Source: Candidatus Aenigmatarchaeota archaeon (GTDB lineage: Archaea > EX4484-52). Taken from it: a DNA stretch of 64,000 bases. Below, one piece after another: positions 1 to 64,000 of the stretch. The notes under the pieces were generated by a model, which saw nothing but the letters and a program-made list of their open reading frames with translations, did no database searches and was not told the DNA's origin. The stretch covers positions 106,242 to 170,241 of the forward strand of contig JAGLPV010000001.1 of assembly GCA_023137195.1 (NCBI GenBank), in the 5' to 3' direction. Made by a program: the position numbers and the translations under genes. Numbering within the stretch: the first letter of the stretch is position 1; the number at the start of each line of letters is the position of its first letter.

Positions 1-800
1 ATGTCTTTTGCTTTTTCATCCCAGAGCATTTTAAAAAATAATTTTGTCTGTTCAATAAATTCGGGATTACGTGATACGAAAACCTGATCATTTTTCCCCT
101 CTCTGCCGTTAGGAGGGAGCAGATATATAGTAGTTTTTGTTTCTGTCATACATCTTCTTACTGTTTTGCAGTATTTTTCATCAATATGTTTTACTTTAAA
201 TCCAACTTCAACCATTTTTTTTGCAAATTTAAGGTTCTGGTTCGTGATAGGCACCATAAATTTAATATCCACCCCTTGTTTTATTTTGAGTTTTCCAAGA
301 ATAAAGAAGCGGTAATCGTATTTTGGTATCAAAATACTTGTTTCATTGCCCATATTGTAAATATAATTTTTGGCTTTGAAAAATTGATTATAATATAAAT
401 CCCTGACTTTTTTAGTCCCGACAACATCATAACCTAATCTCTCAAATACGGGCGATTGGAGACATGCGCAGAGTTTTCTTTCAATTTCTTTTCCATTCTC
501 TTTCAAATAATCCATTTTGTTTTTCTTGATTATGGAAAACATTGATTCAGGCTCGCACACAAGAAATTCCATAGTCTTGCCTTCTTCAATAGACCTTACG
601 AATCCCTTTTCTATCATATCTGAGAGTATCTTATATGCACGCTCTTTTTTCAGTTTGAGATACTCATCATCAATCAATTCATTGACTGTTTTTTGCCCGT
701 GTTGTGAAAGATGGCATATAATCAGGAATTCCTGCTCTGACAAGCCATAGAATACATTTAGCGCCTCTTTTTCGCCTTTGGTTAAGATGATTTCTTTCAT
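1..800 (-). CDS. TrmB-family transcriptional regulator, paralog of 1910-2725 (last ~5 codons and the stop lie beyond the window edge)
   Basis: Absent from the ORF track because no stop is in the window. Reverse-strand ATG at 798-800. Hand translation starts MKEIILTKGEKEALNVFYGLSEQE and at nt 59-3 reads FIEQTKLFFKMLWDEKAKD. This is colinear with the 271-aa ORF at 1910-2725 (MKEIGLSDNEREALKVLYDLTEQE ... FIEQTKEYYEMLWNIKAKE). N-terminal winged-HTH pattern typical of TrmB. Confidence 0.75.
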   Translation of the reverse strand, partial: MKEIILTKGEKEALNVFYGLSEQEFLIICHLSQHGQKTVNELIDDEYLKLKKERAYKILSDMIEKGFVRSIEEGKTMEFLVCEPESMFSIIKKNKMDYLKENGKEIERKLCACLQSPVFERLGYDVVGTKKVRDLYYNQFFKAKNYIYNMGNETSILIPKYDYRFFILGKLKIKQGVDIKFMVPITNQNLKFAKKMVEVGFKVKHIDEKYCKTVRRCMTETKTTIYLLPPNGREGKNDQVFVSRNPEFIEQTKLFFKMLWDEKAKD

Positions 801-839
801 ATCATTATTTAAACAATTACATCCAATACTAATTTTTAT

Positions 840-942
840 TATAGCAAAACACATAAATAATACAATATCTGTATTTAAATAGCATTTATGTATTTTGCCA
901 GTATCGCGCCACATACTTGCATTACTTTTGTGCCGCAATATA
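840..942 (+). repeat. Dispersed two-hairpin intergenic element, copy 1
   Basis: TATAGCAAAACACATAAATAAT..ATAGCATTTATGTATTTTGCCAGTATCGCGCCACATACTTGCATTACTTTTGTGCCGCAATATA. Hairpin 1 pairs 844-858 with 884-898 (15 bp, single C.A mismatch at 850/892). Hairpin 2 pairs 902-913 with 929-940 around the loop TACTTGCATTACTTT. Related copies are at 3089, 40187, 42692 (inverted) and 60919. Confidence 0.85.
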
Positions 943-986
943 GCTATTTCATGATTGAATTAATACACCGGCATTAATGACCAAGG

Positions 987-1841
987 TTACTTAATTTTTT
1001 CATATATCTGGATTGCCGTGTTGTCGTCGTTAAGCATTTCTGTACTTTTAAACCCGTATTTTTCAGCGGTTTTTATCATTTTTTCAGGATTTGTTTTCTT
1101 AGAATGAAATACCAACACATCGCCAGACCAAGCTTCAATCTGTGATTCTTTTTTATTTATTTTCCAGGTGAGCCCTTTGGTTTCGTCGAGATTTGTTGAT
1201 TTTTTAATAAAGTCATTAAACATTTTGTTGTTTTTATACTGCCTGAATATTTTTTCGATAAAAGTATCTGTCTGAAAACCAATCAATAATATATCTTTTT
1301 TATTGCTTGTCTTTGAGAAGATGCGGAATATCTCACTACATTTGAAATTTCCGATGGTATTTCCTAGTACAATATGCGCTTTTCTGCCATTGAAGATATC
1401 AAAATCTGATTTTTGAAGTTCCTGAAACAGACCCTTTATCCCGACAAAATTAATATTATACTTATTGTCCTCATAGCAGATATTGTTGAGAGATTGGATG
1501 AAACCAGTTATGAAATCTTCCTGAACATCAATTCCGATTATGTTTATCTCTTTATTTTTCAGGATTATTGAATTAACCATTCTTATTTCTGTATCTCCGG
1601 TTCCAAGACCATAAAATATCAATGTAGACGGTAATTTTTTAATTAAATTATTGTGCTTCTCCAACAAAATAAGTTCAGAATATACTGTGATGTATGGATT
1701 TGAAAATGCAGTTAATCTATACCATAAATCAGGTCGATTGAACCATTGCTCGCTTTCAATATATTTATCTTCAATATTTTCTTTTAATTTTTTAGATAAA
1801 CGAGAAGTGTTTATTTTTCTTATGATTTTTTTATTTAGCAT
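987..1841 (-). CDS. SAM-dependent methyltransferase, EgtD-like (Methyltransf_33-type pattern)
   Basis: 284-aa ORF. Contains YGLGTGDTEI (SAM-binding loop), IGIDVQEDF, and the LGNTIGNF motif characteristic of EgtD/histidine-N-methyltransferase-type enzymes. Confidence 0.5.
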   Translation of the reverse strand: MLNKKIIRKINTSRLSKKLKENIEDKYIESEQWFNRPDLWYRLTAFSNPYITVYSELILLEKHNNLIKKLPSTLIFYGLGTGDTEIRMVNSIILKNKEINIIGIDVQEDFITGFIQSLNNICYEDNKYNINFVGIKGLFQELQKSDFDIFNGRKAHIVLGNTIGNFKCSEIFRIFSKTSNKKDILLIGFQTDTFIEKIFRQYKNNKMFNDFIKKSTNLDETKGLTWKINKKESQIEAWSGDVLVFHSKKTNPEKMIKTAEKYGFKSTEMLNDDNTAIQIYEKIK

Positions 1842-1909
1842 AATTATTTTCTAAATAACAAAAAAAGCTTAAAAATGTATTTTTTTTATTGTGATTTTAT
1901 TGTAAATTC

Positions 1910-2725
1910 TTACAACTTTAGGCTGTTTATCTCTTTTGCCTTTATATTCCATAACATTTCGTAATATTCCTTGGTTTGTTCAATAAATTCTCTATTGTAT
2001 GATATAAAAACCTGATCCTGTTTTCCTTTTCGACCTTCAGGAGGAAATAAAAATATCATAGTTCCATTTTCAGTAATGCATCTTCGAACTGTCGTACAAT
2101 ATTTTTCATCAATGTGCTTTACTTTAAATCCCGCCTTAATCATTTTTTTTGCAAAATCGATATTTTCTCCGGTGATTGTTTCCATGAACCTTACATCAAC
2201 GCCCTGCTTTATTTTTAGTTTGCCGAGATTAAAAAAGCGACTGTCTTCTCTTATTACTAAAATGCCTGTTTTATCACTTAAATCATAAATGTATTTTTTG
2301 GCATCAATCCAGCCTCGGTAAAATATATTTCGTACTCTTGCCCTTCCGACAATATCATAGCCCAATTTACTGAATACTGGGGATTGGACATAACCAGATA
2401 ATTTTTCTTCAATTGATTTTCCTGTTTCATTTAAATCTTCTTTTTTATTTTCTCTTAACATAGAAAACATTATTTTCGGGTCGCATACAATAAATTCTTT
2501 TGTTTTTTCTTCACTAATAGACCTTATAAAACCCTTTTCAGTTAAATCTGCCAGTATCTTATATATGCGCTCTTTTTGAATCCCGAGTTCATCATTGATT
2601 AATTCGTTGATTGTCTTTACTCCGTACTTAGAAAGATAGCAGATAATAAAGAATTCCTGCTCTGTTAAGTCATATAATACTTTTAGAGCCTCTCTTTCAT
2701 TGTCACTCAATCCAATTTCTTTCAT
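1910..2725 (-). CDS. TrmB-family transcriptional regulator
   Basis: 271-aa ORF. N-terminal wHTH (FFIICYLSKYGVKTINELINDELGIQKERIYKILADLTEKGFIRS) plus a C-terminal domain colinear with the partial paralog at 1-800. Confidence 0.7.
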   Translation of the reverse strand: MKEIGLSDNEREALKVLYDLTEQEFFIICYLSKYGVKTINELINDELGIQKERIYKILADLTEKGFIRSISEEKTKEFIVCDPKIMFSMLRENKKEDLNETGKSIEEKLSGYVQSPVFSKLGYDIVGRARVRNIFYRGWIDAKKYIYDLSDKTGILVIREDSRFFNLGKLKIKQGVDVRFMETITGENIDFAKKMIKAGFKVKHIDEKYCTTVRRCITENGTMIFLFPPEGRKGKQDQVFISYNREFIEQTKEYYEMLWNIKAKEINSLKL

Positions 2726-2937
2726 ATCTTTTTATTTTATTTATTTTTAAAAAATAATATGTTTTTTGTAAATTAATTTATTGAAAAAAAAATAAGTTCA
2801 TGTTAATCAAAAACCATTATTTTATCCCACAATAATATTTTTAATATGATATTAGAAAAAAAGCAAAGCTTTATATACTTCAAAGGTATGTGATTGTAAC
2901 AGAAGATAAGTGATGTAAAATTAATAGGGTGGTATGA

Positions 2938-3087
2938 ATGAATACAGATATTTTAGTAAGAATGAAGCAGGAAATGTTTGAACGGGGGAATATAAAAGAA
3001 GTAAACCGGATAAACAAGATGATAAATTTACGTGCTAGGCAACAAAGAGCAATGAATAAGCTTAACAAGCCAGTATTAACTATTTAG
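2938..3087 (+). CDS. Possible small basic protein (49 aa), hypothetical
   Basis: Below the ORF-track size cutoff. Hand translation gives MNTDILVRMKQEMFERGNIKEVNRINKMINLRARQQRAMNKLNKPVLTI. A GGGTGG Shine-Dalgarno-like motif lies a few nt upstream. It is the only plus-strand ORF in an otherwise empty 478-nt gap. Confidence 0.25.
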   Translation: MNTDILVRMKQEMFERGNIKEVNRINKMINLRARQQRAMNKLNKPVLTI

Positions 3088-3088
3088 C

Positions 3089-3201
3089 TATAGCAAAAAA
3101 CATAAATAATGCAATTGATACTCTAATAATATTCGGGAGATACTTATGTCTTTTGCTAGTATCTCACCCCACATACTTGTATTACTTTTGTGTTGTGAGA
3201 T
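3089..3201 (+). repeat. Dispersed two-hairpin intergenic element, copy 2
   Basis: TATAGCAAAAAACATAAATAATGCAA..TACTTATGTCTTTTGCTAGTATCTCACCCCACATACTTGTATTACTTTTGTGTTGTGAGAT. Hairpin 1 pairs 3091-3105 with 3144-3158 (one A.C mismatch at 3099/3150). Hairpin 2 pairs 3161-3173 with 3189-3201; its stem ATCTCAC/GTGAGAT replaces the ATCGCG/CGCGAT of other copies while the loop is conserved. Ends 3 nt from the radB stop. Confidence 0.85.
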
Positions 3202-3203
3202 GA

Positions 3204-3878
3204 TTAAAAAAAACCGAATTTTTTAGCGCTAAACAAGCCTTTTTCTTTTATTTCAAAATTTACTTTTTTTCCTTCGGGCATGAACCTGTGCTTTGTTAAT
3301 GTTGCGCACCGGGCATTGTCGCCGGTTTTTTCGAGTTTTATTATTGTTTTTGAAAAGTATTTTGGGATGTCCCTGCCTACGAGTTCCACGTCGCCTGTGT
3401 CGAAGTCGGCATAGACCTGGTTTGTGACAAATACAGGGATTTTCCTGCTTTCTGCGAGCCCGGAGAGGATGTAAAACTGCTTTGTGAGCTTGTAGTTTGC
3501 ATCAGCTATGTTGTCGTGCAGTATTAGTCGGTAAAGTGATACGATGGAGTCTACTATGACTAGACCTATGTTTTCATCTGTGTCTTTTTCTACTAACTGG
3601 GTTGTTTTTAGTTGTTCATCAAAGGTTTTTGGCTTGTATATGTGAACTTTGTTCAAATCCTCTTTTTTATGCATCTGGATAAATCTTTCCGGCGTAAAGC
3701 CGTTTTCCGTATCTACATATATTACTTTTTTACTGTTTCTTATGCAGTTTGTGCATAACTGCATAGCCATGTTTGATTTTCCACTGCCTGCTTCACCATA
3801 ACAATTTGTGATGATTCCTTCTTCCAGTTTGCCGCCTATTACTTTGTCTAATTCTTCAATGTTGAAGGAAATTGCCAT
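3204..3878 (-). CDS. radB: DNA repair and recombination protein RadB (RecA/RadA paralog)
   Basis: Walker A GEAGSGKS, VIYVDTENGFTPERF, Walker B LVIVDS, and C-terminal HRFMPEGKKVNFEIKEKGL are all colinear with euryarchaeal RadB. I place the start at the ATG at 3876-3878 (MAISFNIEELDKVIGGK), which matches RadB N-termini. The ORF-track GTG at 4049 would add 57 unmatched residues. Confidence 0.8.
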   Translation of the reverse strand: MAISFNIEELDKVIGGKLEEGIITNCYGEAGSGKSNMAMQLCTNCIRNSKKVIYVDTENGFTPERFIQMHKKEDLNKVHIYKPKTFDEQLKTTQLVEKDTDENIGLVIVDSIVSLYRLILHDNIADANYKLTKQFYILSGLAESRKIPVFVTNQVYADFDTGDVELVGRDIPKYFSKTIIKLEKTGDNARCATLTKHRFMPEGKKVNFEIKEKGLFSAKKFGFF

Positions 3879-3951
3879 ATTATTATAGTGGTAGTAGAAT
3901 TTTTTAAATATCATCTGCCATGAGCTATTTTTATCCACAAGATGCGGGAAT

Positions 3952-4083
3952 GCGGGAAAATTTCTATAATTTTCCGCATATTGGTCAAAGACCAATAACT
4001 CAAAGATTTTCTGCATATTCAACTTTGTTGAATAACGCACGGAACCCACAGGAAAGTGATTCTTTTTCTTCTACGTTCCTGTG
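3952..4083. other. Cluster of four inverted repeats/hairpins in the kaiC-like/radB spacer
   Basis: GCGGGAAAATT-TCTAT-AATTTTCCGC (3952-3977, 10 bp with one bulged G). TTGGTC-AAA-GACCAA (3981-3995). ATTCAAC-TTT-GTTGAAT (4017-4033). CACAGGAA-N21-TTCCTGTG (4047-4083). Also a direct ATGCGGGA x2 at 3942-3957. Confidence 0.6.
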
Positions 4084-4095
4084 TCTTCCATGCAT

Positions 4096-4869
4096 TCAAG
4101 TCATCTTATACTCCCCTTCAAGCTGCATATCCGGGTAAACAACAAATCCTTTCTTATCCACAATCTTCGCCTCGACAATCCTCCGGTCTATGTCCTCGCC
4201 CCGCATCTTCAAAACCTCAATTCCACGAGCCCTGGTACCATTAGAATACACGATATTATACAAAACAATAATCCCGTCCGATAAAAAACTTACAGCTCCA
4301 CCAGTATCAGATATATTCAGACCGATATGCGCAGGATTGCATGTTTCCCTTATCAAAAAGGAAGTGGTATTGTTCTTCTCTAAATTCCTAAACAACTGCT
4401 CCATGTAGACCCTGAACCTTGCCTCTTCCCCGCTGAAGGCAGAGGCGATTGAACTTAAGGAGTCGATGCATACTATATCCGGGTCAAAGCCTTTTGGAAT
4501 CAACACAGGCTGGATATCAATCAACAGCTCTCTTTTTGCCTCTGACAATAATGCTTCTACGCTCCTTGCTACGTCAAGAGCGTTGAATCTTCTCAACATC
4601 AATGTCCCTTTTCTTTCATAGACTTCCGGGGTCCAGCCGAATGCTTTCATATGACTTCTTAGCCGGTCTTCACGCTCTTCAAAACTCATGTACAATACTT
4701 TCTTTCCTTTTTTGCACAGGTTGTTTGCCAGGTGGAGGCAAAACAATGTTTTGCCTGAGCCGGGTCCTCCTTCTACTAAAATAGAATTTCCTTCAGGAAC
4801 TCCTTCCTGAAATAGTTCGTCAAATCCTCTTATGTCTGTCTTAAACTTGCCTTTGGTTTCTTTTTCCAT
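4096..4869 (-). CDS. KaiC-like single-domain RecA-superfamily ATPase (COG0467/RAD55-type)
   Basis: 257 aa. GFDELFQEGVPEGNSILVEGGPGSGKTLFCLHLA (Walker A), VLYMSFEE, Walker B IVCIDSL, and the C-terminal motif LKMRG. The ATG at 4867-4869 is 5 nt downstream of the giant-gene stop (4875-4877), with AGGTGA immediately upstream. Confidence 0.8.
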   Translation of the reverse strand: MEKETKGKFKTDIRGFDELFQEGVPEGNSILVEGGPGSGKTLFCLHLANNLCKKGKKVLYMSFEEREDRLRSHMKAFGWTPEVYERKGTLMLRRFNALDVARSVEALLSEAKRELLIDIQPVLIPKGFDPDIVCIDSLSSIASAFSGEEARFRVYMEQLFRNLEKNNTTSFLIRETCNPAHIGLNISDTGGAVSFLSDGIIVLYNIVYSNGTRARGIEVLKMRGEDIDRRIVEAKIVDKKGFVVYPDMQLEGEYKMT

Positions 4870-4874
4870 CTAAT

Positions 4875-7800
4875 TCACCTTTTACTTTTCATTGCTAACT
4901 CTTCGTTGAGCAGGGGGATTTGTCGTTTGATGTCTCTCATTATCTCCCCGTATTTTTTTATCCTGACGTGGTATGTGGTCTCGTTTAGTTTTTTTTCCTC
5001 GAAATATTCTCTTTGTGTTTCTGCTACCAGTTTCCTGACTGAACTCCATCTTGTGTTCAGGTTTTTTATTTTTTTTCTTATTATCCAGCATTCTATTCTT
5101 GTGCGTCCTAAGGCTGCGATTGTGGAAAGTAGGACGATTATGAAAATGATTTTGTTCCGGTTCTGCTTCAGGAAAGTGATTATGTTTCTTGAGGTTGCGT
5201 CGTAGAATGCTTTTACTTTTGTCTCTATTGCCTGCATTTCTGAGATTTTTTCGTAGGTCTTGTCTATTTGTTTGAGGCATTCCTCGTATCGCTCTGCCTC
5301 AAACTCGGTTTTGGAGGTGTTGTATACTTCCCAGACAGGGGTCTTGTTTATGTCCTCTGTCTGGATTATTGTGGATTCTAAGGCGTTTAGTTCGTCCAAT
5401 GCCCTGAAAGCTTTTTTCTTTAGGTCGTGGAGTTCATTGATTTTTTCATGGATTAGTGAATAGTCCGGGCTGCCGCCGGACTCTTCCAGGGCTAATTGAG
5501 CTTCGTATATTTGTTTGGCAAGAAAGAGAGTGTCGTTGTATCTTGTTGCAGGGAGGTTCTTGTTCAGGAGTTCATTCATGTCTTCTCCTGCCTGGAGAAG
5601 ATTGTTGTTTGTGTTGAAAGCGTCATCGGAGATACAGAATCCTGCCTGGGGCAGGAGTAAGAGAATAAATAATACGGCTGTTAACCTGGATTTCTTTTCG
5701 GCTCTTCTTGCCTTTAGAGAGGCAATCCTCTCTTCTACTTCCACCAGCCGCTCTGAATAGCTTTTCATCCTGTTTTCGTATATCCTTGTTTCCAGCTTGC
5801 CTGAGTTTAGGTAGAGTCTCTGGGACTCTTTTATTATGTTCAGGATCTTTTCTCTTTCTTCTGTTAGCCTGTCGTCTTCTTTCCTGAAGAATTTGAAGAG
5901 GTTTGCCTGAATAGTTTCGTATTTTATGCTTTCCTGGATTGCTTTGCTCATGCGCTTTTCGTACTGCATGAGGGTTTGCATGTATTCCCTCATGCTTAGT
6001 TTGCCTTCTATGAAGCATTCTCTTTGTGCTTCTTTGATTAGGCTTAGCAGGACGGATTCTTCTTTTTTCAGGTTTTTTAGTTTCCTGGTTATGAGGTCTA
6101 GTTTCAGTGCGAGGAAGCTGAAGAAGGATAATATTGTTATTAATATTGTTGCAATTATTATTTTGCCCCAGTTGTTTTTTGCAAATGCTACTATGTTGAA
6201 TATGCCGACTGTTTCTAATGCGTAGGTTACTTTTGCATCTTCTGCCCTCTTTAGGGCAGAGACAAAGTCGCCCCTGTCTAATGCTGCCTGGCTTAGGAGC
6301 AGTAGTCTTTTTGTCTTTGAGACGTCAATTCCGTCGTGTTCTGCCTGTGTTATTTTTTGGCGTATTTCATTTAAGAGTTCCAGGCAGTCAAATGCCTGCT
6401 GTTTGGTTTGCTGCATCTGTGCGTGTAGGTCTCTTGCTATCTCGTAGTCTTTTGTTTTTAAGGTGTTGTTTGCTGTGTTTAGGGATTCTCTGAGGTCTTT
6501 TGTGTTCAGGTTCTTCTGCTCTATCTCCCTGATGATTGCTTCTATCTTTTCAATGTAGTCTATTGCTTCCTGCCTGGAGATTTCCAGGATTATTAGCTTG
6601 ATTGTCCTTGTCTCTTTCATGTCTGTGGTAGGAGTGGTGTTGATTATTCCTTCAATTGTGAATATTAGCTTGTATTCTCCTCTTGTGAAATATTCCGGGG
6701 CTTCCAGGAATATTGTAAAGTTTTGGCTGTTGTTTTGGGGGATTAGGTCTGTGCGGGTCGGGTGGATTCTTAAGTATTTTGATAAAAATCCCTTGATGGA
6801 GATTGTGGTGTTTATTAATGCTCCTTCGAATGGGTTTTCTACTTCCAGGTTGAATTGCTGCTGGCGTCCTCTTAATAGTTCGTAGGTTGCATCGGTTTGG
6901 AATAGTTTTTGTCTTTGCTTTTCTGTTGCTGTTATTATTACGGAGAAGGGTGAGCCACCTCCACTACTGCTTCCGCCGGAACTACTGCCTGTGTAATGCT
7001 CTTCTATTATTGTTGTCGGTGCTCCGTCAACAGGGATGCAGATTTCCTTTATGTTCTGGGTCTGGAGGCAGTTGGAGCAGTTGGTGTAGAGATAGAAGCA
7101 ATAGCTTCCTGTCGCTACACCTGAGCCTACATATATTGTGAAAACCTGGGTCTTGTAATTTATGCCTGATGTGCAGCTGAAAAGTGATTCTGTGTTTTCT
7201 TCCGGGGTTGCTGAAACTCCTGATGGGAGGTTCATGAGGAAGATGGATAGATTTACTGCGTCCTCGTTTCCTATGTTTGTTATGCCGGTTGTTATCTGCT
7301 GGGAGTTTCCGGCATCGGTTGTTGCTATGCTTGATATTCCTGTGAATTCAAAGTATGGACCGGCAGGGATTATCTTGATGGAGGGGGTCAGGGTTGTGCT
7401 GTAGACGTAGTCTTCGTTGTTCTCTGTGCAGCTTAGGCAGCTGCAGTCTACAGGGATGGATATGCTTACGCTGTAGTCTGGTAAGTCTCCCGGGATTAGG
7501 GGGGTTATGTTTATCTGTCTTGTTTTTGTTGTTGGAGGGGATTCTAATATTATGTTTGATGTGTTGTAGTTAAAGAGCATGTCCTTGGATGAGGTAATGT
7601 ATGTTGAATTCGGGAGGGCGCAGGTGTAGTTGAAGTCGCCGGTGTTGTTGAATGTTATTGTTCCCAGGGTTGCGTTCTCGTTGATTATTGCGGTTTCCGG
7701 GGTGTTGGTTATGGAGATGTTTATTGTGTAGTCGTTCCATATTTGTAGGATATTATTTTGTGATTGGATTGTGTTGTTGTAGGTGTCGTTGGTCCATATG

Positions 7801-10800
7801 TAGTAGGTGTAGTTTCCCTTGGACTGGTTGGTTAGGGTTGTGTTGTACAGGGTTGTGCCCTGCATTGGTGTTGATGTCCAGTTGGTTGTGTTGTATGTGT
7901 CGTTTCTTTGGTAGTATAGTAAGACTGTGTGGATTGCTAAGTTGTCTGTTATGTTTGTGTGGATTGTTATGTTCATGTTTGGGTCTATGCCTGCTATAGT
8001 TAGCGGGGTGGTGGTTATTGAGTTTATTGTCGGTTTTCTGGTGTCGTTGGAGGTTATGTTTATTATTGCCTGGTTGGCGTTATGTAGCCAGTCGTAGGCT
8101 GTCAGGTTGAAGAGTATTAGTCCGGCGGGGAGGTTGGTGTAGTTGAATTGTGTGGTGTTGCCTGTGAAGGTTATGTTTGTTGTTTGGGTTTGTAGTACTG
8201 AGAATGTTGTGTTTAGGGTTGCGTTTGATAAGCCGTTGATTGACCAGTTTAGGGAATTATCTGTCCATTGTAATGTGCAGGAGATGTTGTCTGCCTGTGA
8301 TGCGGATATGGTTGAGTTTGTTGCATTTAGTATTATGGTTGTATTGGATGTGTTGTTGTGAGTGATGTTGCAGGTTGCGTTTATTAGTTGAGGCGGGGTT
8401 GAGTCTGTTGTCAGTGTTCTTGTTGTTGATGTGTTTGTGTCGTAGGTGTCTGTCACTGAGACATTCCAGTGGTGGATTCCGTCGGGGAGTAGGAGTGAGT
8501 GGGTTGTGTTTGTTGTTAGAGTGGTGTTGTGGATTGTTAGGTTGAATGTCTTGTTGTCGTTGTCGGGGTCGCTGCTGGTCCAGGAGAATTGTATTGTTTC
8601 GTTTGAGGAGTTTGTGTTGTTTGGTGGAGAGGTTAATGTTATTGTCGGGATTTGGTTTGGGACTGTTGTTTGTATTGTTGTGTTTGTGCAGTTGGAGCCT
8701 CCCGAGATGTTGCCGTCGCAGATGTTAATAGTTATGTTTATGTTCTGGTTCGGGGTCAGCCAGCCCCCGCTGATGTTGGCTGAGCAATAGGCTTGGGTGT
8801 TTGTTCCGTATGGGATGTTTAAGGTTCCTGTTAGGTTTGACTGGTTGAGTTGGTTGCTGTAGTGGACTGTGCAGTTTATTAGGTCTGTGTCTGTGTCGTG
8901 GTCTGTGGCTATGGTTGAGGTCATTATTCTATGTTCTGGGTTGTTTTGGATTTGCGGTGTGGTTAGAGATGGAGGGTAGTTGATGATTGTTGTGTTTTGC
9001 GTGCAGACCTGATCGGAGACCAGGTTGTACTGGTCTTTTATGTTTAGGCAGAAACTCCAGTTCTGGGCTTTTGTTGTGTACTGGTATTCTAAAGAGGCGT
9101 TGGTTAGGTTTGTTTGGGAGAGGATTCTGGTGTCGTTTAGGATGTCGTTTAAGTACCATTTTATTGTTGAGGAGATTATGTCGTCTCCTTCGGGTTCGTT
9201 GTAATTCCACAGGGCGGTTAGGTCCAGTGCTGTTGTTGTTGAGGGTAAGGTGGTGTTTGTTATGTTTGGTTTTTCATTTGGTATGGTTGGGTAAATAGTT
9301 CCGGTGTTGGTTGTTGCACCCATGTTGTCTTCGAAGACAAAATATATTGATACAGAACTGCCTACGGAGTAGTGGGATGTGTTGATTTCTTTTGAGCAGT
9401 TTACTGTTTGGTTGGATTGTGTTAATAGTTCTGTGGTGTTGCTGCCGTAGTGGATTTGGCAGCTGGTTATCTGGCCGTCAGGGTCTGTTGCGTTGGCGCT
9501 TGCTGTGAAGGCGTGTCTGTTTGGAGTGTTTTGGTATAGTGGTCCGTTTGTTGTTGGGTTTTGGTTGCCGCTTACGAAAGAGCCGCTTGAGGTTGTGGTT
9601 TGGTAGGGGTCTGCTGTTGTTAAAGTCCAGTCGTAGGAGGTGTTGGCATATACTGTGAAGTTTACTTTCCACGCGGTTGATTTTGTTGCGTTCTGGTTGG
9701 TCATTATGTCGATTTGCTGGGTGTAGGTTAGGGTTGTGTTTAGGATTGTTGTGTTTGCTGCTGTGGTATAGGTTATGTTTGTTGTGTTGGTTAGGTAGGA
9801 CTGGGGGGTGGGTATGGTTGTAGGGATGGTTTGGTTTGTGAATTGTAAGGTAGTTAGGGGGTTGTTGTTTATTTTTACTGTTGTTGATTGGTTTGAGTAG
9901 TAGAGGATTTTGGTATTGTTTAAGGTTATTGTGCCGTTTTCTAATGTGCAGGTTATGTTGTTGGTGGATTGTAAAGGGTGTGTGTAGTTGTAGGTTGTGT
10001 TCTGGGGGGTTGGGATTAGGTCTATCTGGTTGTTGTTTAGGTATATTCTTAGGTTTGTTGCGTTTACTGCATTTGCGAAGGTTATGTTTATTGTTGCGTT
10101 GTTTAGCGGGTTCGGGGTGGTTAGTTGATGGGTTGCGTTTGTTGTGTTGGTTATGGTGTGTTGGGTTGAGTTTATTGTCTGTGTTTTTTGGTTTAGGTAG
10201 TAGATTGTTAGGTTTGCCTGTCCTGTGGATTTTGGGTATAATGTTTGTAGTTCGTGTGTTTTGGTGGTGTTGTCTGTGTTTATAGTTGTTGTGTTTTGGG
10301 TTGTTTTTGTTCCGTTTTCTATGTATACTGTGAAATTTGCGTATATTATGTTGTCGTTTTCGTTGTCTGTTATGTTGGCAGTTAGGTTTATGTTGTCTGT
10401 TGGGGTTGCGGGTTCTGTGCTGACTTCAACTATGGTTGGGTTTGAGTTCATCCTGAACCATAGGTTTGATTCATTGAAGGCGGAGCATATCCACGGGTCG
10501 CAGGCTTTTAGCTGGAAGGTGTAGTTTTTGCCGTCTTCTAAGGCCACGCGGTGGCCTAAGGTCATTTGTCCTTCGTTGTTGAAGTTGGTTGTTGTTATGT
10601 TGTTGTCGTATTGGTATGATGCGCCCTCTTCTTTTACCCATGCTTCTATTCTTAGGGTGTCGTTCTCGTCGTCTGATGGGTTGGTCCAGTTTATTTTTGG
10701 ATTTGGAGTGATTACATGTAGTGTGTCGTTGAAAGCGTCGTTTATTATTAGGTTTAGGTTGGATGGTGTGGATGGTATCTTGTTTGGGATTTGCTGGCTT

Positions 10801-13800
10801 ATCTGAGAGGAGTTGGATTTGTCGAAAGTGTCGTCTGCTTCGACTATAATGTCTATCCAGTCTCCGACGTTGAAGTTTGAGCAGGTTGTTGTGTTGACTT
10901 CTAAGCTGGATGTGCCGGAGCTTATTATTGAGGAGGGGATCATATTTACAGAGCATGATGAGCCGCTTGTTGTGTCGGTTAGGTATGCTTTGCAACTGAA
11001 TGTGTCTGAGTCAGGGTCGTTTGCAGAGGCGGTGAGGTTGAAGGCATGTTTGTTGTTGATTGTGTTAGCTCCAGTGCTGCTGAATGTTACTGCGTGGTTT
11101 GGAAGGGTGTTGTTTATGTGGGTTGTGATGTTGGTTGTGTCGGAGGTGTCTTTGAATTCTATGTATGTTTCTATGTTGTTTTTGATGTCGTTGTCGAGGT
11201 ATCCTGTTGAATCTGAGATTGTGCTTGTGCAGTTGCAGGAACTGCTGTCACAGGCTAAGGTTCCTGTGAAATAATGCCATCCTGCGCTTGGGTCTGTAGG
11301 GTTGTAATAGTAAATTCTGCATGAAGAAATATCAGATGCTCCGTCAGGGTCAGTGGCATTGCCGATAAGAGTAAAGCAATGTCCGTTGGAACAGTTTGTG
11401 ACTGTAAAGGAATAGATTGCAGGGGCATAATTTGGCAGGTAATATTCCTGTGTATTTGAACTTCTTTCTTTGGTGTAAGTATCTGTAAAGGAAATACTGA
11501 AATTTGCTGTTGTTCCTAAAATTATGTCAGATTCATTAATCAATAAAGTGCATTTTGTGGGAGTAGATGTATTGTTCAGAATTCCGTATTTATTACTCCA
11601 CTGGCAGTCGGAACAGTGGACATAGCAGTTCGTAAATTTGCCCGAACCGCCCGTGTGGGTTGCATTTGCAGAGATGTTGAACTTGTGTCCTGTGATGTCT
11701 TCAAAGTTCAAATCTGTAATGAGGATAGTGTTTGTATGGACTGTTCTTTCTGTATCTGAGCTCCAGTTCATGGTGTCATTTGCCCATAAATTGAATTTGT
11801 GGGTGTGGTTTGAAACAGAGAGGTTGTTGTAGTATCCCCAACTTGATGAAGTGTATTTTTTTAGTTCGGATTGGTAATGCATTTTTATTTCGTCTGCTGT
11901 TAGGGAATGATTGTAGATTTTTACTTCGTCTATTGTTCCGTTGAAATTTTTAATATTTGTACTCCATCTGCCGAGGTATAGTGTTCCATCATTTTCGTTT
12001 ATTGTTCCTGTTGTGTCTTCACAGATTACTTCATCACTATTTTTGTATGCACATTTACTGGAGCCGTTGTAAGTAAATGCCAGATGAATCCATTCATCTA
12101 TTGATAAAACATTATTGACATTAAGGGTATCATCTGAAAGACCGTAAGTTCTCCAGAAAATATGACCTGTCGTACTCCATCCATATTCTATATAATAACT
12201 GCCCACCTTATTTAAGATTAATTTAGAATCTCCCGATAAATCTAAATTATTTGGTTTGATCCACAACAAAATAGTTTGTTCCTGTAAATCCAGACTATCC
12301 TCTGTCCCACAATCAACATAATCATCCACTCCATCAAATTTCAGACCAGTGCCGAACTTTCCATCAATATATTTTGCCCTGATTCTGCTTATGCTCCCTA
12401 ATACATCGGTCAAATTGTAAGTTTGAGTTGTTGTAATTCCTCCTGCCTGAGGAGTTCCTGCATTGGCGTTGTTGTAATAGATGTAATAGTTTGAGTCTGA
12501 ATTTCCGCTGTTAATCTGGGCTTCTGCGTTGAACCATACAATAGTTTCTGAAGAGTTGAAAGAAGTTGTATTTGTTCTGTTAATTTCACTTACTCCGTGG
12601 ACAATTCTTAAATCAGTTCCGTTTGTTAATAGTTTTCCGGCAGAGACTAAAGAGGCGGTGTTTATTGTTATGTTTATTGGCTCGCCTATTGATAGGGCTG
12701 ATGCATTGTTGTTTGTTATGGTGAGTTTCTTCCTGTATTTGTAGTCTTCATTCCACCAGTTAGAGCCGGTTACGATTGTTCCGTCATTTGCGTATTTGGA
12801 GATGTCTACCGCCTTTGTGCTGTTTTCTCCTATTGCTGAATTGTTGTTGAAGTTTAATGCCAGGACCAAAGAATTGTCGTGTAGAGTTGAATTTATCCAT
12901 GTTGTCCCATTGTGCCAGTTGAATTTTAATGTGTCTAAATGGTACTCGTCTATCGTTAGATTTAGTTCTGTGTAGTTTTGCGTTCGGTATGTGTTGTTAG
13001 CTGGGGTTGGGTCTTTCCATGAATAAGATGGTGGTGTTGCATCTATTGTCAGGGTTCTTGTTTGGGTTTGGTTTATATTTCCTGCCTTATCCTGGGCATA
13101 AGCAGTGTAAGTATATTCTCCGTCGGATAAACCTGTGAAGTTGTGGTATAGTCTGTGTAGTCCTGCGTCGTATGTGGCGTTTATTTCTTCTATCGAGATG
13201 GCACGGTTGTAGAGTTTTACATCATCGATTGTGCCGTTGAAAGCACCGTAAACATCAAATCCCTGTGATGCACTTATATCTGCGGGAGCGCCACTTGTAG
13301 AAGCTCTTAATATACCATCAACATACAATCTCTGATATGTCATTGTCTTGACATAAGTTATATGATGGAATTGATTTACGTTTAGAGAACCTGTGCACCA
13401 TGCATGGTTACCCGAACTTGCTGAACGGAACCGGATTCCATTATTACAATATCTATCTCTATAACATGCACGCATATGTCCGCTGGAATAGGAATTAAAT
13501 ACCAACACACATGAAACAATATCGCCTGATGCAGGGTATTGTGGTATTGCTTCATGTTTCTTGTACCAAAAGGAATAGGTGAAATCATTCGAAAGGTCAA
13601 GGAAATTAGCTGTATTCATTGAATCATCTGTCCCGTCAAATGCAAGAGCATTTCCGAATTTACTATTTGAAGTCAAACCAGAACAATCACCAGTGCAGTT
13701 GTCTATTCCTGTATTCATATTTGCTGTCGTAGCGTTGTTTCCATGACTTGAAAAGTCCTGTACTATTGTACCTAAATCTTCGTCCATTCTCAACCAGGCA

Positions 13801-16800
13801 ACCAAAGAATTGTTCCAGTCAATTAAAGTTGTTGTGTCGCTTGAATCAGTTATTGTTGTATTTACATAACTATAATCCCTGGTAACTATAGCCTCGTTAC
13901 TATCTGTCTGATTAACGAACTCTATATGAGGAGGAGTTGTGTCTATGTTAATAGTTCTTGTTGCTGAATTGATATTGCTTGCTGAATCCTGGGTGTATGT
14001 GGTGTATGTGTATGTTCCGTCGTTTAGGTTTGTGAAGTTGCGGTATAATCTGTGGAGTCCTGCGTTGTAGGAGGCGTTTATTTCTTCTGGTGATAAAATC
14101 CGGTTCCATATTTTTATTTCATCAATTGTACCATTGAAATAATATACCCATTTACCGACTTCTAAATCAGCACTTATATGATTATGTGTTATATTCGAGT
14201 ACCATTGATTGTTACAAGCATCATCCTCTCCATCAATATAAAGACATAATCTCTCATTTGGTTTGTCAACAACACCAACAACATGGTGCCATTCACCAAA
14301 ACTTATTAATCTTGACCTGTATGAATATCCAAAAGTACTATTGTCCGCGACGGTTAAATGAATATCATTTGCGGACCAACCTCTTGTAACAAGACCATAT
14401 TGCGTTGAACCCCAACTACCTCCTGTTCTTGCTACAATTCCCGAACTTTCAACATTACTTTCCCTGTAAATCCATGCTTCTATTGTAAGTTCATTTACTA
14501 TGTCTAAATTATCGCCCATGTTGACATAATCATTGTTTCCGTCAAACATTAGTCCTTTTCCGAATCTTGATGAAGATGTCCAGCCGGAACTTCCGTTGTT
14601 AATTCCAGAACTCATGTTTGTTAAAGTTCCGTTGTTGTTATATGTAGAACTGTCTTCAGTAGTTAGTCCGGTTCCTTCATTAAATCTCCACCAGCCGACC
14701 AATGAATTATTCCAGTCGATAAAGGCAGTGATATTATTTGTGTCTGTTGTTGTTGTGTTAATATAAGTATAATTCCTGCTAACATAAGCATTGTCTGTGT
14801 CTGTTGGATTAACGTATGTGATAGTAGGATTTATTGTATCTATAGTTACTGTTCTGGTGGCTGAAATAATATTCCCTACTGAATCCTGCGAATATGTAGT
14901 GTAAGTATAAGTTCCTTCTAATAAATTTGTAAAGTTGTGATAGAGTCGGTATAATCCTGTGTTGTAGGATGCATTGATTTCTTCCGGACCCAATACGCGA
15001 TTGTGTATTTTTACTTCATCTATTGTCCCGTTGAAAAAAGAAGTAATTCCGCTTACATCGTGATATCCGGCACCCATTATTATTTTACCATTGGTGGCTT
15101 GAGGATTTGGCTGATTGTCGTCCTGGACAACCAAACTCCCATTCAAATAAAACATTACGGTTTCACCATTTCTTATTATAGTAATATAGTACCATTCATC
15201 TGTGTTAATGCCTCTGCTACCAACAAGCCCCTCGTTGCTACAACCGGATTCGGATACAGAAACGGATGCACCGTCAGTATATATTCTGGGGTTATAGAAA
15301 CAATCTCCGGCATTGCCTCTGCGAAAAACTTCATCACTGCCGGTTGTGTTATCTACTTTAAACCAGAAGGAAATTGTATATATTGTATCTTCAGAACTAA
15401 CAGAACTACAATCAACATAATCATTTGCTCCGTCAAATATGATTGCGTTGCTAAACTTGCCTACTGTTGTCCTGCCGCTTGTGCCGTTGTCTATTCCTGT
15501 ATTCATATCAGTCATCGTCCCGTTGTTGCCATTGCCTGAAAAGTCTTCTACATTAGTGCCATTATTTTCATTCATTCTCCACCATGCAACCAATGAGTTG
15601 TTCCAGTCTATGAAGGATGTTATATTGTTTGTATCTGTTATTGTTGCATTAATGTATGTGTAATTTCTGCTGATGTAAATATTGTCTGCATCGGTTGGGG
15701 CAGTATATTCTATTGACGGGTTTGTTGTATCTATTGTTATTGTTCTTGTCTGGGTCTGGTTTATATTTCCTGCCATGTCCTGTGTGTATGCTGTGTATGT
15801 GTAGATGCCATCGTTTAGATTTGTGAAATTATGGTATAGTCTGTATGACCCTGTGTTGAAATCTGCTCTTACATCTACTGAGTTCAAAGCCATTTTCCAT
15901 ATCTTGATTTCATCTATTGTGCCGTTGAAATAATCCATTGATGCGCTCCACCCGAGAATGAAACTGTCGTATGTCAGGTTTTCTTTTGGAGTTATCCACT
16001 GCCAGCCGGCTTCATTTCCATTTACATAAAAATACATCTTTGTTGTGTTGTATACTGCCGCGAGATGAACAAATTCATCACTTGTCTGCGGTTTTGTTAT
16101 AATCCTGTCTATTGATGGAGTTATATATCTCAAGTGGTATTCGGAGTTTCTCAGGGCAAGATATGTATAAACCGGGCTGGTTGCTTCGCGGCTGGAATAT
16201 ATTGATTTTTGTTCACTAAATACATCTGATGTCCATAAAGGGTGTTTTATCCACAGAGATACTGTGTATCCTGTGGTCACAAAATTTGTAAATATATCTG
16301 ACCTGTTGAGTTTATCATTCCCGTCAAAACTTCTGGCTCCACCGAACTTTCCTGCGTTGGTGTATGTTGAACCGCTGTTGTCCGGGTTGTTGCTATATGT
16401 AGAATGGTCGGATAAATCAGAGCTGTTGTCGAACCGCCACCAGATGATTAAGGAATTGTTCCAGTCTATGAATGAGGATATATTATTTGTGTCTGTTGTT
16501 GTTGCGTTTATGTATGTGTAGTCTCTGCTTACGTAAGCGTTGTTTGTGTCGGTTGGATTGATGTAGGAGATAGTTGGATTTATTGTGTCTATTGTTATTG
16601 TTCTTGTTTGGGTTTGGTTTATGTTTCCGGCTGAGTCCTGGGCGTAAGTGGTGTATGTGTGGGTTCCGTCGTTTAGGTCTGTGAAGTTGTGGTAAAGGCG
16701 GTTGAGTCCTGCGTTGTAGGAGGCGTTGATTTCTTCCTCAGATAATGCCCTGTTGTAGATACGGACTTCGTCTATTGTACCATTCCACAGTCTATAATCA

Positions 16801-19800
16801 GATAAATAATATATTCCTCTCCCGATACGCATTGCTTCGCCCACATGATTATACATTGATGTTGTAGCTATAACAACATCGCCCTTATTACCATCAACAT
16901 ACACTATAATATGTGTTCCGTTCCACACACCAACTAAGTGATACCAAGTGTTTAATGATGGAGAGAGTTGAGTATATTTTGCTATACGCCAATTGCTATC
17001 TCCATCTTTTGTTTGTAGTTTAAACCAATCATTACCTACATCATATCTTAATTCAATGCTTCTGCCTCCATCTGCTTTACAAACAACACACTGGTCATCA
17101 CCTTTACTTATCATATATGCCCATGCTTCTATTGTAAAACTATTAAATGTGCTTAATTCTAAGTTGTCTATTGGCAAACCAACATAATCATTCACGCCGT
17201 CAAACTGCAAGGCGTTGCCGTATTTTCCGGATGATGTCCGACCGCTTGTTCCATTATTTATGCCGGTATTCATGCCTGCTAATGTGCCAATATTGCTATG
17301 TCCTGAAAAGTCTTCTGCTGTTGTGTCGCTTTCTTCATTCATTCTCCACCAGCCGACTAAGGAGTTGTTCCAGTCTATGAAAGCAGTTATGTTGTTTGTG
17401 TCGCTTGTTGTTGTGTTTATATAAGTATAATTCCTGCTGACGTAAACATTGTCTGTATCTGTCGGGTCGACGTATTTTATTGATGGATTTGTTGTGTCGA
17501 TTGTCAGTGTTCTTGTTGTTGAGTTTATATTTCCTGCTGAGTCTTGTGCGTATGCTGTGTAAGAATAAGTTCCATCTGTAAGAGAGGTGAAGTTGTGGTA
17601 GAGTCTGTATAAACCTGCATTGTAGGATGCGTTGATTTCTTCAGGGCTTAGGGCGCGGTTGTAGATTCGGAATTCATCTATTGAGCCATTGAATGGGACT
17701 GCTGATGTTGGTCTTGCACCAATATCCCAATTTAAAGAATAATTTATTAGACTCCAATCTCCCGTTGTTCCGCTTCCATTGACATAAGTATCATCATATA
17801 TAAAATAGACATCTGGATTCCTTAAAACCACACCTACAAAATGCCATTCATTTGCTGGTATGTTCGCTGCATAACTAGACATCATGCCTCCTTTCAGCCA
17901 TAAATCATTTGTATTCTCTACTTGGAATTCGATACCTCTGGAAGGCGTCGATATAAAGTTAGATATGATAGATCCCTCTGACGATGTTTTGAACGTTTCA
18001 GGTGTTTTTATCCAAGCCGTAATTGTTAGATTTGAACCATAAAAATTGGCTGTATTTAATGGTAAGTTCATATAATCATTATCGCCGTCAAACTCTAAAG
18101 CCGAGCCGAATTTACCTGATTCGTAAACAGGGCAATTGGTGCAGGTTCCGTTGTTGCCGTAACTGCTGTAATCTTTGAAGAATGTTGTATTTTCTCCGGG
18201 TTCCTGGTTGAATCTCCACCAGCCTACTAAGGAATTGTTCCAGTCCATGAAGGCAGTTATGTTGTTTGTGTCTGAGGTTGTTGTGTTTATGTAAGCGTAG
18301 TTGTCTGAAATGTATTTGTTGTTGCTTGGAGTAGGTGAGGTAAAACTTAGTTGCGGTGGTGTGGTGTCGAGAGTGCCGTTGCTTACGAATATGTCCCAAT
18401 TTTGGCTTGCTGTTGGTCCGCCTTCCTGATTTGGCAGACTGTCGAAATAGTCTTTTTTTAGGTTGTATTGGTTTGATATTTCTGTTGCATTTAATGCCCT
18501 GTTCCAGATTTTTACCTCGTCGATTGTGCCGTTGAAATATCTATTATCTGATGAATACCATCTTCCAATTCTAACTATATCAACTAAATTAACTAATGAA
18601 CCCGTCGCACTTTGCGATTTCTCCAAAATACCATTTACATAAAGAATATGTTTCGAGCCGTTATAAGTTGTTACTAAATGATACCACTCCTTAACTAAAG
18701 GCGTTGTTGGATTGTTGTCCATTTTATTTGCTTGAGATGTATTTCTTACAGAACATGCAAAACAATCATTTCCAATATCATACCATAACATAAACTTTCC
18801 GCTACTACCCGAATCGGTAATTACCACCATATCTTGACTTTTTTTATCTAAATTTACCCATGCACTGAACGTAATATCCTCTGTTACATCCAAACTCGCA
18901 TCATTCCCACAATCAACATAATCATCAACACCGTCAAAGTCCAGAGCATTCCCAAACTTGCTCGAAATTGTCCAGTCTGGCGGGTAGCCGTACAAAGTTC
19001 CTGTATTGCCCTTACCACTGCTGTCTGTTGCTAGGTCTGATGTTCCTCTTTCATCAAATTTCGTGTGCAAGACCAGTCCTTCACTGCTTATATTGGTTTC
19101 GAGTCCTGCCAAGCCGCGTTGGTAGTCCCAAGATATTTCGGTTGCGTTTAGGGTTCGGTTGTAAAGCATAATGTCATCAGCCATTCCTTTTGTGTATCTA
19201 TTATAATGATTCATTATAACAATCGGGTCAGTATTAACGCCATTATTAGTATCATTTATGCTTATTGCTGTTGCATCAGAAGAACCATCTGTATATAGAT
19301 ATAATTTATCCTCTGTCGCATTTTTAACAACAGCTATATGATGCCAGGTATCATCACAAACTACAGAAGTAGATTCTATGCTGTTGGATACTGTTGAATT
19401 ATAAGAAAGACCAAATGAATGATGTCCATTATCTCTAACATTCCAAAGGTAAGAAGGGTATAATATGCTTGTATCGTGATAACCTTTTGTAATCAATCCA
19501 TCGTTTGTATTAGTATCTGGTATTTTAATCCACATCATGAAAGTAAACGAAATACCTGTAGGAAATTCCAAATTACTATTATCTATTATACTAACATAAT
19601 CATTCGTTCCGTCAAAGTTCAAAGCACCGCCAATCTGTCCGGTAGTCCATTTGGTTTGTCCGCCTGTAGATGGGTTTAAAGTTCCGTCATTGTTATTCAA
19701 AGAATAGTTTGCACGGTCTTTTGCTGTTGCGCCTTGATTTTCGTTGAAATTTAAGCATAATACCTGTCCTGTGATGTTGCCGGATTCACAGGTGTCAACC

Positions 19801-21896
19801 AAGACAGAATAGTCGCTTGTGTCTTTTAATGTGTAATTGTCGGTGTTTCCTGTATAATAATCATACCATATGTTCTGGATGTTGCCTGGATTCCAGCCTA
19901 AGTATTCTGTTAGGTTGAAACTCAATAAATCGTATTGGCTCATGGTATATGTGTTGCTTATTCTGATTCTGGTCAGGTTCTGCTCGTTCAAATATTTGTT
20001 TGTTATGCTGATGGTTTCATGTCCGAACCAGTTTGTATCTGTAGTGTTGAAGGTTATGTTTTTGTATTTGGTTAATCCGTTCGAGTAGTGGTCTGTTATT
20101 TCTGTAGGAGTTAATACCCTGTTCCAGACTGAAACGGAGTCTATTGTGCCGTTGAACTCTCTACCGCCGCTTGGGTCTGCACCAATAGCGATACCTGTTC
20201 CTGTTGTTGCAGGTTGTGTCGTCCCTGTTGCAAGAACTGTGTCTACGTACAGTGCGACAGCAGAAGTATTCCATGTCATTACTACATTATGCCATGACGT
20301 AGTATCTGTAAACGTTTCACTTTTTCTAGTATAAGAACCATCATATACTCCTGCTCTTATTGAGTCATATGCTACTTGAAGTAACATTCTATCATATGTC
20401 TTCTTTGTTGAAGAAAAAAGTGTTCCTTCATATCCTGAGGTTCTATCTGCTTTTAACCATACAGAAACAGTCCATGACGTTGTGTTTGATAATTCGCTTG
20501 ATAAACTTGATGAATTAGTTCCGCAATCAACATAATCCCCGCTACCATCAAAATAAAGACTATGACCAGTATTATTGGGTGTATCAGAACTCCATTTTGT
20601 ATTTATGAGCGTCCCGTTATTACTCTTACCTGACTCATCATACAAAGTCGTGCCTGTGGCATAGTCCATACTATATGAAGCTACCAAACCATTGTTGTTT
20701 CTCACTCCTTTTGTGGTTACATAAGTAGGTGTGAATTGTATCTCGGTATCGACCTCCGGCACATTCACGATTAAACTATTATTTGTGTGGCTGACTGTAT
20801 CGTAAGTTATTGCCGAGCCGCTGATGTCTGTGTAGTTTGTGACGTAATTGCTTGCTGTTGTATTGTATAATGCTGAGACTTCATCTGAACTTAAAGCACG
20901 GTTGTAAATTCTAACATCGTCTATTGTGCCGTTGAAAGAATATACACTTTCGCCAAAATAGATATTATTAGAATATGTTATGGTATTGCCAACCCATGAA
21001 TCATCAATATTTTTTGAAACCGAACCAGTAATATTTATGCCATTCATAAATAGGTTCATTTGTTGGTTAGGTATATCAATCCTTAATACATAATGATACC
21101 AACGGTCGTCTGTATAACTAAGTGTAGTTTCATATTGTTTTGTGCCAGACACACGTACTTGTGTAGTTATCGTACTTTCTCCTGTATTAAAGTATGCTCT
21201 TATTTGGTGGTCTGTAGAACCAGTGTAGGTGTTCTCAAAAATTTCATGTCTTCCTGTATCGTTAGTCTTAAACCAGAAAGATATAGTTATTTCCGATTCG
21301 CCAGACTGTTTCCAATTCGTATCAACATAATCATCCAAACCATCAAAATAGACTCCATTGCTCAAATTTCCGTTAGTAGTCCACCCGGAACAATTCCCTG
21401 TGCAGTTATCAGTTCCAATATTCATATTAGTCAAAGCGCCATGATTATTATTTCCTGAATAATCCCATGCTTTGGCATCAGTTGTCTTGTTCCCTTTATC
21501 AAAACTCCACCAACCGACAAGTCCGGAAGTCAAATCATAAGAGGAATTTGTAGCACCTAGGAACAGCTTCCCTTCTGACACATCCAGGGAAGCCGTATAC
21601 ATCGTATCATTAGAAGTGGAATTCTGCACAACTTTTAAATCCGTGCTTAATGCAGCATCAATCCATGTTGTGGAAACAGATAAAGAAGCAGAGAATAATA
21701 CAAATAAAATGAATAATGAAAAGAAGAAAAATGCGTTCAATAAAAATTTTTGCAATTGATTTTTTAAAAAGGATGTTGCAACAAAATTTTTTAATGTTGT
21801 GTCTAAACTTATACGCAAAATGCAGTTTACACACAATGTTGAAAACCTGTTTTTCGAGTAAAACGGGCTGTTTTTGAGTGCTTTTTCAAGTGTCAT
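4875..21896 (-). CDS. Giant secreted/membrane-anchored surface protein (5,673 aa): 11 LamG-type lectin domains, DUF2341-like module, Ig-like modules, N/T-rich region, coiled-coil C-terminus with 3 TM segments
   Basis: A single stop-free 17-kb frame in AT-rich DNA. N-terminal hydrophobic segment FFFFSLFILFVLFSASLSVS. Eleven FDGxxDY(V) LamG cores with the ending FNGTIDEVRIYNRALS (first at ~21321-21350, last at ~12310-12340). WNEDYKYRKKLTITN ... YYIYYNN DUF2341-like module at ~12400-12760. Modules with the motif DPDG..SC..Y. Thr/Asn/Gln/Pro-rich stretch at ~7400-10500. TM segments at ~6085-6200, ~5625-5690 and ~5100-5155. The exact start is uncertain: a TTG near 21740, just before the hydrophobic segment, is an alternative. 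Confidence 0.9.
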   Translation of the reverse strand: MTLEKALKNSPFYSKNRFSTLCVNCILRISLDTTLKNFVATSFLKNQLQKFLLNAFFFFSLFILFVLFSASLSVSTTWIDAALSTDLKVVQNSTSNDTMYTASLDVSEGKLFLGATNSSYDLTSGLVGWWSFDKGNKTTDAKAWDYSGNNNHGALTNMNIGTDNCTGNCSGWTTNGNLSNGVYFDGLDDYVDTNWKQSGESEITISFWFKTNDTGRHEIFENTYTGSTDHQIRAYFNTGESTITTQVRVSGTKQYETTLSYTDDRWYHYVLRIDIPNQQMNLFMNGINITGSVSKNIDDSWVGNTITYSNNIYFGESVYSFNGTIDDVRIYNRALSSDEVSALYNTTASNYVTNYTDISGSAITYDTVSHTNNSLIVNVPEVDTEIQFTPTYVTTKGVRNNNGLVASYSMDYATGTTLYDESGKSNNGTLINTKWSSDTPNNTGHSLYFDGSGDYVDCGTNSSSLSSELSNTTSWTVSVWLKADRTSGYEGTLFSSTKKTYDRMLLQVAYDSIRAGVYDGSYTRKSETFTDTTSWHNVVMTWNTSAVALYVDTVLATGTTQPATTGTGIAIGADPSGGREFNGTIDSVSVWNRVLTPTEITDHYSNGLTKYKNITFNTTDTNWFGHETISITNKYLNEQNLTRIRISNTYTMSQYDLLSFNLTEYLGWNPGNIQNIWYDYYTGNTDNYTLKDTSDYSVLVDTCESGNITGQVLCLNFNENQGATAKDRANYSLNNNDGTLNPSTGGQTKWTTGQIGGALNFDGTNDYVSIIDNSNLEFPTGISFTFMMWIKIPDTNTNDGLITKGYHDTSILYPSYLWNVRDNGHHSFGLSYNSTVSNSIESTSVVCDDTWHHIAVVKNATEDKLYLYTDGSSDATAISINDTNNGVNTDPIVIMNHYNRYTKGMADDIMLYNRTLNATEISWDYQRGLAGLETNISSEGLVLHTKFDERGTSDLATDSSGKGNTGTLYGYPPDWTISSKFGNALDFDGVDDYVDCGNDASLDVTEDITFSAWVNLDKKSQDMVVITDSGSSGKFMLWYDIGNDCFACSVRNTSQANKMDNNPTTPLVKEWYHLVTTYNGSKHILYVNGILEKSQSATGSLVNLVDIVRIGRWYSSDNRYFNGTIDEVKIWNRALNATEISNQYNLKKDYFDSLPNQEGGPTASQNWDIFVSNGTLDTTPPQLSFTSPTPSNNKYISDNYAYINTTTSDTNNITAFMDWNNSLVGWWRFNQEPGENTTFFKDYSSYGNNGTCTNCPVYESGKFGSALEFDGDNDYMNLPLNTANFYGSNLTITAWIKTPETFKTSSEGSIISNFISTPSRGIEFQVENTNDLWLKGGMMSSYAANIPANEWHFVGVVLRNPDVYFIYDDTYVNGSGTTGDWSLINYSLNWDIGARPTSAVPFNGSIDEFRIYNRALSPEEINASYNAGLYRLYHNFTSLTDGTYSYTAYAQDSAGNINSTTRTLTIDTTNPSIKYVDPTDTDNVYVSRNYTYINTTTSDTNNITAFIDWNNSLVGWWRMNEESDTTAEDFSGHSNIGTLAGMNTGINNGTSGRTSSGKYGNALQFDGVNDYVGLPIDNLELSTFNSFTIEAWAYMISKGDDQCVVCKADGGRSIELRYDVGNDWFKLQTKDGDSNWRIAKYTQLSPSLNTWYHLVGVWNGTHIIVYVDGNKGDVVIATTSMYNHVGEAMRIGRGIYYLSDYRLWNGTIDEVRIYNRALSEEEINASYNAGLNRLYHNFTDLNDGTHTYTTYAQDSAGNINQTQTRTITIDTINPTISYINPTDTNNAYVSRDYTYINATTTDTNNISSFIDWNNSLIIWWRFDNSSDLSDHSTYSNNPDNSGSTYTNAGKFGGARSFDGNDKLNRSDIFTNFVTTGYTVSLWIKHPLWTSDVFSEQKSIYSSREATSPVYTYLALRNSEYHLRYITPSIDRIITKPQTSDEFVHLAAVYNTTKMYFYVNGNEAGWQWITPKENLTYDSFILGWSASMDYFNGTIDEIKIWKMALNSVDVRADFNTGSYRLYHNFTNLNDGIYTYTAYTQDMAGNINQTQTRTITIDTTNPSIEYTAPTDADNIYISRNYTYINATITDTNNITSFIDWNNSLVAWWRMNENNGTNVEDFSGNGNNGTMTDMNTGIDNGTSGRTTVGKFSNAIIFDGANDYVDCSSVSSEDTIYTISFWFKVDNTTGSDEVFRRGNAGDCFYNPRIYTDGASVSVSESGCSNEGLVGSRGINTDEWYYITIIRNGETVMFYLNGSLVVQDDNQPNPQATNGKIIMGAGYHDVSGITSFFNGTIDEVKIHNRVLGPEEINASYNTGLYRLYHNFTNLLEGTYTYTTYSQDSVGNIISATRTVTIDTINPTITYVNPTDTDNAYVSRNYTYINTTTTDTNNITAFIDWNNSLVGWWRFNEGTGLTTEDSSTYNNNGTLTNMSSGINNGSSGWTSSSRFGKGLMFDGNNDYVNMGDNLDIVNELTIEAWIYRESNVESSGIVARTGGSWGSTQYGLVTRGWSANDIHLTVADNSTFGYSYRSRLISFGEWHHVVGVVDKPNERLCLYIDGEDDACNNQWYSNITHNHISADLEVGKWVYYFNGTIDEIKIWNRILSPEEINASYNAGLHRLYRNFTNLNDGTYTYTTYTQDSASNINSATRTINIDTTPPHIEFVNQTDSNEAIVTRDYSYVNTTITDSSDTTTLIDWNNSLVAWLRMDEDLGTIVQDFSSHGNNATTANMNTGIDNCTGDCSGLTSNSKFGNALAFDGTDDSMNTANFLDLSNDFTYSFWYKKHEAIPQYPASGDIVSCVLVFNSYSSGHMRACYRDRYCNNGIRFRSASSGNHAWCTGSLNVNQFHHITYVKTMTYQRLYVDGILRASTSGAPADISASQGFDVYGAFNGTIDDVKLYNRAISIEEINATYDAGLHRLYHNFTGLSDGEYTYTAYAQDKAGNINQTQTRTLTIDATPPSYSWKDPTPANNTYRTQNYTELNLTIDEYHLDTLKFNWHNGTTWINSTLHDNSLVLALNFNNNSAIGENSTKAVDISKYANDGTIVTGSNWWNEDYKYRKKLTITNNNASALSIGEPINITINTASLVSAGKLLTNGTDLRIVHGVSEINRTNTTSFNSSETIVWFNAEAQINSGNSDSNYYIYYNNANAGTPQAGGITTTQTYNLTDVLGSISRIRAKYIDGKFGTGLKFDGVDDYVDCGTEDSLDLQEQTILLWIKPNNLDLSGDSKLILNKVGSYYIEYGWSTTGHIFWRTYGLSDDTLNVNNVLSIDEWIHLAFTYNGSSKCAYKNSDEVICEDTTGTINENDGTLYLGRWSTNIKNFNGTIDEVKIYNHSLTADEIKMHYQSELKKYTSSSWGYYNNLSVSNHTHKFNLWANDTMNWSSDTERTVHTNTILITDLNFEDITGHKFNISANATHTGGSGKFTNCYVHCSDCQWSNKYGILNNTSTPTKCTLLINESDIILGTTANFSISFTDTYTKERSSNTQEYYLPNYAPAIYSFTVTNCSNGHCFTLIGNATDPDGASDISSCRIYYYNPTDPSAGWHYFTGTLACDSSSCNCTSTISDSTGYLDNDIKNNIETYIEFKDTSDTTNITTHINNTLPNHAVTFSSTGANTINNKHAFNLTASANDPDSDTFSCKAYLTDTTSGSSCSVNMIPSSIISSGTSSLEVNTTTCSNFNVGDWIDIIVEADDTFDKSNSSQISQQIPNKIPSTPSNLNLIINDAFNDTLHVITPNPKINWTNPSDDENDTLRIEAWVKEEGASYQYDNNITTTNFNNEGQMTLGHRVALEDGKNYTFQLKACDPWICSAFNESNLWFRMNSNPTIVEVSTEPATPTDNINLTANITDNENDNIIYANFTVYIENGTKTTQNTTTINTDNTTKTHELQTLYPKSTGQANLTIYYLNQKTQTINSTQHTITNTTNATHQLTTPNPLNNATINITFANAVNATNLRIYLNNNQIDLIPTPQNTTYNYTHPLQSTNNITCTLENGTITLNNTKILYYSNQSTTVKINNNPLTTLQFTNQTIPTTIPTPQSYLTNTTNITYTTAANTTILNTTLTYTQQIDIMTNQNATKSTAWKVNFTVYANTSYDWTLTTADPYQTTTSSGSFVSGNQNPTTNGPLYQNTPNRHAFTASANATDPDGQITSCQIHYGSNTTELLTQSNQTVNCSKEINTSHYSVGSSVSIYFVFEDNMGATTNTGTIYPTIPNEKPNITNTTLPSTTTALDLTALWNYNEPEGDDIISSTIKWYLNDILNDTRILSQTNLTNASLEYQYTTKAQNWSFCLNIKDQYNLVSDQVCTQNTTIINYPPSLTTPQIQNNPEHRIMTSTIATDHDTDTDLINCTVHYSNQLNQSNLTGTLNIPYGTNTQAYCSANISGGWLTPNQNINITINICDGNISGGSNCTNTTIQTTVPNQIPTITLTSPPNNTNSSNETIQFSWTSSDPDNDNKTFNLTIHNTTLTTNTTHSLLLPDGIHHWNVSVTDTYDTNTSTTRTLTTDSTPPQLINATCNITHNNTSNTTIILNATNSTISASQADNISCTLQWTDNSLNWSINGLSNATLNTTFSVLQTQTTNITFTGNTTQFNYTNLPAGLILFNLTAYDWLHNANQAIINITSNDTRKPTINSITTTPLTIAGIDPNMNITIHTNITDNLAIHTVLLYYQRNDTYNTTNWTSTPMQGTTLYNTTLTNQSKGNYTYYIWTNDTYNNTIQSQNNILQIWNDYTINISITNTPETAIINENATLGTITFNNTGDFNYTCALPNSTYITSSKDMLFNYNTSNIILESPPTTKTRQINITPLIPGDLPDYSVSISIPVDCSCLSCTENNEDYVYSTTLTPSIKIIPAGPYFEFTGISSIATTDAGNSQQITTGITNIGNEDAVNLSIFLMNLPSGVSATPEENTESLFSCTSGINYKTQVFTIYVGSGVATGSYCFYLYTNCSNCLQTQNIKEICIPVDGAPTTIIEEHYTGSSSGGSSSGGGSPFSVIITATEKQRQKLFQTDATYELLRGRQQQFNLEVENPFEGALINTTISIKGFLSKYLRIHPTRTDLIPQNNSQNFTIFLEAPEYFTRGEYKLIFTIEGIINTTPTTDMKETRTIKLIILEISRQEAIDYIEKIEAIIREIEQKNLNTKDLRESLNTANNTLKTKDYEIARDLHAQMQQTKQQAFDCLELLNEIRQKITQAEHDGIDVSKTKRLLLLSQAALDRGDFVSALKRAEDAKVTYALETVGIFNIVAFAKNNWGKIIIATILITILSFFSFLALKLDLITRKLKNLKKEESVLLSLIKEAQRECFIEGKLSMREYMQTLMQYEKRMSKAIQESIKYETIQANLFKFFRKEDDRLTEEREKILNIIKESQRLYLNSGKLETRIYENRMKSYSERLVEVEERIASLKARRAEKKSRLTAVLFILLLLPQAGFCISDDAFNTNNNLLQAGEDMNELLNKNLPATRYNDTLFLAKQIYEAQLALEESGGSPDYSLIHEKINELHDLKKKAFRALDELNALESTIIQTEDINKTPVWEVYNTSKTEFEAERYEECLKQIDKTYEKISEMQAIETKVKAFYDATSRNIITFLKQNRNKIIFIIVLLSTIAALGRTRIECWIIRKKIKNLNTRWSSVRKLVAETQREYFEEKKLNETTYHVRIKKYGEIMRDIKRQIPLLNEELAMKSKR
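13020..18370 (-). repeat. Intragenic tandem array: six ~850-910-bp units (LamG + beta-sandwich modules) inside the giant gene
   Basis: The coding motif (F/L)IDWNNSL(V/I)(G/A/I)W(W/L)R recurs at ~13800, 14700, 15600, 16450, 17360 and 18230. Each unit ends ...EEINASYNAGLxRLYHNFTxLxDGTYTYT(A/T)YxQDSAGNINxTxRTxTIDTxxP. The antisense shadow ORFs at 14533, 15439, 16264 and 17215 share ELFQSMK..ILFVSVVV. Confidence 0.85.
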
Positions 21897-22029
21897 ATTA
21901 ATTGTATAATTATACTAATAAATAGTCATTAACCTATATAAATTTTTAGATTTTTGTGCTACAGGAGACCCCTTTTATCGTAATCAAAAAGAGATTGAAC
22001 CTGTTTTATTGTTGTGCAAGAAAAAAATC

Positions 22030-23127
22030 TCAAAATGTCCCTTTTATATACTCTACAACATTCCTGAAAAATTCATCAACTTTGTCGTCCGGAACATATC
22101 CTCCCGCAGCAGGAATGTGACCGCCACCGGACGAGTTATCTATATTTTTTGTTGCGGATTTTACCATATCGTTCATTGAGATTTTAAAGGTCTGGTTTCT
22201 TGCACTGAAACCGCCTTTTTTTTCAATCACTACTGTTGATTCAGGAAAGTATTCAGAAGAAAGTTTGTTTGACAGGATGGACTTTATACTGTATCTGGAC
22301 TTTATTCGGTAAAAAACAAGTTTTACTTCTCCCTTATCACTTTTTAGAAAATAAGCCCGGTGTTCCATTTCAAGAATCAGCCTTTCGAGTTCTTTCTGGA
22401 TGACAAAATAATATTTTGAGATATCCTTGTTTTCTACAAGCAGTTTATTTATTTTTCTCTCAATATCCTCTTCTTCCAGTATATTTACAATTGTGTTGTA
22501 ATTTCCTTTGGCTGAGAGATAAGAGGAAATTATGTGGTCTATTTTTGTTATTTTTTCTTTAGACTCTTTTGCCAGGAATTTTTTTTCACTCCAGAAGTCA
22601 TAGCCCATGTCACCACTTATGCCGATTGAAGAGACATACTTCAGTTCGTTGATGAATTTCCTGTCATTTATCATGAAATTTGCAAGGTCAAAGCACATCT
22701 TGGATGCGGGATTTTTGGAAGGCTGAATACCTGGTGCGAAATCCTGTGCTTTGATGAACGTGGTTTTAGCTGAACTCAAATCTGCTTTTTTTATATGGTG
22801 GTCTATTATCAAAATGTCTGCAAATTTCTCTATTTTTTTTATTTTTTCAGGGTCTTCGTCCACTGCCATATCCACAGTTATGAATTTGTTTATCTTGTTT
22901 TTTTTCAATAGCTTTATTGTGGATGTAGTGACCGCTATTTTGCCTTGTTTTTGGGTAAAGATAAAGGCATCTTTGCCGAGCAAATATTTCAGGGTCTTTT
23001 TTACAATAGTGCATGAGCAGACCCCATCGCAGTCGGTGTGATACATAATTGCGACATTGTCTGTTTTTTGGATTTGTAAAACATAAGACCTGAACAATTC
23101 AAAATATTTTTTAAGGATACCAAACAC
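22030..23127 (-). CDS. DHH/DHHA1-family phosphoesterase (RecJ/NrnA-like)
   Basis: 365 aa. Motifs MYHTDCDGVCS (DHH motif I/II region), VDMAVDED, IIDHH (the DHH triad) and the C-terminal GGGHIPAAGG (DHHA1 GGGH). Overlaps the upstream ORF by 17 nt. Confidence 0.75.
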   Translation of the reverse strand: MFGILKKYFELFRSYVLQIQKTDNVAIMYHTDCDGVCSCTIVKKTLKYLLGKDAFIFTQKQGKIAVTTSTIKLLKKNKINKFITVDMAVDEDPEKIKKIEKFADILIIDHHIKKADLSSAKTTFIKAQDFAPGIQPSKNPASKMCFDLANFMINDRKFINELKYVSSIGISGDMGYDFWSEKKFLAKESKEKITKIDHIISSYLSAKGNYNTIVNILEEEDIERKINKLLVENKDISKYYFVIQKELERLILEMEHRAYFLKSDKGEVKLVFYRIKSRYSIKSILSNKLSSEYFPESTVVIEKKGGFSARNQTFKISMNDMVKSATKNIDNSSGGGHIPAAGGYVPDDKVDEFFRNVVEYIKGTF

Positions 23128-25168
23128 CCGTTTTAATTGTATATGGGATGAATATATCTCCCTTTGAAAAAAATAAATCTTCTATAAATATTGAATTTCT
23201 TCTTGACGGCATCGGTAGGATAATGTGGTGTTTTTTATTTGAAAAAGCCGCGAGTGTTGATCTGAGCACTGACCACCCGTCGGATGAATTTTGCGGGTCA
23301 ACCATCCACAAAGTGATGCCTTTTTTATCAACATCGTTTATTATGGCGGCAGGAACATGCCATCTTTCGATTAATGTCAGGTTGAATACCCCTGATGGTT
23401 TCAGTATTTTTATTTTATAGTATTCGCTGTCTATTCTCAAGACATCGTTTCCCTCAAAGACATTGAATGGACCTTCAAAACTGTCGTTGAAATAGGAATT
23501 GTTCGTATGATCAATATAAAGCGTATCCATCTGCGAATAGGCATTAGGACAATCTGCAACTGCAACCCCCACTCTACTGTCTATTGGATCAGAAGGGTCA
23601 AGAGAGATATTAGTTATTGTTGCAGTATATCCTGTGGCATTTCCGGGGCAAAAAATACCTTTGGCTCTTGCCTGGTCTTCATCCAAGTCAAGAAATCCTG
23701 TTGTGTTTGTGATGTTTTTACCTATATCATAAGTAGTTATATTATATGTCCTGTTTTGTTTCAGGAGCACAAAACTCTCGTCGTCCCGGAAGATATCTTG
23801 TGTTGGTCTGGCATATACGAAAGGCATCTGGGTGTCTTTGTCAGGGAACCTGAATTTTTCAAAGGCATTCTTCAGTTTAATGAAGATTCCTTCAGGGTGT
23901 ATCGACTCGATAGTGTAATTGTACGGACCGATTGCAATTTCTTCTCCAACATTGTGACTTATATTTCCGGGCTTCCCTGTAAAATTTGTTTGATTGCTAA
24001 AATAGGCATGAGAATAGGTTCCTCCATTCTTTACTAAAATAATATTCCATAGCGTGTTATTTACACCGATTTTGGTTACAAATGCCGTTCTTCCATCAAT
24101 GCTGTCATTGAGTTCTTCATCTTCTTCTTCGGCAATGAAGTCTAAGTCCGGAGTGTATCTCTTTGTTTTCAGGGTGAGTTCGTTGTCCATCAAATAATTG
24201 CCTATATCTGCGTTCATGGATTCTGTATTTATGGTGATGTTTTTATCATTGCCAAGTCGATTATATCCTGGTTGCAGGTTGAAAAGTTCTGTTTGCACAT
24301 CATCGCAGGAAAGCGAAGAATCGGTTATTTCAACAAGGGCTTTTTCATCATCTATAAAATTTATGAGTTTTTCTTTATAGGCATTAAGATTCCTGTAATT
24401 GTAGAAAAACAAGATATCGTTTTTGCTCAAAGAGTCATAGTCCTCTTCCATAGAAGCAGGTCTTATGGTGAATTCGATTTCCCTGTCATTCAGGCAGGAA
24501 TAGGATTCATTGAATAAGTGCGTACTTAATTTATCTGTCAGTTTTATTGCGTCTTCTGCTTCAAACAGTAGAACTTCTTTTGAAGCATCATTTATTGAAA
24601 AACCATAATAATCATCAGAGATATTAACAATCGTCCTTTCTAAAAAAGGACCTTCTCCAAGAACCCTTTCAAACTCCCAGTCGCTGCCGTCATTGACAAA
24701 CAATGCGTTTGTTTCGTTGGAGCTTAGGTTTGCAATTGCGATGTTTTTCCCACTAAAAAGGATGCCGTGACAGACAGCGCCGTCTATTGCCGGTACGAAG
24801 GTGCATGGCGGGTTTGCTGTTATGAGTCGTTGAAAATTTGTTGAGACAACACCAATTTTTAGTTCTTTTCTCGGCAGTCCGTCGGTTGCAAGGCTAAATC
24901 CCCTGTTGATGCCTATGAAATATTTAAATATCGAGTTCAATTGCTCCTCCTGTGCTGTTTCAATAAAATAAGTTATGTTTGTATATTTCATTGAAGACAA
25001 AAAGCTGTATGATTCTGTTTTCAGTTTATTTTCAGTAATCATTTCTTTTTGAACCAGTGGCTGTTCATAAGAGCTAAAAGCAAAAAAGAAATATCCTGAA
25101 ATAATAAATGCTGCAAAAATGCTTTCAAATAGATGTAATATTGCTTTTCTTTTTTTCATTATCATCAT
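23111..25168 (-). CDS. Hypothetical large extracytoplasmic protein with an N-terminal TM anchor
   Basis: 685-aa ORF. N-terminus MMIMKKRKAILHLFESIFAAFIISGYFFFAF (basic then hydrophobic). Many NxS/T sequons. I recognise no family motif. Confidence 0.6.
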   Translation of the reverse strand: MMIMKKRKAILHLFESIFAAFIISGYFFFAFSSYEQPLVQKEMITENKLKTESYSFLSSMKYTNITYFIETAQEEQLNSIFKYFIGINRGFSLATDGLPRKELKIGVVSTNFQRLITANPPCTFVPAIDGAVCHGILFSGKNIAIANLSSNETNALFVNDGSDWEFERVLGEGPFLERTIVNISDDYYGFSINDASKEVLLFEAEDAIKLTDKLSTHLFNESYSCLNDREIEFTIRPASMEEDYDSLSKNDILFFYNYRNLNAYKEKLINFIDDEKALVEITDSSLSCDDVQTELFNLQPGYNRLGNDKNITINTESMNADIGNYLMDNELTLKTKRYTPDLDFIAEEEDEELNDSIDGRTAFVTKIGVNNTLWNIILVKNGGTYSHAYFSNQTNFTGKPGNISHNVGEEIAIGPYNYTIESIHPEGIFIKLKNAFEKFRFPDKDTQMPFVYARPTQDIFRDDESFVLLKQNRTYNITTYDIGKNITNTTGFLDLDEDQARAKGIFCPGNATGYTATITNISLDPSDPIDSRVGVAVADCPNAYSQMDTLYIDHTNNSYFNDSFEGPFNVFEGNDVLRIDSEYYKIKILKPSGVFNLTLIERWHVPAAIINDVDKKGITLWMVDPQNSSDGWSVLRSTLAAFSNKKHHIILPMPSRRNSIFIEDLFFSKGDIFIPYTIKTGVWYP

Positions 25169-25225
25169 AATAAAATATACATATTAATTATATAATACTT
25201 GGGTTACAACATTGAAAATATGAGG

Positions 25226-26209
25226 TTATTGTATTTTCTTGAAATTACTGAATGAAACAATCTCTATCGCGTTCCATATTTCCTTCTCAGTCATCCGGTC
25301 TTTATTTCCCAGGATAATCTGGGCGATAAGGATTTGCTTTATGGTATCTATGATATTTACAGATACATTGAAATAATATTTGTCCTCGTTTTCTTTCATC
25401 TCAGATACAAAGGATTTTATTGTTTCAATGTGCTTTTTATTGTTGAACAGGTTTTTCAAATCAATCTGGTTTTTATTGTTTTTTGCAAATTCTAAAAATT
25501 TGAAATCCTCTTTATTTTCCTTGCTTTTTTCATTTTCTAAAAACATCTGGGCAATTTTTTCGAAATCCTCTTTTTTGTATTTTTCAAGCACAAAGACAAT
25601 GTCAAAATAATCATCCAATCCTGAGTTTGCATATTTTGTCAACTCTTTTGAAAGCCCTTGTTTTAACAGGCTCATAAAAACCATTGGTTTGTCTTCTCTT
25701 TCCTTGAGTTCTTCCTCGATTGATTTATTCCATTTATCTATTATACTGATGTTTAAGGATGAGATAATGTTGTGAAAATTGTTGTAAACATCCTTGTCCT
25801 GACATAAGAGAGCAATTGAATAATCCGGGTTAAAATATGCAAGAAGTAGTGCTTTTTTTATTTCGCTAAATCCATAGATGTTGTCAAAGATTTTCAGGAA
25901 AGTTTCCTGCCTGTCGTCGATTTTAGTTAATATCTGCTTTTGTGCATTGGTCTTTATGCTGTTGTTTATATTTTCAATAAATGCTTCTTCTTCGATGATT
26001 TCTTTTAATTCAAAATAAATGTACTTTGTGTTTTGGAAAATGCTGTATCTTGTTGTTTTTTCTTCTATTGTTATTTTGTTCTGCTTTGCCAGAAGTTTTA
26101 ATTTGCCTGTTTCTGCTTCGTTAATATATAATAAAGAGTTGTGGGCAAAAAGAAATTTTTGCTGGGCGTTGAGCGGTTTTAGATTATACAAAAATGATGG
26201 TATTTTCAT
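25226..26209 (-). CDS. Degenerate MCM-family-like protein lacking Walker A/B (hypothetical)
   Basis: 327 aa. NIYGFSEIKKALLLAYF resembles the MCM pre-Walker-A motif IYGhExIKkAlLLqLFGG. The P-loop position reads SIALLCQDKDVYNN. GLDDYFDIVFVLEKYKKEDFEKIAQMFL resembles MCM LLSRFDLIFvLlDkpdee.D..lA.hil. C-terminal RMTEKEIWNAIEIV resembles the MCM C-terminal helix. Confidence 0.4.
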   Translation of the reverse strand: MKIPSFLYNLKPLNAQQKFLFAHNSLLYINEAETGKLKLLAKQNKITIEEKTTRYSIFQNTKYIYFELKEIIEEEAFIENINNSIKTNAQKQILTKIDDRQETFLKIFDNIYGFSEIKKALLLAYFNPDYSIALLCQDKDVYNNFHNIISSLNISIIDKWNKSIEEELKEREDKPMVFMSLLKQGLSKELTKYANSGLDDYFDIVFVLEKYKKEDFEKIAQMFLENEKSKENKEDFKFLEFAKNNKNQIDLKNLFNNKKHIETIKSFVSEMKENEDKYYFNVSVNIIDTIKQILIAQIILGNKDRMTEKEIWNAIEIVSFSNFKKIQ

Positions 26210-26271
26210 ATATTATATTTTAGATTAAATTATAAATAGTTAACAGAGATTTTTTCAAATTGATGCAAAAA

Positions 26272-28308
26272 TTATTCGCCAAAATTAAAATTTTCTTTAA
26301 TGACTCCTTTAGCAAATAAATTTCCATTTTCATCTAATTTCATTATTCTTTCTCCTTTTTGATTTAAGAAATAAAGTGCATTTTCTTCTACTGCCTCGGT
26401 AATCACAAAATTATTCGCGAATACCAAATCACTGTAATAGACATTACCTTTTACCTCTAAATCTCCATCTATTATGGCATTTCCCTTAATATGCACTTTT
26501 TTGCTTGGATTTGTTGTACCAATACCAAGATTCCCCGATTGAGGTTGAATATAAAACAAGGTATTTGTATTTGATGATGTACTTTCCTCTGCACCCCAAA
26601 CTATAGTGGGTTCAGGCGAAGCGTATTTGCGGAAAGGATTTAGAGCATCTCCCCCAAAATAGTCTGCGGATTGACCGTAAGAATTAGCTCCCTGGCAAAG
26701 AGCATCTCCATTAGATTTTAAAATACAACTATGCCAGTATCCCGTAGCAACGCCAATAGCATCTCCTCTATTATAATTGTTTGATTGACCGTTACCATTA
26801 TGACCATAGCAAAATACATCTCCATTAGACCGAAGGATACAAGTATGTGTGGATCCTGCAGCAACGCCAATAGCATCACCATTAGTGTAATTGTTTGCTC
26901 TGCCAAACATATTATCCCCATAACACTCTACATTGCCGTTGGATTTTAAGATACATGTGTGATAATATCCCGCAGCGACACCTATTGCATCACCCTTAGT
27001 GTAATTGTTTGCCTTCCCACCGTCATTAGATCCCCAACAAATTACATTTCCATTGGATTTAAGAATACAATTATGATTACCATCGGCAGCAATACCAATC
27101 GCATCGCCATTGTTATAATCGTTTGATTGACCCCAAGTATTACCTCCGTTACAATCCACATTACCATTGGATTTAAGGATACATTTATGGTTAAATCCTG
27201 CCGCACCACCTATTGCATCTCCTCCATTGTAATCATTAGCCTCTCCTAAAGGAGAATTTTCTCCATAACAATCTACATTTCCATTAGATTTAATAACACA
27301 GGTATACACCTCTCCTGCAAAAACACCTATTGCATCTCCCCCATTGTAATCATTTGCTTGACCTGTAGGATTCCCTACAGCATCATGATTTTTCCCATAA
27401 CAATCTACATTTCCATTGGATTTTAAGATACAGGTATGACCATATCCTCCCGCCATACTTATTATTTCTCCTTCTTTTTCCTGTGCTTCAGAAATTTCGT
27501 AATCAAATACTCCTCCATAAATACCTAAATTAATGATATTGTCCCACTGCTTGCTGTTATCTAATAATGCTGGATTTCCATAATGCATATATATTGTTTT
27601 TATTCCTGCTGGAATTGAAGGAACTTTTACCCATAGTTTTGTATTCGCTGAATCACAACCACCTTCTAAAAAATAAGCTAAAGCATTTCCTTCTTCATCC
27701 CTAAATCTTATATCTCCACAATCCGCTCTCATTTTTCCGGCTGAGATTAAAATAGCAGTATCTTTTGTAAGATAGACCGAATAATCTTTCAAATCAGAAC
27801 CTGTATTGGTAATTGTTATTGGATTTCGGTAATTGCCATCCAGAGGAGCAGATAGTTCAAAAGGAACTGTATTTATATCTGAAGTTTTAACGTGAAGTTT
27901 TGCTGTGGGTGAATTTGTCCCAATGCCAACATTGTCTGTATTTGAATTATATATATCATTTCCGCTTGTAGCCCAGTTACTACTTCCACTGCCATCTGCA
28001 CAAATCCATTTGTCATTTGTATTGTTGTATTTTAAAATTTGGTTATTTAAACAGTAAGAACCAGATGGTTTTATGCCTTTTAATTCACCACCAAGATAAG
28101 CATCTCCGCTGACATTTAAGCTTTTATAGACATAAATCATGGTTTTAGTGACATTAAAATAATCCCATAAATCATCCCATACTCCTGCCGTCAGGCTTAT
28201 CTCATCCCATCCGAAGAATTGCAGGGGTGCCATCCTTCCTGCGTGAGCATTGATAGAAAGAAGAAGAATGCATAATGTTAATATCAAAATGATATTTTTC
28301 GTTTTCAT
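26272..28308 (-). CDS. Secreted DUF2341-domain protein with a seven-repeat RCC1-like beta-propeller
   Basis: 678 aa. Signal peptide MKTKNIILILTLCILLLSINAHA. DUF2341 pattern YRNPITITNTGSDLKDYSVYL...CGDIRFRDEEGNALAYFLE...KLWVKVPSIPAGIKTIYMHYGNPA. Seven repeats of H(T/K/N/S)C(I/V)(L/I)(K/R)SNG(N/D)VxCxGxNxxGQ(A/S)N(D/N)Y..GDAIG. Confidence 0.75.
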   Translation of the reverse strand: MKTKNIILILTLCILLLSINAHAGRMAPLQFFGWDEISLTAGVWDDLWDYFNVTKTMIYVYKSLNVSGDAYLGGELKGIKPSGSYCLNNQILKYNNTNDKWICADGSGSSNWATSGNDIYNSNTDNVGIGTNSPTAKLHVKTSDINTVPFELSAPLDGNYRNPITITNTGSDLKDYSVYLTKDTAILISAGKMRADCGDIRFRDEEGNALAYFLEGGCDSANTKLWVKVPSIPAGIKTIYMHYGNPALLDNSKQWDNIINLGIYGGVFDYEISEAQEKEGEIISMAGGYGHTCILKSNGNVDCYGKNHDAVGNPTGQANDYNGGDAIGVFAGEVYTCVIKSNGNVDCYGENSPLGEANDYNGGDAIGGAAGFNHKCILKSNGNVDCNGGNTWGQSNDYNNGDAIGIAADGNHNCILKSNGNVICWGSNDGGKANNYTKGDAIGVAAGYYHTCILKSNGNVECYGDNMFGRANNYTNGDAIGVAAGSTHTCILRSNGDVFCYGHNGNGQSNNYNRGDAIGVATGYWHSCILKSNGDALCQGANSYGQSADYFGGDALNPFRKYASPEPTIVWGAEESTSSNTNTLFYIQPQSGNLGIGTTNPSKKVHIKGNAIIDGDLEVKGNVYYSDLVFANNFVITEAVEENALYFLNQKGERIMKLDENGNLFAKGVIKENFNFGE
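26630..27465 (-). repeat. Intragenic tandem ~111-117-bp repeats encoding the RCC1-like blades
   Basis: Seven successive CILKSNGNV-type units are visible in the translation. The corresponding DNA repeats TTTTAA(G/A)ATACA..ATG.. on the plus strand from ~26700 to ~27450. Confidence 0.7.
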
Positions 28309-28436
28309 AGGATAATAGTTTTATGAAATATTTAAATGTTTGTGTAGTTTGACTATAGGAAATTTCAATCAAAAAACCAGAATACTCTTCTCCTGTTAAA
28401 AATCATCTTCATATAAATCAATCTATAAAAAATAAT

Positions 28437-28538
28437 ATGCTTGATTACGGAATAATGGGAAACTGCATAACCTGTGCATTGGTCAGGAAAAATGCATCTG
28501 TTGAGTGGATGTGTTTCCCAGAGAAAAGAGGGTTTTGA
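28437..28538 (+). pseudogene. Remnant of the N-terminus of a GH15 (glucoamylase/trehalase-type) glycoside hydrolase gene
   Basis: Hand translation gives MLDYGIMGNCITCALVRKNASVEWMCFPEKRGF then stop. It matches the conserved GH15 N-terminal signature DYGlIGNc.T.ALV...GSIdWlC.PrFDS, then terminates after 33 codons. No continuation in any frame. Confidence 0.5.
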
Positions 28539-28549
28539 AAGAAAGTTTG

Positions 28550-28990
28550 TTATTTGTTTTTATACATCCATTTCAAACAGAGGATGCCTGTTTTTTTAAA
28601 AATAAAAGGAATTAAATAATAGGCGCTTAATGGGGTCATAGACATGTCTATAAAAGTCAGGATAGCGTCATTGAACAAAGTAAGAAACTCTTCGCCTGAG
28701 GCAACCTGTATTCTTAAAAATAGCGTCATTATTTGAATGCTTAGCATAGACAGGGCAATAAGGAAGATATAGAAGTATTTTGCTGCGATATTTTTTGTTA
28801 ATTCTACAGGCATTATCCTTTTGTTTTCATAAGAATAAGAACAACTCAAAAAAACAGATCCTGTAGCATATCCGAAGATTGCGGAGATTGTATAGGTTAT
28901 TTCGATATTGTCAAAGAAGAAAACAAAAAAACAACTGCTCACAAGTAAAAATATTGCGTAATACCATGGTTCTTGAGCATCTAAACCCAT
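28550..28990 (-). CDS. Hypothetical multi-pass membrane protein
   Basis: 146-aa ORF with about four hydrophobic segments. No recognisable motif. Confidence 0.5.
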   Translation of the reverse strand: MGLDAQEPWYYAIFLLVSSCFFVFFFDNIEITYTISAIFGYATGSVFLSCSYSYENKRIMPVELTKNIAAKYFYIFLIALSMLSIQIMTLFLRIQVASGEEFLTLFNDAILTFIDMSMTPLSAYYLIPFIFKKTGILCLKWMYKNK

Positions 28991-29003
28991 ATTCCTTTTA
29001 TTA

Positions 29004-29543
29004 TCATTCTATTTCGGCGGCTATCATATTTGTAGAAGTAAGAGCTGAATCTTCTCTCCATCCTGTGGTGGGTTTCTCAATCAAGGCATACACTCCATCA
29101 CAAACAGTCTCTATTTTTATTTTTTTGAATTCATCAGGGTATGTTAGTCCTGAAACATTTATAATTATTTTTAGTCCGTTTCCTTTTGCAATACCGGTTT
29201 TATTTACATTAGAATCGGTTATTTTCCACATAATCGGTTCTGTAGTATTGTCCCATACACGATAATATTTGATAGAAATGTCCTCCTGCCCTGTGTTTTT
29301 TAACCTTGCTGAAAAAATAGTCGGATTGGTGAGGCTATCTACTTTTGTAAAATCATTGTCTATCTCCATATTGGATCTGAAACAATTTATCTTGTCCTGC
29401 GAATCATCTACGCTTTCTTTTTGATTTGCTGTTATGCTCTGGACCCAAGTAGTAAGAAGGGCCGCAATGGACATAGTAAACACGATTAAAATCACTGATG
29501 CGATTAGAGGAGATATCGCTTTCTTATGTATATGCAATTTCAT
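29004..29543 (-). CDS. Archaeal type IV pilin-like protein (class III signal peptide, Pilin_N/DUF1628-type)
   Basis: The N-terminus MKLHIHKKAISPLIASVILIVFTMSIAALL fits the archaeal prepilin signal (K/R)(G/A)-(I/L/F)SP(V/L)IA(T/S)V(L/I)LI. Confidence 0.7.
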   Translation of the reverse strand: MKLHIHKKAISPLIASVILIVFTMSIAALLTTWVQSITANQKESVDDSQDKINCFRSNMEIDNDFTKVDSLTNPTIFSARLKNTGQEDISIKYYRVWDNTTEPIMWKITDSNVNKTGIAKGNGLKIIINVSGLTYPDEFKKIKIETVCDGVYALIEKPTTGWREDSALTSTNMIAAEIE

Positions 29544-29606
29544 ATAGTTTAGTGAACCTAAAAATATATAAATATATGTATGGAATTTGTTGTTTTTTCA
29601 ATAAAG

Positions 29607-31574
29607 TTAGTTGTTTTGGAATATTTTTTTTAAGTCAGACAGAGTATTTATGTCATTTATCGATCTGTCCGGTCTGAGGCATATGAATCGTGGGAAACGG
29701 AGGGCAAAACCAGAGTTATAGTTTGTACTTTTCTGTATTTCTTCAAATGCGACCTCGACGACGATTTTTGGACTGACAAGGACGCTCCTGTTTGTTTGAG
29801 TCATTATGTCATCTTTAATCAAATCAGATATCTCCTTGAATGTGGTGCCCTGCTCTTCTTTTTCCTTTAATCCTGTCCCTAATTTTCCAACAACGAGGAA
29901 ATCTCCGGTCTGTTCGTTTCGGCATGCGAGCAAAAAGGAGCTTAAGTATCCTTTTCTTTTTCCTTCGCCGTATTCTGCACCCACAATCGCTAAATCAAGG
30001 GTGTCCAGTATGGGCTTTAGCTTCAGCATAGTCCCGACACGCGAGCCGGGAACATAGAGGGCGTTTTGGTTTTTTATCATGACCCCTTCCTGTTTGTCCT
30101 CCAGCGCCTTGTTGTAGAAGGATTTTGCCTCATCAACAGAGGAAGTTGTGATTTGGTTTGCAAGAACAATACATTTGTCGGGCGTTATTATTTTTTCAAT
30201 TATTTTTCTTCTTTGGCAAAATGGCGTGTTCAGGCATGATTTACCTTCAAAATAGGTTATATCAAATATATGCATGACAACGGGAATCTCTTTTACTAAT
30301 TTATCAATATCATATTTTCTTTTGATTCTCCTGGAGATGTATTGAAAAGGGATGTATTTTCCTGTATGCCTGTCAATACCAACTGTTTCGCCTTCAATGA
30401 CACAATTGTCACATTTTACATTTGTCATAATTGTTTCTGCCAGTTCAGGGAACTGTTTTGTTACATTTTCAAGCATTCTTGTGTATATCTGGATTTTATC
30501 GTCTTGTTTGTGTATCTGCATCCTGATGCCGTCGTATTTATATTCTATTGCCGCGGGAGTTCCAACTCCTTCGAGGGCATCTTCGAATGATTTTGCTTTT
30601 TGAGCAAGCATGACTTTTATCGGACAGAACAAGCGCATTTTGAGTTTGTCCAGACCAGGTTCCCCTTCTTTTTGCGATGTTTTTGCAATTAAGGCAAGAT
30701 TGTTTGTGACCTGGTAGGCATGATTTATTTTGTCTGAGACAGTTGATTTTAATTTATTGCCGAAATCCACGTCATCTACAAGGCATAGGTCTATATTGTT
30801 TGATTTAGAAAAAAAACCGCTTTTTTTGAGTGTTTTTTCAATAGTCTCTTTTGTTGTTGTTTTGATGTCGTTTGCATCTAAGAACAAATCAAACTGCTCT
30901 TTGTTCTTTTTTCCAAGGAACTCTGCTATCGACGGTTCAATTAAGATTTTTTTGTCTTTTTCATTCAGGATATCTTCGAAAACCTTTTTTTCATTTCTTT
31001 TTTGTGTCAGCAGGCTTTTCCAGTAAATGCGGCTGTAAAATGCAGACTGGATTGCTTCTTTTATGAGCCCCTCTGAGATTCCTATCCTTAACTGTCCGAT
31101 GACAGTTCGCATAAGGAATTTTGCCTCGGTTTTGTCAGCAGAGGATAAGAGTTCAGTGAGGAAATCTATTTTTTTGCCCTGGGCTTTTGTTCCATCAATA
31201 TCTGCAAATTTTTGCAGGGTAAAAAAAACTTTCCGGATTGTTATGGCAGATGTAAAAAGGGTTGTCTGCGTTCGCATATTGCATAAATTCATGGCAGTAG
31301 TGCCTAAATCTCCGCTTTTTGTCCAGTCATCAATAACTGTTTTTTTGCTTATGTTAAATGCCTTCGATATTGTCTGTGCAATAATATGCGATGAAATTCC
31401 CAGTTCTTTTTGCGTATCGACCGGGAAGACATTTGCAAGGCAAAGCATTACAATTGTTTCAATTTCTTCTTCATGCGATTTTGCGAGTAATTCAGACAAT
31501 ATCTTAATCTTGTAATTCTGCATGGAATTTTTCTCTATTTTTTCCAATGCGTTGCATAGTTCTGAATAAAGCAT
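29607..31574 (-). CDS. lig: ATP-dependent DNA ligase
   Basis: 655 aa. Adenylation motif I AAIEYKYDGIRMQIH (KxDG), EGETV, and LKLKP/KPILDTLDLAIVGAEYGEGKRKG (OB-fold region motifs). Confidence 0.9.
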   Translation of the reverse strand: MLYSELCNALEKIEKNSMQNYKIKILSELLAKSHEEEIETIVMLCLANVFPVDTQKELGISSHIIAQTISKAFNISKKTVIDDWTKSGDLGTTAMNLCNMRTQTTLFTSAITIRKVFFTLQKFADIDGTKAQGKKIDFLTELLSSADKTEAKFLMRTVIGQLRIGISEGLIKEAIQSAFYSRIYWKSLLTQKRNEKKVFEDILNEKDKKILIEPSIAEFLGKKNKEQFDLFLDANDIKTTTKETIEKTLKKSGFFSKSNNIDLCLVDDVDFGNKLKSTVSDKINHAYQVTNNLALIAKTSQKEGEPGLDKLKMRLFCPIKVMLAQKAKSFEDALEGVGTPAAIEYKYDGIRMQIHKQDDKIQIYTRMLENVTKQFPELAETIMTNVKCDNCVIEGETVGIDRHTGKYIPFQYISRRIKRKYDIDKLVKEIPVVMHIFDITYFEGKSCLNTPFCQRRKIIEKIITPDKCIVLANQITTSSVDEAKSFYNKALEDKQEGVMIKNQNALYVPGSRVGTMLKLKPILDTLDLAIVGAEYGEGKRKGYLSSFLLACRNEQTGDFLVVGKLGTGLKEKEEQGTTFKEISDLIKDDIMTQTNRSVLVSPKIVVEVAFEEIQKSTNYNSGFALRFPRFICLRPDRSINDINTLSDLKKIFQNN

Positions 31575-31639
31575 ATTTTATTTTATGCAACAAATATTTA
31601 TTAATGATTGCATGGTTTGATTCAAAAAAAGTTACCCGG

Positions 31640-31906
31640 TTATTTTGACAAATTATTATTGTAGTATTTCTTGAGTCTAACACAGGATGTGTGCCATCGG
31701 AATGCGAAGTATAATGCTTCCAGAAAAAAAACAGGGACTAATATCGCCAGCATATTCTGCATCCATCCCATAGATGGTGCCTGCATAGATACTGCCTGGG
31801 CTATTGAAAAAGTCAGCAAAAATCCAAGAACGGCAAACAAAACAGTTTTGTCATAGTCGTAAGATACTTTAAGTAAGTTCTCTTCGTTACTATTCTCCGT
31901 TACCAT
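31640..31906 (-). CDS. Small hypothetical membrane protein (2 TM)
   Basis: 88-aa ORF with two hydrophobic helices (VLFAVLGFLLTFSIAQAV, LAILVPVFFLEALYFAF). Confidence 0.45.
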   Translation of the reverse strand: MVTENSNEENLLKVSYDYDKTVLFAVLGFLLTFSIAQAVSMQAPSMGWMQNMLAILVPVFFLEALYFAFRWHTSCVRLKKYYNNNLSK

Positions 31907-31928
31907 TTGTATAATTAACAGATGAACT

Positions 31929-32585
31929 TTATAAAAATTTCGTTGGTGTTGTTTTATTCTTCATTCCTTCAATCCATATGTTTTTTGCCTTGCCGATGCC
32001 GTCTTCAAAAACGCGCTCTGTTTTCAGTCCGCACGATTCAACCAATTCTTCAAATTCCTTTGGTTCGAAAAGGTAATAATACCTGAAATGCTTTTTGTCC
32101 CATTTGCAGAAATAATTTTTTGGCGTGTCTTTTTCAAAAGCGTTTTTTGACCATGTTGATATTATGAATTTTCCTCCTTTTTTCAAAACTCTTTTCATTT
32201 CGTATAGCACTTGTTTTCTTTGTTTTTTCAGTTTAAAGTGGTGTATTCCTGCGATGCAGACGATGCAGTCAAAGCAATTGTCAATGAATGGTAGGTTTAG
32301 GGAATCGCATAAGACGGGAAAAGGGGCTTTTTCTTTATTTGTTTTCTTTTTGTTTATTAATTTTAGCATATTGACCGAGAAATCAGTGCTTATTATAGTG
32401 GTTTTGTAAAAGGAATGCCTGCCGCTTCCTGCAAACATGTCGAGCATAAGGACATTATTATTTCCAACGAAATTGTTTTTTTTTAAGAAATTATCTACCT
32501 GACTCCAGGTCTTCGGTCTTTTCGCATCAAAGTCATTTGCGATTAGGTCATAAGTTTTTTGCAGGTTTTTTTGAATTTTCTCCAT
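31929..32585 (-). CDS. Class I SAM-dependent methyltransferase (Methyltransf_11; Trm9-like pattern)
   Basis: 218 aa. YDLIANDFDAKRPKTW, motif I VLMLDMFAGSGRHS, LPFIDNCFDCIVCIAGIHHF, and VLKKGGKFIISTWS. Confidence 0.6.
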   Translation of the reverse strand: MEKIQKNLQKTYDLIANDFDAKRPKTWSQVDNFLKKNNFVGNNNVLMLDMFAGSGRHSFYKTTIISTDFSVNMLKLINKKKTNKEKAPFPVLCDSLNLPFIDNCFDCIVCIAGIHHFKLKKQRKQVLYEMKRVLKKGGKFIISTWSKNAFEKDTPKNYFCKWDKKHFRYYYLFEPKEFEELVESCGLKTERVFEDGIGKAKNIWIEGMKNKTTPTKFL

Positions 32586-32634
32586 ATGTCTTCTTTAGAA
32601 GAAAACTATAAAATAATTCAATTTAAATAACACT

Positions 32635-32955
32635 ATGGAATGGATATTGTTGGTCATTGCTTTTTTGCTGGCATTTGCACTTTACCTGTTGTTTTTTATA
32701 GACAGGAATATTGGGGATATGGGTGTTTCAATAAGCATTCTTGTTGCAGGGTTATGTATTATGGCAGGATATTGGCTTTTGAAAAGGGTTCAGTCTACAC
32801 ACAGCATATTCTGGGGGATATTATGCGTTTTGGCAGGATACTGGCTGGTATTTAAGTTTCCCTCATATGAAAAAATACAGATGACCGGTTATACATTAAC
32901 AGCGATGATTACAGGGCTTGTTTTGTTGATTTATGGGATTTTGTTGATTATTTGA
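32635..32955 (+). CDS. Small hypothetical membrane protein (3-4 TM)
   Basis: 106-aa ORF, almost entirely hydrophobic helices. The overlapping alternative frame at 32640-32855 looks non-coding (Cys/Arg-rich). Confidence 0.5.
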   Translation: MEWILLVIAFLLAFALYLLFFIDRNIGDMGVSISILVAGLCIMAGYWLLKRVQSTHSIFWGILCVLAGYWLVFKFPSYEKIQMTGYTLTAMITGLVLLIYGILLII

Positions 32956-33502
32956 GATATTCTATGAATTTTTCAAATGCTTTGGCTCTTGCAGAAATTA
33001 TGTGTTTTTTGCTGTTGTCTTCCCCCAGCGTTTTGGCATAGCCATAGGGTATTATTATTGGATCATATCCGAAACCAAGGGTTCCATGGATATTTTCAGA
33101 CAGGGTGCAGTTCATTTTTCCTTCAAAGATATGGCTTTTTGCGTTTTTATCCATATAGCAAATTGCTGTCTGCATATATGCTTTTCTGTTTGTTTTTTCT
33201 TCCATTAGTTTTAATATGCCTTTTAGGCCTATTTTTTCAAAAACAAATTTTGCGTTTGCGGAGGGGAAGCCGTTCAACGCTTCTATAAAAATACCACTGT
33301 CCTCGCAAAACAAGGGTATTTTGAATTTGGCGTAACTTTGCTTTGCTTTGTGCAATACGATTTTTTTTACGTTAGAGGACTGTATTTCTTCAATATCGTC
33401 TTTTATTTGCTCTATTTGGATATCTATGTTTTTGGCATCAAGTACTTTTTGTATTTCTTTGACTTTATTGTTGTTGCCTGTAACAAAAGATATTTTGCTC
33501 AT
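32948..33502 (-). CDS. Non-canonical purine NTP pyrophosphatase (Ham1/RdgB family, dITP/XTPase)
   Basis: 184 aa. ISFVTGNNNKVKEI at the N-terminus, EDSGIFIEALNGFPS, and GTLGFGYDPIIIP. Confidence 0.85.
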   Translation of the reverse strand: MSKISFVTGNNNKVKEIQKVLDAKNIDIQIEQIKDDIEEIQSSNVKKIVLHKAKQSYAKFKIPLFCEDSGIFIEALNGFPSANAKFVFEKIGLKGILKLMEEKTNRKAYMQTAICYMDKNAKSHIFEGKMNCTLSENIHGTLGFGYDPIIIPYGYAKTLGEDNSKKHIISARAKAFEKFIEYLK

Positions 33503-33698
33503 AGGGTGTTCACTTCATCATTTTTCAGTTCAAATGTTTTAATCATCGCAAAAGAATAATAAGAGCAAGAAATATAAATATTGCTATTGGATGACATAAT
33601 ATTTTTTGCCGGTATCTTATACCATACCTGAAAAAAGTCATGTGTTGTGGTAGAATACAAATCCTTATATTTATATATTTTATCTTGTCATTAATAAT

Positions 33699-36152
33699 AT
33701 GAGAATTGTAAGTCTGTTGGGTTTTATAATTTCATTGTCCTGTATTTGCAGTTTTTGTTTTGCAGATGTCTCTTATCCTCATGTTTTTCCAAGATTGGTG
33801 AGCAATGGAGAGGATGTGATGGCGCTTGTCTTTATACGGGTGGATAATGCTGCTACGCCGAGCTGTGACTTGTCCAAGACATATTCTTTTTCCTACGAAT
33901 ACAACTATTCTTACAGCCGTAAAACAGGGGTTTTGACCGAACGACCTTACATATATCCTAATCCAAATAACAAACTCAAATTATATAGTGCTAATTTTCC
34001 TGCATATAACAACAGCAACTTAAGTATATTGATTGAATGCGACGATGTGTCTGAGCCAGACACCCATCATACAGAAATAAAAACATACAAAGTTATGACA
34101 GGAGATTTACAGTTTCCTTATGCAGAAGATGAATTTGTTTTTAAGAACAAGCCAAATGAGACAATAATACTTTACCCGTATGAAATAATCGAAAAAAAAG
34201 GAAAGGAACTGTCTGAAGGAGAAATCCAAACATACGAGATAAATTACAGCCTGTATAACCTCTATACAGAAAATGTCATTGAAAGAAAAGCATTTCAAAA
34301 GCAGCTGGATTTATATTATCCATCGCAAAATAATCTGTTCACTTATGAGGCAAGATACCCCATAGGATATATTGTATTTGAAGGTGATAATGGCACAGTT
34401 TTAGGGGGGAAATATTTTCCTTATTATACAATTCCTTTTTCTTTTTCCCTGATTGAAACAGGAGGTGTATGGGTTAAAGGGCAGACAACTACATTGGGTA
34501 TAGATTACCAGATTCATTATGATTCTTTTCCAGACAGTGTTTCGGTTGAGATTACAAAGCCGGATAATAAAAAAGACATCTTTTCTCTTGAAAAATCCAG
34601 CAATTACCAGAAAAATTATTTATTGAACCAGACCGGGACATATGATATGACAGCAACGGCAGATTCAGATACAGGATATTCTAAGACATCTAATATACAG
34701 GTAAATGTGCAGGACTATAAAACAGTAGTGCTTAGCACAGACAAGGAAACATATTATCTCGATGAAACCATACATCTTAATGCCACACTTTTTGAAAAAA
34801 CAACACCGAAGCCAAGCTATGAAGCATTTCTGGAAATAAAGTCAGGCAATGATATTTATTACAATACTACAGATGCAAAAAAAACAAACAATATATGGCT
34901 ATTTTCCATACCGGTCTCTTTTGAACCAGGGCCTTTTCCGCTTCACGACCTATTTATCCATATGAAAGATGAGGATGGAGTACTTTGGACAGGAGAAAAA
35001 CAGATATTTCTCTATGACCAAGTTCCTGTGAATTTTACAATTTCGCCGGAGACCGTGAATGTGATTTTTAAGGGAGATAAAATTAAAAAAATCATTAATT
35101 TTACTAATACAGGTTCAACTAATATTTCTTCTATAATTATTAATACATCCGGCATCGAAGATTCTGTTTCATTTGATGCATCCTCTTTTAGTCTTGATGT
35201 TTTGCAATCAAAAAATATATCGGTATATATAAAACCAGAAAACCTGTCAAAAGAAAAAATTGAAGGAGATATTTTTTTTACTGCCGGAGATATCTCCAGG
35301 AAACTTGGCATTGAGATAGATATGGATGTCTCTTATTCTGCGGAGCTTGAGACAAACAAATACACTATTGAAGCGATTGTCGGGAAGGATACAACGATAT
35401 CGTTGAAACTAAAGAATACTGGAGTTCTTGAATTGGATGAAATAACTTTTTTGGTTTCAGGGCAATTGACAGGTCATTTGGTAAATTCCTCTGTTTCGGA
35501 TAGTATACTCCCTGGAATGGAAGAAACACTGTTTTTTGATTTTTCTAATTTTGACGAGGAAAAAACAATTTCCGGCAATATAGAAATTGATACCAATGGC
35601 GTAAAAAATACTGCGGAAATAACAATAACTGTGATTGGAGATATAGTCGATGACATAAATGAGATAAAAGGCAAGAAAGACAGACTGGTCGATAGGCTGG
35701 ATGGATTAAAATCAAGTGAAAAAGAAAACCTGATGGAAAAATTTAATGAATTGCAAGGAGATATAAGCGAGCTTAACAGTGATTACAGCAACGGCAAATA
35801 TCTGGATGCAAAGGGAAAAATTGCGCTTATCAATGATAAAATATATTACCTCGAAATGTCTATTTCCAATATAGAAAACTCAGAAGATTCTACTTCGGAT
35901 GATTCATATTGTGGTGATGGTATTTGCAATGCTGATGAAGATGAAGTTATCTGTGTCGAGGATTGTTCTTCCGGGAGTGATAGTAATGGAGAGGTTGACA
36001 AGCCATTACCTAAAAAGACAACCTGGATAATTGTTGTAGGAGTTCTTATTGCTGTTGTTGCAGTAGTAATTGTGGCAACATCGATTGTTCCTGAGGATTA
36101 CCAGGATGATGAAGAGGAAGGAGAAATAGATTACGATAAGCCAGATGAATGA
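33699..36152 (+). CDS. Secreted surface protein with beta-sandwich (CARDB/NEW3-like) repeats, a coiled coil, a Cys-rich motif, a C-terminal TM anchor and an acidic tail
   Basis: 817 aa. Signal peptide MRIVSLLGFIISLSCICSFCFA. INFTNTGSTNISSIIINTSG- and LKLKNTGVLELDEITF-type strands. CGDGICNADEDEVICVEDC. TM segment WIIVVGVLIAVVAVVIVATSIV followed by PEDYQDDEEEGEIDYDKPDE. Confidence 0.7.
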   Translation: MRIVSLLGFIISLSCICSFCFADVSYPHVFPRLVSNGEDVMALVFIRVDNAATPSCDLSKTYSFSYEYNYSYSRKTGVLTERPYIYPNPNNKLKLYSANFPAYNNSNLSILIECDDVSEPDTHHTEIKTYKVMTGDLQFPYAEDEFVFKNKPNETIILYPYEIIEKKGKELSEGEIQTYEINYSLYNLYTENVIERKAFQKQLDLYYPSQNNLFTYEARYPIGYIVFEGDNGTVLGGKYFPYYTIPFSFSLIETGGVWVKGQTTTLGIDYQIHYDSFPDSVSVEITKPDNKKDIFSLEKSSNYQKNYLLNQTGTYDMTATADSDTGYSKTSNIQVNVQDYKTVVLSTDKETYYLDETIHLNATLFEKTTPKPSYEAFLEIKSGNDIYYNTTDAKKTNNIWLFSIPVSFEPGPFPLHDLFIHMKDEDGVLWTGEKQIFLYDQVPVNFTISPETVNVIFKGDKIKKIINFTNTGSTNISSIIINTSGIEDSVSFDASSFSLDVLQSKNISVYIKPENLSKEKIEGDIFFTAGDISRKLGIEIDMDVSYSAELETNKYTIEAIVGKDTTISLKLKNTGVLELDEITFLVSGQLTGHLVNSSVSDSILPGMEETLFFDFSNFDEEKTISGNIEIDTNGVKNTAEITITVIGDIVDDINEIKGKKDRLVDRLDGLKSSEKENLMEKFNELQGDISELNSDYSNGKYLDAKGKIALINDKIYYLEMSISNIENSEDSTSDDSYCGDGICNADEDEVICVEDCSSGSDSNGEVDKPLPKKTTWIIVVGVLIAVVAVVIVATSIVPEDYQDDEEEGEIDYDKPDE

Positions 36153-36157
36153 TATAC

Positions 36158-36196
36158 AAAAACATAAATATTGGTTTAGAGGCATATATGTTTTTT
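36158..36196 (+). terminator. Hairpin plus T-run downstream of the 33699-36152 gene
   Basis: AAAAACATA (36158-36166) pairs with TATGTTTTT (36187-36195) around a 20-nt loop, and the 3' arm runs into TTTTTT. The stem sequence resembles hairpin 1 of the dispersed element. Confidence 0.35.
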
Positions 36197-36254
36197 AATG
36201 TTGTAGAAATTGTAATATGATTAATTTTGTGCTGAGATATAATATAAAATATAG

Positions 36255-36328
36255 TGGTGGGATTACGAGGACTTGAACCCCGACTAATAGGTCTGGAGCC
36301 TATTGTGCTACCATTACACCATAACCCC
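36255..36328 (-). tRNA. tRNA-Trp (anticodon CCA), 74 nt with encoded 3' CCA
   Basis: The reverse complement folds by hand: acceptor GGGGUUA/UAAUCCC, D arm GUGU-AAUGGUA-GCAC, anticodon arm AUAGG-CUCCAGA-CCUAU, T arm CGGGG-UUCAAGU-CCUCG, then discriminator A and CCA. Confidence 0.9.
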
Positions 36329-36460
36329 TTTATTTTGGTCATAGCCAACCTCTGTATTGGTGTATTAGATGGGTTGGATGCTTTGCTGAAGCTTTTTTGC
36401 AAAAAGAGACCGGGCGATTATCACACCCTTATTTTTGGTCATAGCCAATTTTGGTATTGG
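36325..36460 (-). repeat. Duplicated ~36-nt motif directly upstream of tRNA-Trp and again 100 nt further upstream
   Basis: CCCCTTTATTTTGGTCATAGCCAACCTCTGTATTGG (36325-36360) versus CCCTTATTTTTGGTCATAGCCAATTTTGGTATTGG (36426-36460). The first copy abuts the tRNA 5' end. Confidence 0.7.
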
Positions 36461-36612
36461 CATCATACGCAGGCAGGGCGTTCGCTTAATCTTTTTGCAT
36501 GAATGCAAATAAAGCATGTATTTTTACTTTATTACAACATTAAAAAAGTATGCACCATTTATGATTTTTTTTATTGAAAATGTTTGGTGACCATTACAAT
36601 ATTTCCTGATAA

Positions 36613-37218
36613 TTAATCAACCTCTTTTTCGGCGTTATTTGGAAGAGGTTTAGCATTTATTTTTATGTTATTTTCTATAATATCTCTATATTCTCTTACC
36701 TGCGTTTCGTTCTCAAGACCCATTACGAGTATGTCTTTTCGGTCGTCCCGCAATACACAATATGCGTTTTTCAGCCTTTCGGCAGAACGGTATATCATAA
36801 CGTCTAATTCTTTGTTGTATTGGCAGTTTTTTGGAGAATTAGCAATGTGGCGTAGGCTTTCTATTTTTTCTTTAAGTTCGTATCTTACGACACTTTCTCT
36901 CACTCTTGTTTTAGTTACTTTATAATCACATCCCATTTGTTTCATCCGACCCAGAACTTTATTTTTTATGCTTTCAATGTCTTCAAATCTTTTTATATTT
37001 GACAGGAGAATTTTTCCGTTTTTAAAAACAGTAGTATGGTAGTTGTTAGGTGGTTGTTTATCCCGGTTGCATACAATAATGAAATCCTTTAATTCCGGTT
37101 CAAACACCTTTTTTTCAAGATCAAAACTTATTTTTTGAAGAGGGATATTGTTGGTGTTCAATTCACATTCCACAGTGATGTCTTCGATAATTACATTAGT
37201 TACCTTTAGATTATCCAT
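36613..37218 (-). CDS. Divergent TATA-box-binding protein (TBP)-like protein
   Basis: 201 aa with two-fold internal symmetry. Half 1: VIIEDITVECEL...FEPELKDFIIV...VFKNGKILLSNIKRFEDIES...MKQMG, compared with TBP IENIVASvdL...Y.PEqFPGl....lLiFsSGKlV.TGAKS..d.e.a. Half 2: SPKNCQYNKELDVMIYR, compared with LPNCEYEPEQFPGVIYR. The start overlaps the pssA stop by 8 nt. Confidence 0.5.
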   Translation of the reverse strand: MDNLKVTNVIIEDITVECELNTNNIPLQKISFDLEKKVFEPELKDFIIVCNRDKQPPNNYHTTVFKNGKILLSNIKRFEDIESIKNKVLGRMKQMGCDYKVTKTRVRESVVRYELKEKIESLRHIANSPKNCQYNKELDVMIYRSAERLKNAYCVLRDDRKDILVMGLENETQVREYRDIIENNIKINAKPLPNNAEKEVD

Positions 37219-37912
37219 GTTCCTCGGGATTTTTTTCTATCTCCAGAATTGGTCCGAATATTATGTAAAATGCAGGAGGGATGATAATTAATTTTTCAAT
37301 ATCTACAACAGCCATGATTATACATGAAATTGCAAACAATAAAGTCAAATAAATTATTTTTTTCCTCTTTTCCCTTTTTATTTTTTTAAACGAGGGGTAT
37401 TTTATGTTGCATACCATCAGGAAAGCCAATGTTATTACAATGCATGCGATTATATTTGGGTTGAGCTGAATTTTTGAAATAGCAAGAGATGCCACAGCCA
37501 GACCGGATGCATCAATGGGAATGCCCAGAAAGTAGTTGCTTATGTTGATTACATTAAATCTTGCAAGGCGGCTCATACCGCCCAAAATCAATAAAAAAGA
37601 GATTAAAAGACCCGTCGTCCCGAACACATGCAATTCGGACAGGTATATTAATACTGCCGGGGCTACGCCGAAGGAAACCAAATCAGCAAAAGAGTCCAGT
37701 TCCTTTCCAAACTCGCTTGTTGCTTTAAAGAATCTTGCTATTCTCCCGTCAAAAACATCCAGCAGAATTGCAATGATTATTAAAACACCGGCAATGAAAA
37801 AATTACTGTTTATTGAGAAAAAAATAGATGCAAAACCACATAATGCGTTTGCGTAGGTAAAGGATGATGGGAATATATATACGGGGTTTATCGCAGGTTT
37901 TATTTTTTCCAT
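37211..37912 (-). CDS. pssA: CDP-alcohol phosphatidyltransferase, archaetidylserine synthase type
   Basis: 233 aa, multi-TM. Exact CDP-OH-P motif DGRIARFFKATSEFGKELDSFAD (DG-x2-AR-x8-G-x3-D-x3-D). Adjacent to psd. Confidence 0.8.
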   Translation of the reverse strand: MEKIKPAINPVYIFPSSFTYANALCGFASIFFSINSNFFIAGVLIIIAILLDVFDGRIARFFKATSEFGKELDSFADLVSFGVAPAVLIYLSELHVFGTTGLLISFLLILGGMSRLARFNVINISNYFLGIPIDASGLAVASLAISKIQLNPNIIACIVITLAFLMVCNIKYPSFKKIKREKRKKIIYLTLLFAISCIIMAVVDIEKLIIIPPAFYIIFGPILEIEKNPEEHG

Positions 37913-37943
37913 ATCAATTCAAAGTGTTTATATTTATATATTT

Positions 37944-38852
37944 TTAGATACTTTTCCCTAAAAATTCCCCGAGTTTTACTTCTGTTTCATAACCTTCGGC
38001 GGTATTTTTCAGTAAATCCTTAGCTATTTTGATTTTGTTTTTCTGGAAGAAAAGCAATACTGCTGAACCGCCAAACTGGAAATAGCCCTTTTCATTACCT
38101 TTGGTCATATTCTTTGTTTTATCAAAAGTCTGGACAATAGATCCAATACAACTTGCGCCTATTTCCACACAAATAACAGGTCCAAAATTTTTAGAGTTGA
38201 ATAAAGTCAAATTTTTCTTGTTTTTGATATAAAGTTTTTTTGTTCTTTCCAGGGAAAGGGGAGCCACAGAATGCAATTTTCCTCTTAGTCTCTTTGTTTT
38301 GATTACATTTCCATCATCAATAAAATGAAACCTGTGGTAATCGTGAGATGTCAATCTAAATATGCAATAACTTCCTCCCTCGTAGTTCCGGGTAGGAACA
38401 AATCCTTTTAGCAGTTTATCCAGGCTGAATGTTTCCTCTTTTATTTGAAAAACATAATTTGCATCTGTATTTTCAAATGCCCTGACCTTGCTGTCTACAG
38501 GACATATTCCTCCTGTGGTTTTTTTATCCAGTGGTCTTGTTCCCGGCTTTAATTTTCGTATAAAAAAATCATTAAATGTATTGAATTCATCAATTTGTTT
38601 TTCAAATTCATTTACATCAATGTTGTGTTTGTCTATAAATTTAGGAATGATTTTCTTTGAAAGTTTGCTTTTATAATAACCTGCTAATATCTTACTAAAG
38701 ACAGGATACTGAAAAATATATTTTCTCATAATATTTCCGTATCGTCCATAAAAAAAGCTCAATAGGGGTTCAACTAAGACCGGTTCGTAGTATATGTCGT
38801 CGCTGTTTCTTTTGACATAAGGTACTTTTATGTCTTTAAGTTTTGTTTTCAT
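37944..38852 (-). CDS. psd: Phosphatidyl(archaetidyl)serine decarboxylase proenzyme
   Basis: 302 aa. FRLTSHDYHRFHF (PSD L.P.DYHR.H motif) and FQFGGSAVLLF at the position of the GS(T/S) self-cleavage site. Confidence 0.8.
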   Translation of the reverse strand: MKTKLKDIKVPYVKRNSDDIYYEPVLVEPLLSFFYGRYGNIMRKYIFQYPVFSKILAGYYKSKLSKKIIPKFIDKHNIDVNEFEKQIDEFNTFNDFFIRKLKPGTRPLDKKTTGGICPVDSKVRAFENTDANYVFQIKEETFSLDKLLKGFVPTRNYEGGSYCIFRLTSHDYHRFHFIDDGNVIKTKRLRGKLHSVAPLSLERTKKLYIKNKKNLTLFNSKNFGPVICVEIGASCIGSIVQTFDKTKNMTKGNEKGYFQFGGSAVLLFFQKNKIKIAKDLLKNTAEGYETEVKLGEFLGKSI

Positions 38853-38944
38853 ACTTAACTAAAAATACATGGAATGTATTTAAATTTGTTGTGTGAATCT
38901 GTAAATTTGTTCTATTACTGGAATAATCGTTGCTTTTGCATAAG

Positions 38945-39328
38945 TTATTTCTTCTTTTTCAGCATTTTTCTTCCCAATGACAAGAATGGCTTTATCAGGC
39001 AATAAACTACAAATAACGTGCATCCGAGGATGATGAATTGTATTATCCTGTCAAGGGAGACAAAATAATCCGGTTGGATGTAATGCAGTATAACAGGAAA
39101 TAGAGCAGAAACAAATGCTACGGCTATTAGTTTTTTTGCAAAAGCAATTGCCTTTAGCACTAAGTATATGAAGAGTATGAAGAGCAAAAGAACGAATATA
39201 TTATTTGAAAGGAAAGAAAAATCCAGGTTCTGGAAAATTCCGGAAATAAAGGTTTGGTTTGTTGTTGCGTTCAATAACGTAGTTGTGTTGGTTTCATTCA
39301 TCAAGAAAGTTGCATTTTCTATAGCCAT
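38945..39328 (-). CDS. Hypothetical membrane protein
   Basis: 127-aa ORF. Sequon-rich N-terminus (NATFLMNETNTTTLLNATTNQT) followed by three hydrophobic helices. Confidence 0.5.
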   Translation of the reverse strand: MAIENATFLMNETNTTTLLNATTNQTFISGIFQNLDFSFLSNNIFVLLLFILFIYLVLKAIAFAKKLIAVAFVSALFPVILHYIQPDYFVSLDRIIQFIILGCTLFVVYCLIKPFLSLGRKMLKKKK

Positions 39329-39368
39329 ACATATATTCCCTTGAGGAAAAGTATATAAACATTATTAA

Positions 39369-39575
39369 TTGTATAATGGTATGAAACAGAAAATATATGA
39401 AGGTGTTTTGCTGACAATATTGGTCATGGTACTTATAATGAACTTTTTATTGTATGCTAAATCAACATATATGGTATCTCCCGGAGACACTTTGAATTTT
39501 TCTTTACTATTCCTGATATTTGCGGCATTGATAGTTCAGACTATAGTATTGCTCAGGATTGCAAACAAGAAATAA
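39369..39575 (+). CDS. Small hypothetical membrane protein
   Basis: 68-aa ORF with two hydrophobic helices. Confidence 0.35.
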   Translation: MYNGMKQKIYEGVLLTILVMVLIMNFLLYAKSTYMVSPGDTLNFSLLFLIFAALIVQTIVLLRIANKK

Positions 39576-39593
39576 TAAGATTTAGTTGATGTA

Positions 39594-40061
39594 TTACTTT
39601 ACAAGGATGTTTTCTTCTTTTATTGTGTTTAATATAAGAATTGTTTCTGTCTTTTCAATAAAATCATAGATCTGGATTTTTTTGAGGAAATTGTCCATTG
39701 ACTTCCTGTTCCTGAATTTTGCGATGATGATTGCATCAAAATTTCCAGTAACATCGTATATTGCAGATACATTCGGTTCTTTGGCAATCTTTTTTTCTAC
39801 TTCAAACAGCATTCCCTTGGAGATGCACAGTTTTATTATCACTTCTATATCATAGCCTAGTTTTGAGTAATCCAGGTGTACTGTGTGGTTTTTTATTATT
39901 TTTTCATTTTCTAGTTTTTTTATCCTGTTTAGTATTGTTACTGTTGAGAGTCCTGTTTTTTTGGCAATCCTGCGGCAGGACAATCCTGCATTTTTGAGGA
40001 GGATGTTTAGTATTTTCCTGTCTGTTTTGTCTATTGTCTTGTCCTTTTCCATATCAAACAA
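39594..40061 (-). CDS. Lrp/AsnC-family transcriptional regulator
   Basis: 155 aa. DKTDRKILNILLKNAGLSCRRIAKKTGLSTVTILNRIKKLENEKIIK (HTH_AsnC) plus a C-terminal RAM-like domain. Divergent from glnA. Confidence 0.85.
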   Translation of the reverse strand: MFDMEKDKTIDKTDRKILNILLKNAGLSCRRIAKKTGLSTVTILNRIKKLENEKIIKNHTVHLDYSKLGYDIEVIIKLCISKGMLFEVEKKIAKEPNVSAIYDVTGNFDAIIIAKFRNRKSMDNFLKKIQIYDFIEKTETILILNTIKEENILVK

Positions 40062-40186
40062 ATATTAACTTTTATTGTGGTTTATTATATGGGTAGTTTA
40101 CAAATGTTTAAGTATGTATGTTTTTTATTTTCAAATGTTTAGTAAATTAGCATGTATATTAATATACTATAAACTCCTTAGTATTA

Positions 40187-40419
40187 TATAGCAAAACACA
40201 TAAATATAGCAGAACACATAAATAATGCAAAAAAATATAACGTGATATAATACAAAGATATAATATCTGTATTTAGATAGCATTTATGTATTTTGCCAGT
40301 ATCGCGCCACACACTTGCATTTTGTTCTTGTTGCACAAATGTGATGAGACAAGAACAAAATCTTAGAAGTAGTATGGATTGTAAGGAAACTTCCATGATT
40401 ACTTTTGTGCCGCGATATA
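40187..40419 (+). repeat. Dispersed two-hairpin element, copy 3 (expanded: duplicated 5' arm and a 77-nt insertion in the hairpin-2 loop)
   Basis: TATAGCAAAACACATAAATATAGCAGAACACATAAATAATGCAA ... ATAGCATTTATGTATTTTGCCAGTATCGCGCCACACACTTGCAT[40321-40397 insertion]ATTACTTTTGTGCCGCGATATA. The insertion contains a perfect 12-bp stem, TTTTGTTCTTGT (40320-40331) with ACAAGAACAAAA (40349-40360). The element ends 20 nt before the glnA ATG. Confidence 0.85.
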
Positions 40420-40438
40420 AGAAAAAAAAGTGAATAAA

Positions 40439-41758
40439 ATGGAAGACAAAATCTTTGAAAAAATAGAAAAAGACAATGTGAAATTTATACAACTGCAATT
40501 TAGTGATATTTTGGGTATTGCCAAGAGTTTGACTATCCCGGTTCGGTATCTGTCGGATGCATTAAATGACGGGACGTGGTTTGACGGATCTTCAATCGAG
40601 GGATTTACACGGATATGCGAGAGTGACATGTATCTTGTGCCGGATATTGATACGTATTCCGTTATCCCCTGGCTGAACTCTGAGGATGGGAATACTGCCA
40701 GATTTATCTGTAATATTTATACGCCAGATGGAATACTGTTCAAGGGGGATCCGAGATGTATTCTTAAGAGAGTTATTGCGGAGGCGAAAAAAATAGGGTT
40801 TGTCTACAATACAGGACCGGAACTGGAGTTTTTTTTATTCAAGAAAGAAAATGGCATCAGGGCATTGCCTCATGACAAAGGGGGGTATTTTGACCTGACA
40901 ACAGACCAGGCATACAATGTCCGTAGAGATATGACAGTTGCGCTTGAGAAATTTGGGATAGATATTGAAACATCTCATCACGAGGTTGCGCTGGGACAGC
41001 ATGAGATTTCATTTAAGTACAGCGATGCGCTAAAGACAGCAGATAATGCAGTCACTTTCAAAACTGTTCTCAAGGCGATAGCCCAGCAAAATGATTTGTA
41101 TGCCACCTTTATGCCAAAGCCGATTGCCGGGATTAACGGGTCGGGAATGCATGTTCACCAGAGCCTGTTTGACATAAAAACAGGGAAAAATGCATTTTAT
41201 GATGAAGGAGATAAATACCACTTGTCTAAAACTGCATATAATTTTATTGCAGGACAACTAGCTCATATCAAGGCAATGTCGGCAATACTTTCGCCTACTA
41301 TAAATTCTTATAAACGACTGGTTCCGGGATATGAGGCTCCAGTCTACATCTGCTGGGGAAGAATAAACCGGTCTGCGCTTGTCAGGATACCAAGGTATGC
41401 TAAAGGAAAGTATAATTCTACACGGGCTGAACTAAGATGTCCTGACCCAAGTAGCAATATTTACCTGACATTTGCAGTGATGCTTGCGGCTGGTCTTGAT
41501 GGTATTAAAAGAAATCTTGCTGCACCAAAGCCTGTTGAAGAGAATTTATATAAGTTAACTGATGCAGAGTTGAAAATAGATACTCTTCCCAAATCACTGG
41601 AAGAGGCATTGGGTGAATTGAAAAAAGACAAACTGATACAGGATGCTCTGGGAAAACACACTTATGAAAAGTTTCTGGAGGCAAAGACAGAAGAGTGTGA
41701 TGAATACAACCTTCAGGTCAGCAAGTGGGAACTAGACCGGTACCTAGAGGTTTATTAA
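40439..41758 (+). CDS. glnA: Glutamine synthetase type I
   Basis: Colinear GS-I motifs: FDGSSIEGF, NTGPELEFFLF, HHEVALGQHEISF, GSGMHVHQSLF and NSYKRLVPGYEAP. ATG at 40439 preferred over the track's GTG at 40430. Confidence 0.95.
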   Translation: MEDKIFEKIEKDNVKFIQLQFSDILGIAKSLTIPVRYLSDALNDGTWFDGSSIEGFTRICESDMYLVPDIDTYSVIPWLNSEDGNTARFICNIYTPDGILFKGDPRCILKRVIAEAKKIGFVYNTGPELEFFLFKKENGIRALPHDKGGYFDLTTDQAYNVRRDMTVALEKFGIDIETSHHEVALGQHEISFKYSDALKTADNAVTFKTVLKAIAQQNDLYATFMPKPIAGINGSGMHVHQSLFDIKTGKNAFYDEGDKYHLSKTAYNFIAGQLAHIKAMSAILSPTINSYKRLVPGYEAPVYICWGRINRSALVRIPRYAKGKYNSTRAELRCPDPSSNIYLTFAVMLAAGLDGIKRNLAAPKPVEENLYKLTDAELKIDTLPKSLEEALGELKKDKLIQDALGKHTYEKFLEAKTEECDEYNLQVSKWELDRYLEVY

Positions 41759-41763
41759 GTCGG

Positions 41764-42657
41764 TTACTTTTTCTTTTTTAATTTTTTTGGCTTAGGTATA
41801 TTTTTCTTGTAAACAATTGTGCGGTAAGGATATGGTATTTCTACTCCTTCTTTACAAAATCGTTTTTTTATTGACTCAAGTAATTCATAGCCTATTCGCG
41901 TGGCTGTAGGTTGGTCTGGTGTCCAGAACAATGCTCTTAGGGATACGCCGTTGTCTTTGAGTCTTCTCATGCGAACTACAGGAAGCTTTGTTGTATTGAT
42001 ATCTTTTGAGTCTTCTATTTTCAGGACAGCGGGATGTTTTTTTATTTCTTCCAGGATTATTTTACGTGAAAGGTCAATGTCTGAGTCATAGCTGATAGAA
42101 ATATCGATATATTTCAGGATTTTTTCATCTTCTATACTGAAATTTACAATGGGATCTTTGCTGATGATGTGATTTGGGATTATTATCCTCTTGTTTTCCC
42201 ATGTCCTTATGACTGTATGGCGAAATGTTATGTCTTCGACTATTCCCTGTTCTCCTGAAATTTTCAGCCTGTCCCCCAGACGAAATGGCTGGAATATGGC
42301 AAGACTGATGCCTGCTATGATGTTTGAGAGTGCGTCCTGTGCTGCAAGACCAATGACAAGACCCATTACACCAACACCTGCAAAGAGACCGACTGAAAGA
42401 GCACGTAGTTCCGGGATAACATAAAATACTGTGCCAAGACCAAGTAGGTATATCATTGCTATTGTTACCTTTCTTGCCATTACATGCCTGGTGATGTCTC
42501 TTTTCCTGTGTAATTTTGATGTCTTTTCAATGCGAAAGAAAGCACGCTTCACTATTTTGGCGATAATGGGGGTTATTATGACAATGAAAAGTACGAGCCA
42601 CATCTGTTGATTAAATAAATTTAATATATTGAAAATTCCCTGTATATTCAAATCCAT
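41764..42657 (-). CDS. mscS: Small-conductance mechanosensitive channel (MscS family)
   Basis: 297 aa. Three N-terminal TM segments, then LSNIIAGISLAIFQPFRLGDRLKISGEQGIVEDITFRHTVIRTWENKRIIIPN (MscS beta-domain signature). Confidence 0.85.
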   Translation of the reverse strand: MDLNIQGIFNILNLFNQQMWLVLFIVIITPIIAKIVKRAFFRIEKTSKLHRKRDITRHVMARKVTIAMIYLLGLGTVFYVIPELRALSVGLFAGVGVMGLVIGLAAQDALSNIIAGISLAIFQPFRLGDRLKISGEQGIVEDITFRHTVIRTWENKRIIIPNHIISKDPIVNFSIEDEKILKYIDISISYDSDIDLSRKIILEEIKKHPAVLKIEDSKDINTTKLPVVRMRRLKDNGVSLRALFWTPDQPTATRIGYELLESIKKRFCKEGVEIPYPYRTIVYKKNIPKPKKLKKKK

Positions 42658-42691
42658 GTTTTTATAACAACTACAAGATTAAAAATATTAC

Positions 42692-42740
42692 TATATTGCG
42701 GCACAAAAACAATGCAAGTAAATTTATGTATTATGCTATA
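42692..42740 (-). repeat. Dispersed element, copy 4 (inverted orientation, internally deleted)
   Basis: The reverse complement reads ATATAGCATAATACATAAATTTACTTGCATTGTTTTTGTGCCGCAATATA. The 5' arm of hairpin 1 is joined directly to the loop and 3' arm of hairpin 2. It sits between the ABC permease stop (42743) and the mscS start (42657). Confidence 0.7.
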
Positions 42741-42742
42741 TT

Positions 42743-43996
42743 TCATTCATGCCTCAAAGCATCAACAGGTTTTAGTTTAGAAGCTTGGTATGCCGGAATT
42801 ACCCCGGAAAGCGTGCCGATAATGACGGATATTGAAAGCGAAAGCACGACACTATTCATCGTAACAATTGTTGATGAACCCAGTTTGCCGGTTACGCCAC
42901 TTGCACCACCCATAAGCATCGGCAGCAGACCAGACAACAAGTAACCAAAAATTACACCTATCGCACCTCCAATAAGAGCTATTAAAACAGAGTTTAGCAA
43001 AAATATCATCATGATATCTTTGTTTCTTGCACCGACTGCTTTCATAATGCCAATCTCCTTTGTTTTTTCAAGAACAGAAGTAAACATTGTATTTGCGATT
43101 CCGACCGCTCCGACAAGGAGCGCGACTGCGGCGATAGCTGCCAAAAACATCGTCATAGAACCCATCATTTCCGCCACTCTTTCTGCTGTTTCTTTAGAAC
43201 TATAGATGGAAAAATCCTTGTTTTTTTCTGTCACATGGCGTACATTCATTAATTTTCTTTCAATGTTTTCTATGGCGAGATCAAGTTCCTCTTCATTCTT
43301 TATTTTTATCTCAAAAGAATCATATATTCCAATTTCCTTATCATCCAATACATGATATGCTGACTGCAAAGGCATGAATACATCACTTCCTTCATTATCG
43401 AGGATGCCGACCACTCTAAATGCCATATTATTTATTGTAATCATCTGATTGATGCCGATTGGCTTATCAAAATAATCTCTTGATAGTCTGCCTCCGATGA
43501 CAACTACATTGGCGTCTGAGGGTCCCAGCATTCTTCCATCTTCGATTTTATTGAGTGTAATTTGCGACCAGACTTTTGGATCAACGCCGGTCACAGATAC
43601 AGAACCTTTTTTCGCAAGAAAATACACATCTGCATTGGCTCGAATAATAGGATTGATAAGTTTTATGTCCGGTATTCCTTTTAATGCCTGAAGATCTATC
43701 CGGTCGAGCACTATTTCTTCAGCAGTGGCGATTGTACCACTAGAAGGGAGTTTCCCTCCACCCATTCCATGACCGCTAAATCTCGCTGCTTTGGAGACTC
43801 CCGGACTAATAGTCAGTATGTCTCCCCCCAAGTCACCTAATTGAGAACTAACACTTTGCTGCATTCCTTCGCCCATAGACAGGATGGCAATTACTGAAGC
43901 CACTCCAATGACAATTCCGAGTATAGTCAGCCAGCTTCTTAACTTACTGTGCCGAACCATATTCAGCGCGTGCCCAAAAGATTTAATCAGTTTCAT
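42743..43996 (-). CDS. ABC transporter permease (MacB-like: MacB_PCD + FtsX domains)
   Basis: 417 aa. N-terminal TM, a large periplasmic-type domain, then a C-terminal FtsX-like 3-TM bundle (EIGIMKAVGARNKDIMMIFLLNSVLIALIGG...IPAYQASKLKPVDALR). Confidence 0.85.
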   Translation of the reverse strand: MKLIKSFGHALNMVRHSKLRSWLTILGIVIGVASVIAILSMGEGMQQSVSSQLGDLGGDILTISPGVSKAARFSGHGMGGGKLPSSGTIATAEEIVLDRIDLQALKGIPDIKLINPIIRANADVYFLAKKGSVSVTGVDPKVWSQITLNKIEDGRMLGPSDANVVVIGGRLSRDYFDKPIGINQMITINNMAFRVVGILDNEGSDVFMPLQSAYHVLDDKEIGIYDSFEIKIKNEEELDLAIENIERKLMNVRHVTEKNKDFSIYSSKETAERVAEMMGSMTMFLAAIAAVALLVGAVGIANTMFTSVLEKTKEIGIMKAVGARNKDIMMIFLLNSVLIALIGGAIGVIFGYLLSGLLPMLMGGASGVTGKLGSSTIVTMNSVVLSLSISVIIGTLSGVIPAYQASKLKPVDALRHE

Positions 43997-44033
43997 TTAT
44001 TTTTCATCTCCAGATATTGGTTGCATAAGTCTA

Positions 44034-45422
44034 TTATTTTTTGTTTTTCCCAAAGACACCATACGCCATTTTTTTATAGGTGTAGTTCGGGTCGTTTAGT
44101 CGTTCTTTCCTGTATTTTTTATGCACGAAAACAAGAATCAGAAGTACAATAAACCCTATGCCGATGTATTTTGTTGTTGATGTTTCATCTTTTGTTGTAA
44201 CTCCTCTTTGTCCTGTCTTCCCTGCTGCAAATGAAACCTGTCCGTCTTCTCCAAACACTGGCGCAATAGAAGATGAGTCTATGTTTATTTCTTTAGTGAT
44301 TGTATGTCTCTCTCCTCTCGTATCAGTGTAGCTTATCTTGATATTCAGTGGGGTTGAGTCCACAGGAGATGGTCTGGCTTGAGGAGAATCCTCTGTCTTT
44401 TGCACCTCTTCTTCAGATTCCTTCACAGCACTACCTGATTGTTGCAGACTAAAGCCCGCAACTGTGTAATCTCCTTTGTTTAGGTTGCCTATGATGACAG
44501 AATTAATCCCGCTGACTTTCCATCCTTTTTGATTAGGAATGCTTATTGTCACTGAGCTGGCAGAGACGCTCCCTACATTGGCGATAGAAAAAGAAGTTTC
44601 TCCCATTGAACTGCCGGAGAAAGTAATGTCAAAATCCGTCTCTCCTCCAACATATACTCCTGCGCTTGTAAGGATATTGGTTTCTTCCCCGCTGACAGAA
44701 TCATCATAAGTTAGGCTTAAGGTGAGTTTGTATAAATCAGGCTCTGCATTTGCGCTTGCAATTACATTATAAGAGAGTTCAGCACTTTCGTCGATATCTA
44801 GGTATTTAATATGTCTTGTGTCGTCAGAACCAACAGGAAGGATTACGTTGTCTTCATTTTCCCATGAAAATTTAAGATTCCTTAATGGAGCAGAACCGAC
44901 ATTGTTGATAGTGAATGTCATGGCAGTTTGTTTTCCCGGCAAAAGTTCAACCTTGTCAATATATATTATTTCCGCGCTTTCCTTGTTTTTGATGTCGATG
45001 CTTAGTATTACTTCTGTTTTTGCCAAATCTTTCTGACCTTCTTTATATTTCCACAGCTTTAATTCATAACTGCCTGCAATAGCATCTTTGTCTGTTTTTA
45101 TCTTGTATTTGACGATTTTAATATCATCGCCGTCCTGGTATCCTCTTATTGCACCGATATTTCGTACAGATGTTTCGCCTAATGCTAATTCGAAAGGATA
45201 TTGCGGCACAAGTTCCAATACAATATTTTCAGCAATCGTTCCTCCTTTATTTTCAATGCCTATTCTTACTTCCGCTATATTCCCTGCTATTGCCGGGTCC
45301 GGATCCTGGTTCGTCAAAGATACAATTAAGGCTCCAATATCTGCCAAATCATCAGCTAATGCCGGTGTTGAGAGAGCCATCATTACAATCAGCATGATGC
45401 TGAAAATATATTTTGTTTTCAT
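44034..45422 (-). CDS. Secreted CARDB/COG1361-type surface protein with a C-terminal TM anchor (middle gene of the ABC operon)
   Basis: 462 aa. Signal peptide MKTKYIFSIMLIVMMALSTPALA. NQDPDPAIAGNIAEVRIGIENKGGTIAENIVLEL and FTINNVGSAPLRNLKFSW beta-sandwich patterns. TM segment YIGIGFIVLLILVFV near the C-terminus. Confidence 0.65.
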   Translation of the reverse strand: MKTKYIFSIMLIVMMALSTPALADDLADIGALIVSLTNQDPDPAIAGNIAEVRIGIENKGGTIAENIVLELVPQYPFELALGETSVRNIGAIRGYQDGDDIKIVKYKIKTDKDAIAGSYELKLWKYKEGQKDLAKTEVILSIDIKNKESAEIIYIDKVELLPGKQTAMTFTINNVGSAPLRNLKFSWENEDNVILPVGSDDTRHIKYLDIDESAELSYNVIASANAEPDLYKLTLSLTYDDSVSGEETNILTSAGVYVGGETDFDITFSGSSMGETSFSIANVGSVSASSVTISIPNQKGWKVSGINSVIIGNLNKGDYTVAGFSLQQSGSAVKESEEEVQKTEDSPQARPSPVDSTPLNIKISYTDTRGERHTITKEINIDSSSIAPVFGEDGQVSFAAGKTGQRGVTTKDETSTTKYIGIGFIVLLILVFVHKKYRKERLNDPNYTYKKMAYGVFGKNKK

Positions 45423-45434
45423 ATTAATACCTGT

Positions 45435-46133
45435 TTATTTTTGTTTATTGTTTTTCTCCATTCTAACGACTTTTCCATCTTTTAGTTCAATTATGTCATG
45501 GGCATATTCTGCCAGATGTAAATCATGAGTTACCATAATAACTGTTTTTCCTTCTTCCTTCCATATTTTTTCAAGCATATCCAAGACTTCTTTTCCTGTG
45601 ACACTGTCGAGTGCGCCGGTTGGTTCATCTGCAAGGATGATTTCCGGGTCGGCTACGAGACATCTTGCGATTGCTACTCTTTGCTGTTGTCCGCCCGAGA
45701 GTTGGGATGGGAGATGGTGGATTTTGTCTTTTAGTCCTACGAGAGCCAATACATTTTTTGCTCTTTTTTCTGCTATTGTCTCGTCCTCTTCCTGCAATTC
45801 AAGCGGCAAAATTACATTTTCATACGCAGTCATGTGCGGTATGAGATTGTATTGCTGAAATATAAATCCAATTGTCTTTCCTCTTAGGGTTGATAAATCT
45901 GATTCGCTCAAGTTCGCAATATCCTGTGATTTTAATGAAATATTTCCCTTTGATGGGGTGTCCAGGCACCCTACAAGATTCATCATGGTGCTTTTGCCTG
46001 AGCCGGATGCACCTATTATTGCAACGAAGTCGCCTTTTTTTATATCAACAGTGATTCCCCTGAGGGCAGGCACTTCTACTTCGCCCATCTGGTAAATTTT
46101 CCAGACATCCCTGAAAGATATTATTGAGTCCAT
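45435..46133 (-). CDS. ABC transporter ATP-binding protein (MacB/LolD-type)
   Basis: 232 aa. Walker [11 protein letters not shown]-loop, signature [15 protein letters not shown], Walker [12 protein letters not shown], and H-loop VTHD. Confidence 0.95.
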
Positions 46134-46146
46134 AGGTATATATGTA

Positions 46147-46175
46147 TGAAACCGTATTTATAAGTTTAGTGAAAC
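46147..46175 (-). promoter_or_regulatory. 29-nt GAAAC-TATA-GAAAC promoter/operator motif, copy A (upstream of the ABC operon)
   Basis: Plus strand TGAAACCGTATTTATAAGTTTAGTGAAAC. On the gene (minus) strand it reads GTTTCACTAAACTTATAAATACGGTTTCA, ending 13 nt before the ATG at 46133. 21 of 29 positions are invariant among copies A, B and C. Confidence 0.6.
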
Positions 46176-46192
46176 TCAACCAGTAGCATTTA

Positions 46193-46480
46193 TTATTCAC
46201 CCACCTTCTTCGCATTATTTTTCCTGCCAGACAGCATAGTTTTTGTTACTGCTTTAATCCAGTTCCAGTGCAGAGCTAAATGAATTAATACAAGCAATCC
46301 CATAATAAGACCGCTCCAATCGTGCAGTAGTGTAATGTTTTTTACATGCAATACTTTGTATGCTGAAGTACCTATGATTTTTATCAGACCAGGCCACTTA
46401 ATCAATCCTGTAATGAAACAAATGAAAAAAGATATTGCCAATCCTATATCTATAAAATAATTTACTTTTGTTCTATTCAT
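46193..46480 (-). CDS. DUF4405-like small membrane protein
   Basis: 95 aa. NYFIDIGLAISFFICFITGLIKWP ... LHDWSGLIMGLLVLIHLALHWNW, the typical DUF4405 pattern. Confidence 0.55.
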   Translation of the reverse strand: MNRTKVNYFIDIGLAISFFICFITGLIKWPGLIKIIGTSAYKVLHVKNITLLHDWSGLIMGLLVLIHLALHWNWIKAVTKTMLSGRKNNAKKVGE

Positions 46481-46481
46481 T

Positions 46482-46820
46482 TCAAACGCCTCCCAATTCA
46501 GGTTCCTTCTTTATTTCTTCTGCAATGTCTTTTATTATAGCAGGCGAAAATTTATATTCTTCTCTCATTTTCTCCAATGTTGTTTCTGTTGTATAATTGC
46601 CTTTGAATTCAAATTCTTCCACAATTCCATCGAGGAGTTTTTGTGAGTCTATTTCCCACAAATCTGCGACCTGCTGTACTGTCAGTTGTTTCATTGCACT
46701 TCCTTCTATTTCTACTGAGTGGTCGTGCAGTTCGTCGTCTGAATGTTCGTGGTCTGAGTTGGATGTGCATCCGCTAATGGCTGTTAAAAGTATCAGACAT
46801 ATTAATATTATTTTTTTCAT
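46482..46820 (-). CDS. Lipoprotein with a His/Asp-rich N-terminal region, hypothetical
   Basis: 112 aa. Lipobox LLTAISGC, then TSNSDHEHSDDELHDHSVE. AGGAGG Shine-Dalgarno upstream of the ATG. A 1-nt gap to the downstream DUF4405 gene suggests an operon. Confidence 0.6.
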   Translation of the reverse strand: MKKIILICLILLTAISGCTSNSDHEHSDDELHDHSVEIEGSAMKQLTVQQVADLWEIDSQKLLDGIVEEFEFKGNYTTETTLEKMREEYKFSPAIIKDIAEEIKKEPELGGV

Positions 46821-46869
46821 TTTATTCCTCCTATTATATTCTTCTTCTTTCCTTCAAATTATATATGTT

Positions 46870-46898
46870 GGAAACCATATATAAATGTTTACTGAAAC
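46870..46898 (-). promoter_or_regulatory. 29-nt GAAAC-TATA-GAAAC motif, copy B (upstream of the lipoprotein/DUF4405 operon)
   Basis: Plus strand GGAAACCATATATAAATGTTTACTGAAAC. On the gene strand it reads GTTTCAGTAAACATTTATATATGGTTTCC, about 50 nt upstream of the ATG at 46820. Confidence 0.6.
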
Positions 46899-46924
46899 TG
46901 TTAAAAAAATAAAAAAAGAAGGCT

Positions 46925-47413
46925 TTACTGCCCTCCTATTCTTTTCATAGCTCCGTGGTTGTTGTCTGTATCTCCGGAAAATTTGTGCTGCATTTTTTGT
47001 CCTTTGTTTTGTCCATCTCCATTCTTATAACCTGTTCCATCTGCCGGTCCATTGCCATTGTTTAGACCAAGTTCTGTTCTTAATTGCGCTGCTGTTTCAT
47101 GGTCTCCGTTTTCTCCTGCTTCGTGCGCTTGGACAAAGGTTTCAAAGTTCTCTGCTGTCACAACATCAACAACTCTTGGGCGCCTGTCGTTCTGGGTCAT
47201 TAATGAATACCATGCATCATAGTCATTATATTCAAATGCCAGTTCCATCTCATCGTGCCTTTCATCGCTGCAATTAGGTCCTTCTGTGGTGTAGTCTCCT
47301 CTATATGCACTTGCTATGCTTACGGATAAAATCAGTCCGATAATAGCAAACATCGACAAAGCCATTATTGTGTTTTTATTTTTCATATATTTCATCTCCA
47401 TGGTTTTCACCAT
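46925..47413 (-). CDS. Secreted hypothetical protein
   Basis: Signal peptide MKNKNTIMALSMFAIIGLILSVSIASA. ERHDEMELAFEYNDYDAWYSLM ... ENFETFVQAHE pattern and a Gly/Asn-rich tail. I trimmed the start to the ATG at 47411-47413 because the track start (47458) would lie inside motif copy C. The ATGs at 47401 and 47392 are alternatives. Confidence 0.55.
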   Translation of the reverse strand: MVKTMEMKYMKNKNTIMALSMFAIIGLILSVSIASAYRGDYTTEGPNCSDERHDEMELAFEYNDYDAWYSLMTQNDRRPRVVDVVTAENFETFVQAHEAGENGDHETAAQLRTELGLNNGNGPADGTGYKNGDGQNKGQKMQHKFSGDTDNNHGAMKRIGGQ

Positions 47414-47426
47414 AGTTCTATAGAAC

Positions 47427-47455
47427 TGAAACCGTATATATATGTTCGCTGAAAC
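47427..47455 (-). promoter_or_regulatory. 29-nt GAAAC-TATA-GAAAC motif, copy C (divergent intergenic region)
   Basis: Plus strand TGAAACCGTATATATATGTTCGCTGAAAC. On the minus strand it reads GTTTCAGCGAACATATATATACGGTTTCA, about 14 nt upstream of the ATG at 47413. Confidence 0.6.
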
Positions 47456-47499
47456 CATTGGAAAAAGTTTCCGGAAGTTGAAACCATTGGAAAAGGTTT
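47451..47499 (+). promoter_or_regulatory. Two 20-nt direct repeats preceding the TATA-like box of the HTH regulator gene
   Basis: GAAACCATTGGAAAAAGTTT (47451-47470) and GAAACCATTGGAAAAGGTTT (47480-47499), 19/20 identical. The second runs into TTTATAAATTTT about 20 nt before the ATG at 47519. The first overlaps the 3' GAAAC of motif C. Confidence 0.55.
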
Positions 47500-47518
47500 A
47501 TAAATTTTGGCTTCTAAT

Positions 47519-48085
47519 ATGTCTATGAACAAGAAAATTAAAAATATAATGATGCTGGTTTCAATAGCGGCAATGATAGGGTTGGTAATTATTATTTTTT
47601 CCAGTCTTATGGATGTGTACAAAACATCATCGGAGAATAATAGAAATTCACCTATGATTCCAAGATATATATTGTGGACTTCTATGACACTTATGATTCT
47701 TGTGATTGTTCCTATTTCTTATTTTCTGATATCCAAAAGGCTGGATGAAAAACTCGAAAAGAATATGGAAGTGATTTCGAAACTACTTGGTGGAGGGAAT
47801 ACGCCTCTAAAAACAGAGCCGGGTAATGTGGATAATGTGGCGGATAAGAATATTATTTTGAAGTTTCTGAGTCCTAATGAAAGGACGATAATTAGAAAAT
47901 TGATTGAGAAGGAAGGTACTATACTTCAGTCAGAGATAACAAGGATTGAATGGATGGGTAAATTGAAGACTCACCGGGCTGTTGAGGAACTTAAGCGGAA
48001 AGGGATAATCAAGACAGAGAAATACGGGAAGACTAATCGGATTATTTTAGAGAAGGATGTTGCTGATGTTTTGATGGAGAAATAA
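47519..48085 (+). CDS. Membrane-associated winged-HTH regulator (COG2512-like)
   Basis: Two N-terminal TM helices, then LSPNERTIIRKLIEKEGTILQSEITRIEWMGKLKTHRAVEELKRKGIIKTEKYGKTNRIIL (MarR/wHTH-like). ATG at 47519 preferred over the track's TTG at 47507. Confidence 0.65.
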   Translation: MSMNKKIKNIMMLVSIAAMIGLVIIIFSSLMDVYKTSSENNRNSPMIPRYILWTSMTLMILVIVPISYFLISKRLDEKLEKNMEVISKLLGGGNTPLKTEPGNVDNVADKNIILKFLSPNERTIIRKLIEKEGTILQSEITRIEWMGKLKTHRAVEELKRKGIIKTEKYGKTNRIILEKDVADVLMEK

Positions 48086-48340
48086 TCAATACTCTTTGTA
48101 AACATTCTTTCGGTGTCCTATCTTTATTACCATAATCAAGAGAGTTCCGTTATCAATATCCATAAGAATCCTGTAATTTCCGACACGTAATTTGTATGCA
48201 GATTCTCCAACAAGCTTTTTTACATGGGCTTCCGGTCTTATCCTGATTCGTTCCAGTACTGCAATAATTCTTTTCTGGATATTTTTTTCTAATTTCTTAA
48301 GCTGATTTTTTGCTTTTTTTGAAAAAATAATATCGTACAT
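48086..48340 (-). CDS. relE: Type II toxin, RelE/ParE family
   Basis: 84 aa. MYDIIFSKKAKNQLKKLEKNIQKRIIAVLERIR ... YKLRVGNYRILMDIDNGTLLIMVIKIGHRKNVY is the canonical RelE/StbE pattern. Confidence 0.85.
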   Translation of the reverse strand: MYDIIFSKKAKNQLKKLEKNIQKRIIAVLERIRIRPEAHVKKLVGESAYKLRVGNYRILMDIDNGTLLIMVIKIGHRKNVYKEY

Positions 48341-48346
48341 AGGAGG

Positions 48347-48565
48347 TTATAAGTTCAGTTCTTTCTTGACATGATCTAGTGTATAGAAATTTCCCTGTTT
48401 TATTTCATCACGGGATTCTTCAAGCTCTTTTTTTGTCTGTTCGTCCAGTTCTCTTCCATCCTCTATCAAATCCCAAATTACCTCTTCGTATGTTTCTTTC
48501 TTAGAAAATTTTCTTTCAGTCAATGTTTGCTGTAATTCCCTACTCATCTGAACTGTAGTTGCCAT
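48347..48565 (-). CDS. Cognate antitoxin of the RelE-like toxin
   Basis: 72-aa acidic ORF 6 nt upstream of relE on the same strand. The position and size are typical. The family is not recognised from the sequence alone. Confidence 0.6.
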   Translation of the reverse strand: MATTVQMSRELQQTLTERKFSKKETYEEVIWDLIEDGRELDEQTKKELEESRDEIKQGNFYTLDHVKKELNL

Positions 48566-48629
48566 AGTGAACTATAGTAGTATATATTTAAAAATATTTC
48601 GGTGACAATAATTTCCAAACTATCTTTTC

Positions 48630-49847
48630 CTACGCGGTCTTTTTGCCTATAATTGTTCTGATAACATTCCCTTCAAATTCAACTCCTTCAAAACAACTCC
48701 ATTCACATTTACTCTTTACATTCTCTTTTGAAAATGTAAATTTTTTGTTTGGGTCTAAAATAGTGAAAGCACCAACATATCCTTCTGCTATTTTGCCGAA
48801 TTTTAAATCGTTGTATTGGTTTACAAACAAGCCTCCATTGTATGAGCATATTTTTGAAATTGTTGCAGGAGATACTCCTTTTTCTTTCATTAGCCAGAGA
48901 GCAAATGCGCTGTAGGCATCTATGTGAGAGACTCCGCTCATGCCGTTTTGTTTTTCTTCCAGTGTGTGGGGAGCATGGTCTGTTCCAATGAAGTCGACAT
49001 AGCCATTCTTGATTGATTCAATTAAAAATTCGCAATCCTCTTTTTTTCTTATCGGGGGGTTCATCTGGAGGAATTTCCTGTTGGTTTCATTTAGGTTGTC
49101 TTCGCTGAAAAATAGGTGATGTGGTGTTGCTTCGCAGAGGACATTTAATCCTTTTTTCTTTGCATTAATTATCCGTTCCATTCCTTTTTTTGTTGAGACA
49201 TGGCATATCTTGCCTGCTAATTGGTATTTTTCAATTAATTTTAGGGCAAATTCAATTGCTTTTATTTCTGTTTCTTCCGGTCTTTTTTCTTCGTGAGTGG
49301 GCTGGTCTTTGTTTTGTTCTAAAAGGACAGGGTCTTCGCAGTGGAAACTTATGTTTTTGCCTGTGTATTTGGAGATTATTTTTTCGAGCTCTTCGTTTGT
49401 GCTGAAAAATAAGTCACCTACGGATGGTCCCATGAAGACTTTGTATGGGACATTTAAATCAATCGGGCTTGTGTCTGGTCCGATTCCTGCGTAAAGGGTT
49501 ACAGGGATTTTTGCTTTTTTTGTGAGTTCTTTTTTTGTTAAGTATGATTCTTTGGTGATTGGTGCTGTTGGGTTGTTTGGCATGTCGCAGATATGGACTA
49601 CTCCGCCGTTTATTGCCGCTTCGGATGCGGTTAGGTAATCTTCTTTGTAATTCTGCTTTCCGCTTGCATCTTCCCTGCAATGTACATGCACATCTACGAA
49701 GCCGGGGAAGATTAAGATGTCGTCGTCGTATTTTAATTCCGGTTCGCCCAAGTCCTGACCGATTTTTTCTATAATGCCCTGCTCGTTTATTTTTACCTGC
49801 CCGACAAAGTCGTTGTCGAAGTTTATGAAATGTCCTTGTATTATCAT
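48630..49847 (-). CDS. pyrC: Dihydroorotase (amidohydrolase superfamily)
   Basis: 405 aa. PGFVDVHVHCRE (HxH metal site), FHCED, and GTDHAPH. Length and motif order fit PyrC. Confidence 0.8.
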   Translation of the reverse strand: MIIQGHFINFDNDFVGQVKINEQGIIEKIGQDLGEPELKYDDDILIFPGFVDVHVHCREDASGKQNYKEDYLTASEAAINGGVVHICDMPNNPTAPITKESYLTKKELTKKAKIPVTLYAGIGPDTSPIDLNVPYKVFMGPSVGDLFFSTNEELEKIISKYTGKNISFHCEDPVLLEQNKDQPTHEEKRPEETEIKAIEFALKLIEKYQLAGKICHVSTKKGMERIINAKKKGLNVLCEATPHHLFFSEDNLNETNRKFLQMNPPIRKKEDCEFLIESIKNGYVDFIGTDHAPHTLEEKQNGMSGVSHIDAYSAFALWLMKEKGVSPATISKICSYNGGLFVNQYNDLKFGKIAEGYVGAFTILDPNKKFTFSKENVKSKCEWSCFEGVEFEGNVIRTIIGKKTA

Positions 49848-49887
49848 AGTTATCCCTCAAGTATATTGATTTTATTTTTATATACTT

Positions 49888-49903
49888 TATCAGTATACTG
49901 ATA
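49888..49903. promoter_or_regulatory. Perfect 16-bp palindrome upstream of pyrC
   Basis: TATCAGTATACTGATA equals its own reverse complement. It lies 41-56 nt upstream of the pyrC ATG (49847), just distal to a TATA-like AAGTATATAAAAAT on the gene strand. Confidence 0.45.
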
Positions 49904-49943
49904 TAATATGCTTAAAATTGTATCATTGTGTTGAGGTAGTTGA

Positions 49944-50141
49944 TTAAAATTTCTTCTCAAAGATTATGTCTATGTAACTTGCCACTCCGTATCCTTTTAT
50001 TGGCGGGGCGAAAAGCTGAACCAGACGCCATCCGTCTTTTCCTCTTTCTTTGATAATTTCCCTGTAGTCCTCTTTTGGTTTGGTATTTATGAGTCCTGTT
50101 ATTTCGACTCTTATGGTTTCGTATTCGTACATGTTAATCAC
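49944..50141 (-). CDS. DUF4177-like small protein
   Basis: 65 aa. MYEYETIRVE...YREIIKERGKDGWRLVQLFAPP pattern. Confidence 0.5.
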   Translation of the reverse strand: MINMYEYETIRVEITGLINTKPKEDYREIIKERGKDGWRLVQLFAPPIKGYGVASYIDIIFEKKF

Positions 50142-50308
50142 CTGATATGATATGGGATTGAGGTATTAAAGGTTTTGCTGTTTTAAACAACTATATTCAA
50201 ACAATCCGTTTGACAAATATCCAAGAGTAATTGCCCTGTGGTGGAAATTACAAGATAAAAAGAAAAGTTTTTAAAAATCAGAAAGTTAAAATATAGAGGC
50301 GAAATAAA

Positions 50309-50518
50309 ATGAAATTAAAGATGGAAGAGAGAAAAGAGCTTGTTGAAGAATTAACGCCTTTAATTGAGAAGAAAATAGAAGGACATATCCGAATTACGAT
50401 GACAAATATGATGAAAAAATACAAGGATTCAGATTCACAATCTGAAATGAAATTGTCTGAACAATCATTTAAAAAATTGTGGGAAAATGAGCAGGATGAT
50501 ATCTGGGATACCTATTAA
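50309..50518 (+). CDS. Putative antitoxin of the MazF/PemK-like toxin
   Basis: 69-aa ORF overlapping the downstream toxin ORF by 32 nt. Acidic C-terminus KKLWENEQDDIWDTY. Confidence 0.5.
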   Translation: MKLKMEERKELVEELTPLIEKKIEGHIRITMTNMMKKYKDSDSQSEMKLSEQSFKKLWENEQDDIWDTY

Positions 50519-50762
50519 ACAAAAAGATATTTTGCTGGTAAAATTTCCTTTTACTGATTTTAAAACATTTAAGCAAAGACCTGTTTTGGTTTTATCGAAT
50601 AATACATTCAATCAGAAAACAGAAGATTTGGTCGTATGCGCAATTACAAGTAATCTGGTGCATAAAGAATATGGCGTTTTGATTGCAAACGATGATTTGG
50701 AAGAAGGATATCTGAAAACAAATAGTTTGATTAAATTCAACTTTAACACTTCCAAAAATTAG
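50487..50762 (+). CDS. mazF: MazF/PemK-family toxin, possibly truncated at the C-terminus
   Basis: IKQKDILLVKFPFTDFKTFKQRPVLVLSNNTFNQKTEDLVVCAITSN matches the PemK pattern (GDI..v.FPf.d....KrRPalVlS.......d.iv..ITs). The ORF stops at a TAG after ...SLIKFNFNTSKN, where family members usually continue for about 20 more residues. Confidence 0.6.
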   Translation: MSRMISGIPIKQKDILLVKFPFTDFKTFKQRPVLVLSNNTFNQKTEDLVVCAITSNLVHKEYGVLIANDDLEEGYLKTNSLIKFNFNTSKN

Positions 50763-51049
50763 AATTTTAAGATTTGCCACTCTTTTATGCGTTAAACCTT
50801 GATTTTTGAAAATATAATTTCTTTTTTTGCGTCTACCTGTGCGTCTACATTTTTTTCAAATTTCGCCCCATTTTATAGCCCTATTGCCTTTTTTTAAATT
50901 AAGTGTCAAAGTCGAGTTTAATATATGAATGCCTGAGAAGTTTTTGTATAATCTTCAAATCACTTCCATTTTAAGTAGATGAGTCGCAAACTACCTATTT
51001 AGGTGTGTGGTTCGAGTATCAATATGAAGTTAAAATAGTATTGTGTGTA

Positions 51050-51637
51050 TCAAAAAAGAGTATGTTCTCTTCTTTCAATTCCCATCAACAAAATTCCAGT
51101 AGCAATCAATAATCTTCTGTCTATCTGTGGTTCTTGAGATATTCTCATTATATATTCAAGTATAAACTTGAATTGTTGTTCTATCTCTGCAATTTGCCTG
51201 TTGTTGCTCTTTATAATGTAGTTTTGTGGAACTAAATTGGTAAACCTGCTTAAAATAGCACCTCGTGTGCTTTTTTCTGTCAATATACCTATTTCATGTC
51301 CGCTATTTGAAAGAAAAGTCCATTCATCTTTGAAAATAGATTTTATTCCTTTTCTTCTTATTGCACCAACTGGTTCGCCAGTGGTTGCATCTTTTACATT
51401 GTAGGTTGCACCTATATCAAAAATCTGAGGGGTTTTGATTATCAAAAGCTCCTGTCTCTGGCTTTCATCTGAATATACTCTAAAATCCTCTTTCAACTTA
51501 AATGCTTTTTGTTTAGAGAAAAAAACAAGGTTTCCTATTTCATCATAAACGCGAAACTCTCCTCCAAACAATTTGAAAAATTTTCTTCTAAATAAATATT
51601 TATTGTGGGTAAATGCTGAGTTGAGTTCTGTTACCAT
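51050..51637 (-). CDS. LURP-one-related/scramblase-like (Tubby C-terminal-like fold, DUF567-type) protein
   Basis: 195 aa. YLFRRKFFKLFGGEFRVYDEIGNLVFFSKQKAFKLKEDFRVYSDES...LLIIK fits the LOR-family pattern. This is a weak call made by eye. Confidence 0.4.
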   Translation of the reverse strand: MVTELNSAFTHNKYLFRRKFFKLFGGEFRVYDEIGNLVFFSKQKAFKLKEDFRVYSDESQRQELLIIKTPQIFDIGATYNVKDATTGEPVGAIRRKGIKSIFKDEWTFLSNSGHEIGILTEKSTRGAILSRFTNLVPQNYIIKSNNRQIAEIEQQFKFILEYIMRISQEPQIDRRLLIATGILLMGIERREHTLF

Positions 51638-51732
51638 TATATTCTATAAAGAACAGGTTTATATATATTAGATATGTTGTGATATAATACCTTATGCACA
51701 CATAATCCTCTCACTCCCCTCAGAACAATCAA

Positions 51733-51843
51733 TCATTTAAATCCCAAATGGTAATTCCATAACCCGCGTGCAATCATCATAACAGTATCATTGAATTTGT
51801 CCTTTTTATTGCGAAAAACATCCGTCGTTATTCTTAACTGTTT
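51733..51843 (-). pseudogene. Possible C-terminal remnant of an IS5-like (DDE) transposase
   Basis: The minus-strand frame reads ...KIKQLRITTDVFRNKKDKFNDTVMMIARGLWNYHLGFK then stop. It resembles the IS5-family C-terminal consensus lK.fRRIaTRYeK....F.a.v.lAc.liWl. In-frame stops lie just upstream, so only ~45 codons survive. Confidence 0.3.
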
Positions 51844-51910
51844 AATTTTTGTTTTTCTAAAAAAGATTATCAACAAGATGTATTTTTAAACGATTCCTCA
51901 AATAATTCTT

Positions 51911-53107
51911 ATGAATAAACCACAACTACTCCTCCCAGCAAAGTCCTTTCCGTCCCTAAAATGCGCCCTGAAATATGCAGACTGTATTTACTTCGGAACA
52001 ACAGACATCACAATGCGAAAGCGGACAGGATTCAAAAGAGGAGAGATAAAAAAAGTCGTAGAAATGTGCCATGAAAAAGGTAAAAAAGCATATCTGACTC
52101 TAAACACAGTAGTCTACAACAACGACATAAAAAAAGTCGAGAAAATAATCGACATCGCAAAAGAGGCAAAAGTTGATGCATTAATTGTCTGGGATCCCGC
52201 GGCAATAGAGATTGCAAAAAACAAAAACATGGAAATCCATATTTCCACACAGGCAAATATTTCAAACTACCAATCATGTAATTTCTACCAAAAACTGGGC
52301 GCAAAAAGAGTTGTATTATCAAGAGAATTAAGCTTAAAGGAGATAAAAAAAATAAAAAAAAATACATCTGTTGAAATTGAGGCGTTTGTTCACGGCGCAA
52401 TGTGCATATCGATTTCAGGTAGGTGCCATTTGTCCACTTACCTGACGGGAAAAAGCGCAAACTGTGGCGAGTGCGTTCAGCCATGCAGGAGAGAATATTT
52501 CCTGACCAATGAAAAAGGAGAGAAAATACAATGCGACGGGAAATATCTATTGAGCGCAAAAGACCTGTGTATGATAGAGTATGTGCCTGAATTAATCAAG
52601 GCAGGAATTGATGCCTTTAAAGTAGAGGGACGATTGAGAGATGCAAGATATGTGTCTGTTGTAGGGAGATGCTATCGCGAAGCAATTGATTCTTATTTTG
52701 ACAAAACATTCACAAAGCAAAAGGCAAAAGAATGGAAAAAGCAACTCGAAGAGGTCTACAACCGTGGGTTTTCCACAGGGTTTTATTTTGGTTTCCCGGG
52801 AAAAGAAGATTTAACCCTGCATAAAGCAGACAATGTATCAAAGAAGAAAAGAACATTCTGCGGTTATGTATCCAACTATTTTAAGAAAGCAAAGGCAATG
52901 GAAGTTCGTCTTACAGATAACCCTTTGAAAGTTGGAGATGAAATGATTGTCGAGGGCAATACGACCTACATCGAGGGGAAAATAGAGTCAATTACACTGG
53001 AAGAAAAATTTGTGGATAAAGGAGAAAAGACACAGATTGTCGGGATAGGAGTAAATGAAAAGGCAAGGAAAAACGATAAAGTATATATTATCAAATATGC
53101 CAAATAA
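51911..53107 (+). CDS. Peptidase U32 family protein
   Basis: 398 aa. PQLLLPAKSFPSLKCALKYADCIYFG, GKKAYLTLN, and the Cys-rich segment CISISGRCHLSTYLTGKSANCGECVQPCRREY typical of U32 proteins. Confidence 0.8.
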   Translation: MNKPQLLLPAKSFPSLKCALKYADCIYFGTTDITMRKRTGFKRGEIKKVVEMCHEKGKKAYLTLNTVVYNNDIKKVEKIIDIAKEAKVDALIVWDPAAIEIAKNKNMEIHISTQANISNYQSCNFYQKLGAKRVVLSRELSLKEIKKIKKNTSVEIEAFVHGAMCISISGRCHLSTYLTGKSANCGECVQPCRREYFLTNEKGEKIQCDGKYLLSAKDLCMIEYVPELIKAGIDAFKVEGRLRDARYVSVVGRCYREAIDSYFDKTFTKQKAKEWKKQLEEVYNRGFSTGFYFGFPGKEDLTLHKADNVSKKKRTFCGYVSNYFKKAKAMEVRLTDNPLKVGDEMIVEGNTTYIEGKIESITLEEKFVDKGEKTQIVGIGVNEKARKNDKVYIIKYAK

Positions 53108-53110
53108 TTT

Positions 53111-53764
53111 ATGAACAAAAAAGAGGATTTAATCAAGTACTGGATTGATGAAAACATAGTTTCTGATAAAAGAATAATTGATGCATTTCAAAAAATAAAC
53201 CGGGAAAATTTCGTGCCTGAAGAATATAAAAATCTGGCATATAATGATTATCCCTTGTCGATAGGGGAAGAGCAGACCATTTCTCAGCCGACCACTGTTG
53301 CAATAATGACCTCTCTTCTTGAACCAAAAGAAGACCAGAAAATACTTGAAATAGGGACAGGTTCCGGGTATCAGGTGGCAATTCTTGGCAAAATTGTCGG
53401 CAAAGGAGGAAAAATAACCAGCGTTGAGATTATACCAAAACTTGCAGAATTCGCAAAAAAGAATCTCAAAAAAGAAAACATAACAAATGTTGAAATAATC
53501 AATGCCGACGGTTCGTCCGGATACAAAAAAGGAGCTCCTTACGACAGAATCTTAGTAACTGCCGGAACTCCAAAAATTACAGAAACATTGATATCCCAGC
53601 TAAATGACAATGGCATAATTGTAGCTCCCGTGGGTTTTGATATTTATTCTCTTACCATGACAAAGATAATAAAAAAAGGAAAAAAACGGGTAAAAGAAGA
53701 GCATGGAATTTTCTCTTTTGTGCCTCTAATTGGGAAAGAGGGGTTTGATTCCAGATGGAAATGA
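53111..53764 (+). CDS. pcm: Protein-L-isoaspartate O-methyltransferase
   Basis: 217 aa. QTISQPTTVAIMTSLLEPKEDQKILEIGTGSGYQVAIL and YDRILVTAG, the canonical PIMT motifs. Confidence 0.9.
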   Translation: MNKKEDLIKYWIDENIVSDKRIIDAFQKINRENFVPEEYKNLAYNDYPLSIGEEQTISQPTTVAIMTSLLEPKEDQKILEIGTGSGYQVAILGKIVGKGGKITSVEIIPKLAEFAKKNLKKENITNVEIINADGSSGYKKGAPYDRILVTAGTPKITETLISQLNDNGIIVAPVGFDIYSLTMTKIIKKGKKRVKEEHGIFSFVPLIGKEGFDSRWK

Positions 53765-53909
53765 AAACTAAACAATAAACAAGCGAAATGTTTATAATAT
53801 TGTGCCTGATTTTACACCTGTTACAGGAAATAAATAATAATTATTTTAGTACAAATATATGAAATAAGGAGGAAGAAAGAGCACGACTTTTTCTTAAAAC
53901 GACGATAAT

Positions 53910-55133
53910 ATGAACGAATTTAAAAAATTGGGCATTATAGAGCCCTTGTTAAAAGTAATAGAAGAGGAACATTTTAAAGAGCCTACAGAAATACAGGCAA
54001 AATCAATACCTGTAGTAATAGAGGGAAAAGACGTTTTGGCTGGATCTGCAACAGGTTCAGGAAAGACGCTTGCATTTGCATCAGGCATTTTGCAGTCCAT
54101 AGAAAAAAGAAAGGGAATACAGGCGATAATTTTGACGCCGACAAGAGAGTTGGCAGAGCAGGTAGGAAATTCTTTTAAGAAATTTGCAAAATATGTCCCT
54201 GTTAAGACAGTGATTGTTTATGGTGGGGTTTCCATCGGTCCGCAAATTGAAAAGATAAAAAGCGCGGATATTGTTGTAGGAACTCCAGGGAGAGTGTTGG
54301 ATCATCTTAGCAGAAACACTCTTCGATTGGATAAGGTAAAAACCCTTGTCCTTGATGAAGCAGACAGGATGCTTGACATGGGATTCAGGGATGATGTTGA
54401 AAAAATAATGAAGCAATGCCCAAAATTCAAGCAGACGCTGTTGTTTTCGGCAACAATTACACGGGAATTATCCGAACTTTCTAAAAAGTACATGAAAAAT
54501 CCTGTTAAGGTTTCTGCTGAATCATATGTTGATGCAAAAAAGCTGAAGCAGATATATTATGATGTCCAGGACAACATGAAATTTTCTATGCTGGTTCATT
54601 TGCTGAAGCACGAGCAGGCAGGACTTGCAATGGTATTTTGCAATACGCGAAAAAATGTGGATTTTGTCGCAGACAACCTGAAATCTTCAGGAGTGGATGC
54701 ACTTGCAATTCATGGTGGCTTTACACAGGACAAAAGAAGCAAGATAATGAAGCAGTTCGATTCGCAAAAGAGATTATATGTTCTTGTGTGCACCGATGTG
54801 GCAGCCCGTGGGCTTGATATCCAGGGGGTTTCGCATGTATACAATTATGATATTCCAAAAGACCCAAAAGAATACATTCATAGGATAGGAAGAACTGCAA
54901 GAGCAGGAAGCGAAGGAAAGGCAATAAATATTCTTGTGAACCGGGATTATAATAATTTCAGGAAAGTTATGAGAGAAAACGATGTTGATGTAGAAAAGGA
55001 AAAAACACCGTTTGTTGAAAGAGTGAAAATAAAACCGGCAAAACCTTCAAATGACTTTAGAAAGAAAAAAAGTGGTGGTTTTGGTGGTGGCAAGAGCAAA
55101 TATGGAGGAGGAAAAAGGAATTATCACAGATGA
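53910..55133 (+). CDS. DEAD-box ATP-dependent RNA helicase
   Basis: Q-motif region FKEPTEIQ, AGSATGSGKT, PTRELA, TPGR, DEAD, SAT, HRIGRTARAG, and a Gly/Lys-rich tail. Confidence 0.95.
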   Translation: MNEFKKLGIIEPLLKVIEEEHFKEPTEIQAKSIPVVIEGKDVLAGSATGSGKTLAFASGILQSIEKRKGIQAIILTPTRELAEQVGNSFKKFAKYVPVKTVIVYGGVSIGPQIEKIKSADIVVGTPGRVLDHLSRNTLRLDKVKTLVLDEADRMLDMGFRDDVEKIMKQCPKFKQTLLFSATITRELSELSKKYMKNPVKVSAESYVDAKKLKQIYYDVQDNMKFSMLVHLLKHEQAGLAMVFCNTRKNVDFVADNLKSSGVDALAIHGGFTQDKRSKIMKQFDSQKRLYVLVCTDVAARGLDIQGVSHVYNYDIPKDPKEYIHRIGRTARAGSEGKAINILVNRDYNNFRKVMRENDVDVEKEKTPFVERVKIKPAKPSNDFRKKKSGGFGGGKSKYGGGKRNYHR

Positions 55134-55173
55134 TTTCATTTAGATTTAAAATAATTTGCTTTCAATATATAAT

Positions 55174-55761
55174 ATGAAAACAATAGTTGTACTTTTGATA
55201 CTCTTGATTTTGACAGCAGGATGCACTTCTGCTAATGTTCAGGATGATGAGAATACTTCAAATGATGTAAAAAATGATGATATTATTATGGAAAACAGGA
55301 TTGCAGTAATACAGACAAATCACGGAACAATGGAATTAGAATTGTTTGAAAAGAAAGCGCCAATAACAACAAAAAATTTCATTGATTTGGTGAACAAGGG
55401 ATTTTATGATAACCTTATATTTCACAGGGTTATAAAAGATTTTATGATACAGGGCGGATGTCCTGATGGAACAGGAATGGGCGGTCCAGGATATGCAATA
55501 AAAGATGAGTTTCACCCTGAACTTAGGCACAGTAGTATAGGGATGTTGTCGATGGCTAATTCAGGACCCAATACAGGAGGAAGCCAGTTTTTTATCACAC
55601 TAATTCCTACTCCACATCTGGACAATCACCATACAGTTTTTGGAAAAATAATTAAAGGAGAAGATGTCCTGAAAGAAATTGGTAGTGTTCAGACAGGCGC
55701 AGAAGACAGACCGGTTGATCCTGTGACTATTGAAAAAATAACAATAAAAAACGCAGATTAA
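55174..55761 (+). CDS. Cyclophilin-type peptidyl-prolyl cis-trans isomerase, lipoprotein
   Basis: [17 protein letters not shown] lipobox. [31 protein letters not shown], and HTVFGK. ATG at 55174 preferred over the track's TTG at 55156. Confidence 0.9.
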
Positions 55762-55796
55762 TTTTTTGTTGCATTTTTTCGCTTGATTATATACTC

Positions 55797-55829
55797 AAAC
55801 ACAACTGTTTTTTCGAATCAGTTGTGTTT
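55797..55829 (+). terminator. Perfect 11-bp hairpin downstream of the cyclophilin gene
   Basis: AAACACAACTG (55797-55807), loop TTTTTTCGAAT, CAGTTGTGTTT (55819-55829), followed by T. It starts 36 nt after the stop. Confidence 0.4.
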
Positions 55830-55967
55830 TCCCAGTATTCACCCACATAAATTTATGGTTGAATATATCAAAATAAGAGTCATTGGATTACATCACTTGT
55901 TTTTGGGTTCTCGTGTTCTTTTATCAGAATAGAAAGGTTTTTAAAAAAATACTATTTCTGATACTCG

Positions 55968-57128
55968 GTGACAAATATAAGTGAAGCATTTATCGCAGAG
56001 ACCCTGATGCAGTTGGTCGTTATACTTGCATCTGCCAAGATAATGGGTCTGGTCTTTGAAAAGGTAGGACACCCGAAGGTTCTGGGGGAATTAGTGACAG
56101 GACTCATTATAGGACCAAGTGTTCTGGGGTTTGTTGATGTTCACAATGAGATAATACTTTTTATTGCTGAATTAGGCGTTATTGTACTTTTATTTGAAGT
56201 TGGTGTCGAGACAAAAGTCAGGGAACTGATGAATAGCGGGAGGAGTTCAATATTGGTTGCATTACTGGGCATATTTGTTCCATTGCTATTCGGGATGTTG
56301 TATATTCTTGCTTTTACAGGATACGGGATTATCGTGGCATTTTTCATTGGGGCTACACTGACAGCGACGAGCGTGGGCTTGACCATCAGTGTGCTGAGCG
56401 AGATTAAAAAAACGAAATCCAAGGAAGGCAAAATAATTCTTGGCGCCGCGGTCATTGATGATGTTATCGGTCTTCTACTTCTTTCCGTGCTTGCAGATAT
56501 TGTATCGACAGGTCAAATAATACCTCTAAATATTGTGAAAACTTTTTTGATGTCAGCAGCATTTCTTGGTCTGCTGGTTCTTGCAGGGAAGGTATTTGAA
56601 AAGAGAATCCTTTCTTTTGTAAATAAAATAAGGGTTGAGAGAACATTCATTGTGACTGCCTTTGTATTTGCTCTTCTGATGTCTTATATTTCTCTTTCAA
56701 TAGGGCTTGCAACTATTATCGGGGCTTTTGCTGCAGGTCTTATCCTGGAGAGAAAAGAGCATATGAAACTTATACACCACAGGGTTCATGTATTGACACA
56801 ACTTTTTTCGCCGGTTTTTTTTGTTATGGCAGGGGCAGTGGTGGATGTGCGTTCGCTTTTAAATATTGAGATTTTACCACTTGTGATTGTGCTTACGATG
56901 ATTGCTTTTTCAGGAAAGATGATATCCGGGCTGGGTGCATATAGAGATAAAGTATCTAAGACAGCAGTGGGTCTTGGCATGTTGCCAAGAGGAGAAGTTG
57001 GTCTTATATTTGCTAATTTTGGGTTGATAAGTAATATTGTAACCCAGGAGGTTTATTCCTCTTTGATTGCAGTAATTATGATAACAACGTTTATTGCTCC
57101 TCCTCTTTTGAAGAGAGCCATGAAATGA
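55968..57128 (+). CDS. Cation:proton antiporter (CPA2/Kef-type Na+/H+ exchanger family)
   Basis: 386 aa, about 11 TM. KVLGELVTGLIIGPSVLG, FEVGVE, and ATLTATSVGLT patterns. GTG start at 55968; the ATG 13 codons downstream is an alternative. Confidence 0.8.
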   Translation: MTNISEAFIAETLMQLVVILASAKIMGLVFEKVGHPKVLGELVTGLIIGPSVLGFVDVHNEIILFIAELGVIVLLFEVGVETKVRELMNSGRSSILVALLGIFVPLLFGMLYILAFTGYGIIVAFFIGATLTATSVGLTISVLSEIKKTKSKEGKIILGAAVIDDVIGLLLLSVLADIVSTGQIIPLNIVKTFLMSAAFLGLLVLAGKVFEKRILSFVNKIRVERTFIVTAFVFALLMSYISLSIGLATIIGAFAAGLILERKEHMKLIHHRVHVLTQLFSPVFFVMAGAVVDVRSLLNIEILPLVIVLTMIAFSGKMISGLGAYRDKVSKTAVGLGMLPRGEVGLIFANFGLISNIVTQEVYSSLIAVIMITTFIAPPLLKRAMK

Positions 57129-57141
57129 TTTTTCGCAAAAA

Positions 57142-57912
57142 TTACATGTCTATAAGTTCGCCGGTTTTCGTCCTTCTTTTAGAGCCGAAATGAGGTAGTT
57201 TTTTGACAATGTCATAACTAAATACAGGACCGTCGACACAAACCCTGTAGCCGGAAAAAGAGCATTCTCCACACAGTCCGACTGCGCATTTCATGTATCG
57301 TTCAATGGAAACATAAGTTTGTTTCGGGATATTGATTTTTTCGGCAACTGCTTTTATCATCATCTCGGGACCGCATATTGCGTAATTGTATTTGTCTGAA
57401 AATTCTTCATCTGTATCTGTGATCATGCCTTTTTTCCCGAAAGAGCCGTCTTCTGTGAATATGGTTAATTCAATGTTATTTTTTTCTGCCAGTTTGATAA
57501 AGTCATCCAGGAAGAGGATGTCTGTTTTGCTTCTGCATCCAAGATAAACTGTTTTTATTGTTGCTTTGTTTTTTTTGATAAAGAATTTTAACGGGGCGAT
57601 TCCGCATCCTCCACCGAAAACATAATATGGTTTGTCAAGGGCTTTGTATCCTTTTCCATATGGACCCCTGAGCCATATTTTGTCGCCTTCTTTTAGTTCA
57701 AATGCTTTTTTTGTGAAAGGACCTATTTTTTTTATTGTGATTTCATTCTGGGCGCTGAAAGAGATTGGCTTTTCATCAATTCCAGGGAGCCATACCATTG
57801 CAAACTGTCCGGGGTATGCCTCATCAAAAGAGTGGTCTAAAACAAAGGTTTTGTTGAATTCATTGTGTGTTATTATCTCTTTTATTTTTGTGCATTTGTA
57901 TTTGTCATCCAT
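57142..57912 (-). CDS. pyrK: Dihydroorotate dehydrogenase electron-transfer subunit
   Basis: 256 aa. FAD/NAD-binding fold (GQFAMVWLPGIDEKPIS, GGGCGIAPL) and the C-terminal 2Fe-2S cluster motif MKCAVGLCGECS...CVDGPVF. Overlaps pyrD by 8 nt. Confidence 0.85.
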   Translation of the reverse strand: MDDKYKCTKIKEIITHNEFNKTFVLDHSFDEAYPGQFAMVWLPGIDEKPISFSAQNEITIKKIGPFTKKAFELKEGDKIWLRGPYGKGYKALDKPYYVFGGGCGIAPLKFFIKKNKATIKTVYLGCRSKTDILFLDDFIKLAEKNNIELTIFTEDGSFGKKGMITDTDEEFSDKYNYAICGPEMMIKAVAEKINIPKQTYVSIERYMKCAVGLCGECSFSGYRVCVDGPVFSYDIVKKLPHFGSKRRTKTGELIDM

Positions 57913-58810
57913 CTAAACACCCCACTAGTTTGTCAAAACTTGTATTTTCTTCTTTTAGGTAGTTTTCTACACTTGTCCACATTTTATTTATATATTCTGT
58001 TATTTGCTCTGTGTCTTTGTGCATCAGAGCTGTTCCTACTCCAAAAATTGATGCTCCGGCAATTGCGTATTCTACAATGTCCTGCCATTTTGAAATTCCG
58101 CCGTAGGCAATGATTTTTACGTCTTTTTTTGATGCAATTTTATAGATGTCATTTACCATCTTCATTGTTTTTGGTTTTATTGCATCTCCGCTCATGCCCC
58201 CTGCAAAACCTGCAAGGATTGGTTTTTTTGAATAGATGTCTATTGCAAGTCCGGGACCTAATGTATTGCCACAGGCGACGTAGTCAACATGGTCAATTAT
58301 GGATTTTGTAATTGTGATGTAGTCCTCGTTAGGGGATAATTTTGCAATTATTGGTTTTTGGGTTGTGTTTCTTAAAGGGGTAATTATATCTTTTATTTTC
58401 TCTGTCATGGACTCCATCAGGCTTTTTTCTCCGACTTCCTTGTTTGGACAGCTTACATTTATTTCCCATGCTTCGACATATTTGTCGACTTTTTTTATTA
58501 TATTTTGATAATCTTCCGGCTTTGTTCCCCATACAGAGCCGATTATTGGTTTTTTTAATTTTGTGTTTTCAAACTCGTTTATCCAGGATTGTATTGAATG
58601 GGTGGGGAGGGCGAAGGCATTTAGCATGACATTTCCGTCATTGTAAATGGTTGGGTTTGGGTTGCCTTGTTTTTCAAAAGGACCGATTGATTTTGGAACC
58701 CATGCACCGAAATTTGCGCCTGTTTTTTCTAGTCTTTCGAATACGTCAAGGTAGGAGAGGATTCCGCAGGCATTTACTATTGGTGGGTTTAATGTTAAGT
58801 GTTTGTTCAT
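57905..58810 (-). CDS. pyrD: Dihydroorotate dehydrogenase catalytic subunit (class 1B)
   Basis: 301 aa. NPPIVNACG, EINVSCPN, IIAKLSPN, GGMSGDAIKP, and IAYGGI. Confidence 0.9.
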   Translation of the reverse strand: MNKHLTLNPPIVNACGILSYLDVFERLEKTGANFGAWVPKSIGPFEKQGNPNPTIYNDGNVMLNAFALPTHSIQSWINEFENTKLKKPIIGSVWGTKPEDYQNIIKKVDKYVEAWEINVSCPNKEVGEKSLMESMTEKIKDIITPLRNTTQKPIIAKLSPNEDYITITKSIIDHVDYVACGNTLGPGLAIDIYSKKPILAGFAGGMSGDAIKPKTMKMVNDIYKIASKKDVKIIAYGGISKWQDIVEYAIAGASIFGVGTALMHKDTEQITEYINKMWTSVENYLKEENTSFDKLVGCLDG

Positions 58811-58894
58811 AAAATGATTGAATAGTGAAATTTATAAAATAACATTCGGCAATAAAAATAGATTTAAAAAATAATTCAGCATCTATATATTTTA

Positions 58895-59614
58895 ATGGAA
58901 ACCTATAAACAAAATTTTGCAAAACTGCTTGCAGATACAGAAGCTTTATTTTTTGATGATAATCTGGTCTTGAAGGATGGAAGACCTACGCCGTATTTTG
59001 TGAATATGGGCAAATTCAAGAGCGGAAAACTAAACAATCAATTGTGTTCTTATTATGTGGAGATGCTTGTTGAAAAAGGCATTATCGACAATATAGATAT
59101 AGTTTTCGGACCTTCTTACAAGGGTAGTTCAATTGCCTGCGGGATGGTTAATGTCTTGTGGACAAAATACAATATTGATAAGCTATATGAATATGACCGG
59201 AAGGAGGCAAAAACCCATGGCGATGCTTCAGGCAAGAAAAAGATGTTTGTCAACAATACTTTTTTTGACAATTGCAGGGTTTATATTGTCGATGATGTTG
59301 CAACCTCAATGGCAACTAAAGTAGAATCAATAGAAAAAATTCAAAATGATGCAGAGGATAATAATATAAATATAATCGTTGCTGGCGTTGGGATTGGGAT
59401 AGATCGGGAACAGACAAATGTAGAAGGACAGAATGCGATTGCTAATTTTGTTGAAAAGACAAGCATTCCTGTGCATTCTGTGGCAGGGATAAATGAGGTT
59501 GTTCAATACCTGTATGAGGAGAAGATTCCTGTTTTGATTAAGGGAGAAAAACAGCCCATTGATGAAGAAGTAAAGAAGCGGTTTGATGATTACATTGAAA
59601 CGTATGGGGTTTAG
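58895..59614 (+). CDS. pyrE: Orotate phosphoribosyltransferase
   Basis: 239 aa. LVLKDGRPTPYFVNMGKF, GPSYKGSSIA, and the PRPP-binding loop VYIVDDVATSMATK. Followed 5 nt later by pyrF. Confidence 0.75.
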   Translation: METYKQNFAKLLADTEALFFDDNLVLKDGRPTPYFVNMGKFKSGKLNNQLCSYYVEMLVEKGIIDNIDIVFGPSYKGSSIACGMVNVLWTKYNIDKLYEYDRKEAKTHGDASGKKKMFVNNTFFDNCRVYIVDDVATSMATKVESIEKIQNDAEDNNINIIVAGVGIGIDREQTNVEGQNAIANFVEKTSIPVHSVAGINEVVQYLYEEKIPVLIKGEKQPIDEEVKKRFDDYIETYGV

Positions 59615-59619
59615 GGAAG

Positions 59620-60375
59620 ATGGAATTAAATCAAAAACAACAACAGGCACGCTCTAAATTGTGCCTTGCTTTAGACAACATAAAAACAATAAATGAATTA
59701 GAAGAAACAGTGAATGAATTAAGCCCTGCTGTTGGATTATTTAAGATTGGAAAAGAAACTTTTACTCGTCTTGGGTCGGAGGCTGTAAAATTGGTTCAAA
59801 GATGTGATGCAAATGTTTTTTTGGATTTAAAATATCATGATATTCCAAATACTGTTAAAGGTGCATCTTCTGCCGCAACTGAGATGGGCGTCTATATGTT
59901 TAATGTTCATTGTACGGGCGGTCTGGAGATGATGAAAGCGGCGGTTGCAGGGGCAAAAGAAGCGGCAGAGCGAAATAATATCAAAAAGCCAAAGATTATT
60001 GGCGTAACGCTTCTGACCAGTATAGATAATGTTATTTTGAATAAAGAACTGCTTGTCGGAAAAGAAGTAAATGAATATGTGCTTCATTTAGCGAAAATGG
60101 CGCAGGAAGCAGGGTTGGATGGAATAGTCTGCTCTGCTAATGATCTGGACTTTTTGAGAGCGCATTTTCCTGAAGAGTTTATGTTTGTAACTCCCGGAAT
60201 AAAGGGTGTTTCTACATCTGCCGGGGCTGACCAGAAAAGAGTATCTAGTCCATCTGGTGCAATAAATGCAGGCTCATCGATATTGGTTGTTGGGAGGGCA
60301 ATTACAAATGCTCCGGACAGGCTAAAGGCGGCATATGAAATAATAGAGGATATGGAAAAAGAGATTTTATCTTAA
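59620..60375 (+). CDS. pyrF: Orotidine 5'-phosphate decarboxylase
   Basis: 251 aa. LCLALD, FLDLKYHDIPNTV, GVTLLTS, and ILVVGRAI. Confidence 0.9.
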   Translation: MELNQKQQQARSKLCLALDNIKTINELEETVNELSPAVGLFKIGKETFTRLGSEAVKLVQRCDANVFLDLKYHDIPNTVKGASSAATEMGVYMFNVHCTGGLEMMKAAVAGAKEAAERNNIKKPKIIGVTLLTSIDNVILNKELLVGKEVNEYVLHLAKMAQEAGLDGIVCSANDLDFLRAHFPEEFMFVTPGIKGVSTSAGADQKRVSSPSGAINAGSSILVVGRAITNAPDRLKAAYEIIEDMEKEILS

Positions 60376-60415
60376 TGCCAAGGAGAATGTATTGTATTTT
60401 TCCTAACTCAATACT

Positions 60416-60799
60416 ATGGAAACAAAAAAATTCTTAAACAAAAAGAACATCATTGCGATTGTGGGTGCTTCTTCTAACCCGGAAAAATGGGGGTGGAAAA
60501 TATACAAATCTATAAAATCTTCCGGTTCCTGTGTTTATCCAATAAATCCAAAATATCCGGAAATAAACGGGGCTGTCTGCTATCCTGATTTAAAATCGTT
60601 GCCAAAAAACCCAGATATGGTCGTGACTGTTGTCCCGCCAAAAATTACAGAGATGGTTGTAGAGGAATGTAAACGCCTTAAAATAAATAAAGTCTGGATG
60701 CAGCCGGGCTCGGAATCAGGAAAAGCTATAGCTTTTTGTAAAAGTAATAATATTGAAGTAATTTACAATGCTTGTTTTATGGGATTGATGAGAAAATAG
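60416..60799 (+). CDS. CoA-binding domain protein (YccU/YneT-like)
   Basis: 127 aa. NIIAIVGASSNPEKWGWKIYKSI, VYPINPKYPEINGAVCYPDLKSLP, and DMVVTVVPPKIT. Confidence 0.8.
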   Translation: METKKFLNKKNIIAIVGASSNPEKWGWKIYKSIKSSGSCVYPINPKYPEINGAVCYPDLKSLPKNPDMVVTVVPPKITEMVVEECKRLKINKVWMQPGSESGKAIAFCKSNNIEVIYNACFMGLMRK

Positions 60800-60918
60800 T
60801 GATTAAGTAGATACTAAAAAATATATATTAAATTCACCATGCAATAATATTAAGATACTACATATTTGATTTTTTGGACAAAGTTTAAAATAATTGAGTT
60901 TTTCTTACTTCGTATGAT

Positions 60919-61028
60919 TATAGCAAAACATATAAATAATGCAAAAAATATAATATATTTAATAGCATTTATGTATTTTGCTAGTATATCGCGCCACATT
61001 ACCTGCATTCCTTTTGTGTCGCGATATA
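60919..61028 (+). repeat. Dispersed two-hairpin element, copy 5 (overlaps the 5' end of the HAD hydrolase ORF)
   Basis: TATAGCAAAACATATAAATAATGCAAAAAATATAATATATTTAATAGCATTTATGTATTTTGCTAGTATATCGCGCCACATTACCTGCATTCCTTTTGTGTCGCGATATA. Confidence 0.85.
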
Positions 61029-61465
61029 AAGGAATTATTTTTGATTTTAATAGAACTCTGTATAATCCTGAAACTAATAATTTAACCCCGGGAGTTATTG
61101 ATTTACTTGCTTCTTTGAAAAATTCCGGTTATAGGTTGTGCTTAATCAGTAAAGCTACAACTGAAAATAGGAGAGAAGAAATATCTGATTTGGGTTTAGA
61201 CCCTTATTTTGTTTATATTCAAGTTAATGAAGGAAATAAAAATGCATCTCACTTTAGAAACTGTATGGATATTTTAGAGTGCAATCCTGAAGATATTTTA
61301 GTAATAGGCGATAGAATTAAAGGAGAAATTTACCTCGCAAATCAACTTGGGATGAAAACAATTTGGTATAAATCAGGAAAATTTTCAACTGAGCTTCCCT
61401 CTAATGAAAAGGAAAAACCTAATCATACAATAACTATCCTTTCAGATGTATTGAAATACTTGTGA
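60971..61465 (+). CDS. HAD-superfamily hydrolase
   Basis: Motif I region GIIFDFNRTLY (D-x-N variant), LISKATT (motif II S/T), and VIGDRIKGEI (motif IV). The start is uncertain: the ATG at 60971 and the GTG at 61016 both lie inside the repeat element. The track start at 60866 adds a non-HAD hydrophobic leader. Confidence 0.65.
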   Translation: MYFASISRHITCIPFVSRYKGIIFDFNRTLYNPETNNLTPGVIDLLASLKNSGYRLCLISKATTENRREEISDLGLDPYFVYIQVNEGNKNASHFRNCMDILECNPEDILVIGDRIKGEIYLANQLGMKTIWYKSGKFSTELPSNEKEKPNHTITILSDVLKYL

Positions 61466-61623
61466 AATATAGGAAATAAAAAACTTAACGCTTCAACTAC
61501 GTTGCGCTTGAACTTCATTTGTTTAGGACAGATAAAGGGGCTTATTATCGTTGGTATTTTCCTAAATTCTCACTTCATTTGGAACTCTTTAATTGAGGAA
61601 ATTAAATTGGGATAACAGAAACA

Positions 61624-62583
61624 TTACTGTATAAAAGAATATATAATTTCCATGAGTTTTTTGGAATCATGAAGCATGGAGTCATTTTTAAGCAGTAAAT
61701 TTTTCCCAATGTATTTTTTCATGTTCGGTAATTTTTGGAAATTCACGACATCTATCAGTTCCGGGTATTTTTTTCGATACTCTTCTATTGTTTGTTTGCC
61801 AGGTATAAAATTATTGAAGATTACACTGTCCAGTTCACATCCAATGTATTTTTCTATTTTTTCGGCAAAATCACTGACATTGAACTCTTGAGTCTCCCCG
61901 GATTTCGTCATAATAGGGCAAATAAATATTTTTTTCGCTTTTGTTTTTTGCATGGCTTCTTTTATGCCTTCGGGCAAAAAGCACGGGATGATGCTTGAGT
62001 AAATGTCTCCCGGACCGAGAATAATCAAGTCTGCTTTTTCTATGGTCTGCAATACTTTCGAATATGCCTTTGCTTTGGGTTTTAAGTAAACGTCCCTGAT
62101 TTTTAGATTCGGGTTGTGATTTTTTGGAACATCGATTTCGTCTTCTCCTTTGATTTCATCCCCGTTTTCCAAGGTTGCGTAAATGTGGGTTTTATCTGTT
62201 GTTGCAGGTAGTACTGTGCCTTTGACTTCCAGAAATTCGCTGGTGTGATTAAGTGCTATTTGGAAATCTTTGCATATTACTTCGAGACCCGCGATAAAAA
62301 TGTTTCCAAAACTGTTTCCTTTGTGACCGCCTTCAAATTCCTCGTTGCCGAATCGGAAGTCGAATAGTTTCTTTTTCCATTCGGGTGCATTTGATAAAGC
62401 TAGTAGATGTCGTCTTATATCTCCGGGCGGCAGGACGTCCATTTCTTTTCTTAGCTTTCCTGTTGAACCGCCTGAATCTACCATAGAGGTTACTGTTGTT
62501 ATTTTGACAGGGTATTTTTTTAGCTCTTCCAAAACAACTTTTGGCATTGCATTTCCCCCGCCGAAACAAAGTATATTTTTCAT
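61624..62583 (-). CDS. YvcK/CofD-family protein (UPF0052, 2-phospho-L-lactate-transferase-like fold)
   Basis: MKNILCFGGGNAMPKVVLEELKKYPVKITTVTSMVDSGGSTGKLRKEMDVLPPGDIRRHLLALS and LIILGPGDIYSSIIP. Start moved to the ATG at 62581-62583; the track's extra 24 codons do not match the family. Confidence 0.75.
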   Translation of the reverse strand: MKNILCFGGGNAMPKVVLEELKKYPVKITTVTSMVDSGGSTGKLRKEMDVLPPGDIRRHLLALSNAPEWKKKLFDFRFGNEEFEGGHKGNSFGNIFIAGLEVICKDFQIALNHTSEFLEVKGTVLPATTDKTHIYATLENGDEIKGEDEIDVPKNHNPNLKIRDVYLKPKAKAYSKVLQTIEKADLIILGPGDIYSSIIPCFLPEGIKEAMQKTKAKKIFICPIMTKSGETQEFNVSDFAEKIEKYIGCELDSVIFNNFIPGKQTIEEYRKKYPELIDVVNFQKLPNMKKYIGKNLLLKNDSMLHDSKKLMEIIYSFIQ

Positions 62584-62708
62584 GAAATTAAATAATGAAT
62601 TATTTATAAAAAGATTAACATTTATTAAATTCTCCTTCATTATAGGCAAAAGCAAAAAAATCCTGTGGTGTGCGGGAGTTTAGAAGGAGTAGGAAGTAAA
62701 TATTTACA

Positions 62709-64000
62709 ATGGAGAAATACATAACTATCAAAGGGGCGCGGGAGCATAACCTGCAAAATGTCAATGCAAAAATTCCGAAGAACAAAATTACAGTGATTAC
62801 AGGGGTTTCCGGCTCAGGAAAGAGTACTCTTGCATTTAATACTCTTTATGCTGAAGGTCAGCGAAGGTATGTAAATTCTCTTTCAAGTTATGCAAGAATG
62901 TTCCTTGGTGTGATGAAAAAGCCGGATGTGGATTCTATTGTCGGGTTGTGTCCTGCAATTTCAATAGACCAGAAATCCATGAGTTCAAATCCCCGTTCAA
63001 CTGTTGGGACAACTACAGAGATATATGATTATTTGCGGTTGTTGTTTGCTCGGGTTGGTGTTGCGCATTGCCCGGAATGCGGGAGGAAAATACAGAAGCA
63101 GAGTACAGATTCTATTATTTCTAACCTGCTTTCCAGGGAAGATATTGAAAATAAACAACTGCTTGTGTTGTCTCCTATTGTCCGTAGCCAGAAGGGGGAA
63201 TTCCATGAGTTGTTTAAATCGTTATTTAGGCAGGGTTTTAGTCGGGTTATTGTGGATGAAAAAATGCATAAGACCAAGGAGAGTATTGATTTAGAAAAAA
63301 ATACAAAACACGATATTTCTATTGTGGTTGACAGGCTGGAAATTGATAAAGACAACAAGGATTTTTTATTTCGTTTGAAACAGGCAGTTGACAAGTCCTG
63401 CAACGAGGCAGAAGGGCTTGTGATTTTGAGGGTTCTGTCGGGGAGAGTCCATGAAGATTATGTTTACAGCAAGAGATATGCCTGCATTAAATGCAATGTG
63501 AATATCCCTGAATACAGTCCAAGGATGTTTTCGTTCAATAATCCTTTTGGTGCATGCCCGTCATGCCAAGGGTTGGGGGCTAAGATAGATTTTGATGAAG
63601 ACCTTGTGATACCTGACAGGAATTTGAGCATAATAGACGGGGCGATAGCTCCATGGTCATCGAAGTCCACGACAACTTACTATATACAGAAATTAAAGAG
63701 CGTGGGGGCTTATTTTGGATTTGATATTTTTACTCCGATTAAAAAAATTCCAAAAGATAAGATGGAAGTAATTCTTTATGGCTCGAAGGGGATTTCGATA
63801 AAGACGATTTACCAGCACCAGAAAAATCCAGGGTCATGGACGACATTCAGTGCGTATGAAGGGGTGATTCCAAATTTAAGGAGAATGCTGAAAGATACAA
63901 AAAGCGAGTATGTGAAAAATAAGCTGATGAAATTCATAAAGGAGAAGAAATGTCCTGAATGCGATGGGAAGCGCCTGAAAAAGGAAGTTTTGTGTGTGAA
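62709..64000 (+). CDS. uvrA: Excinuclease ABC subunit A (5' partial; continues beyond the window)
   Basis: Not in the ORF track (no stop in window). Hand translation gives MEKYITIKGAREHNLQNVNAKIPKNKITVITGVSGSGKSTLAFNTLYAEGQRRYVNSLSSYARMFLG...PAISIDQK, the canonical UvrA N-terminus. Zinc-finger cysteines (CPECG, CIKC, CPSCQG) follow. Confidence 0.95.
   Translation, partial: MEKYITIKGAREHNLQNVNAKIPKNKITVITGVSGSGKSTLAFNTLYAEGQRRYVNSLSSYARMFLGVMKKPDVDSIVGLCPAISIDQKSMSSNPRSTVGTTTEIYDYLRLLFARVGVAHCPECGRKIQKQSTDSIISNLLSREDIENKQLLVLSPIVRSQKGEFHELFKSLFRQGFSRVIVDEKMHKTKESIDLEKNTKHDISIVVDRLEIDKDNKDFLFRLKQAVDKSCNEAEGLVILRVLSGRVHEDYVYSKRYACIKCNVNIPEYSPRMFSFNNPFGACPSCQGLGAKIDFDEDLVIPDRNLSIIDGAIAPWSSKSTTTYYIQKLKSVGAYFGFDIFTPIKKIPKDKMEVILYGSKGISIKTIYQHQKNPGSWTTFSAYEGVIPNLRRMLKDTKSEYVKNKLMKFIKEKKCPECDGKRLKKEVLCV

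Follow-up and report, generated by a model that had tools for sequence, protein, structure and literature searches.

Dispersed short repeats in an uncultivated Aenigmarchaeota archaeon are probably copies of a non-autonomous, TA-flanked DNA transposon

The genome of an uncultivated Aenigmarchaeota (DPANN) archaeon carries dispersed repeats that are most probably copies of a non-autonomous DNA transposon (MITE) of about 106 bp. The element is short (under about 500 bp), non-coding, present in several dispersed copies and bounded by terminal inverted repeats, and at one site its insertion has duplicated a TA. It was analysed in a 64-kb stretch of DNA, called the window hereafter, which matches contigs of the MAG GCA_030639115.1 and whose host gene content is archaeal (ATP-dependent DNA ligase, CDP-alcohol phosphatidyltransferase, TBP-like protein, RadA/KaiC-like ATPases). 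The original prediction had wavered between a structured RNA, a MITE-like repeat and a portable promoter. The terminal inverted repeats and the TA duplication, neither of them noticed in that prediction, favour the MITE; the case for a structured RNA proved weak, and promoter activity is only a possible side effect. We retain the structured-RNA and promoter readings as minority possibilities, mainly in the form of secondary effects of the element. The family is of an ordinary type, found here in a host that has been little studied, and does not amount to a novel system.

Direct inspection of the window found the five copies where they had been predicted. Copy 1 (840-942, plus strand) is a full-length short form of 103 bp including the flanking TA dinucleotides at 840-841 and 941-942. 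Its left terminal inverted repeat, TATAGCAAAACACATAAATAATACAA (840-865), doubles as the 5' arm of hairpin 1 (844-858), and its right terminal inverted repeat, TTGCATTACTTTTGTGCCGCAATATA (917-942), contains the 3' arm of hairpin 2 (929-940); in reverse complement, the right end matches the left end at 17 of 26 positions. Between them, at 884-913, lie internal inverted copies of the ends, which supply the 3' arm of hairpin 1 (884-898) and the 5' arm of hairpin 2 (902-913). Copy 2 (3089-3201, plus strand) is the most diverged, about 77% identical to the others, and its right-end TA is mutated (GAGATGA). Copy 3 (40187-40419, plus strand) is an expanded form of 233 bp, in which 18 nt of the left end are tandemly duplicated (40187-40204), the loop of hairpin 1 has additional spacer, and the loop of hairpin 2 holds an optional two-hairpin module of about 76 nt (40322-40397, plus strand). 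Copy 4 (42692-42740, minus strand) is inverted and internally deleted, as claimed originally and as seen here both by repeat finding and by its right-end match: the right end is complete (42692-42717), the left end is reduced to about 20 nt (42721-42740), everything between them is lost, and neither hairpin can form. A copy that keeps its ends without its hairpins supports the MITE reading, as a deletion derivative. Copy 5 (60919-61028, plus strand) has a 106-bp core (60921-61026) between TA flanks at 60919-60920 and 61027-61028.

The copies are not chance matches. The 26-nt left-end motif has five matches in the window at three mismatches or fewer, where dinucleotide shuffles predict 0.00; it occurs once in each of copies 1, 2 and 5, and twice in copy 3 because the first 18 nt of that copy are tandemly duplicated. 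The 3' arm of hairpin 1 and the right end each have three matches, again with 0.00 expected from shuffles, and repeat finding recovered the same families together with the inverted relation of copies 1 and 4. Searches of the window with nhmmer profiles of each module gave no copies beyond these five. The search for further copies was productive elsewhere: BLAST and nhmmer located a sixth copy in the same genome, just outside the window (L021, 9986-9870), and at least five copies in a MAG from Guaymas Basin, described below. The host thus has six copies in about 74 kb. Copies range from 49 to 233 bp and are 77-95% identical to one another. Together with this divergence, the tandem duplication, the internal deletion and the truncated copies observed form a spectrum of decay that is typical of selfish repeats. 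The copies share no open reading frame, the frame that is open in copy 5 having a stop codon in copy 1. At the right contig end, the assemblies were also checked for a break coinciding with a copy of the element, and there was none.

The anatomy of the element was derived from an alignment of 11 copies, six from the host and five from the Guaymas MAG. The element is about 106 bp long and reads TA/TAGCAAAACACATAAATAATGCAA at its left end and TTGCATTACTTTTGTGCCGCGATA/TA at its right end (the stroke marks the boundary); the end sequences that bound it are TAGCAWAACACATAAATAATGCAA and TTGCATTWYTTTTGTGCCGYGATA. Its modular order is the left end TATAGCAWAACACATAAATAATGCAA, an AT-rich spacer, the inverted left-end copy ATTTATGTRTTYTGC, then ATATCRCGCCACA and finally the right end TTGCATTWYTTTTGTGCCGYGATATA; hairpin 1 is formed by TATAGCAWAACACATAAATAATGCAA with ATTTATGTRTTYTGC, and hairpin 2 by ATATCRCGCCACA with TTGCATTWYTTTTGTGCCGYGATATA. 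Each hairpin is therefore read as one end pairing with a partial inverted copy of its own sequence inside the element. The two ends are imperfect 26-bp inverted repeats of one another, agreeing, when aligned from the termini, at 17-19 of their 26 positions. Shuffled ends match at 8.5 +/- 2.1 positions on average, and 0 of 200,000 shuffles reached the observed value; when the self-complementary TATA is left out, the match still has p = 1.2e-4, and only 8e-5 of random 26-mers from the window match as well. In conclusion, the terminal inverted repeats are real though imperfect (p about 1e-4).

The terminal inverted repeats are only about 70% matched. The loop of hairpin 2, initially reported as a conserved 15-nt loop, is indeed conserved (15-17 nt); it holds the inner half of the right terminal inverted repeat, and the remainder of the loop lies outside that repeat. 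A kissing-loop or pseudoknot pairing of TAATGCAA with TTGCATTA was considered and rejected, their complementarity being that of the inner part of the terminal inverted repeats. The longer variants contain optional modules, all palindromic. The Guaymas copies have an extra 87-nt middle module with two hairpins, and the module of about 76 nt in the hairpin-2 loop is also present in two of them, at the same site in both genomes; the module of copy 3 is 75% identical to that of one Guaymas copy (L005, 1-111). The template and variable repeats of a DGR were rejected as an origin of these repeats, since inter-copy differences are not A-specific and the copies are non-coding.

The insertion footprint was read at copy 5, which lies within the coding sequence of a HAD-family hydrolase gene (60914-61465, plus strand), after codon 2, and is therefore not intergenic. 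The gene carries a 108-bp (36-codon) insertion, and its reading frame passes through copy 5 without a stop codon. A native TATA-like box, GTTTAAAA, lies 23 nt before the ATG at 60914, a normal geometry for this genome. When the window protein without its element-encoded part was used as query, 63 HAD homologues of about 140-177 residues were found, nearly all covering the whole query. Twelve of the 13 homologues aligned begin MI(K/R)GIIFDFNRT or MV(R)G, the other begins MKG, and none has the insert. The window protein reads MI, then 36 residues, then KGIIFDFNRT, and these extra residues are found in it alone. Two homologue DNAs read ATGATAAAGGGA and ATGATAAAAGGA at the insertion point, where the window DNA reads ATGAT-TA-[TAGCAAAAC...GTCGCGATA]-TA-AAGGAATT. 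Deleting 106 bp and one TA gives ATG ATT AAA GGA ATT, encoding MIKGI, and a reconstructed empty site ATGATTAAAGGAATT. A duplication of 0 bp or of 4 bp (TATA) would break the HAD frame; only a 2-bp TA duplication restores both the frame and the conserved N-terminus, which implies that insertion of copy 5 duplicated a TA. This duplication rests on one site and on a protein-level comparison with homologues that are 45-60% identical. Copy 5 inserted 5 nt into the coding sequence; its survival is explained by a 108-bp insertion that keeps the frame and contains no stop codon.

A TA dinucleotide flanks every intact end in both genomes, the sole exception being the degenerate right end of copy 2. At the other intact copies, the flanking TA cannot be separated from the element itself.

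Both hairpins fold as the original prediction had described, with z-scores of -2.3 to -5.6. Such stable folds favour the view that the repeats form a structured non-coding or cis-regulatory RNA family, with two hairpins and optional helices, carried in the mRNAs of neighbouring genes or expressed alone; their conservation would then be owed to RNA function. The optional modules agree with this, as they fold as extra helices closed by the hairpin-2 stem, and so does the orientation of the copies, which is mostly sense to a neighbouring gene (six of the seven copies flanked by co-directional genes). The covariation is divided between the hairpins. Hairpin 2 is 97.8% paired across seven copies and has two pairs with changes on both sides (three cells), a result that 12 of 500 shuffles equalled; copy 2 carries two compensatory pair changes in this hairpin, and compensated positions also occur in the middle hairpin of the Guaymas copies, as read from the alignment. 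Hairpin 1 is 88.8% paired, and its covariation is nothing beyond that of shuffles. Several further observations speak against an RNA family. Copy 4 consists of the two ends only and can form neither hairpin, copy 5 sits in a coding sequence with a TA duplication, and the inner half of a terminal inverted repeat accounts for the conserved loop. In Rfam, the element had no match at gathering scores, the one match in the window at that threshold being a tRNA; even at E up to 10, the element gave only chance-level matches far below gathering scores. C/D or H/ACA sRNAs and K-turn motifs were discarded, their boxes being absent by eye.

The polarity of mismatches also bears on this question. It had been noticed that hairpin 1 has a mismatch at the same stem position in several copies, and argued that it would be a G.U or U.G wobble in a transcript of the minus strand. 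The shared mismatch is real in the window copies (C.A in the copies of this genome, A.C in copy 2), but the position is a normal C-G pair in three of the four Guaymas copies included in that alignment; the mismatch is thus a single inherited transition and provides no independent structural signal. The minus-strand argument fails, because the strand that bears G.T and C.A mismatches varies with the copy and with the helix, and the shared one is inherited. In hairpin 2, for example, the mismatch is a plus-strand G.T in copy 6 versus a minus-strand G.T in copy 1. Both strands fold well. For copies 1 and 2 the minus strand gives the better fold, as it does by a modest margin for copy 6 (-34.0 versus -31.5 kcal/mol), and the strands are about equal for copy 5; the middle hairpin of the Guaymas MAG was folded for four copies, of which L004a and the reverse-strand L005 copy do better on the plus strand and the other two are near-equal. 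On one of the two strands, a transition that affects a single arm of a DNA palindrome will always resemble a wobble. This mixed polarity, inconsistent between copies and between helices, favours DNA-level palindromes over a transcript of fixed strand, and we regard a structured RNA family as a very unlikely account of the repeats.

The compensation in hairpin 2 and the sense bias nevertheless hint at a constraint, at the level of the RNA or of the hairpin, beyond the needs of a purely selfish element. Templated correction between the arms of quasi-palindromes can also produce changes that look compensatory. The modest maintenance of the hairpins could reflect transposition requirements, RNA-level selection in read-through transcripts, or templated correction.

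The position of the copies relative to genes was analysed next to the promoters of the host. In 50 host genes, TTTAWATA-like boxes have their ends 19-25 nt before the ATG, most often at -21 to -23, a spacing which indicates that most host mRNAs are leaderless or nearly so. The TA flanking each copy was located with respect to the nearest outward-facing start codon. It lies at -21 from the start of glnA for copy 3, whose right end is 20 nt upstream of the ATG (40439); at -35 from the start of mscS (ATG at 42657) for copy 4, which is 35 nt upstream of that codon; at -23 from the L021 gene for copy 6; at -28 from a CBS gene for a Guaymas copy; at about -40 from the minus-strand gene for the left end of copy 1; and at +6 from the HAD start for copy 5. 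Copy 1 is flanked by a Methyltransf_33 gene, with its stop codon at 987, and by a TrmB-like gene on the minus strand, with its ATG at 800; copy 2 lies between convergent gene ends (the stop of a 49-aa ORF at 3087 and that of a RadA/KaiC-like gene at 3204). Insertions thus cluster in or next to core promoters, mostly 20-40 nt upstream of start codons, which is consistent with a preference for TA in AT-rich, TATA-box-like DNA.

It had been proposed that the right end of the element could act as a TATA box. Its location, 20-35 nt upstream of starts, is appropriate, but it scores poorly against the host TATA consensus, so that this activity would be a side effect at most. With a PWM built from host boxes, the boxes at the junctions score -0.7 to 2.4, below native boxes (mean 7.7, minimum 4.2; the 99th percentile of background is also 4.2). 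A conserved CATAAATA box in the left repeat scores 5.7, above that percentile, and could be a candidate promoter firing rightwards through the element. Any effect of the element on transcription is putative, the candidates being this TATA-like left-end box and the GATA+TA junction on the right.

A stronger version of the same idea is that the repeat is a portable promoter or regulatory DNA cassette, which would have spread by supplying downstream genes with a TATA box, located at its right end or within its left end. It is in line with the placement of the right end and its TA 20-35 nt upstream of the ATGs of glnA, mscS, the L021 gene and the L005 CBS gene, since host TATA boxes end 19-25 nt upstream of the ATG, and with the score of the left-end box; Correia elements in Neisseria provide a precedent, as they create promoters at their own ends (PMC2649163, PMC10969869). 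Beyond the low junction scores, the gene contexts fit it poorly: copy 1 faces away from any plus-strand gene and copy 2 lies between convergent gene ends, neither being upstream of a co-directional gene; mscS keeps a separate, weak TATA-like box, TTTTAATC (ending at -20, PWM score 3.7), between the element and the ATG; the L021 and L005 (B1) copies are followed by genes with SD-like motifs; and in L021 this gene itself comes after another one in the same direction, making read-through possible. The inverted-repeat ends, the TA duplication and the intragenic copy would all be left unexplained. A promoter cassette is thus very improbable as the primary nature of the repeat. The sequence GGAAACTTCC upstream of glnA was also considered as an NrpR operator and rejected for its wrong spacing, judged against the known spacing of such operators.

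IS630/Tc1-mariner elements are characterised by a TA duplication together with ends of about 26 bp. ISY100 is an example of this group (PMC2170065). The element inserts at a TA dinucleotide and duplicates it, as copy 5 shows, and most copies have landed in the AT-rich core-promoter zone upstream of start codons. We infer mobilisation of the IS630 type, in which a DDE transposase of IS630/Tc1-mariner type supplied in trans would move the element by cut-and-paste. No transposase was found in the window or in 10 kb of adjacent host sequence (about 74 kb of the host genome in total), nor in the Guaymas loci examined, and neither the window nor any examined locus has an autonomous IS with matching ends. 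IS630-family ISs are present in related archaeal and groundwater contigs (L025, L033-L042); their ends are TA/TAGATAATTCTG...CAGAATTATCTA/TA, with 28-bp TIRs and the architecture TA/TAG...CTA/TA. In a set of ten contigs, the left flank varies with the insertion site, and TA is found on both sides at three distinct right junctions. Between these ISs and the element, only the TA+TAG start is common, and nhmmer gave no match; the IS630 elements examined are therefore not its parent. A search for a partner transposase among IS630 homologues gave 1120 matches; the ten contigs just described belong to one member, whose ends are unrelated to those of the element.

The mosaic of consecutive palindromic units with optional modules, and hairpins maintained by compensatory changes, could instead evoke a hairpin element of the REP/BIME type, or one derived from IS200/IS605 (PATE-like), which a Y1 (HUH) transposase would move in single-stranded form by recognising its hairpins. 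REP/BIME and IS200/IS605-derived elements are not known to have terminal inverted repeats or a target-site duplication, both of which are seen in the present element. Y1 transposases recognise left and right hairpins that are similar, whereas the two hairpins here are dissimilar in sequence. Among archaeal IS families IS200/IS605 is the most abundant (PMC13343696), but no gene for Y1, TnpA, TnpB or RAYT was found in any examined locus. We judge movement of this kind to be most unlikely, and IS630-type mobilisation of a MITE remains the reading that we prefer.

An exact-pattern scan of public genomes found the element only in 'Nanohalarchaeota archaeon B49_G9', the Guaymas Basin DPANN MAG mentioned above, and in 'Aenigmarchaeota archaeon ex4484_52', which carries a solo left end. 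In B49_G9, the copies located by BLAST and nhmmer on fetched loci are at L004 1-240, L004 5476 to the end, L005 300-1, L005 5708-5897 and L010 from 3760 onwards. A metagenome scan gave real matches only on Guaymas contigs, from the source metagenome of B49_G9; seven of its ten matches were set aside as looking like chance, judging from their flanks. Scans of viral sequences gave nothing relevant. No genes shared between the genome of the window and the B49_G9 loci examined were detected by tblastn. The glnA-syntenic loci of three related archaea (L024-L026) have no copies; their glnA upstream region was not accepted as an empty site, as synteny is too different. A strain scaffold (L020) lacks both the HAD gene and the element, and was excluded as evidence because of an N-gap and of identities that are mixed (92% and 99.9%).

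These insertions have practical consequences for annotation, as gene callers extend ORFs through element copies. The TrmB-like gene next to copy 1 was called from a TTG at 938, and a paralogue places its start at 800; the 36-codon insertion in the HAD protein would easily be mistaken for a native N-terminal domain. More generally, a small, streamlined DPANN genome carries an element family diverged enough to look like the product of repeated past transposition, and it offers a testable case of TA-targeted insertion in an archaeon with mostly leaderless mRNAs.

Compared with known systems, the element resembles MITEs derived from IS630/Tc1-mariner transposons in being short, non-coding and multicopy, in its duplicated TA target and in its inverted-repeat ends of about 26-28 bp. 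At the left end, both the element and the IS630 ISs described above begin TA/TAG. The right end of the element starts TAT, versus TAG in IS630, and the sequences beyond TA+TAG are unrelated. The architecture also differs: the element has an internal inverted copy beside each end, and hence two separate hairpins in place of a single end-to-end foldback. Archaeal MITEs have been described in Sulfolobus, Halobacterium and Desulfurococcus, and as the PATEs of Haloquadratum (PMC10969869). Going by these descriptions only, they represent the same type of element, likewise in archaea, and differ in host lineage and in sequence family. In the literature covered, which is incomplete, we found nothing on MITEs in Aenigmarchaeota or DPANN specifically.

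Copy 5, with its in-frame insertion, parallels the Rickettsia palindromic elements (RPEs), which are bacterial and have no clear TA duplication. RPEs are about 100-150 bp long and insert in frame, so that the ORF stays open (PMC10969869). They are mostly intragenic, whereas the element described here is intragenic in only one of its 11 known copies.

The nearest functional analogue is the Correia element (CREE/NEMIS) of Neisseria, the resemblance being by analogy and the remaining sequence unrelated. Correia elements measure about 100-155 bp, have 26-bp inverted-repeat ends beginning TATAG, a TA duplication and internal-deletion variants, and are known for IHF binding and RNase III processing. 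They are mostly located just upstream of genes and can contribute promoter boxes through their ends; coding sequences are disrupted by some copies, or fused to them (PMC2649163, PMC10969869). Correia is bacterial and creates sigma-70 -10/-35 boxes, whereas the present element is archaeal. By analogy, the element might be an archaeal functional counterpart of Correia, a MITE landing preferentially in the TA-rich core promoters of leaderless genes, with ends (the CATAAATA box and the GATA+TA junction as candidates) that would take over or modulate initiation and a maintained hairpin 2 that would act on the resulting 5' leaders; we consider this extension doubtful, although less so than the alternatives to a MITE weighed above. 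If it is true, the element rewires the expression of housekeeping genes, glnA among them, in a DPANN genome of reduced size.

The first TrmB-like gene (window 1-938, minus strand) has a paralogue nearby on the same strand (1910-2725), and sequence comparison showed about 71-78% DNA identity between the 5' ends of the two. In the public gene call, the first gene starts at TTG 938, inside MITE copy 1. Comparison with the paralogue shows that the real start is ATG 800 (MKEI...), and therefore that the public call is 46 codons too long.

Gene starts were surveyed at three loci of the same genome (50 gene starts, L001, L018 and L021). Most genes are preceded by a TTTAWATA-like box ending 19-25 nt before the ATG, and SD-like motifs were found in just a few genes; the genome looks largely leaderless. 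An uncalled 49-aa open reading frame (MNTDILVRMKQEMFERGNIKEV..., 2938-3087, plus strand) has an SD-like GGGTGGT, and a consensus TTTATATA box lies upstream of it at 2871-2878. Its stop codon is followed, one base on, by the start of MITE copy 2.

The hairpin-2 loop of the MITE can carry a two-hairpin module of about 76 nt, present in the window (40322-40397) and in the Guaymas Basin MAG B49_G9 (L005, 1-111, minus strand); the two aligned with 75% identity. The module occupies the identical position in the loop in these copies from two different genomes, and is bordered by ATT on each side. Either the module represents a nested insertion that shows site preference, or it belongs to an ancestral long form, in which case the short form of the MITE would have arisen via deletion between TTTTGT repeats.

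A scaffold from a related strain, roughly 92% identical to the window, was compared with the HAD locus (L020 5440-5700 versus window 60790-61630). In L020 the CoA-binding gene abuts the cofD 3' end, and the HAD gene and the MITE are absent; however, this scaffold contains an N-gap and its identity jumps to 99.9%, so that it may be chimeric instead of reflecting a true deletion.

A giant ORF of 5673 aa (4875-21896, minus strand) encodes at least 11 Laminin_G_3 (concanavalin-like) domains and Big_13 Ig-like domains; it contains DNA repeats of about 890 nt, and a break of the NCBI MAG assembly falls within it. A 678-aa protein (26272-28308, minus strand) combines RCC1 repeats with DUF2341, and its gene carries seven tandem DNA repeats of about 114 nt (26683-27489). 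At 47.6-50.8 kb, ParE-type and PemK-type toxin genes have small partners upstream, with which they likely form toxin-antitoxin pairs in this small DPANN genome.

An IS630-family insertion sequence with a 338-aa DDE_3 transposase, 28-bp TIRs and a TA duplication was found on a related archaeal contig (L025, 18164-19259) and on ten groundwater or archaeal contigs (L033-L042). The element is widespread (1120 homologues, E up to 1e-20); since most homologues lie on contigs of about 1.1-1.5 kb, this IS630-family element appears to be present in many copies per genome.

Follow-up and report, generated by a model that had tools for sequence, protein, structure and literature searches.

Giant surface proteins of DPANN archaea and a KaiC-like ATPase: gene linkage through a C-terminal tail family points to an undescribed surface-to-cytoplasm machine

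The ways in which DPANN archaea recognize their hosts, attach to them and respond to them are an open question; hardly any of these organisms are genetically tractable, and most of the candidate 'adhesins' are lineage-specific. The window considered here, 64,000 nucleotides of contig JAGLPV010000001.1 of a Candidatus Aenigmatarchaeota archaeon, contains a gene of 17 kb for a giant surface protein with lectin-type LamG domains, directly followed by the gene of a small ATPase of the RecA superfamily, called K below. This raises the question of what an ATPase has to do with a giant surface protein, and with which part of it. The original prediction, which saw the two genes as a coupled pair, knew of no described functional link between LamG adhesins and a RecA-superfamily ATPase. 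Our search of the full-text literature likewise found no description of a link between giant surface proteins and KaiC-like ATPases; Makarova, Galperin and Koonin (2017) may hold an earlier mention.

The reported open frame of 5,673 codons is recovered as one ORF, with a hydrophobic leader at its N-terminus as had been proposed. The gene and the parts of its ectodomain are:

4875..21896, minus strand: giant surface-protein gene, 5,673 aa, ATG start (ORF list and translation)
21690..21746, minus strand: N-terminal hydrophobic segment, signal peptide or signal anchor (residues 51-69; Kyte-Doolittle peak 2.46, K-rich N-flank)
11880..21443, minus strand: 11 LamG (Laminin_G_3) lectin-type domains with Big_13-like Ig modules between them (Pfam; repeat unit ~290-300 aa)
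20871-21443, 20091-20654, 19128-19712, 18471-19040, 17628-18188, 16722-17291, minus strand: LamG domains 1-6 (custom LamG HMM)
15864-16424, 14970-15524, 14073-14633, 13176-13736, 11880-12422, minus strand: LamG domains 7-11 (custom LamG HMM)
6927..11699, minus strand: Thr/Asn-rich region (residues ~3400-4990), without Pfam match, with many N-x-S/T sequons

The count of 11 LamG domains, as originally predicted, is reached both by Pfam (Laminin_G_3, PF13385; 9 + 2 = 11 domains above threshold, 632 + 102 bits, E = 1.7e-192 and 4.5e-29) and by the custom LamG HMM (11 domains, nt 11880 to 21443), and the Ig-like modules are found again as Big_13 matches in Pfam. The DUF2341-like module that had also been suggested did not hold, as the giant protein has no Pfam match to this family (PF10102) even at E ≤ 1; BLAST relates it only weakly (E = 1e-5, 48 aa aligned) to a neighbouring DUF2341 protein. 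The Thr/Asn-rich region (T 19% and N 14% in residues 3700-4990, sequon density up to 26 per 200 aa) is probably a heavily N-glycosylated spacer. A strong GC/AT skew is seen at 6-12 kb of the window.

The last ~570 residues of the protein are of a different kind. They consist of two paralogous modules, A and B, each with a helical ectodomain, a transmembrane (TM) helix and a conserved cytoplasmic motif:

5691..6578, minus strand: tail module A (residues 5107-5402; tail HMM E = 3e-26 and 2e-6)
6105-6161, minus strand: TM1 of module A, preceded by a helical juxtamembrane ectodomain
5685-6104, minus strand: cytoplasmic loop of module A
4878..5690, minus strand: tail module B (residues 5403-5673; tail HMM E = 1e-96)
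5628-5684, minus strand: TM2, module B
5151-5627, minus strand: helical-bundle ectodomain, module B
5094-5150, minus strand: TM3, module B
4878-5093, minus strand: cytoplasmic helical hairpin, module B

Hydropathy peaks place the three TM segments at residues 5246-5264, 5405-5423 and 5583-5601. The predicted topology obeys the positive-inside rule, and the predicted cytoplasmic loop has 0 N-x-S/T sequons versus 240 in residues 1-5240, almost all of which are predicted ectodomain. An AF2 model of module B is all-helical (pLDDT 91.6). The two cytoplasmic segments of the original prediction (5690-6085 and 4878-5100) essentially agree with these results, and its membrane-spanning coiled-coil tail is helical in the part that was modelled, module B. 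The cytoplasmic motif spans ~45 residues, is helical and has the consensus L-I-x-E-x-Q-R-x-Y-F-x-x-G-K-L-x4-Y-x6-Y; the loop of A carries two copies (residues 5266-5330 and 5336-5402) and the hairpin of B a third. A SHOCT-like identity of this motif was considered and found unsupported (Pfam at E ≤ 1, NCBIfam).

Neither module has a meaningful match in Pfam (to E ≤ 1) or NCBIfam, a second profile search with the B alignment returned no further named homologues, and the best Foldseek match of the B model in the PDB (E = 0.08, TM ≤ 0.25) offers no recognisable ligand-binding fold for the ectodomain. Free-standing homologues of B are proteins of 270-440 aa with N-terminal signal peptides, and the tail HMM, which was built from them, finds 1,466 representative proteins at E ≤ 1e-3. 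The architecture proposed for the family (a helical ectodomain of ~160 aa, preceded by a signal peptide or by further ectodomain, then a single TM helix and the cytoplasmic motif) is also that of the window tail. On these sequence comparisons, A and B are two previously unannotated protein families, and the 5,673-aa ORF is, by the same measure, a fusion of an A-tailed giant protein and a module-B protein (~300 aa), which are separate genes in most relatives. The fused architecture recurs in three loci of relatives (L002, L010 and L014). Conservation within B is highest in the cytoplasmic tail (0.58; ectodomain 0.43, TM helix 0.39), as one would expect of a tail with a conserved binding partner in the cytoplasm.

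Such a partner may be encoded by the next gene, which together with its borders is made up of:

4875..4880, minus strand: AGGTGA, Shine-Dalgarno-like, enclosing the TGA of the giant gene, 5 nt upstream of the K start (read from the sequence)
4096..4869, minus strand: K, single-domain KaiC-like RecA-superfamily ATPase, 257 aa (Pfam PF06745)
4047..4083, no strand assigned: perfect inverted repeat with 8-bp stem, CACAGGAA-N21-TTCCTGTG, just downstream of K (pattern search, 1 match vs 0 expected)

The single-domain KaiC-like ATPase expected downstream of the giant gene is borne out by a match of K to the Pfam KaiC model (PF06745, residues 10-247, one domain, 146 bits with a cutoff of 26.6, E = 1.5e-42). 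Its Walker A (GGPGSGKT), FEE glutamate pair and Walker B motifs are intact and align with those of KaiC; in an alignment of 27 homologues, G34, G35, P36, G37, G39, K40, E64/E65 and the region of R223 are invariant, and T41 and D136 are invariant or nearly so. K looks active by these motifs. Its AF2 model (pLDDT 83, pTM 0.83) has a KaiC/PH0284-like fold, and the nearest structures in Foldseek are PH0284, PH0186 and KaiC CI (E = 2.6e-19 to ~1e-18, TM 0.73-0.85). The Walker A, EE and Walker B motifs of K recur in the Pyrococcus horikoshii proteins PH0284 and PH0186 and in KaiC CI, whereas overall identity is 23-29%. The conserved S194 of K lines up with S431 of KaiC, and an invariant block specific to K (residues 95-131) aligns poorly with KaiC. 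Within this block, the invariant stretch E114-D131 overlaps a loop of low confidence in the model (residues 114-119, pLDDT < 50) and is a candidate interface. K is not a circadian KaiC: it has 257 aa and one domain without the CI-CII tandem (~500 aa), it scores 111 bits on the equivalog model (cutoff 408), and no KaiB or KaiA partner genes recur in 80 K neighbourhoods. Many homologues carry Lys-rich N-terminal extensions with no recognisable domain, several of which start with an amphipathic-looking 'KKGFFxKLFGSK' that hints at membrane proximity.

The junction reads AAAAGGTGAATTAGATGG, with the TGA of the giant gene at 4877-4875, a spacer of 5 nt and the ATG of K at 4869, which is how the original prediction had described it, including the AGGTGA. 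Since Shine-Dalgarno-like motifs precede only 8/42 genes of the window, the one before K is informative, and an operon-like pair, as first suggested, is supported. The gap between K and its upstream gene ranges from -38 to +155 nt in relatives. The inverted repeat may be the 3' end of the operon; a similar hairpin follows K in another locus (L081), where the flanks are different. Downstream of K, on the same strand and 46 nt away, is a RadB gene (3204-4049; TIGR02237, 196 bits, cutoff 172). At ~4094, 2 nt past the K stop codon, there is a breakpoint of assembly or strain where contigs end or diverge: in the same population, a thermosome gene takes the place of RadB behind an identical K, and three contigs break exactly after K.

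The linkage extends far beyond this genome. Among 80 loci with K homologues from DPANN genomes, B is present in 64 (no more than 1 kb from K in 59 and no more than 150 nt in 41), and a giant protein ending in module A (584-2970 aa, some cut by contig ends) in 38. When only K loci flanked by at least 5 kb on both sides are counted, B is found in 28/31 and A in 22/31; conversely, in a separate metagenome set of B genes with at least 2 kb on both sides, K is found in 17/21, within 1.2 kb in 16. The tightest and reciprocal linkage is that of K with B. All-vs-all clustering of the neighbours recovers K in 80 loci, the tail family in 64 and a small protein with two TM helices in 20, while every other family occurs in at most 7, and the gene order is permuted among relatives (A-B-K, A-K-B, K-A-B, or divergent K> <B <A). 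Because the order is permuted and no further neighbour families apart from the small two-TM protein are common, the proximity of K, B and A is selected and not inherited synteny. K homologues are 57-78% identical across the 80 loci, with a median identity to the window protein of 64% for K vs 32% for B. There are exceptions: 12/80 K loci lack tail genes, some of them with 10 kb of flanking sequence, and 4/21 well-flanked B loci lack K. The K genes of tail-less loci are interspersed in the tree and form no separate paralogue clade. In some lineages B and K are paired while no giant gene adjoins them, so that the giant protein may be a client instead of an obligate partner. No fusion of K with the tail was found; none of ten long B homologues (530-914 aa), inspected as possible Rosetta-stone fusions, has a KaiC domain, and their C-terminal extensions, as far as they were read, are mostly K/E-rich and of low complexity.

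What K is paired with is not what had been expected. The link itself, predicted for giant LamG gene and K, stands, and in relatives K is not simply scattered beside unrelated genes. The LamG part of the pairing does not stand, as only 14 of the 38 giant proteins have LamG; the ectodomains of other A-tailed giants contain DUF2341, NEW3, F5/8-C or Sad1/UNC domains, or nothing recognisable. The conserved partner of K is the C-terminal tail family, not the LamG ectodomain. The window protein belongs to the large LamG-bearing putative adhesins that have been discussed for Undinarchaeota and Nanohaloarchaeota (PMC7414124, PMC9563170). These have been treated as stand-alone proteins without a conserved tail or ATPase partner, whereas many A-tailed giants have no LamG.

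Could the arrangement be accidental, or K belong to another system? The giant gene is repetitive and the breakpoint lies directly behind K, which would fit an assembly artefact in the 17-kb ORF or the K junction, and a chimera of repeats had been named as a concern. Such an artefact is extremely improbable: a single frame stays open over 17 kb, the internal repeats (period 858-909 nt) are 61-81% identical at the DNA level and too diverged to collapse, and the tail/K junction is matched at 99.5-100% identity by four independent public contigs from four assemblies, three of which span the 6.4 kb of the 3' end; the fusion of A and B in three other loci speaks against it as well. The RadB gene downstream, the membership of K in the RecA superfamily and the presence of SSO2452 among its PDB relatives would fit a recombination paralogue of the RadA/RadB type (aRadC-like) that works with RadB and sits behind the giant gene incidentally. 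This is very unlikely, as RadB follows K in only 2/80 loci and forms no family in the neighbour clustering, the downstream context varies within the population, and K scores 20.5 bits on the RadB model (TIGR02237, cutoff 172); the RadB partnership is largely refuted. KaiC-family ATPases are often linked to archaeal type IV pilus and archaellum loci (PMC4858521), and pilus clusters with kaiC genes have been reported for Nanohaloarchaeota (PMC9563170), yet there is little chance that K is a generic, ArlH-like regulator of this kind or part of a mobile or defence island. Type IV pilus ATPase, TadC and pilin families do not recur near K in the 80 loci, nor do ArlI and ArlJ families, which are also absent from the scanned ORFs of the window, and K reaches only 38 bits on the ArlH equivalog NF052589 (cutoff 215) and 28-35 bits on FlaH models (cutoffs 194-215). 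The defence-island reading finds no support in PADLOC, which gives matches at the level of the P-loop for K (≤ 30 bits) and none for A or B, and the identity of K across the 80 loci is unlike that of defence genes.

Taken together, the linkage of tail and K across DPANN points to an undescribed surface-to-cytoplasm machine. We consider it somewhat better than an even chance that the locus is a three-part cell-envelope operon of DPANN archaea in which K docks on the cytoplasmic motifs of A and B as an ATP-dependent switch. The first part would be a very large and variable surface protein, here with 11 LamG domains and a probably glycosylated spacer, that ends in module A; the second would be module B, a small tail paralogue that is usually a separate secreted type-I membrane protein and is here fused in frame behind A; the third would be the highly conserved single-domain ATPase K. 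In the fusion, the former signal peptide of B would serve as a re-entry TM helix, whereby both A and B would keep their original topology. Both would present the same ~45-residue helical motif to the cytoplasm, where K would dock at the membrane, probably as a hexameric ring like that of PH0284, whose entry 2dr3 has six chains. The genes with their domains and topology signals, the close junction, the reciprocal linkage in any gene order and the pattern of conservation are observed. From gene context and conservation we infer that K docks on the tail motifs; the physical complex of A and B with K, the pairing of A with B, the ring of K and the role in signalling are inferences too. The docked K could couple the state of the surface protein, such as contact with a host or substrate, to the cytoplasm as an ATP-dependent switch. 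Signals may run outside-in or inside-out, and the inside-out control of attachment is one of several possible directions; no output component was found downstream of K. A more specific version, which we put forward tentatively and regard as rather less than probable, is a DPANN receptor machine in which giant, rapidly diversifying lectin-type proteins and B as co-receptor would signal host contact via single TM helices to a docked K ring, or in which the ATPase would set the adhesive state from the inside.

Two other readings take the linkage seriously and interpret it otherwise. The locus might encode a machine for assembly or anchoring, in which B is a stalk or anchor for the giants and K a scaffold or chaperone driven by ATP and abundant beneath the membrane, which would help to insert, hold or organise these very large glycoproteins, either as a structural lattice or as a factor of quality control. 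The gene linkage favours this as much as the switch; B is anchor-like (helical stalk, TM helix, short tail), the giant partners differ in ectodomain and have the tail in common, and some B and K homologues have long charged spacers. In Nanoarchaeum equitans, the 256-aa KaiC-domain protein NEQ174 ranks third in abundance, behind a histone and the S-layer protein, at about the level of envelope proteins (PMC3149612); it is a candidate relative of K only, and if it were an orthologue, a structural role would fit better than a signalling switch. Against this, K has no TM or translocase features, A and B form no channel, and the giant protein carries its own N-terminal export signal. The S-layer protein identified in Micrarchaeota belongs to another type, so that A-tailed giants do not in general make up the S-layer (bioRxiv 10.1101/2021.04.28.441871); the ectodomains of A also vary too much for the giant A protein to be the DPANN S-layer protein. 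We regard an assembly or anchoring machine as unlikely, though deserving attention. Alternatively, K, B and the giant gene could be kept as neighbours so that they are expressed jointly, perhaps in a regulon for envelope stress or host contact, while their proteins form no complex and K acts on other targets; linkage of genes is by itself no proof of contact between proteins, no domain fusions were found, and the linkage has exceptions. This seems improbable given that conservation in B peaks precisely in the short cytoplasmic tail, that the motif is present three times in A and B, and that adjacency irrespective of gene order, as seen across DPANN lineages, is what interacting subunits typically show.

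The proposed switch can be set beside several known systems. ArlH acts via a partner protein that combines a TM helix with a helical segment in the cytoplasm. Like K, ArlH (FlaH) is a single-domain KaiC-like RecA ATPase, and it works at the membrane in a surface machine. The parallel to ArlH that was drawn in the original prediction is mechanistically reasonable but an analogy only, as K is no ArlH orthologue (38 bits vs 215). In contrast to archaellum loci, there are no arlI, arlJ or pilin genes near K, and A and B are unrelated to ArlX; they are type-I proteins whose large ectodomains are followed by cytoplasmic motifs at the C-terminus. Makarova, Galperin and Koonin (2017), as cited in PMC5847659 and PMC6393860, proposed that KaiC-like ATPases serve archaea as hubs of signal transduction, and finished DPANN genomes contain no or almost no two-component systems (PMC5847659). 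K resembles these proposed hubs as a stand-alone KaiC-superfamily ATPase beside putative input proteins in archaea largely without two-component systems. For the hub proposals, no report of the tail modules A and B or of a link to giant surface proteins was found, and the 2017 paper may itself mention them.

As for the surface side, the SlaB S-layer stalks of Sulfolobales resemble B in that they are small and secreted, have a long helical stalk held by a TM anchor at the C-terminus, and are encoded beside a much larger surface protein (PMC11329633). They have no sequence or fold similarity to B, which matches nothing in Pfam or NCBIfam and reaches E = 0.08 at best in Foldseek, and in the present system the large protein itself contains a paralogue of B. 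The domains of SlaB are beta-sandwiches, and neither an ATPase partner nor a conserved motif in the cytoplasm is known to us for this protein. The published description of NEQ255 (DPANN-specific, secreted, found in 43/67 genomes, beside large surface proteins) fits B, as compared by description only, and that account mentions no KaiC-like partner. NEQ174, NEQ236 and NEQ255 are candidate N. equitans counterparts of K and B.

A conserved ATPase and a tail motif are common to otherwise unrelated giant proteins of Aenigmarchaeota, Woesearchaeota, Pacearchaeota, Micrarchaeota, Iainarchaeota and Nanohaloarchaeota. The tail HMM provides a practical marker for the relevant surface proteins in any DPANN genome, the binding of K to the ~45-residue motif is a concrete biochemical hypothesis, and the module is a target in cultivated DPANN systems, e.g. 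via NEQ174 of N. equitans. The idea of KaiC-like signalling hubs would be extended to the setting of a membrane receptor. If the proposal is true, these proteins would be a new class of ATPase-coupled adhesion receptor that is central to the episymbiotic lifestyle.

The giant LamG gene abutting a KaiC-like gene, as put forward in the original prediction, is confirmed. One frame stays open for 5,673 codons, and K, the KaiC-like ATPase, is encoded by the ORF directly after it in the ORF list:

21896-4875, minus strand, giant gene (5,673 aa, ATG start)
4869-4096, minus strand, K gene (257 aa)

The junction reads AAAAGGTGAATTAGATGG, so that the giant gene's TGA (4877-4875) closes an AGGTGA and the ATG of K lies 5 nt downstream, exactly the Shine-Dalgarno arrangement that had been claimed. 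SD-like motifs precede only 8 of the 42 window genes, the majority of which appear leaderless, and because they are so scarce, one ahead of a distal cistron supports an operon. Pfam recognizes 11 Laminin_G_3 domains, equal to the number of LamG cores read from the sequence, and Big_13 modules where Ig-like ones were expected; in K it finds the anticipated single KaiC domain (PF06745, 146 bits). Pfam does not detect the DUF2341-like module ascribed to the giant protein; pairwise comparison shows just a weak resemblance between the giant protein and the DUF2341 protein from 26272-28308. By hydropathy, the postulated N-terminal hydrophobic leader corresponds to residues 51-69, three TM segments lie near the C-terminus (5246-5264, 5405-5423, and 5583-5601), and the predicted cytoplasmic stretches agree in position with the two tail segments proposed before. 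The protein contains 244 N-x-S/T sequons, none within the predicted cytoplasmic loop. Inside the giant gene, at window 6000-12000, GC skew reaches +0.54 and AT skew falls to -0.47, with a GC content of 42-45% against 30-37% across most of the flanking window; the skew anomaly is due to the Thr/Asn-rich (ACN/AAY codons), sequon-dense residues ~3400-4990.

Repeat collapse or chimerism is unlikely, since the internal repeats of ~290-300 aa share merely 61-81% DNA identity. Exactly the K protein is encoded by 10 public contigs. Window 6360-4094 recurs with 100% identity in one NCBI MAG contig and window 10504-4094 with 99.5-99.9% identity in three ENA contigs, and a Candidatus Aenigmarchaeota MAG has an annotated partial protein that matches a portion of the tail at 100% identity. 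An archaeal origin of the window is consistent with its TrmB, ATP-dependent DNA ligase, RadB, and DHH/DHHA1 genes.

The last ~570 residues of the giant protein consist of two paralogous modules, as determined by BLAST and HMM searches:

Residues ~5107-5402, module A: helical ectodomain, TM1, cytoplasmic loop with two ~45-residue motif copies
Residues ~5403-5673, module B: hydrophobic segment, helical ectodomain, TM3, cytoplasmic tail with a third motif copy

Free-standing B homologues are proteins of 270-440 aa with ordinary N-terminal signal peptides, which in a few cases are lipobox-like. In the window, the former signal peptide of B (…KKSRLTAVLFILLLLPQAGFC/ISDD…) is located directly C-terminal to the cytoplasmic loop of A, where it would re-cross the membrane and let both modules retain their native topology; signal peptidase may still cut after it, which would again yield two polypeptides. 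The A+B fusion also occurs in three of the loci fetched around K homologues (L002, L010, and L014), and the global search likewise contains fused giants; two genes that normally stand apart are joined in the window giant gene. Neither module matches Pfam, NCBIfam, or PADLOC, and named homologues are all "hypothetical" except for one JGI "TPR repeat" label. The B profile matches 1,466 proteins at E <= 1e-3 and 384 at E <= 1e-30, counted as representatives of 50% identity clusters. The AlphaFold2 model of B (28 homologues, pLDDT 91.6) is all helical, with a predicted five-helix ectodomain, a single long membrane-crossing helix, and a cytoplasmic helical hairpin, and has no significant Foldseek match in the PDB (best E = 0.08, TM <= 0.25). 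Some free-standing B proteins (P0209, P0213, and P0232) carry K/E/R-rich C-terminal extensions of 250-400 aa resembling charged single helices, which in P0209 and P0213 terminate in a small "GFSxEQIKxKLxERGWP" domain.

In K, the Walker A motif (GGPGSGKT), the FEE glutamate pair, Walker B, and the R223 region are all invariant. Its nearest sequences and structures are KaiC CI/CII, PH0284 (2dr3, six chains), PH0186, and SSO2452; assignment to ArlH, RadB, or an NCBIfam archaeal KaiC subgroup was rejected, there being no equivalog-level match. Residues 95-131 form a nearly invariant, family-specific block, in which the monomer model falls below pLDDT 50 at residues 114-119, as would be anticipated of a candidate interface element. 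Many K homologues (L009, L018, L049, L058, L060, L063, L064, and others) have Lys-rich N-terminal extensions of 40-280 aa that are missing from window K; the motif KKGFFxKLFGSK, amphipathic in appearance and potentially membrane-targeting, opens several of them.

The word-indexed search returned 1,432 K homologues at E <= 1e-10, and 80 genome loci, with K 57-78% identical to window K, were drawn from MAGs of Aenigmarchaeota, Woesearchaeota, Pacearchaeota, Micrarchaeota, Iainarchaeota, Nanohaloarchaeota, and Undinarchaeota. B is present in 64 of them, at less than 1 kb from K in 59 and less than 150 nt in 41, and on the same strand in 53. An A-ended giant protein (584-2970 aa, with some truncated at contig ends) occurs in 38 of the 80. 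Where at least 5 kb is available on both sides (n = 31), B is found in 28 loci and A and B together in 22. Conversely, when an independent metagenome collection was searched with B, K was found at 17 of 21 B genes flanked by at least 2 kb on both sides, 16 times within 1.2 kb. All-vs-all clustering of ~1,000 neighboring ORFs gave only three recurrent families, namely K, the tail family, and a ~160-aa two-TM protein, any other family being confined to at most 7 loci. Giant(A)-B-K is the most frequent order, and A-K-B, K-A-B, and divergent layouts are also seen; this permutation, together with the limited recurrence, argues for selection for proximity and not for inherited synteny. K proteins from loci without tail genes are dispersed across the K tree and therefore do not constitute a distinct paralogue. 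Certain lineages retain the B-K pair alone, which indicates that B-K is the core, with A-tailed giants apparently acting as clients or co-subunits. In 20 Woesearchaeota/Pacearchaeota loci (L019, L030 at 9445-9933, L035, L038-L040, L052, and others), B and K are separated by a member of the two-TM family (~150-170 aa, conserved N-terminal "FLSMDLIERMIRVEQRV" region); the best window candidate, at 47504-48082 (E = 4e-4), is unconvincing as a homologue. Two tandem A-tailed ORFs (L013), an extra tail fragment beside the A/B/K cluster (L068), and two separate B-K pairs in MAG ERP119705_co12_128 (L027 and L069) suggest several client surface proteins per ATPase system.

The predicted neighborhood of giant and kaiC-like genes is thus conserved in its tail, while LamG occurs in just 14 of the 38 A-tailed giants. 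Among six more giants scanned with Pfam, three have LamG and two no recognizable domain; DUF2341, NEW3, F5/8 type C, Sad1/UNC, and Big_13 were also detected in this set. The initial interpretation is partly supported and also sharpened: what is conserved is K together with the tail modules. RadB is directly downstream of K in the window, yet occupies that position in just 2 of the 80 loci. A contig with identical K matches the window at 100% up to 4094, 2 nt past the K stop, and from there carries different genes (a thermosome gene and a PolB-exo fragment), and three other contigs stop precisely at 4094, marking an assembly or strain breakpoint (window 4047-4096 compared with contigs L081, 2250-2400, and L082-L084). 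Just past it lies a hairpin, with a similar one in the alternative context, that may act as a terminator or mark a recombination hotspot:

4047-4083, perfect hairpin CACAGGAA-N21-TTCCTGTG

Elsewhere in the window, a gene on the minus strand at 26272-28308, which lies 4.4 kb upstream of the giant gene, specifies a protein of 678 aa that combines DUF2341 with five RCC1 repeats, and a paralogous 5' region (80-85% identical) is present on the related contig L081 (6451-6907). Pfam matches neither of the two ORFs between these genes (23111-25168, 685 aa; 25226-26209, 327 aa), nor, at E <= 1e-5, the 817-aa ORF at 33699-36152 (plus strand), which adjoins the only tRNA gene of the window (tRNA-Trp, 36255-36328). 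At 42743-45422 (minus strand), a 462-aa NPCBM_assoc/NEW3 protein adjoins a MacB/FtsX-type ABC permease; NEW3 is also found in one A-tailed giant (L001).

The system has three components with topology signals and a linkage that is both operon-level and reciprocal. Conservation rises from the variable ectodomain through whole B (median identity 32%) to the cytoplasmic motif, the most conserved part of B, and reaches 64% in K. We infer that K, probably as a ring, is docked on the three cytoplasmic motifs of A and B, and that its ATP binding, hydrolysis, or autophosphorylation would link the giant lectin-type surface protein with the cytoplasm, with signals possibly running in either direction. 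The main rival is a structural or assembly role. This gains some weight if NEQ174, a very abundant 256-aa KaiC-domain protein of N. equitans (arCOG01171; third after histone and the S-layer protein NEQ300), is an orthologue of K (PMC3149612). NEQ236, 336 aa, "S-layer-associated" and likewise abundant (PMC3149612), may correspond to B as NEQ174 may to K. A receptor or switch role is favored, since two-component systems are absent or almost absent from finished DPANN genomes (PMC5847659) and KaiC-like ATPases have been proposed as native archaeal signaling hubs (a proposal cited in PMC5847659 and PMC6393860).

In its proposed working, the module most resembles ArlH at the archaellum motor, although K falls outside ArlH by the tests for that family; the broader notion of KaiC hubs also accommodates the module, here with a new membrane partner family, and the likeness of B to SlaB-type S-layer stalk proteins is superficial and without homology. 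The DPANN-specific family cls.004306 (NEQ255), described as secreted and adjoining S-layer-like proteins (PMC6393860), may be module B. Full-text literature searches yielded no description of the K/B/giant trio, though the key 2017 KaiC-hub paper may mention it. What is new is a KaiC-like ATPase module paired with a previously unannotated membrane-receptor/anchor family, and, as a tentative and rather less probable extension, this module may function at the center of DPANN symbiosis as an ATPase-coupled adhesion receptor.

Follow-up and report, generated by a model that had tools for sequence, protein, structure and literature searches.

A giant surface protein of a DPANN archaeon whose three-pass C-terminal anchor appears to be a gene fusion, encoded beside a KaiC-like ATPase

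Introduction

DPANN archaea presumably live attached to other cells. In the window analysed here, a stretch of 64,000 nucleotides from a Candidatus Aenigmatarchaeota archaeon (contig JAGLPV010000001.1), a single open reading frame encodes a giant surface protein whose C-terminus raises an unusual question: why should the anchor of such a protein carry three hydrophobic segments, the middle one resembling a signal peptide in mid-chain, together with three copies of one cytoplasmic motif? A first-pass annotation made from the letters alone had offered two options: either genes that were once separate had fused, or the tail was a module dedicated to signalling across the membrane. At the level of sequence, comparison with relatives strongly supports the first, in that the three-pass tail would be a giant protein merged with an adjacent small gene encoding an anchor look-alike, whilst the second is compatible with the data in an indirect way, through the neighbourhood and phyletic linkage of a KaiC-like ATPase.

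Results

Layout of the C-terminal region

The features considered here, all on the minus strand, are as follows.

4875..21896, minus strand: giant surface-protein open reading frame of 5,673 aa (5,673 codons)
6951..6989, minus strand: Gly/Ser linker GSSSGGSSSGGGS, residues 4970-4982, lying 5' of the conserved anchor module
6585..6890, minus strand: membrane-proximal beta-sandwich with a PapD/ASH/MSP-like Ig fold, approximately residues 5003-5104 (AF2 strands)
6174..6575, minus strand: stalk A, predicted extracellular five-helix region, approximately residues 5108-5241 (AF2 helices, pLDDT 85-96), paralogous to stalk B
6105..6161, minus strand: TM1, predicted to run out to in, residues 5246-5264 (Kyte-Doolittle value 2.69)
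5901..6098, minus strand: predicted cytoplasmic hairpin 1 (motif copy 1), approximately residues 5267-5332, its first helix extending TM1
5706..5879, minus strand: predicted cytoplasmic hairpin 2 (motif copy 2), approximately residues 5340-5397
5697..5699, minus strand: putative fusion point, a GAA codon (Glu5400) where the start Met of the partner stands in free-standing homologues
5634..5696, minus strand: TM2, signal-peptide-like (KKSR-LTAVLFILLLL-PQAGFC), Kyte-Doolittle peak at 5628-5684, peak residues 5405-5423
5163..5627, minus strand: stalk B, predicted extracellular five-helix domain of the partner part, residues 5424-5578 (AF2 pLDDT 92-98)
5094..5150, minus strand: TM3, predicted to run out to in from Kyte-Doolittle, AF2 and charge, residues 5583-5601
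4893..5078, minus strand: predicted cytoplasmic hairpin 3 (motif copy 3), residues 5607-5668 (profile match 4e-32), an AF2 helix-turn-helix extending TM3
4096..4869, minus strand: single-domain KaiC-like ATPase of 257 aa, starting 5 nt past the stop codon of the giant gene

The ectodomain of the giant protein contains at least 11 LamG domains (Laminin_G_3), Big_13 Ig-like domains and a sialidase-N-like lectin domain, and no protease, nuclease or ATPase domain was found in the protein by Pfam. Only four Kyte-Doolittle peaks exceed 1.5 along the entire chain, corresponding to an N-terminal hydrophobic leader (residues 51-69) and to TM1, TM2 and TM3, the last three coinciding with the segments that the first-pass annotation had proposed for a three-pass tail. 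The order from the N-terminal side is beta-sandwich, stalk A, TM1, hairpins 1 and 2, TM2, stalk B, TM3 and hairpin 3, and AF2 agrees with the beta-sandwich and helical regions that had been claimed. The lengths given in that annotation hold for the segment between TM1 and TM2 (about 130 aa, here 134-140) and for the tail (74 aa, here 72-76), whereas the ectodomain put at about 180 aa measures approximately 157 aa. The positive-inside pattern that it had described is borne out by net charges of +10 for the TM1-TM2 loop and +9 for the tail, as against -2 for stalk A and -9 for stalk B, with two K+R residues on the N side of TM1 and six on its C side. The giant ectodomain contains 235 N-glycosylation sequons, stalk B three, the tail one and the loop none. 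This asymmetry of charge and sequons supports the predicted membrane topology of the tail.

The linker has G/S/T-rich counterparts in relatives, and the profile of the adjoining beta-sandwich ('beta') matches every large relative; Foldseek matches in the PDB are restricted to this domain (E ~3e-4). The helical parts gave no significant match with Foldseek (best E 0.1, TM 0.17-0.25) or in a PDB profile search (best E 0.08), and for the stalk-TM-hairpin part no curated family was found, the best Pfam E value of 0.028 being far below the cut-off and NCBIfam returning nothing. No NCBIfam match to a PGF-CTERM or archaeosortase anchor was obtained within the C-terminal 708 aa, and the giant protein ends in a 72-aa helical hairpin, in contrast to the short basic tail of PGF-CTERM anchors.

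The repeated motif is a predicted helical hairpin within a larger duplication

A hairpin profile built solely from partners that are encoded as separate proteins in other genomes matches the giant protein at exactly three sites, at residues 5271-5307 (6e-5), 5343-5395 (7e-7) and 5607-5668 (4e-32). The motif thus occurs three times in the predicted cytoplasmic parts, as had been noticed, but its 32-aa linear form gives way to a structural unit, since the models show a helical hairpin of about 60 aa which prolongs the TM helix. In the AF2 prediction of module B alone (pLDDT 92.4) the hairpin runs on from the TM helix. The fused form, for which the fold alignment combined fused rows with module-A rows, was predicted at pLDDT 81.7 with a pTM of only 0.58, and TM2 appears in that model as coil or disordered (pLDDT <50). 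The hairpins are the most conserved regions of anchor and partner, with 41-51% identity versus 31-36% for the stalks, and hairpin 3 is the best-conserved region of the partner (51% mean pairwise identity).

The repetition extends beyond the 32-aa motif, as residues 5150-5316 can be aligned to residues 5478-5653 with 28% identity (E 6e-15, obtained with composition correction off), and the entire stalk-TM-motif unit thus appears duplicated. This paralogy is also the reason why a joint MAFFT alignment of module-A-only and module-B-only sequences placed the module-A rows on module B; that alignment was discarded. Module A, belonging to the large protein, would comprise the beta-sandwich, a five-helix stalk, TM1 and two cytoplasmic hairpins, and module B, the putative former partner gene, would be a headless paralogue of module A consisting of a signal peptide, a five-helix stalk, a TM segment and one hairpin. 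Conserved blocks of stalk B are RYNDTL, DEL.AL, ERYEE and TK.KAFYEATSR.

Two genes in relatives, one in this genome

The first-pass annotation had proposed checking relatives for a separate reading frame, with a start of its own, that covers the region after TM2, and they have one. In relatives P0003 and P0004 and at least 20 genome loci the large protein ends shortly after motif 2, and the region following TM2 is in unfused relatives a separate ORF of 270-336 aa with its own Met and signal peptide, the two genes often overlapping by 4 nt (ATGA), as in P0003 and P0004. Of the 31 partner occurrences examined, 28 are free-standing genes; these lie in 27 further loci, with a large protein ending in module A directly upstream in 21. 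The layout of beta-sandwich, stalk, TM and two hairpins recurs in 21 large ORFs from 20 other loci. In the giant protein of the window the 'beta' (115 bits) and 'modA' (388 bits) profiles match residues 4996-5397, while the 'modB' profile matches residues 5401-5673 (380 bits), a segment that can be aligned over its full length with 44 free-standing partners; the partner is present, fused in frame.

The junction was compared among the window, L005 and L037. A same-genus genome has the same in-frame junction at 61% protein identity and retains a Met at the position of Glu5400 in the window. We propose that a small deletion in this genus removed the final codons and stop codon of the large protein, joining the frames, and that the Met codon of the partner was later converted to Glu in this genome; the junction as read here rests on the assembly and on the same-genus relative. 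Production of a separate partner from an internal start was considered and rejected, there being no in-frame ATG, GTG or TTG beside TM2 and the nearest GTG, about 20 codons upstream, being unsupported.

Fusion has probably occurred more than once. Two fused proteins in L004 and L005 share the same large-protein layout, fused protein P0002 was found on 19 contigs, and fused forms with differing linkers are scattered over the module-B tree, requiring seven changes, of which at least three are forced by supported branches; by this tree at least three apparently independent fusions exist elsewhere. P0002 carries an insert of approximately 250 aa with two extra TMs, for which no relationship was detectable to the two-TM protein of 165 aa encoded at other loci.

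TM2 as a probable retained signal peptide

TM2 aligns with the N-terminal signal peptides of the 44 partner proteins, its sequence KKSR/LTAVLFILLLL/P/AG-F-C|ISDD lining up with the canonical A-x-A sites of the free partners. Judged from this alignment, TM2 is probably a signal peptide kept from the absorbed partner gene, and its retention would explain both the mid-protein position of TM2 and the presence of three motif copies. The small-residue site reads G-F-C here in place of the usual A-x-A, which most other fused forms retain, and a candidate signal-peptidase site may lie after Cys5421. A lipobox at this cysteine was rejected, with Phe at position -1 and the Cys not conserved. Given the retained small-residue site, signal peptidase probably continues to cleave the internal signal peptide, restoring two chains, which would account for the repeated origin and the tolerance of such fusions.

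Linkage to a KaiC-like ATPase

The ATPase encoded directly downstream of the giant gene is a genuine member of its family (Pfam PF06745, 1.5e-42, 146 bits against a cut-off of 26.6) with PDB relatives KaiC, PH0284 and SSO2452. Its Walker A motif GGPGSGKT and catalytic FEE are intact, and both are conserved in 25 orthologues. It is not identified as ArlH by NCBIfam NF052589, where it scores only 38.2 bits against an equivalog cut-off of 215. Orthologues scoring 320-450 bits adjoin the partner gene in most loci and share 65% mean pairwise identity across loci. In 23 of 31 cases the ATPase gene follows the partner at a distance of no more than 600 bp, and in three it immediately precedes the large gene; in four loci the partner and ATPase form a pair with no adjacent giant gene. 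Within the phylum, the four of 42 genomes that encode the partner are the same four with an ATPase orthologue above 230 bits, the others reaching at most 90 bits; this patchy distribution marks the cassette as accessory, not essential. The anchor and partner are hence tied, genomically and phyletically, to one highly conserved KaiC-like ATPase subfamily. Among approximately 175 collected proteins there was no natural partner-KaiC fusion, and the N-terminal extensions of KaiC-like ORFs held no TM segments, only lysine-rich low-complexity tails. In about ten loci a two-TM protein of 165-180 aa is conserved as a fourth component.

The giant protein, its partner and the KaiC-like ATPase are an undescribed gene trio common to many tiny DPANN archaea; no description of it was found in the literature searched, outside which Makarova, Galperin and Koonin (2017) lies. 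The DPANN cluster cls.004306 (NEQ255) of PMC6393860 is a candidate for the partner family.

Discussion

Flavivirus polyproteins contain internal signal peptides that are cut by host signal peptidase. The giant protein of the window resembles them in that a mid-chain signal peptide would restart translocation and, if cut, give the downstream chain a native N-terminus. It differs in being a cellular archaeal protein that apparently arose by recent gene fusion, and cleavage here is deduced from the retained site. The last 690 or so residues would constitute a conserved DPANN anchor module which has taken in the gene that followed it. Stalks A and B may then pair outside the cell as a heteromeric stalk, and the three positively charged hairpins may form a cytoplasmic docking site for the KaiC-like ATPase. 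Taken as a whole, an account combining a fused anchor and partner, stalk pairing, ATPase docking and cleavage is in our judgement a likely one.

Such an arrangement would couple a lectin-rich adhesin to an ATP- or phosphorylation-driven switch in the cytoplasm, much as ArlX, a single-pass membrane protein, binds the KaiC-like ArlH through its helical cytoplasmic domain in the crenarchaeal archaellum motor (PMC8978795). In both cases the gene for a bitopic membrane protein whose cytoplasmic part is helical lies beside that for a single-domain KaiC-like ATPase, binding being a proposal in the present case. There is no sequence relationship to the ArlX-ArlH pair: the ATPase scores far below the ArlH cut-off and the anchor matches no family. 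No arlI or arlJ is annotated or detected beside the cassette in the loci examined, and the membrane proteins here, unlike ArlX, have large stalks outside the cell and a giant ectodomain rich in lectin domains. KaiC-like ATPases of archaea have been proposed as hubs of signal transduction (Makarova, Galperin and Koonin, 2017, as cited in PMC5847659 and PMC6393860), and the cassette ATPase resembles such hubs in being a genuine single-domain KaiC family member tied by gene context to membrane proteins. A further reading, which we advance tentatively as a possibility, treats the recurrent fusions as a 'Rosetta stone': anchor and headless paralogue would make up one heteromeric trans-membrane device, present across several DPANN lineages, whose three hairpins grip a dedicated KaiC-type ATPase ring. 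It would be an integrin-like link that joins contact with a host or surface on the outside to an ATP/phosphorylation switch on the inside, and in this genus it would be a polyprotein cut by signal peptidase.

The ATPase linkage data would equally fit an export or assembly machine, in which a hairpin-docked KaiC-like hexamer acts inside-out, driving or chaperoning insertion into the membrane, export of the glycoprotein or turnover of the giant protein; mechanical work is a frequent task of RecA-superfamily hexamers, and the small two-TM protein could belong to a membrane platform. We consider this unlikely, as characterised single-domain KaiC-like proteins such as ArlH are nucleotide- or phosphorylation-dependent switches and not translocases (PMC8978795), the ordinary N-terminal hydrophobic leader of the giant protein suits Sec export, and the cassette includes no conserved channel-forming polytopic protein.

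A stalk with a C-terminal TM is common for archaeal surface proteins, and SlaB of the Sulfolobales is a stalked S-layer anchor. A SlaB-type anchor is also mentioned for Nanobdella (bioRxiv 10.1101/2023.10.27.564410). As in SlaB, a large glycosylated surface protein would here be held by a beta domain close to the membrane, a long stalk of helices and a TM at the C-terminus. The device could be a purely structural, passive anchor whose strongly basic hairpins rest on the membrane, binding lipid head groups or each other, with the KaiC-like gene a neighbour that has a regulatory role of its own. Yet conservation is higher in the cytoplasmic hairpins than in the extracellular and TM parts, one specific ATPase subfamily, itself very conserved, is found in the same four of 42 genomes as the partner and adjoins it across several DPANN lineages, and the partner-ATPase pair is kept even where a neighbouring giant gene is missing, making a passive role quite improbable. 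In contrast to SlaB, moreover, this anchor belongs to a giant protein and has a headless paralogue, conserved cytoplasmic hairpins and a link to an ATPase, and neither Foldseek nor PDB profile searches returned a sequence or fold match of the anchor to stalked S-layer anchors such as SlaB.

That the genes are truly separate, and a one-nucleotide error or chimeric join produced a false in-frame fusion, is hardly credible: the genome is a MAG of 57 contigs at 85% completeness, and P0013, a 98%-identical protein from another assembly with an 8-aa deletion and a divergent end, indicates that assemblies of the organism vary, but a junction lacking both the upstream stop and the partner Met needs a deletion and a substitution, beyond any single-base error, the same-genus MAG with this junction is independent, and other fused forms occur on many contigs.

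On the preferred reading of a fused anchor and partner coupled to the ATPase, the anchor, its small paralogue and the KaiC-like ATPase act as a unit, being adjacent and co-inherited, with the first two repeatedly fused. The locus is a concrete candidate for a device coupling surface to cytoplasm in DPANN archaea, its minimal parts being the two tails (60-140 aa) and the ATPase of 257 aa, and the fused form offers a natural single-chain construct for structural work. The giant protein itself recalls the SPEARE-type giant proteins of Nanohaloarchaeota (Hamm et al., 2019, as discussed in PMC9563170 and PMC10266531) as a giant DPANN surface protein of a kind thought to mediate host contact, although it differs from them in its anchor architecture and in the lack, by Pfam, of the catalytic domains sought above. 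Without a Pfam or NCBIfam model, the family is at present uncurated, though name-worthy, and comprises more than 1,400 representative clusters.

Topology and modular structure of the giant-protein tail

Kyte-Doolittle analysis calls only four hydrophobic segments in the 5,673-aa giant surface protein, an N-terminal leader and three segments (TM1, TM2 and TM3) in the tail.

21896-4875, minus strand: giant-protein ORF, single, 5,673 codons
Residues 5246-5264: TM1 (Kyte-Doolittle)
Residues 5405-5423: TM2 (Kyte-Doolittle)
Residues 5583-5601: TM3 (Kyte-Doolittle)

The TM1-TM2 loop, which contains no sequons, has a net charge of +10 and the C-terminal tail one of +9, while the helical stalks preceding TM1 (stalk A) and TM3 (stalk B) carry -2 and -9, and a predicted out-TM1-in-TM2-out-TM3-in topology fits this bias. 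The three-pass C-terminus described in the first-pass annotation is confirmed, and all the sequences quoted there were found at the coordinates given for them.

The tail divides into module A (a beta-sandwich, stalk A, TM1 and two cytoplasmic hairpins) and module B (a signal peptide corresponding to TM2, stalk B, TM3 and one hairpin). A 62-position motif profile, derived only from free-standing module B proteins (partners) of other organisms, finds three matches in the giant protein and no more (5271-5307, 5343-5395 and 5607-5668), which upholds the earlier claim of a thrice-repeated motif; the repeat is wider than the motif, however, since residues 5150-5316 align with 5478-5653 (28% identity, E 6e-15) across stalk, TM and motif, so that stalk and TM are duplicated too. 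In an AlphaFold2 model of residues 5401-5673 with 45 homologues (mean pLDDT 92.4) the ectodomain consists of five helices, and the predicted TM helix extends ~30 residues into the cytoplasm and turns at a conserved G-K-x-S/N-E, from which a second helix returns. As this helix-turn-helix runs on from the TM, the motif is, on the model, a juxtamembrane helical hairpin. The fused model of 691 residues (pLDDT 81.7, pTM 0.58) presents module A with the same layout and two hairpins, the TM2 segment being a low-confidence coil (pLDDT <50). Mean identity is highest, among the membrane-protein parts, in the hairpins (41-51%), followed by the stalks and beta-sandwich (31-36%) and the TMs (19-23%). The stalk-TM-hairpin part has no match in Pfam, NCBIfam, PDB sequences or PDB folds; fold matches are confined to the beta-sandwich and are PapD/ASH/MSP-like. 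A PGF-CTERM identity for the tail was ruled out by the search result.

A near-identical strain from another assembly provides P0013, a 903-aa protein 98% identical to residues ~4450-5330, in which stalk A has an 8-aa deletion (EAIDYIEKIEAIIREIEQ to EAIDIREIEQ). Past KAIQESI its end is unrelated to the giant protein, probably through a contig-end chimera or a frameshift.

Fusion of two genes

The anchor is common to three long relatives, two of which (P0003 and P0004) stop a few residues past motif 2, their stop overlapping by 4 nt the next ORF on the contig. That ORF encodes 291-303 aa, opening at a Met with a classical signal peptide and going on to a helical ectodomain, a TM and the motif. 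An earlier suggestion that formerly separate genes had fused is supported by this arrangement. When residues 5101-5673 were used as query in an exhaustive HMMER search, 1,419 representative proteins were matched: the large ones align C-terminally to query positions 1 to ~304, those of 270-365 aa align to ~306-573, and only a handful span both halves. Residues 5401-5673 are collinear end to end with free-standing partners, KKSR-LTAV... falling on their M-K-x signal peptides.

The closest unfused relative reads ...EARKAIRRRLIK* at the junction, followed by an AAAATGA overlap into MRRLAPLL.... A same-genus genome, 61% identical to the window over the module, reads ...KANDA-MKKSSRILPV... in a single frame, while the window has ...KARRA-EKKSRLTAV..., with GAA where the Met codon stood. 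Judged by these in-frame junctions, the fusion is common to two species and the internal start is lost in the window's genome. We regard the fusion as very likely real in this genome; that an assembly artefact created it is unlikely.

Fused forms recur elsewhere. P0015, P0011, P0012, P0117, P0152 and P0002 have unrelated linkers and are spread over the module B tree, which contains seven fused/unfused changes, at least three of them forced by supported branches. P0002 is found on 19 contigs. P0034 (2,156 aa) has the reverse order: a complete partner module at 10-274 leads into a giant protein with module A at its C-terminal end, as if a partner gene had been joined to the start of the giant gene that follows it downstream. 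On these three grounds the fused forms are judged, from sequence, to be real and recurrent.

L002:1-17426 contains two giant-protein and partner pairs in tandem, with partner copies identical across 301 aa and anchor modules near-equal in score; either the pair was duplicated recently or repeats have misled the assembly. At L010:379-7830 the large protein runs ~577 aa past module A before its stop.

Association with a KaiC-like ATPase

Module profiles were run against the window, metagenome loci L002-L004 and 27 loci in named genomes whose labels include Aenigmatarchaeota, Woesearchaeota, Pacearchaeota and Nanoarchaeota. The commonest gene order is a large protein with terminal module A, then the partner, then a KaiC-like ATPase. 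A 4-nt overlap joins large gene and partner in 11 cases. Of 31 partner occurrences, 23 have the ATPase no more than 600 bp downstream, and in three cases it is found just ahead of the large gene; four loci have partner and ATPase with no adjacent giant gene. Some ten loci labelled Woesearchaeota or Nanoarchaeota (L002:17451-17948, L003:12034-12528 and eight others) encode a conserved two-TM protein of 158-181 aa between partner and ATPase; the window lacks this protein.

Of 42 genomes of the window's phylum, four encode the partner, and exactly these four have an ATPase orthologue above 230 bits, the others having only paralogues (90 bits at most). The chance of such overlap is ~1 in 112,000 (hypergeometric), a figure which ignores relatedness and, two of the four being of one genus, understates the true chance. 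The orthologues share 65% mean identity, with Walker A and catalytic FEE intact, and a functional association of the ATPase with anchor and partner is likely. An identity as ArlH was ruled out (the score is 38 bits where 215 are required), although the ATPase is still a KaiC-family member. Lysine-rich, low-complexity stretches of 60-190 aa extend several KaiC-like ORFs (L029:3798-5114, L010:8861-10075, L017:1391-2464) at the N-terminus, and partners including P0037 and P0064 have similar C-terminal tails; some may be over-extended calls.

The stalks, as parts of paralogues that fuse repeatedly, would pair extracellularly, and the cytoplasmic face of three basic, conserved hairpins would bind the ATPase. 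Direct docking, which we put forward tentatively, has a precedent in the crenarchaeal archaellum motor, where ArlX holds ArlH (PMC8978795). The device could link the adhesin, with its many lectin domains, to a switch that responds to nucleotide or phosphorylation, and a transmembrane signalling module, as proposed in the first-pass annotation, is plausible on indirect evidence. Signal peptidase-type cutting at the internal signal peptide, to which we give just under an even chance, would restore two chains and so account for the tolerance of fusions; the candidate site is of A-x-A type in most fused forms and G-F-C in the window's protein.

The trio is not described in the literature searched; the partner family might correspond to cls.004306 (NEQ255), described for DPANN archaea specifically as a 'secreted protein next to S-layer-like proteins' (PMC6393860). 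The system can be pictured as an archaeal surface protein, anchored in the membrane and plausibly coupled to a KaiC-like ATPase, that is built from uncurated protein families; to this picture the locus adds an in-frame fusion, its junction history and evidence for repeated fusions.

Genomic setting

The source genome (1.42 Mb, 57 contigs, 85% complete) carries the anchor/partner module in single copy, and the giant gene neighbours radB, a TrmB-like regulator and the KaiC-like ATPase. These neighbours, with named close homologues, point to a DPANN archaeon of Aenigmatarchaeota type that has not been cultivated. Across 4096-12000, which takes in the KaiC-like gene, both modules and the last ~1,650 codons of the giant gene, G+C is 0.40-0.44 and GC3 0.45-0.52, against a genome mean G+C of 0.353 and a GC3 of 0.35-0.38 in the LamG part and DHH gene (12000-23127). 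This shift, taken with the cassette's scattered occurrence among genomes, suggests that the 3' half of the giant gene and the ATPase may have been gained or swapped as one block. The body of the protein comprises at least 11 LamG (Laminin_G_3) domains, Big_13 Ig-like domains and a sialidase-N-like lectin domain, and the protein carries 235 N-x-S/T sequons. At its N-terminus (21690-21896) ~50 residues precede the hydrophobic segment 51-69, and translation may really begin downstream of position 21896.
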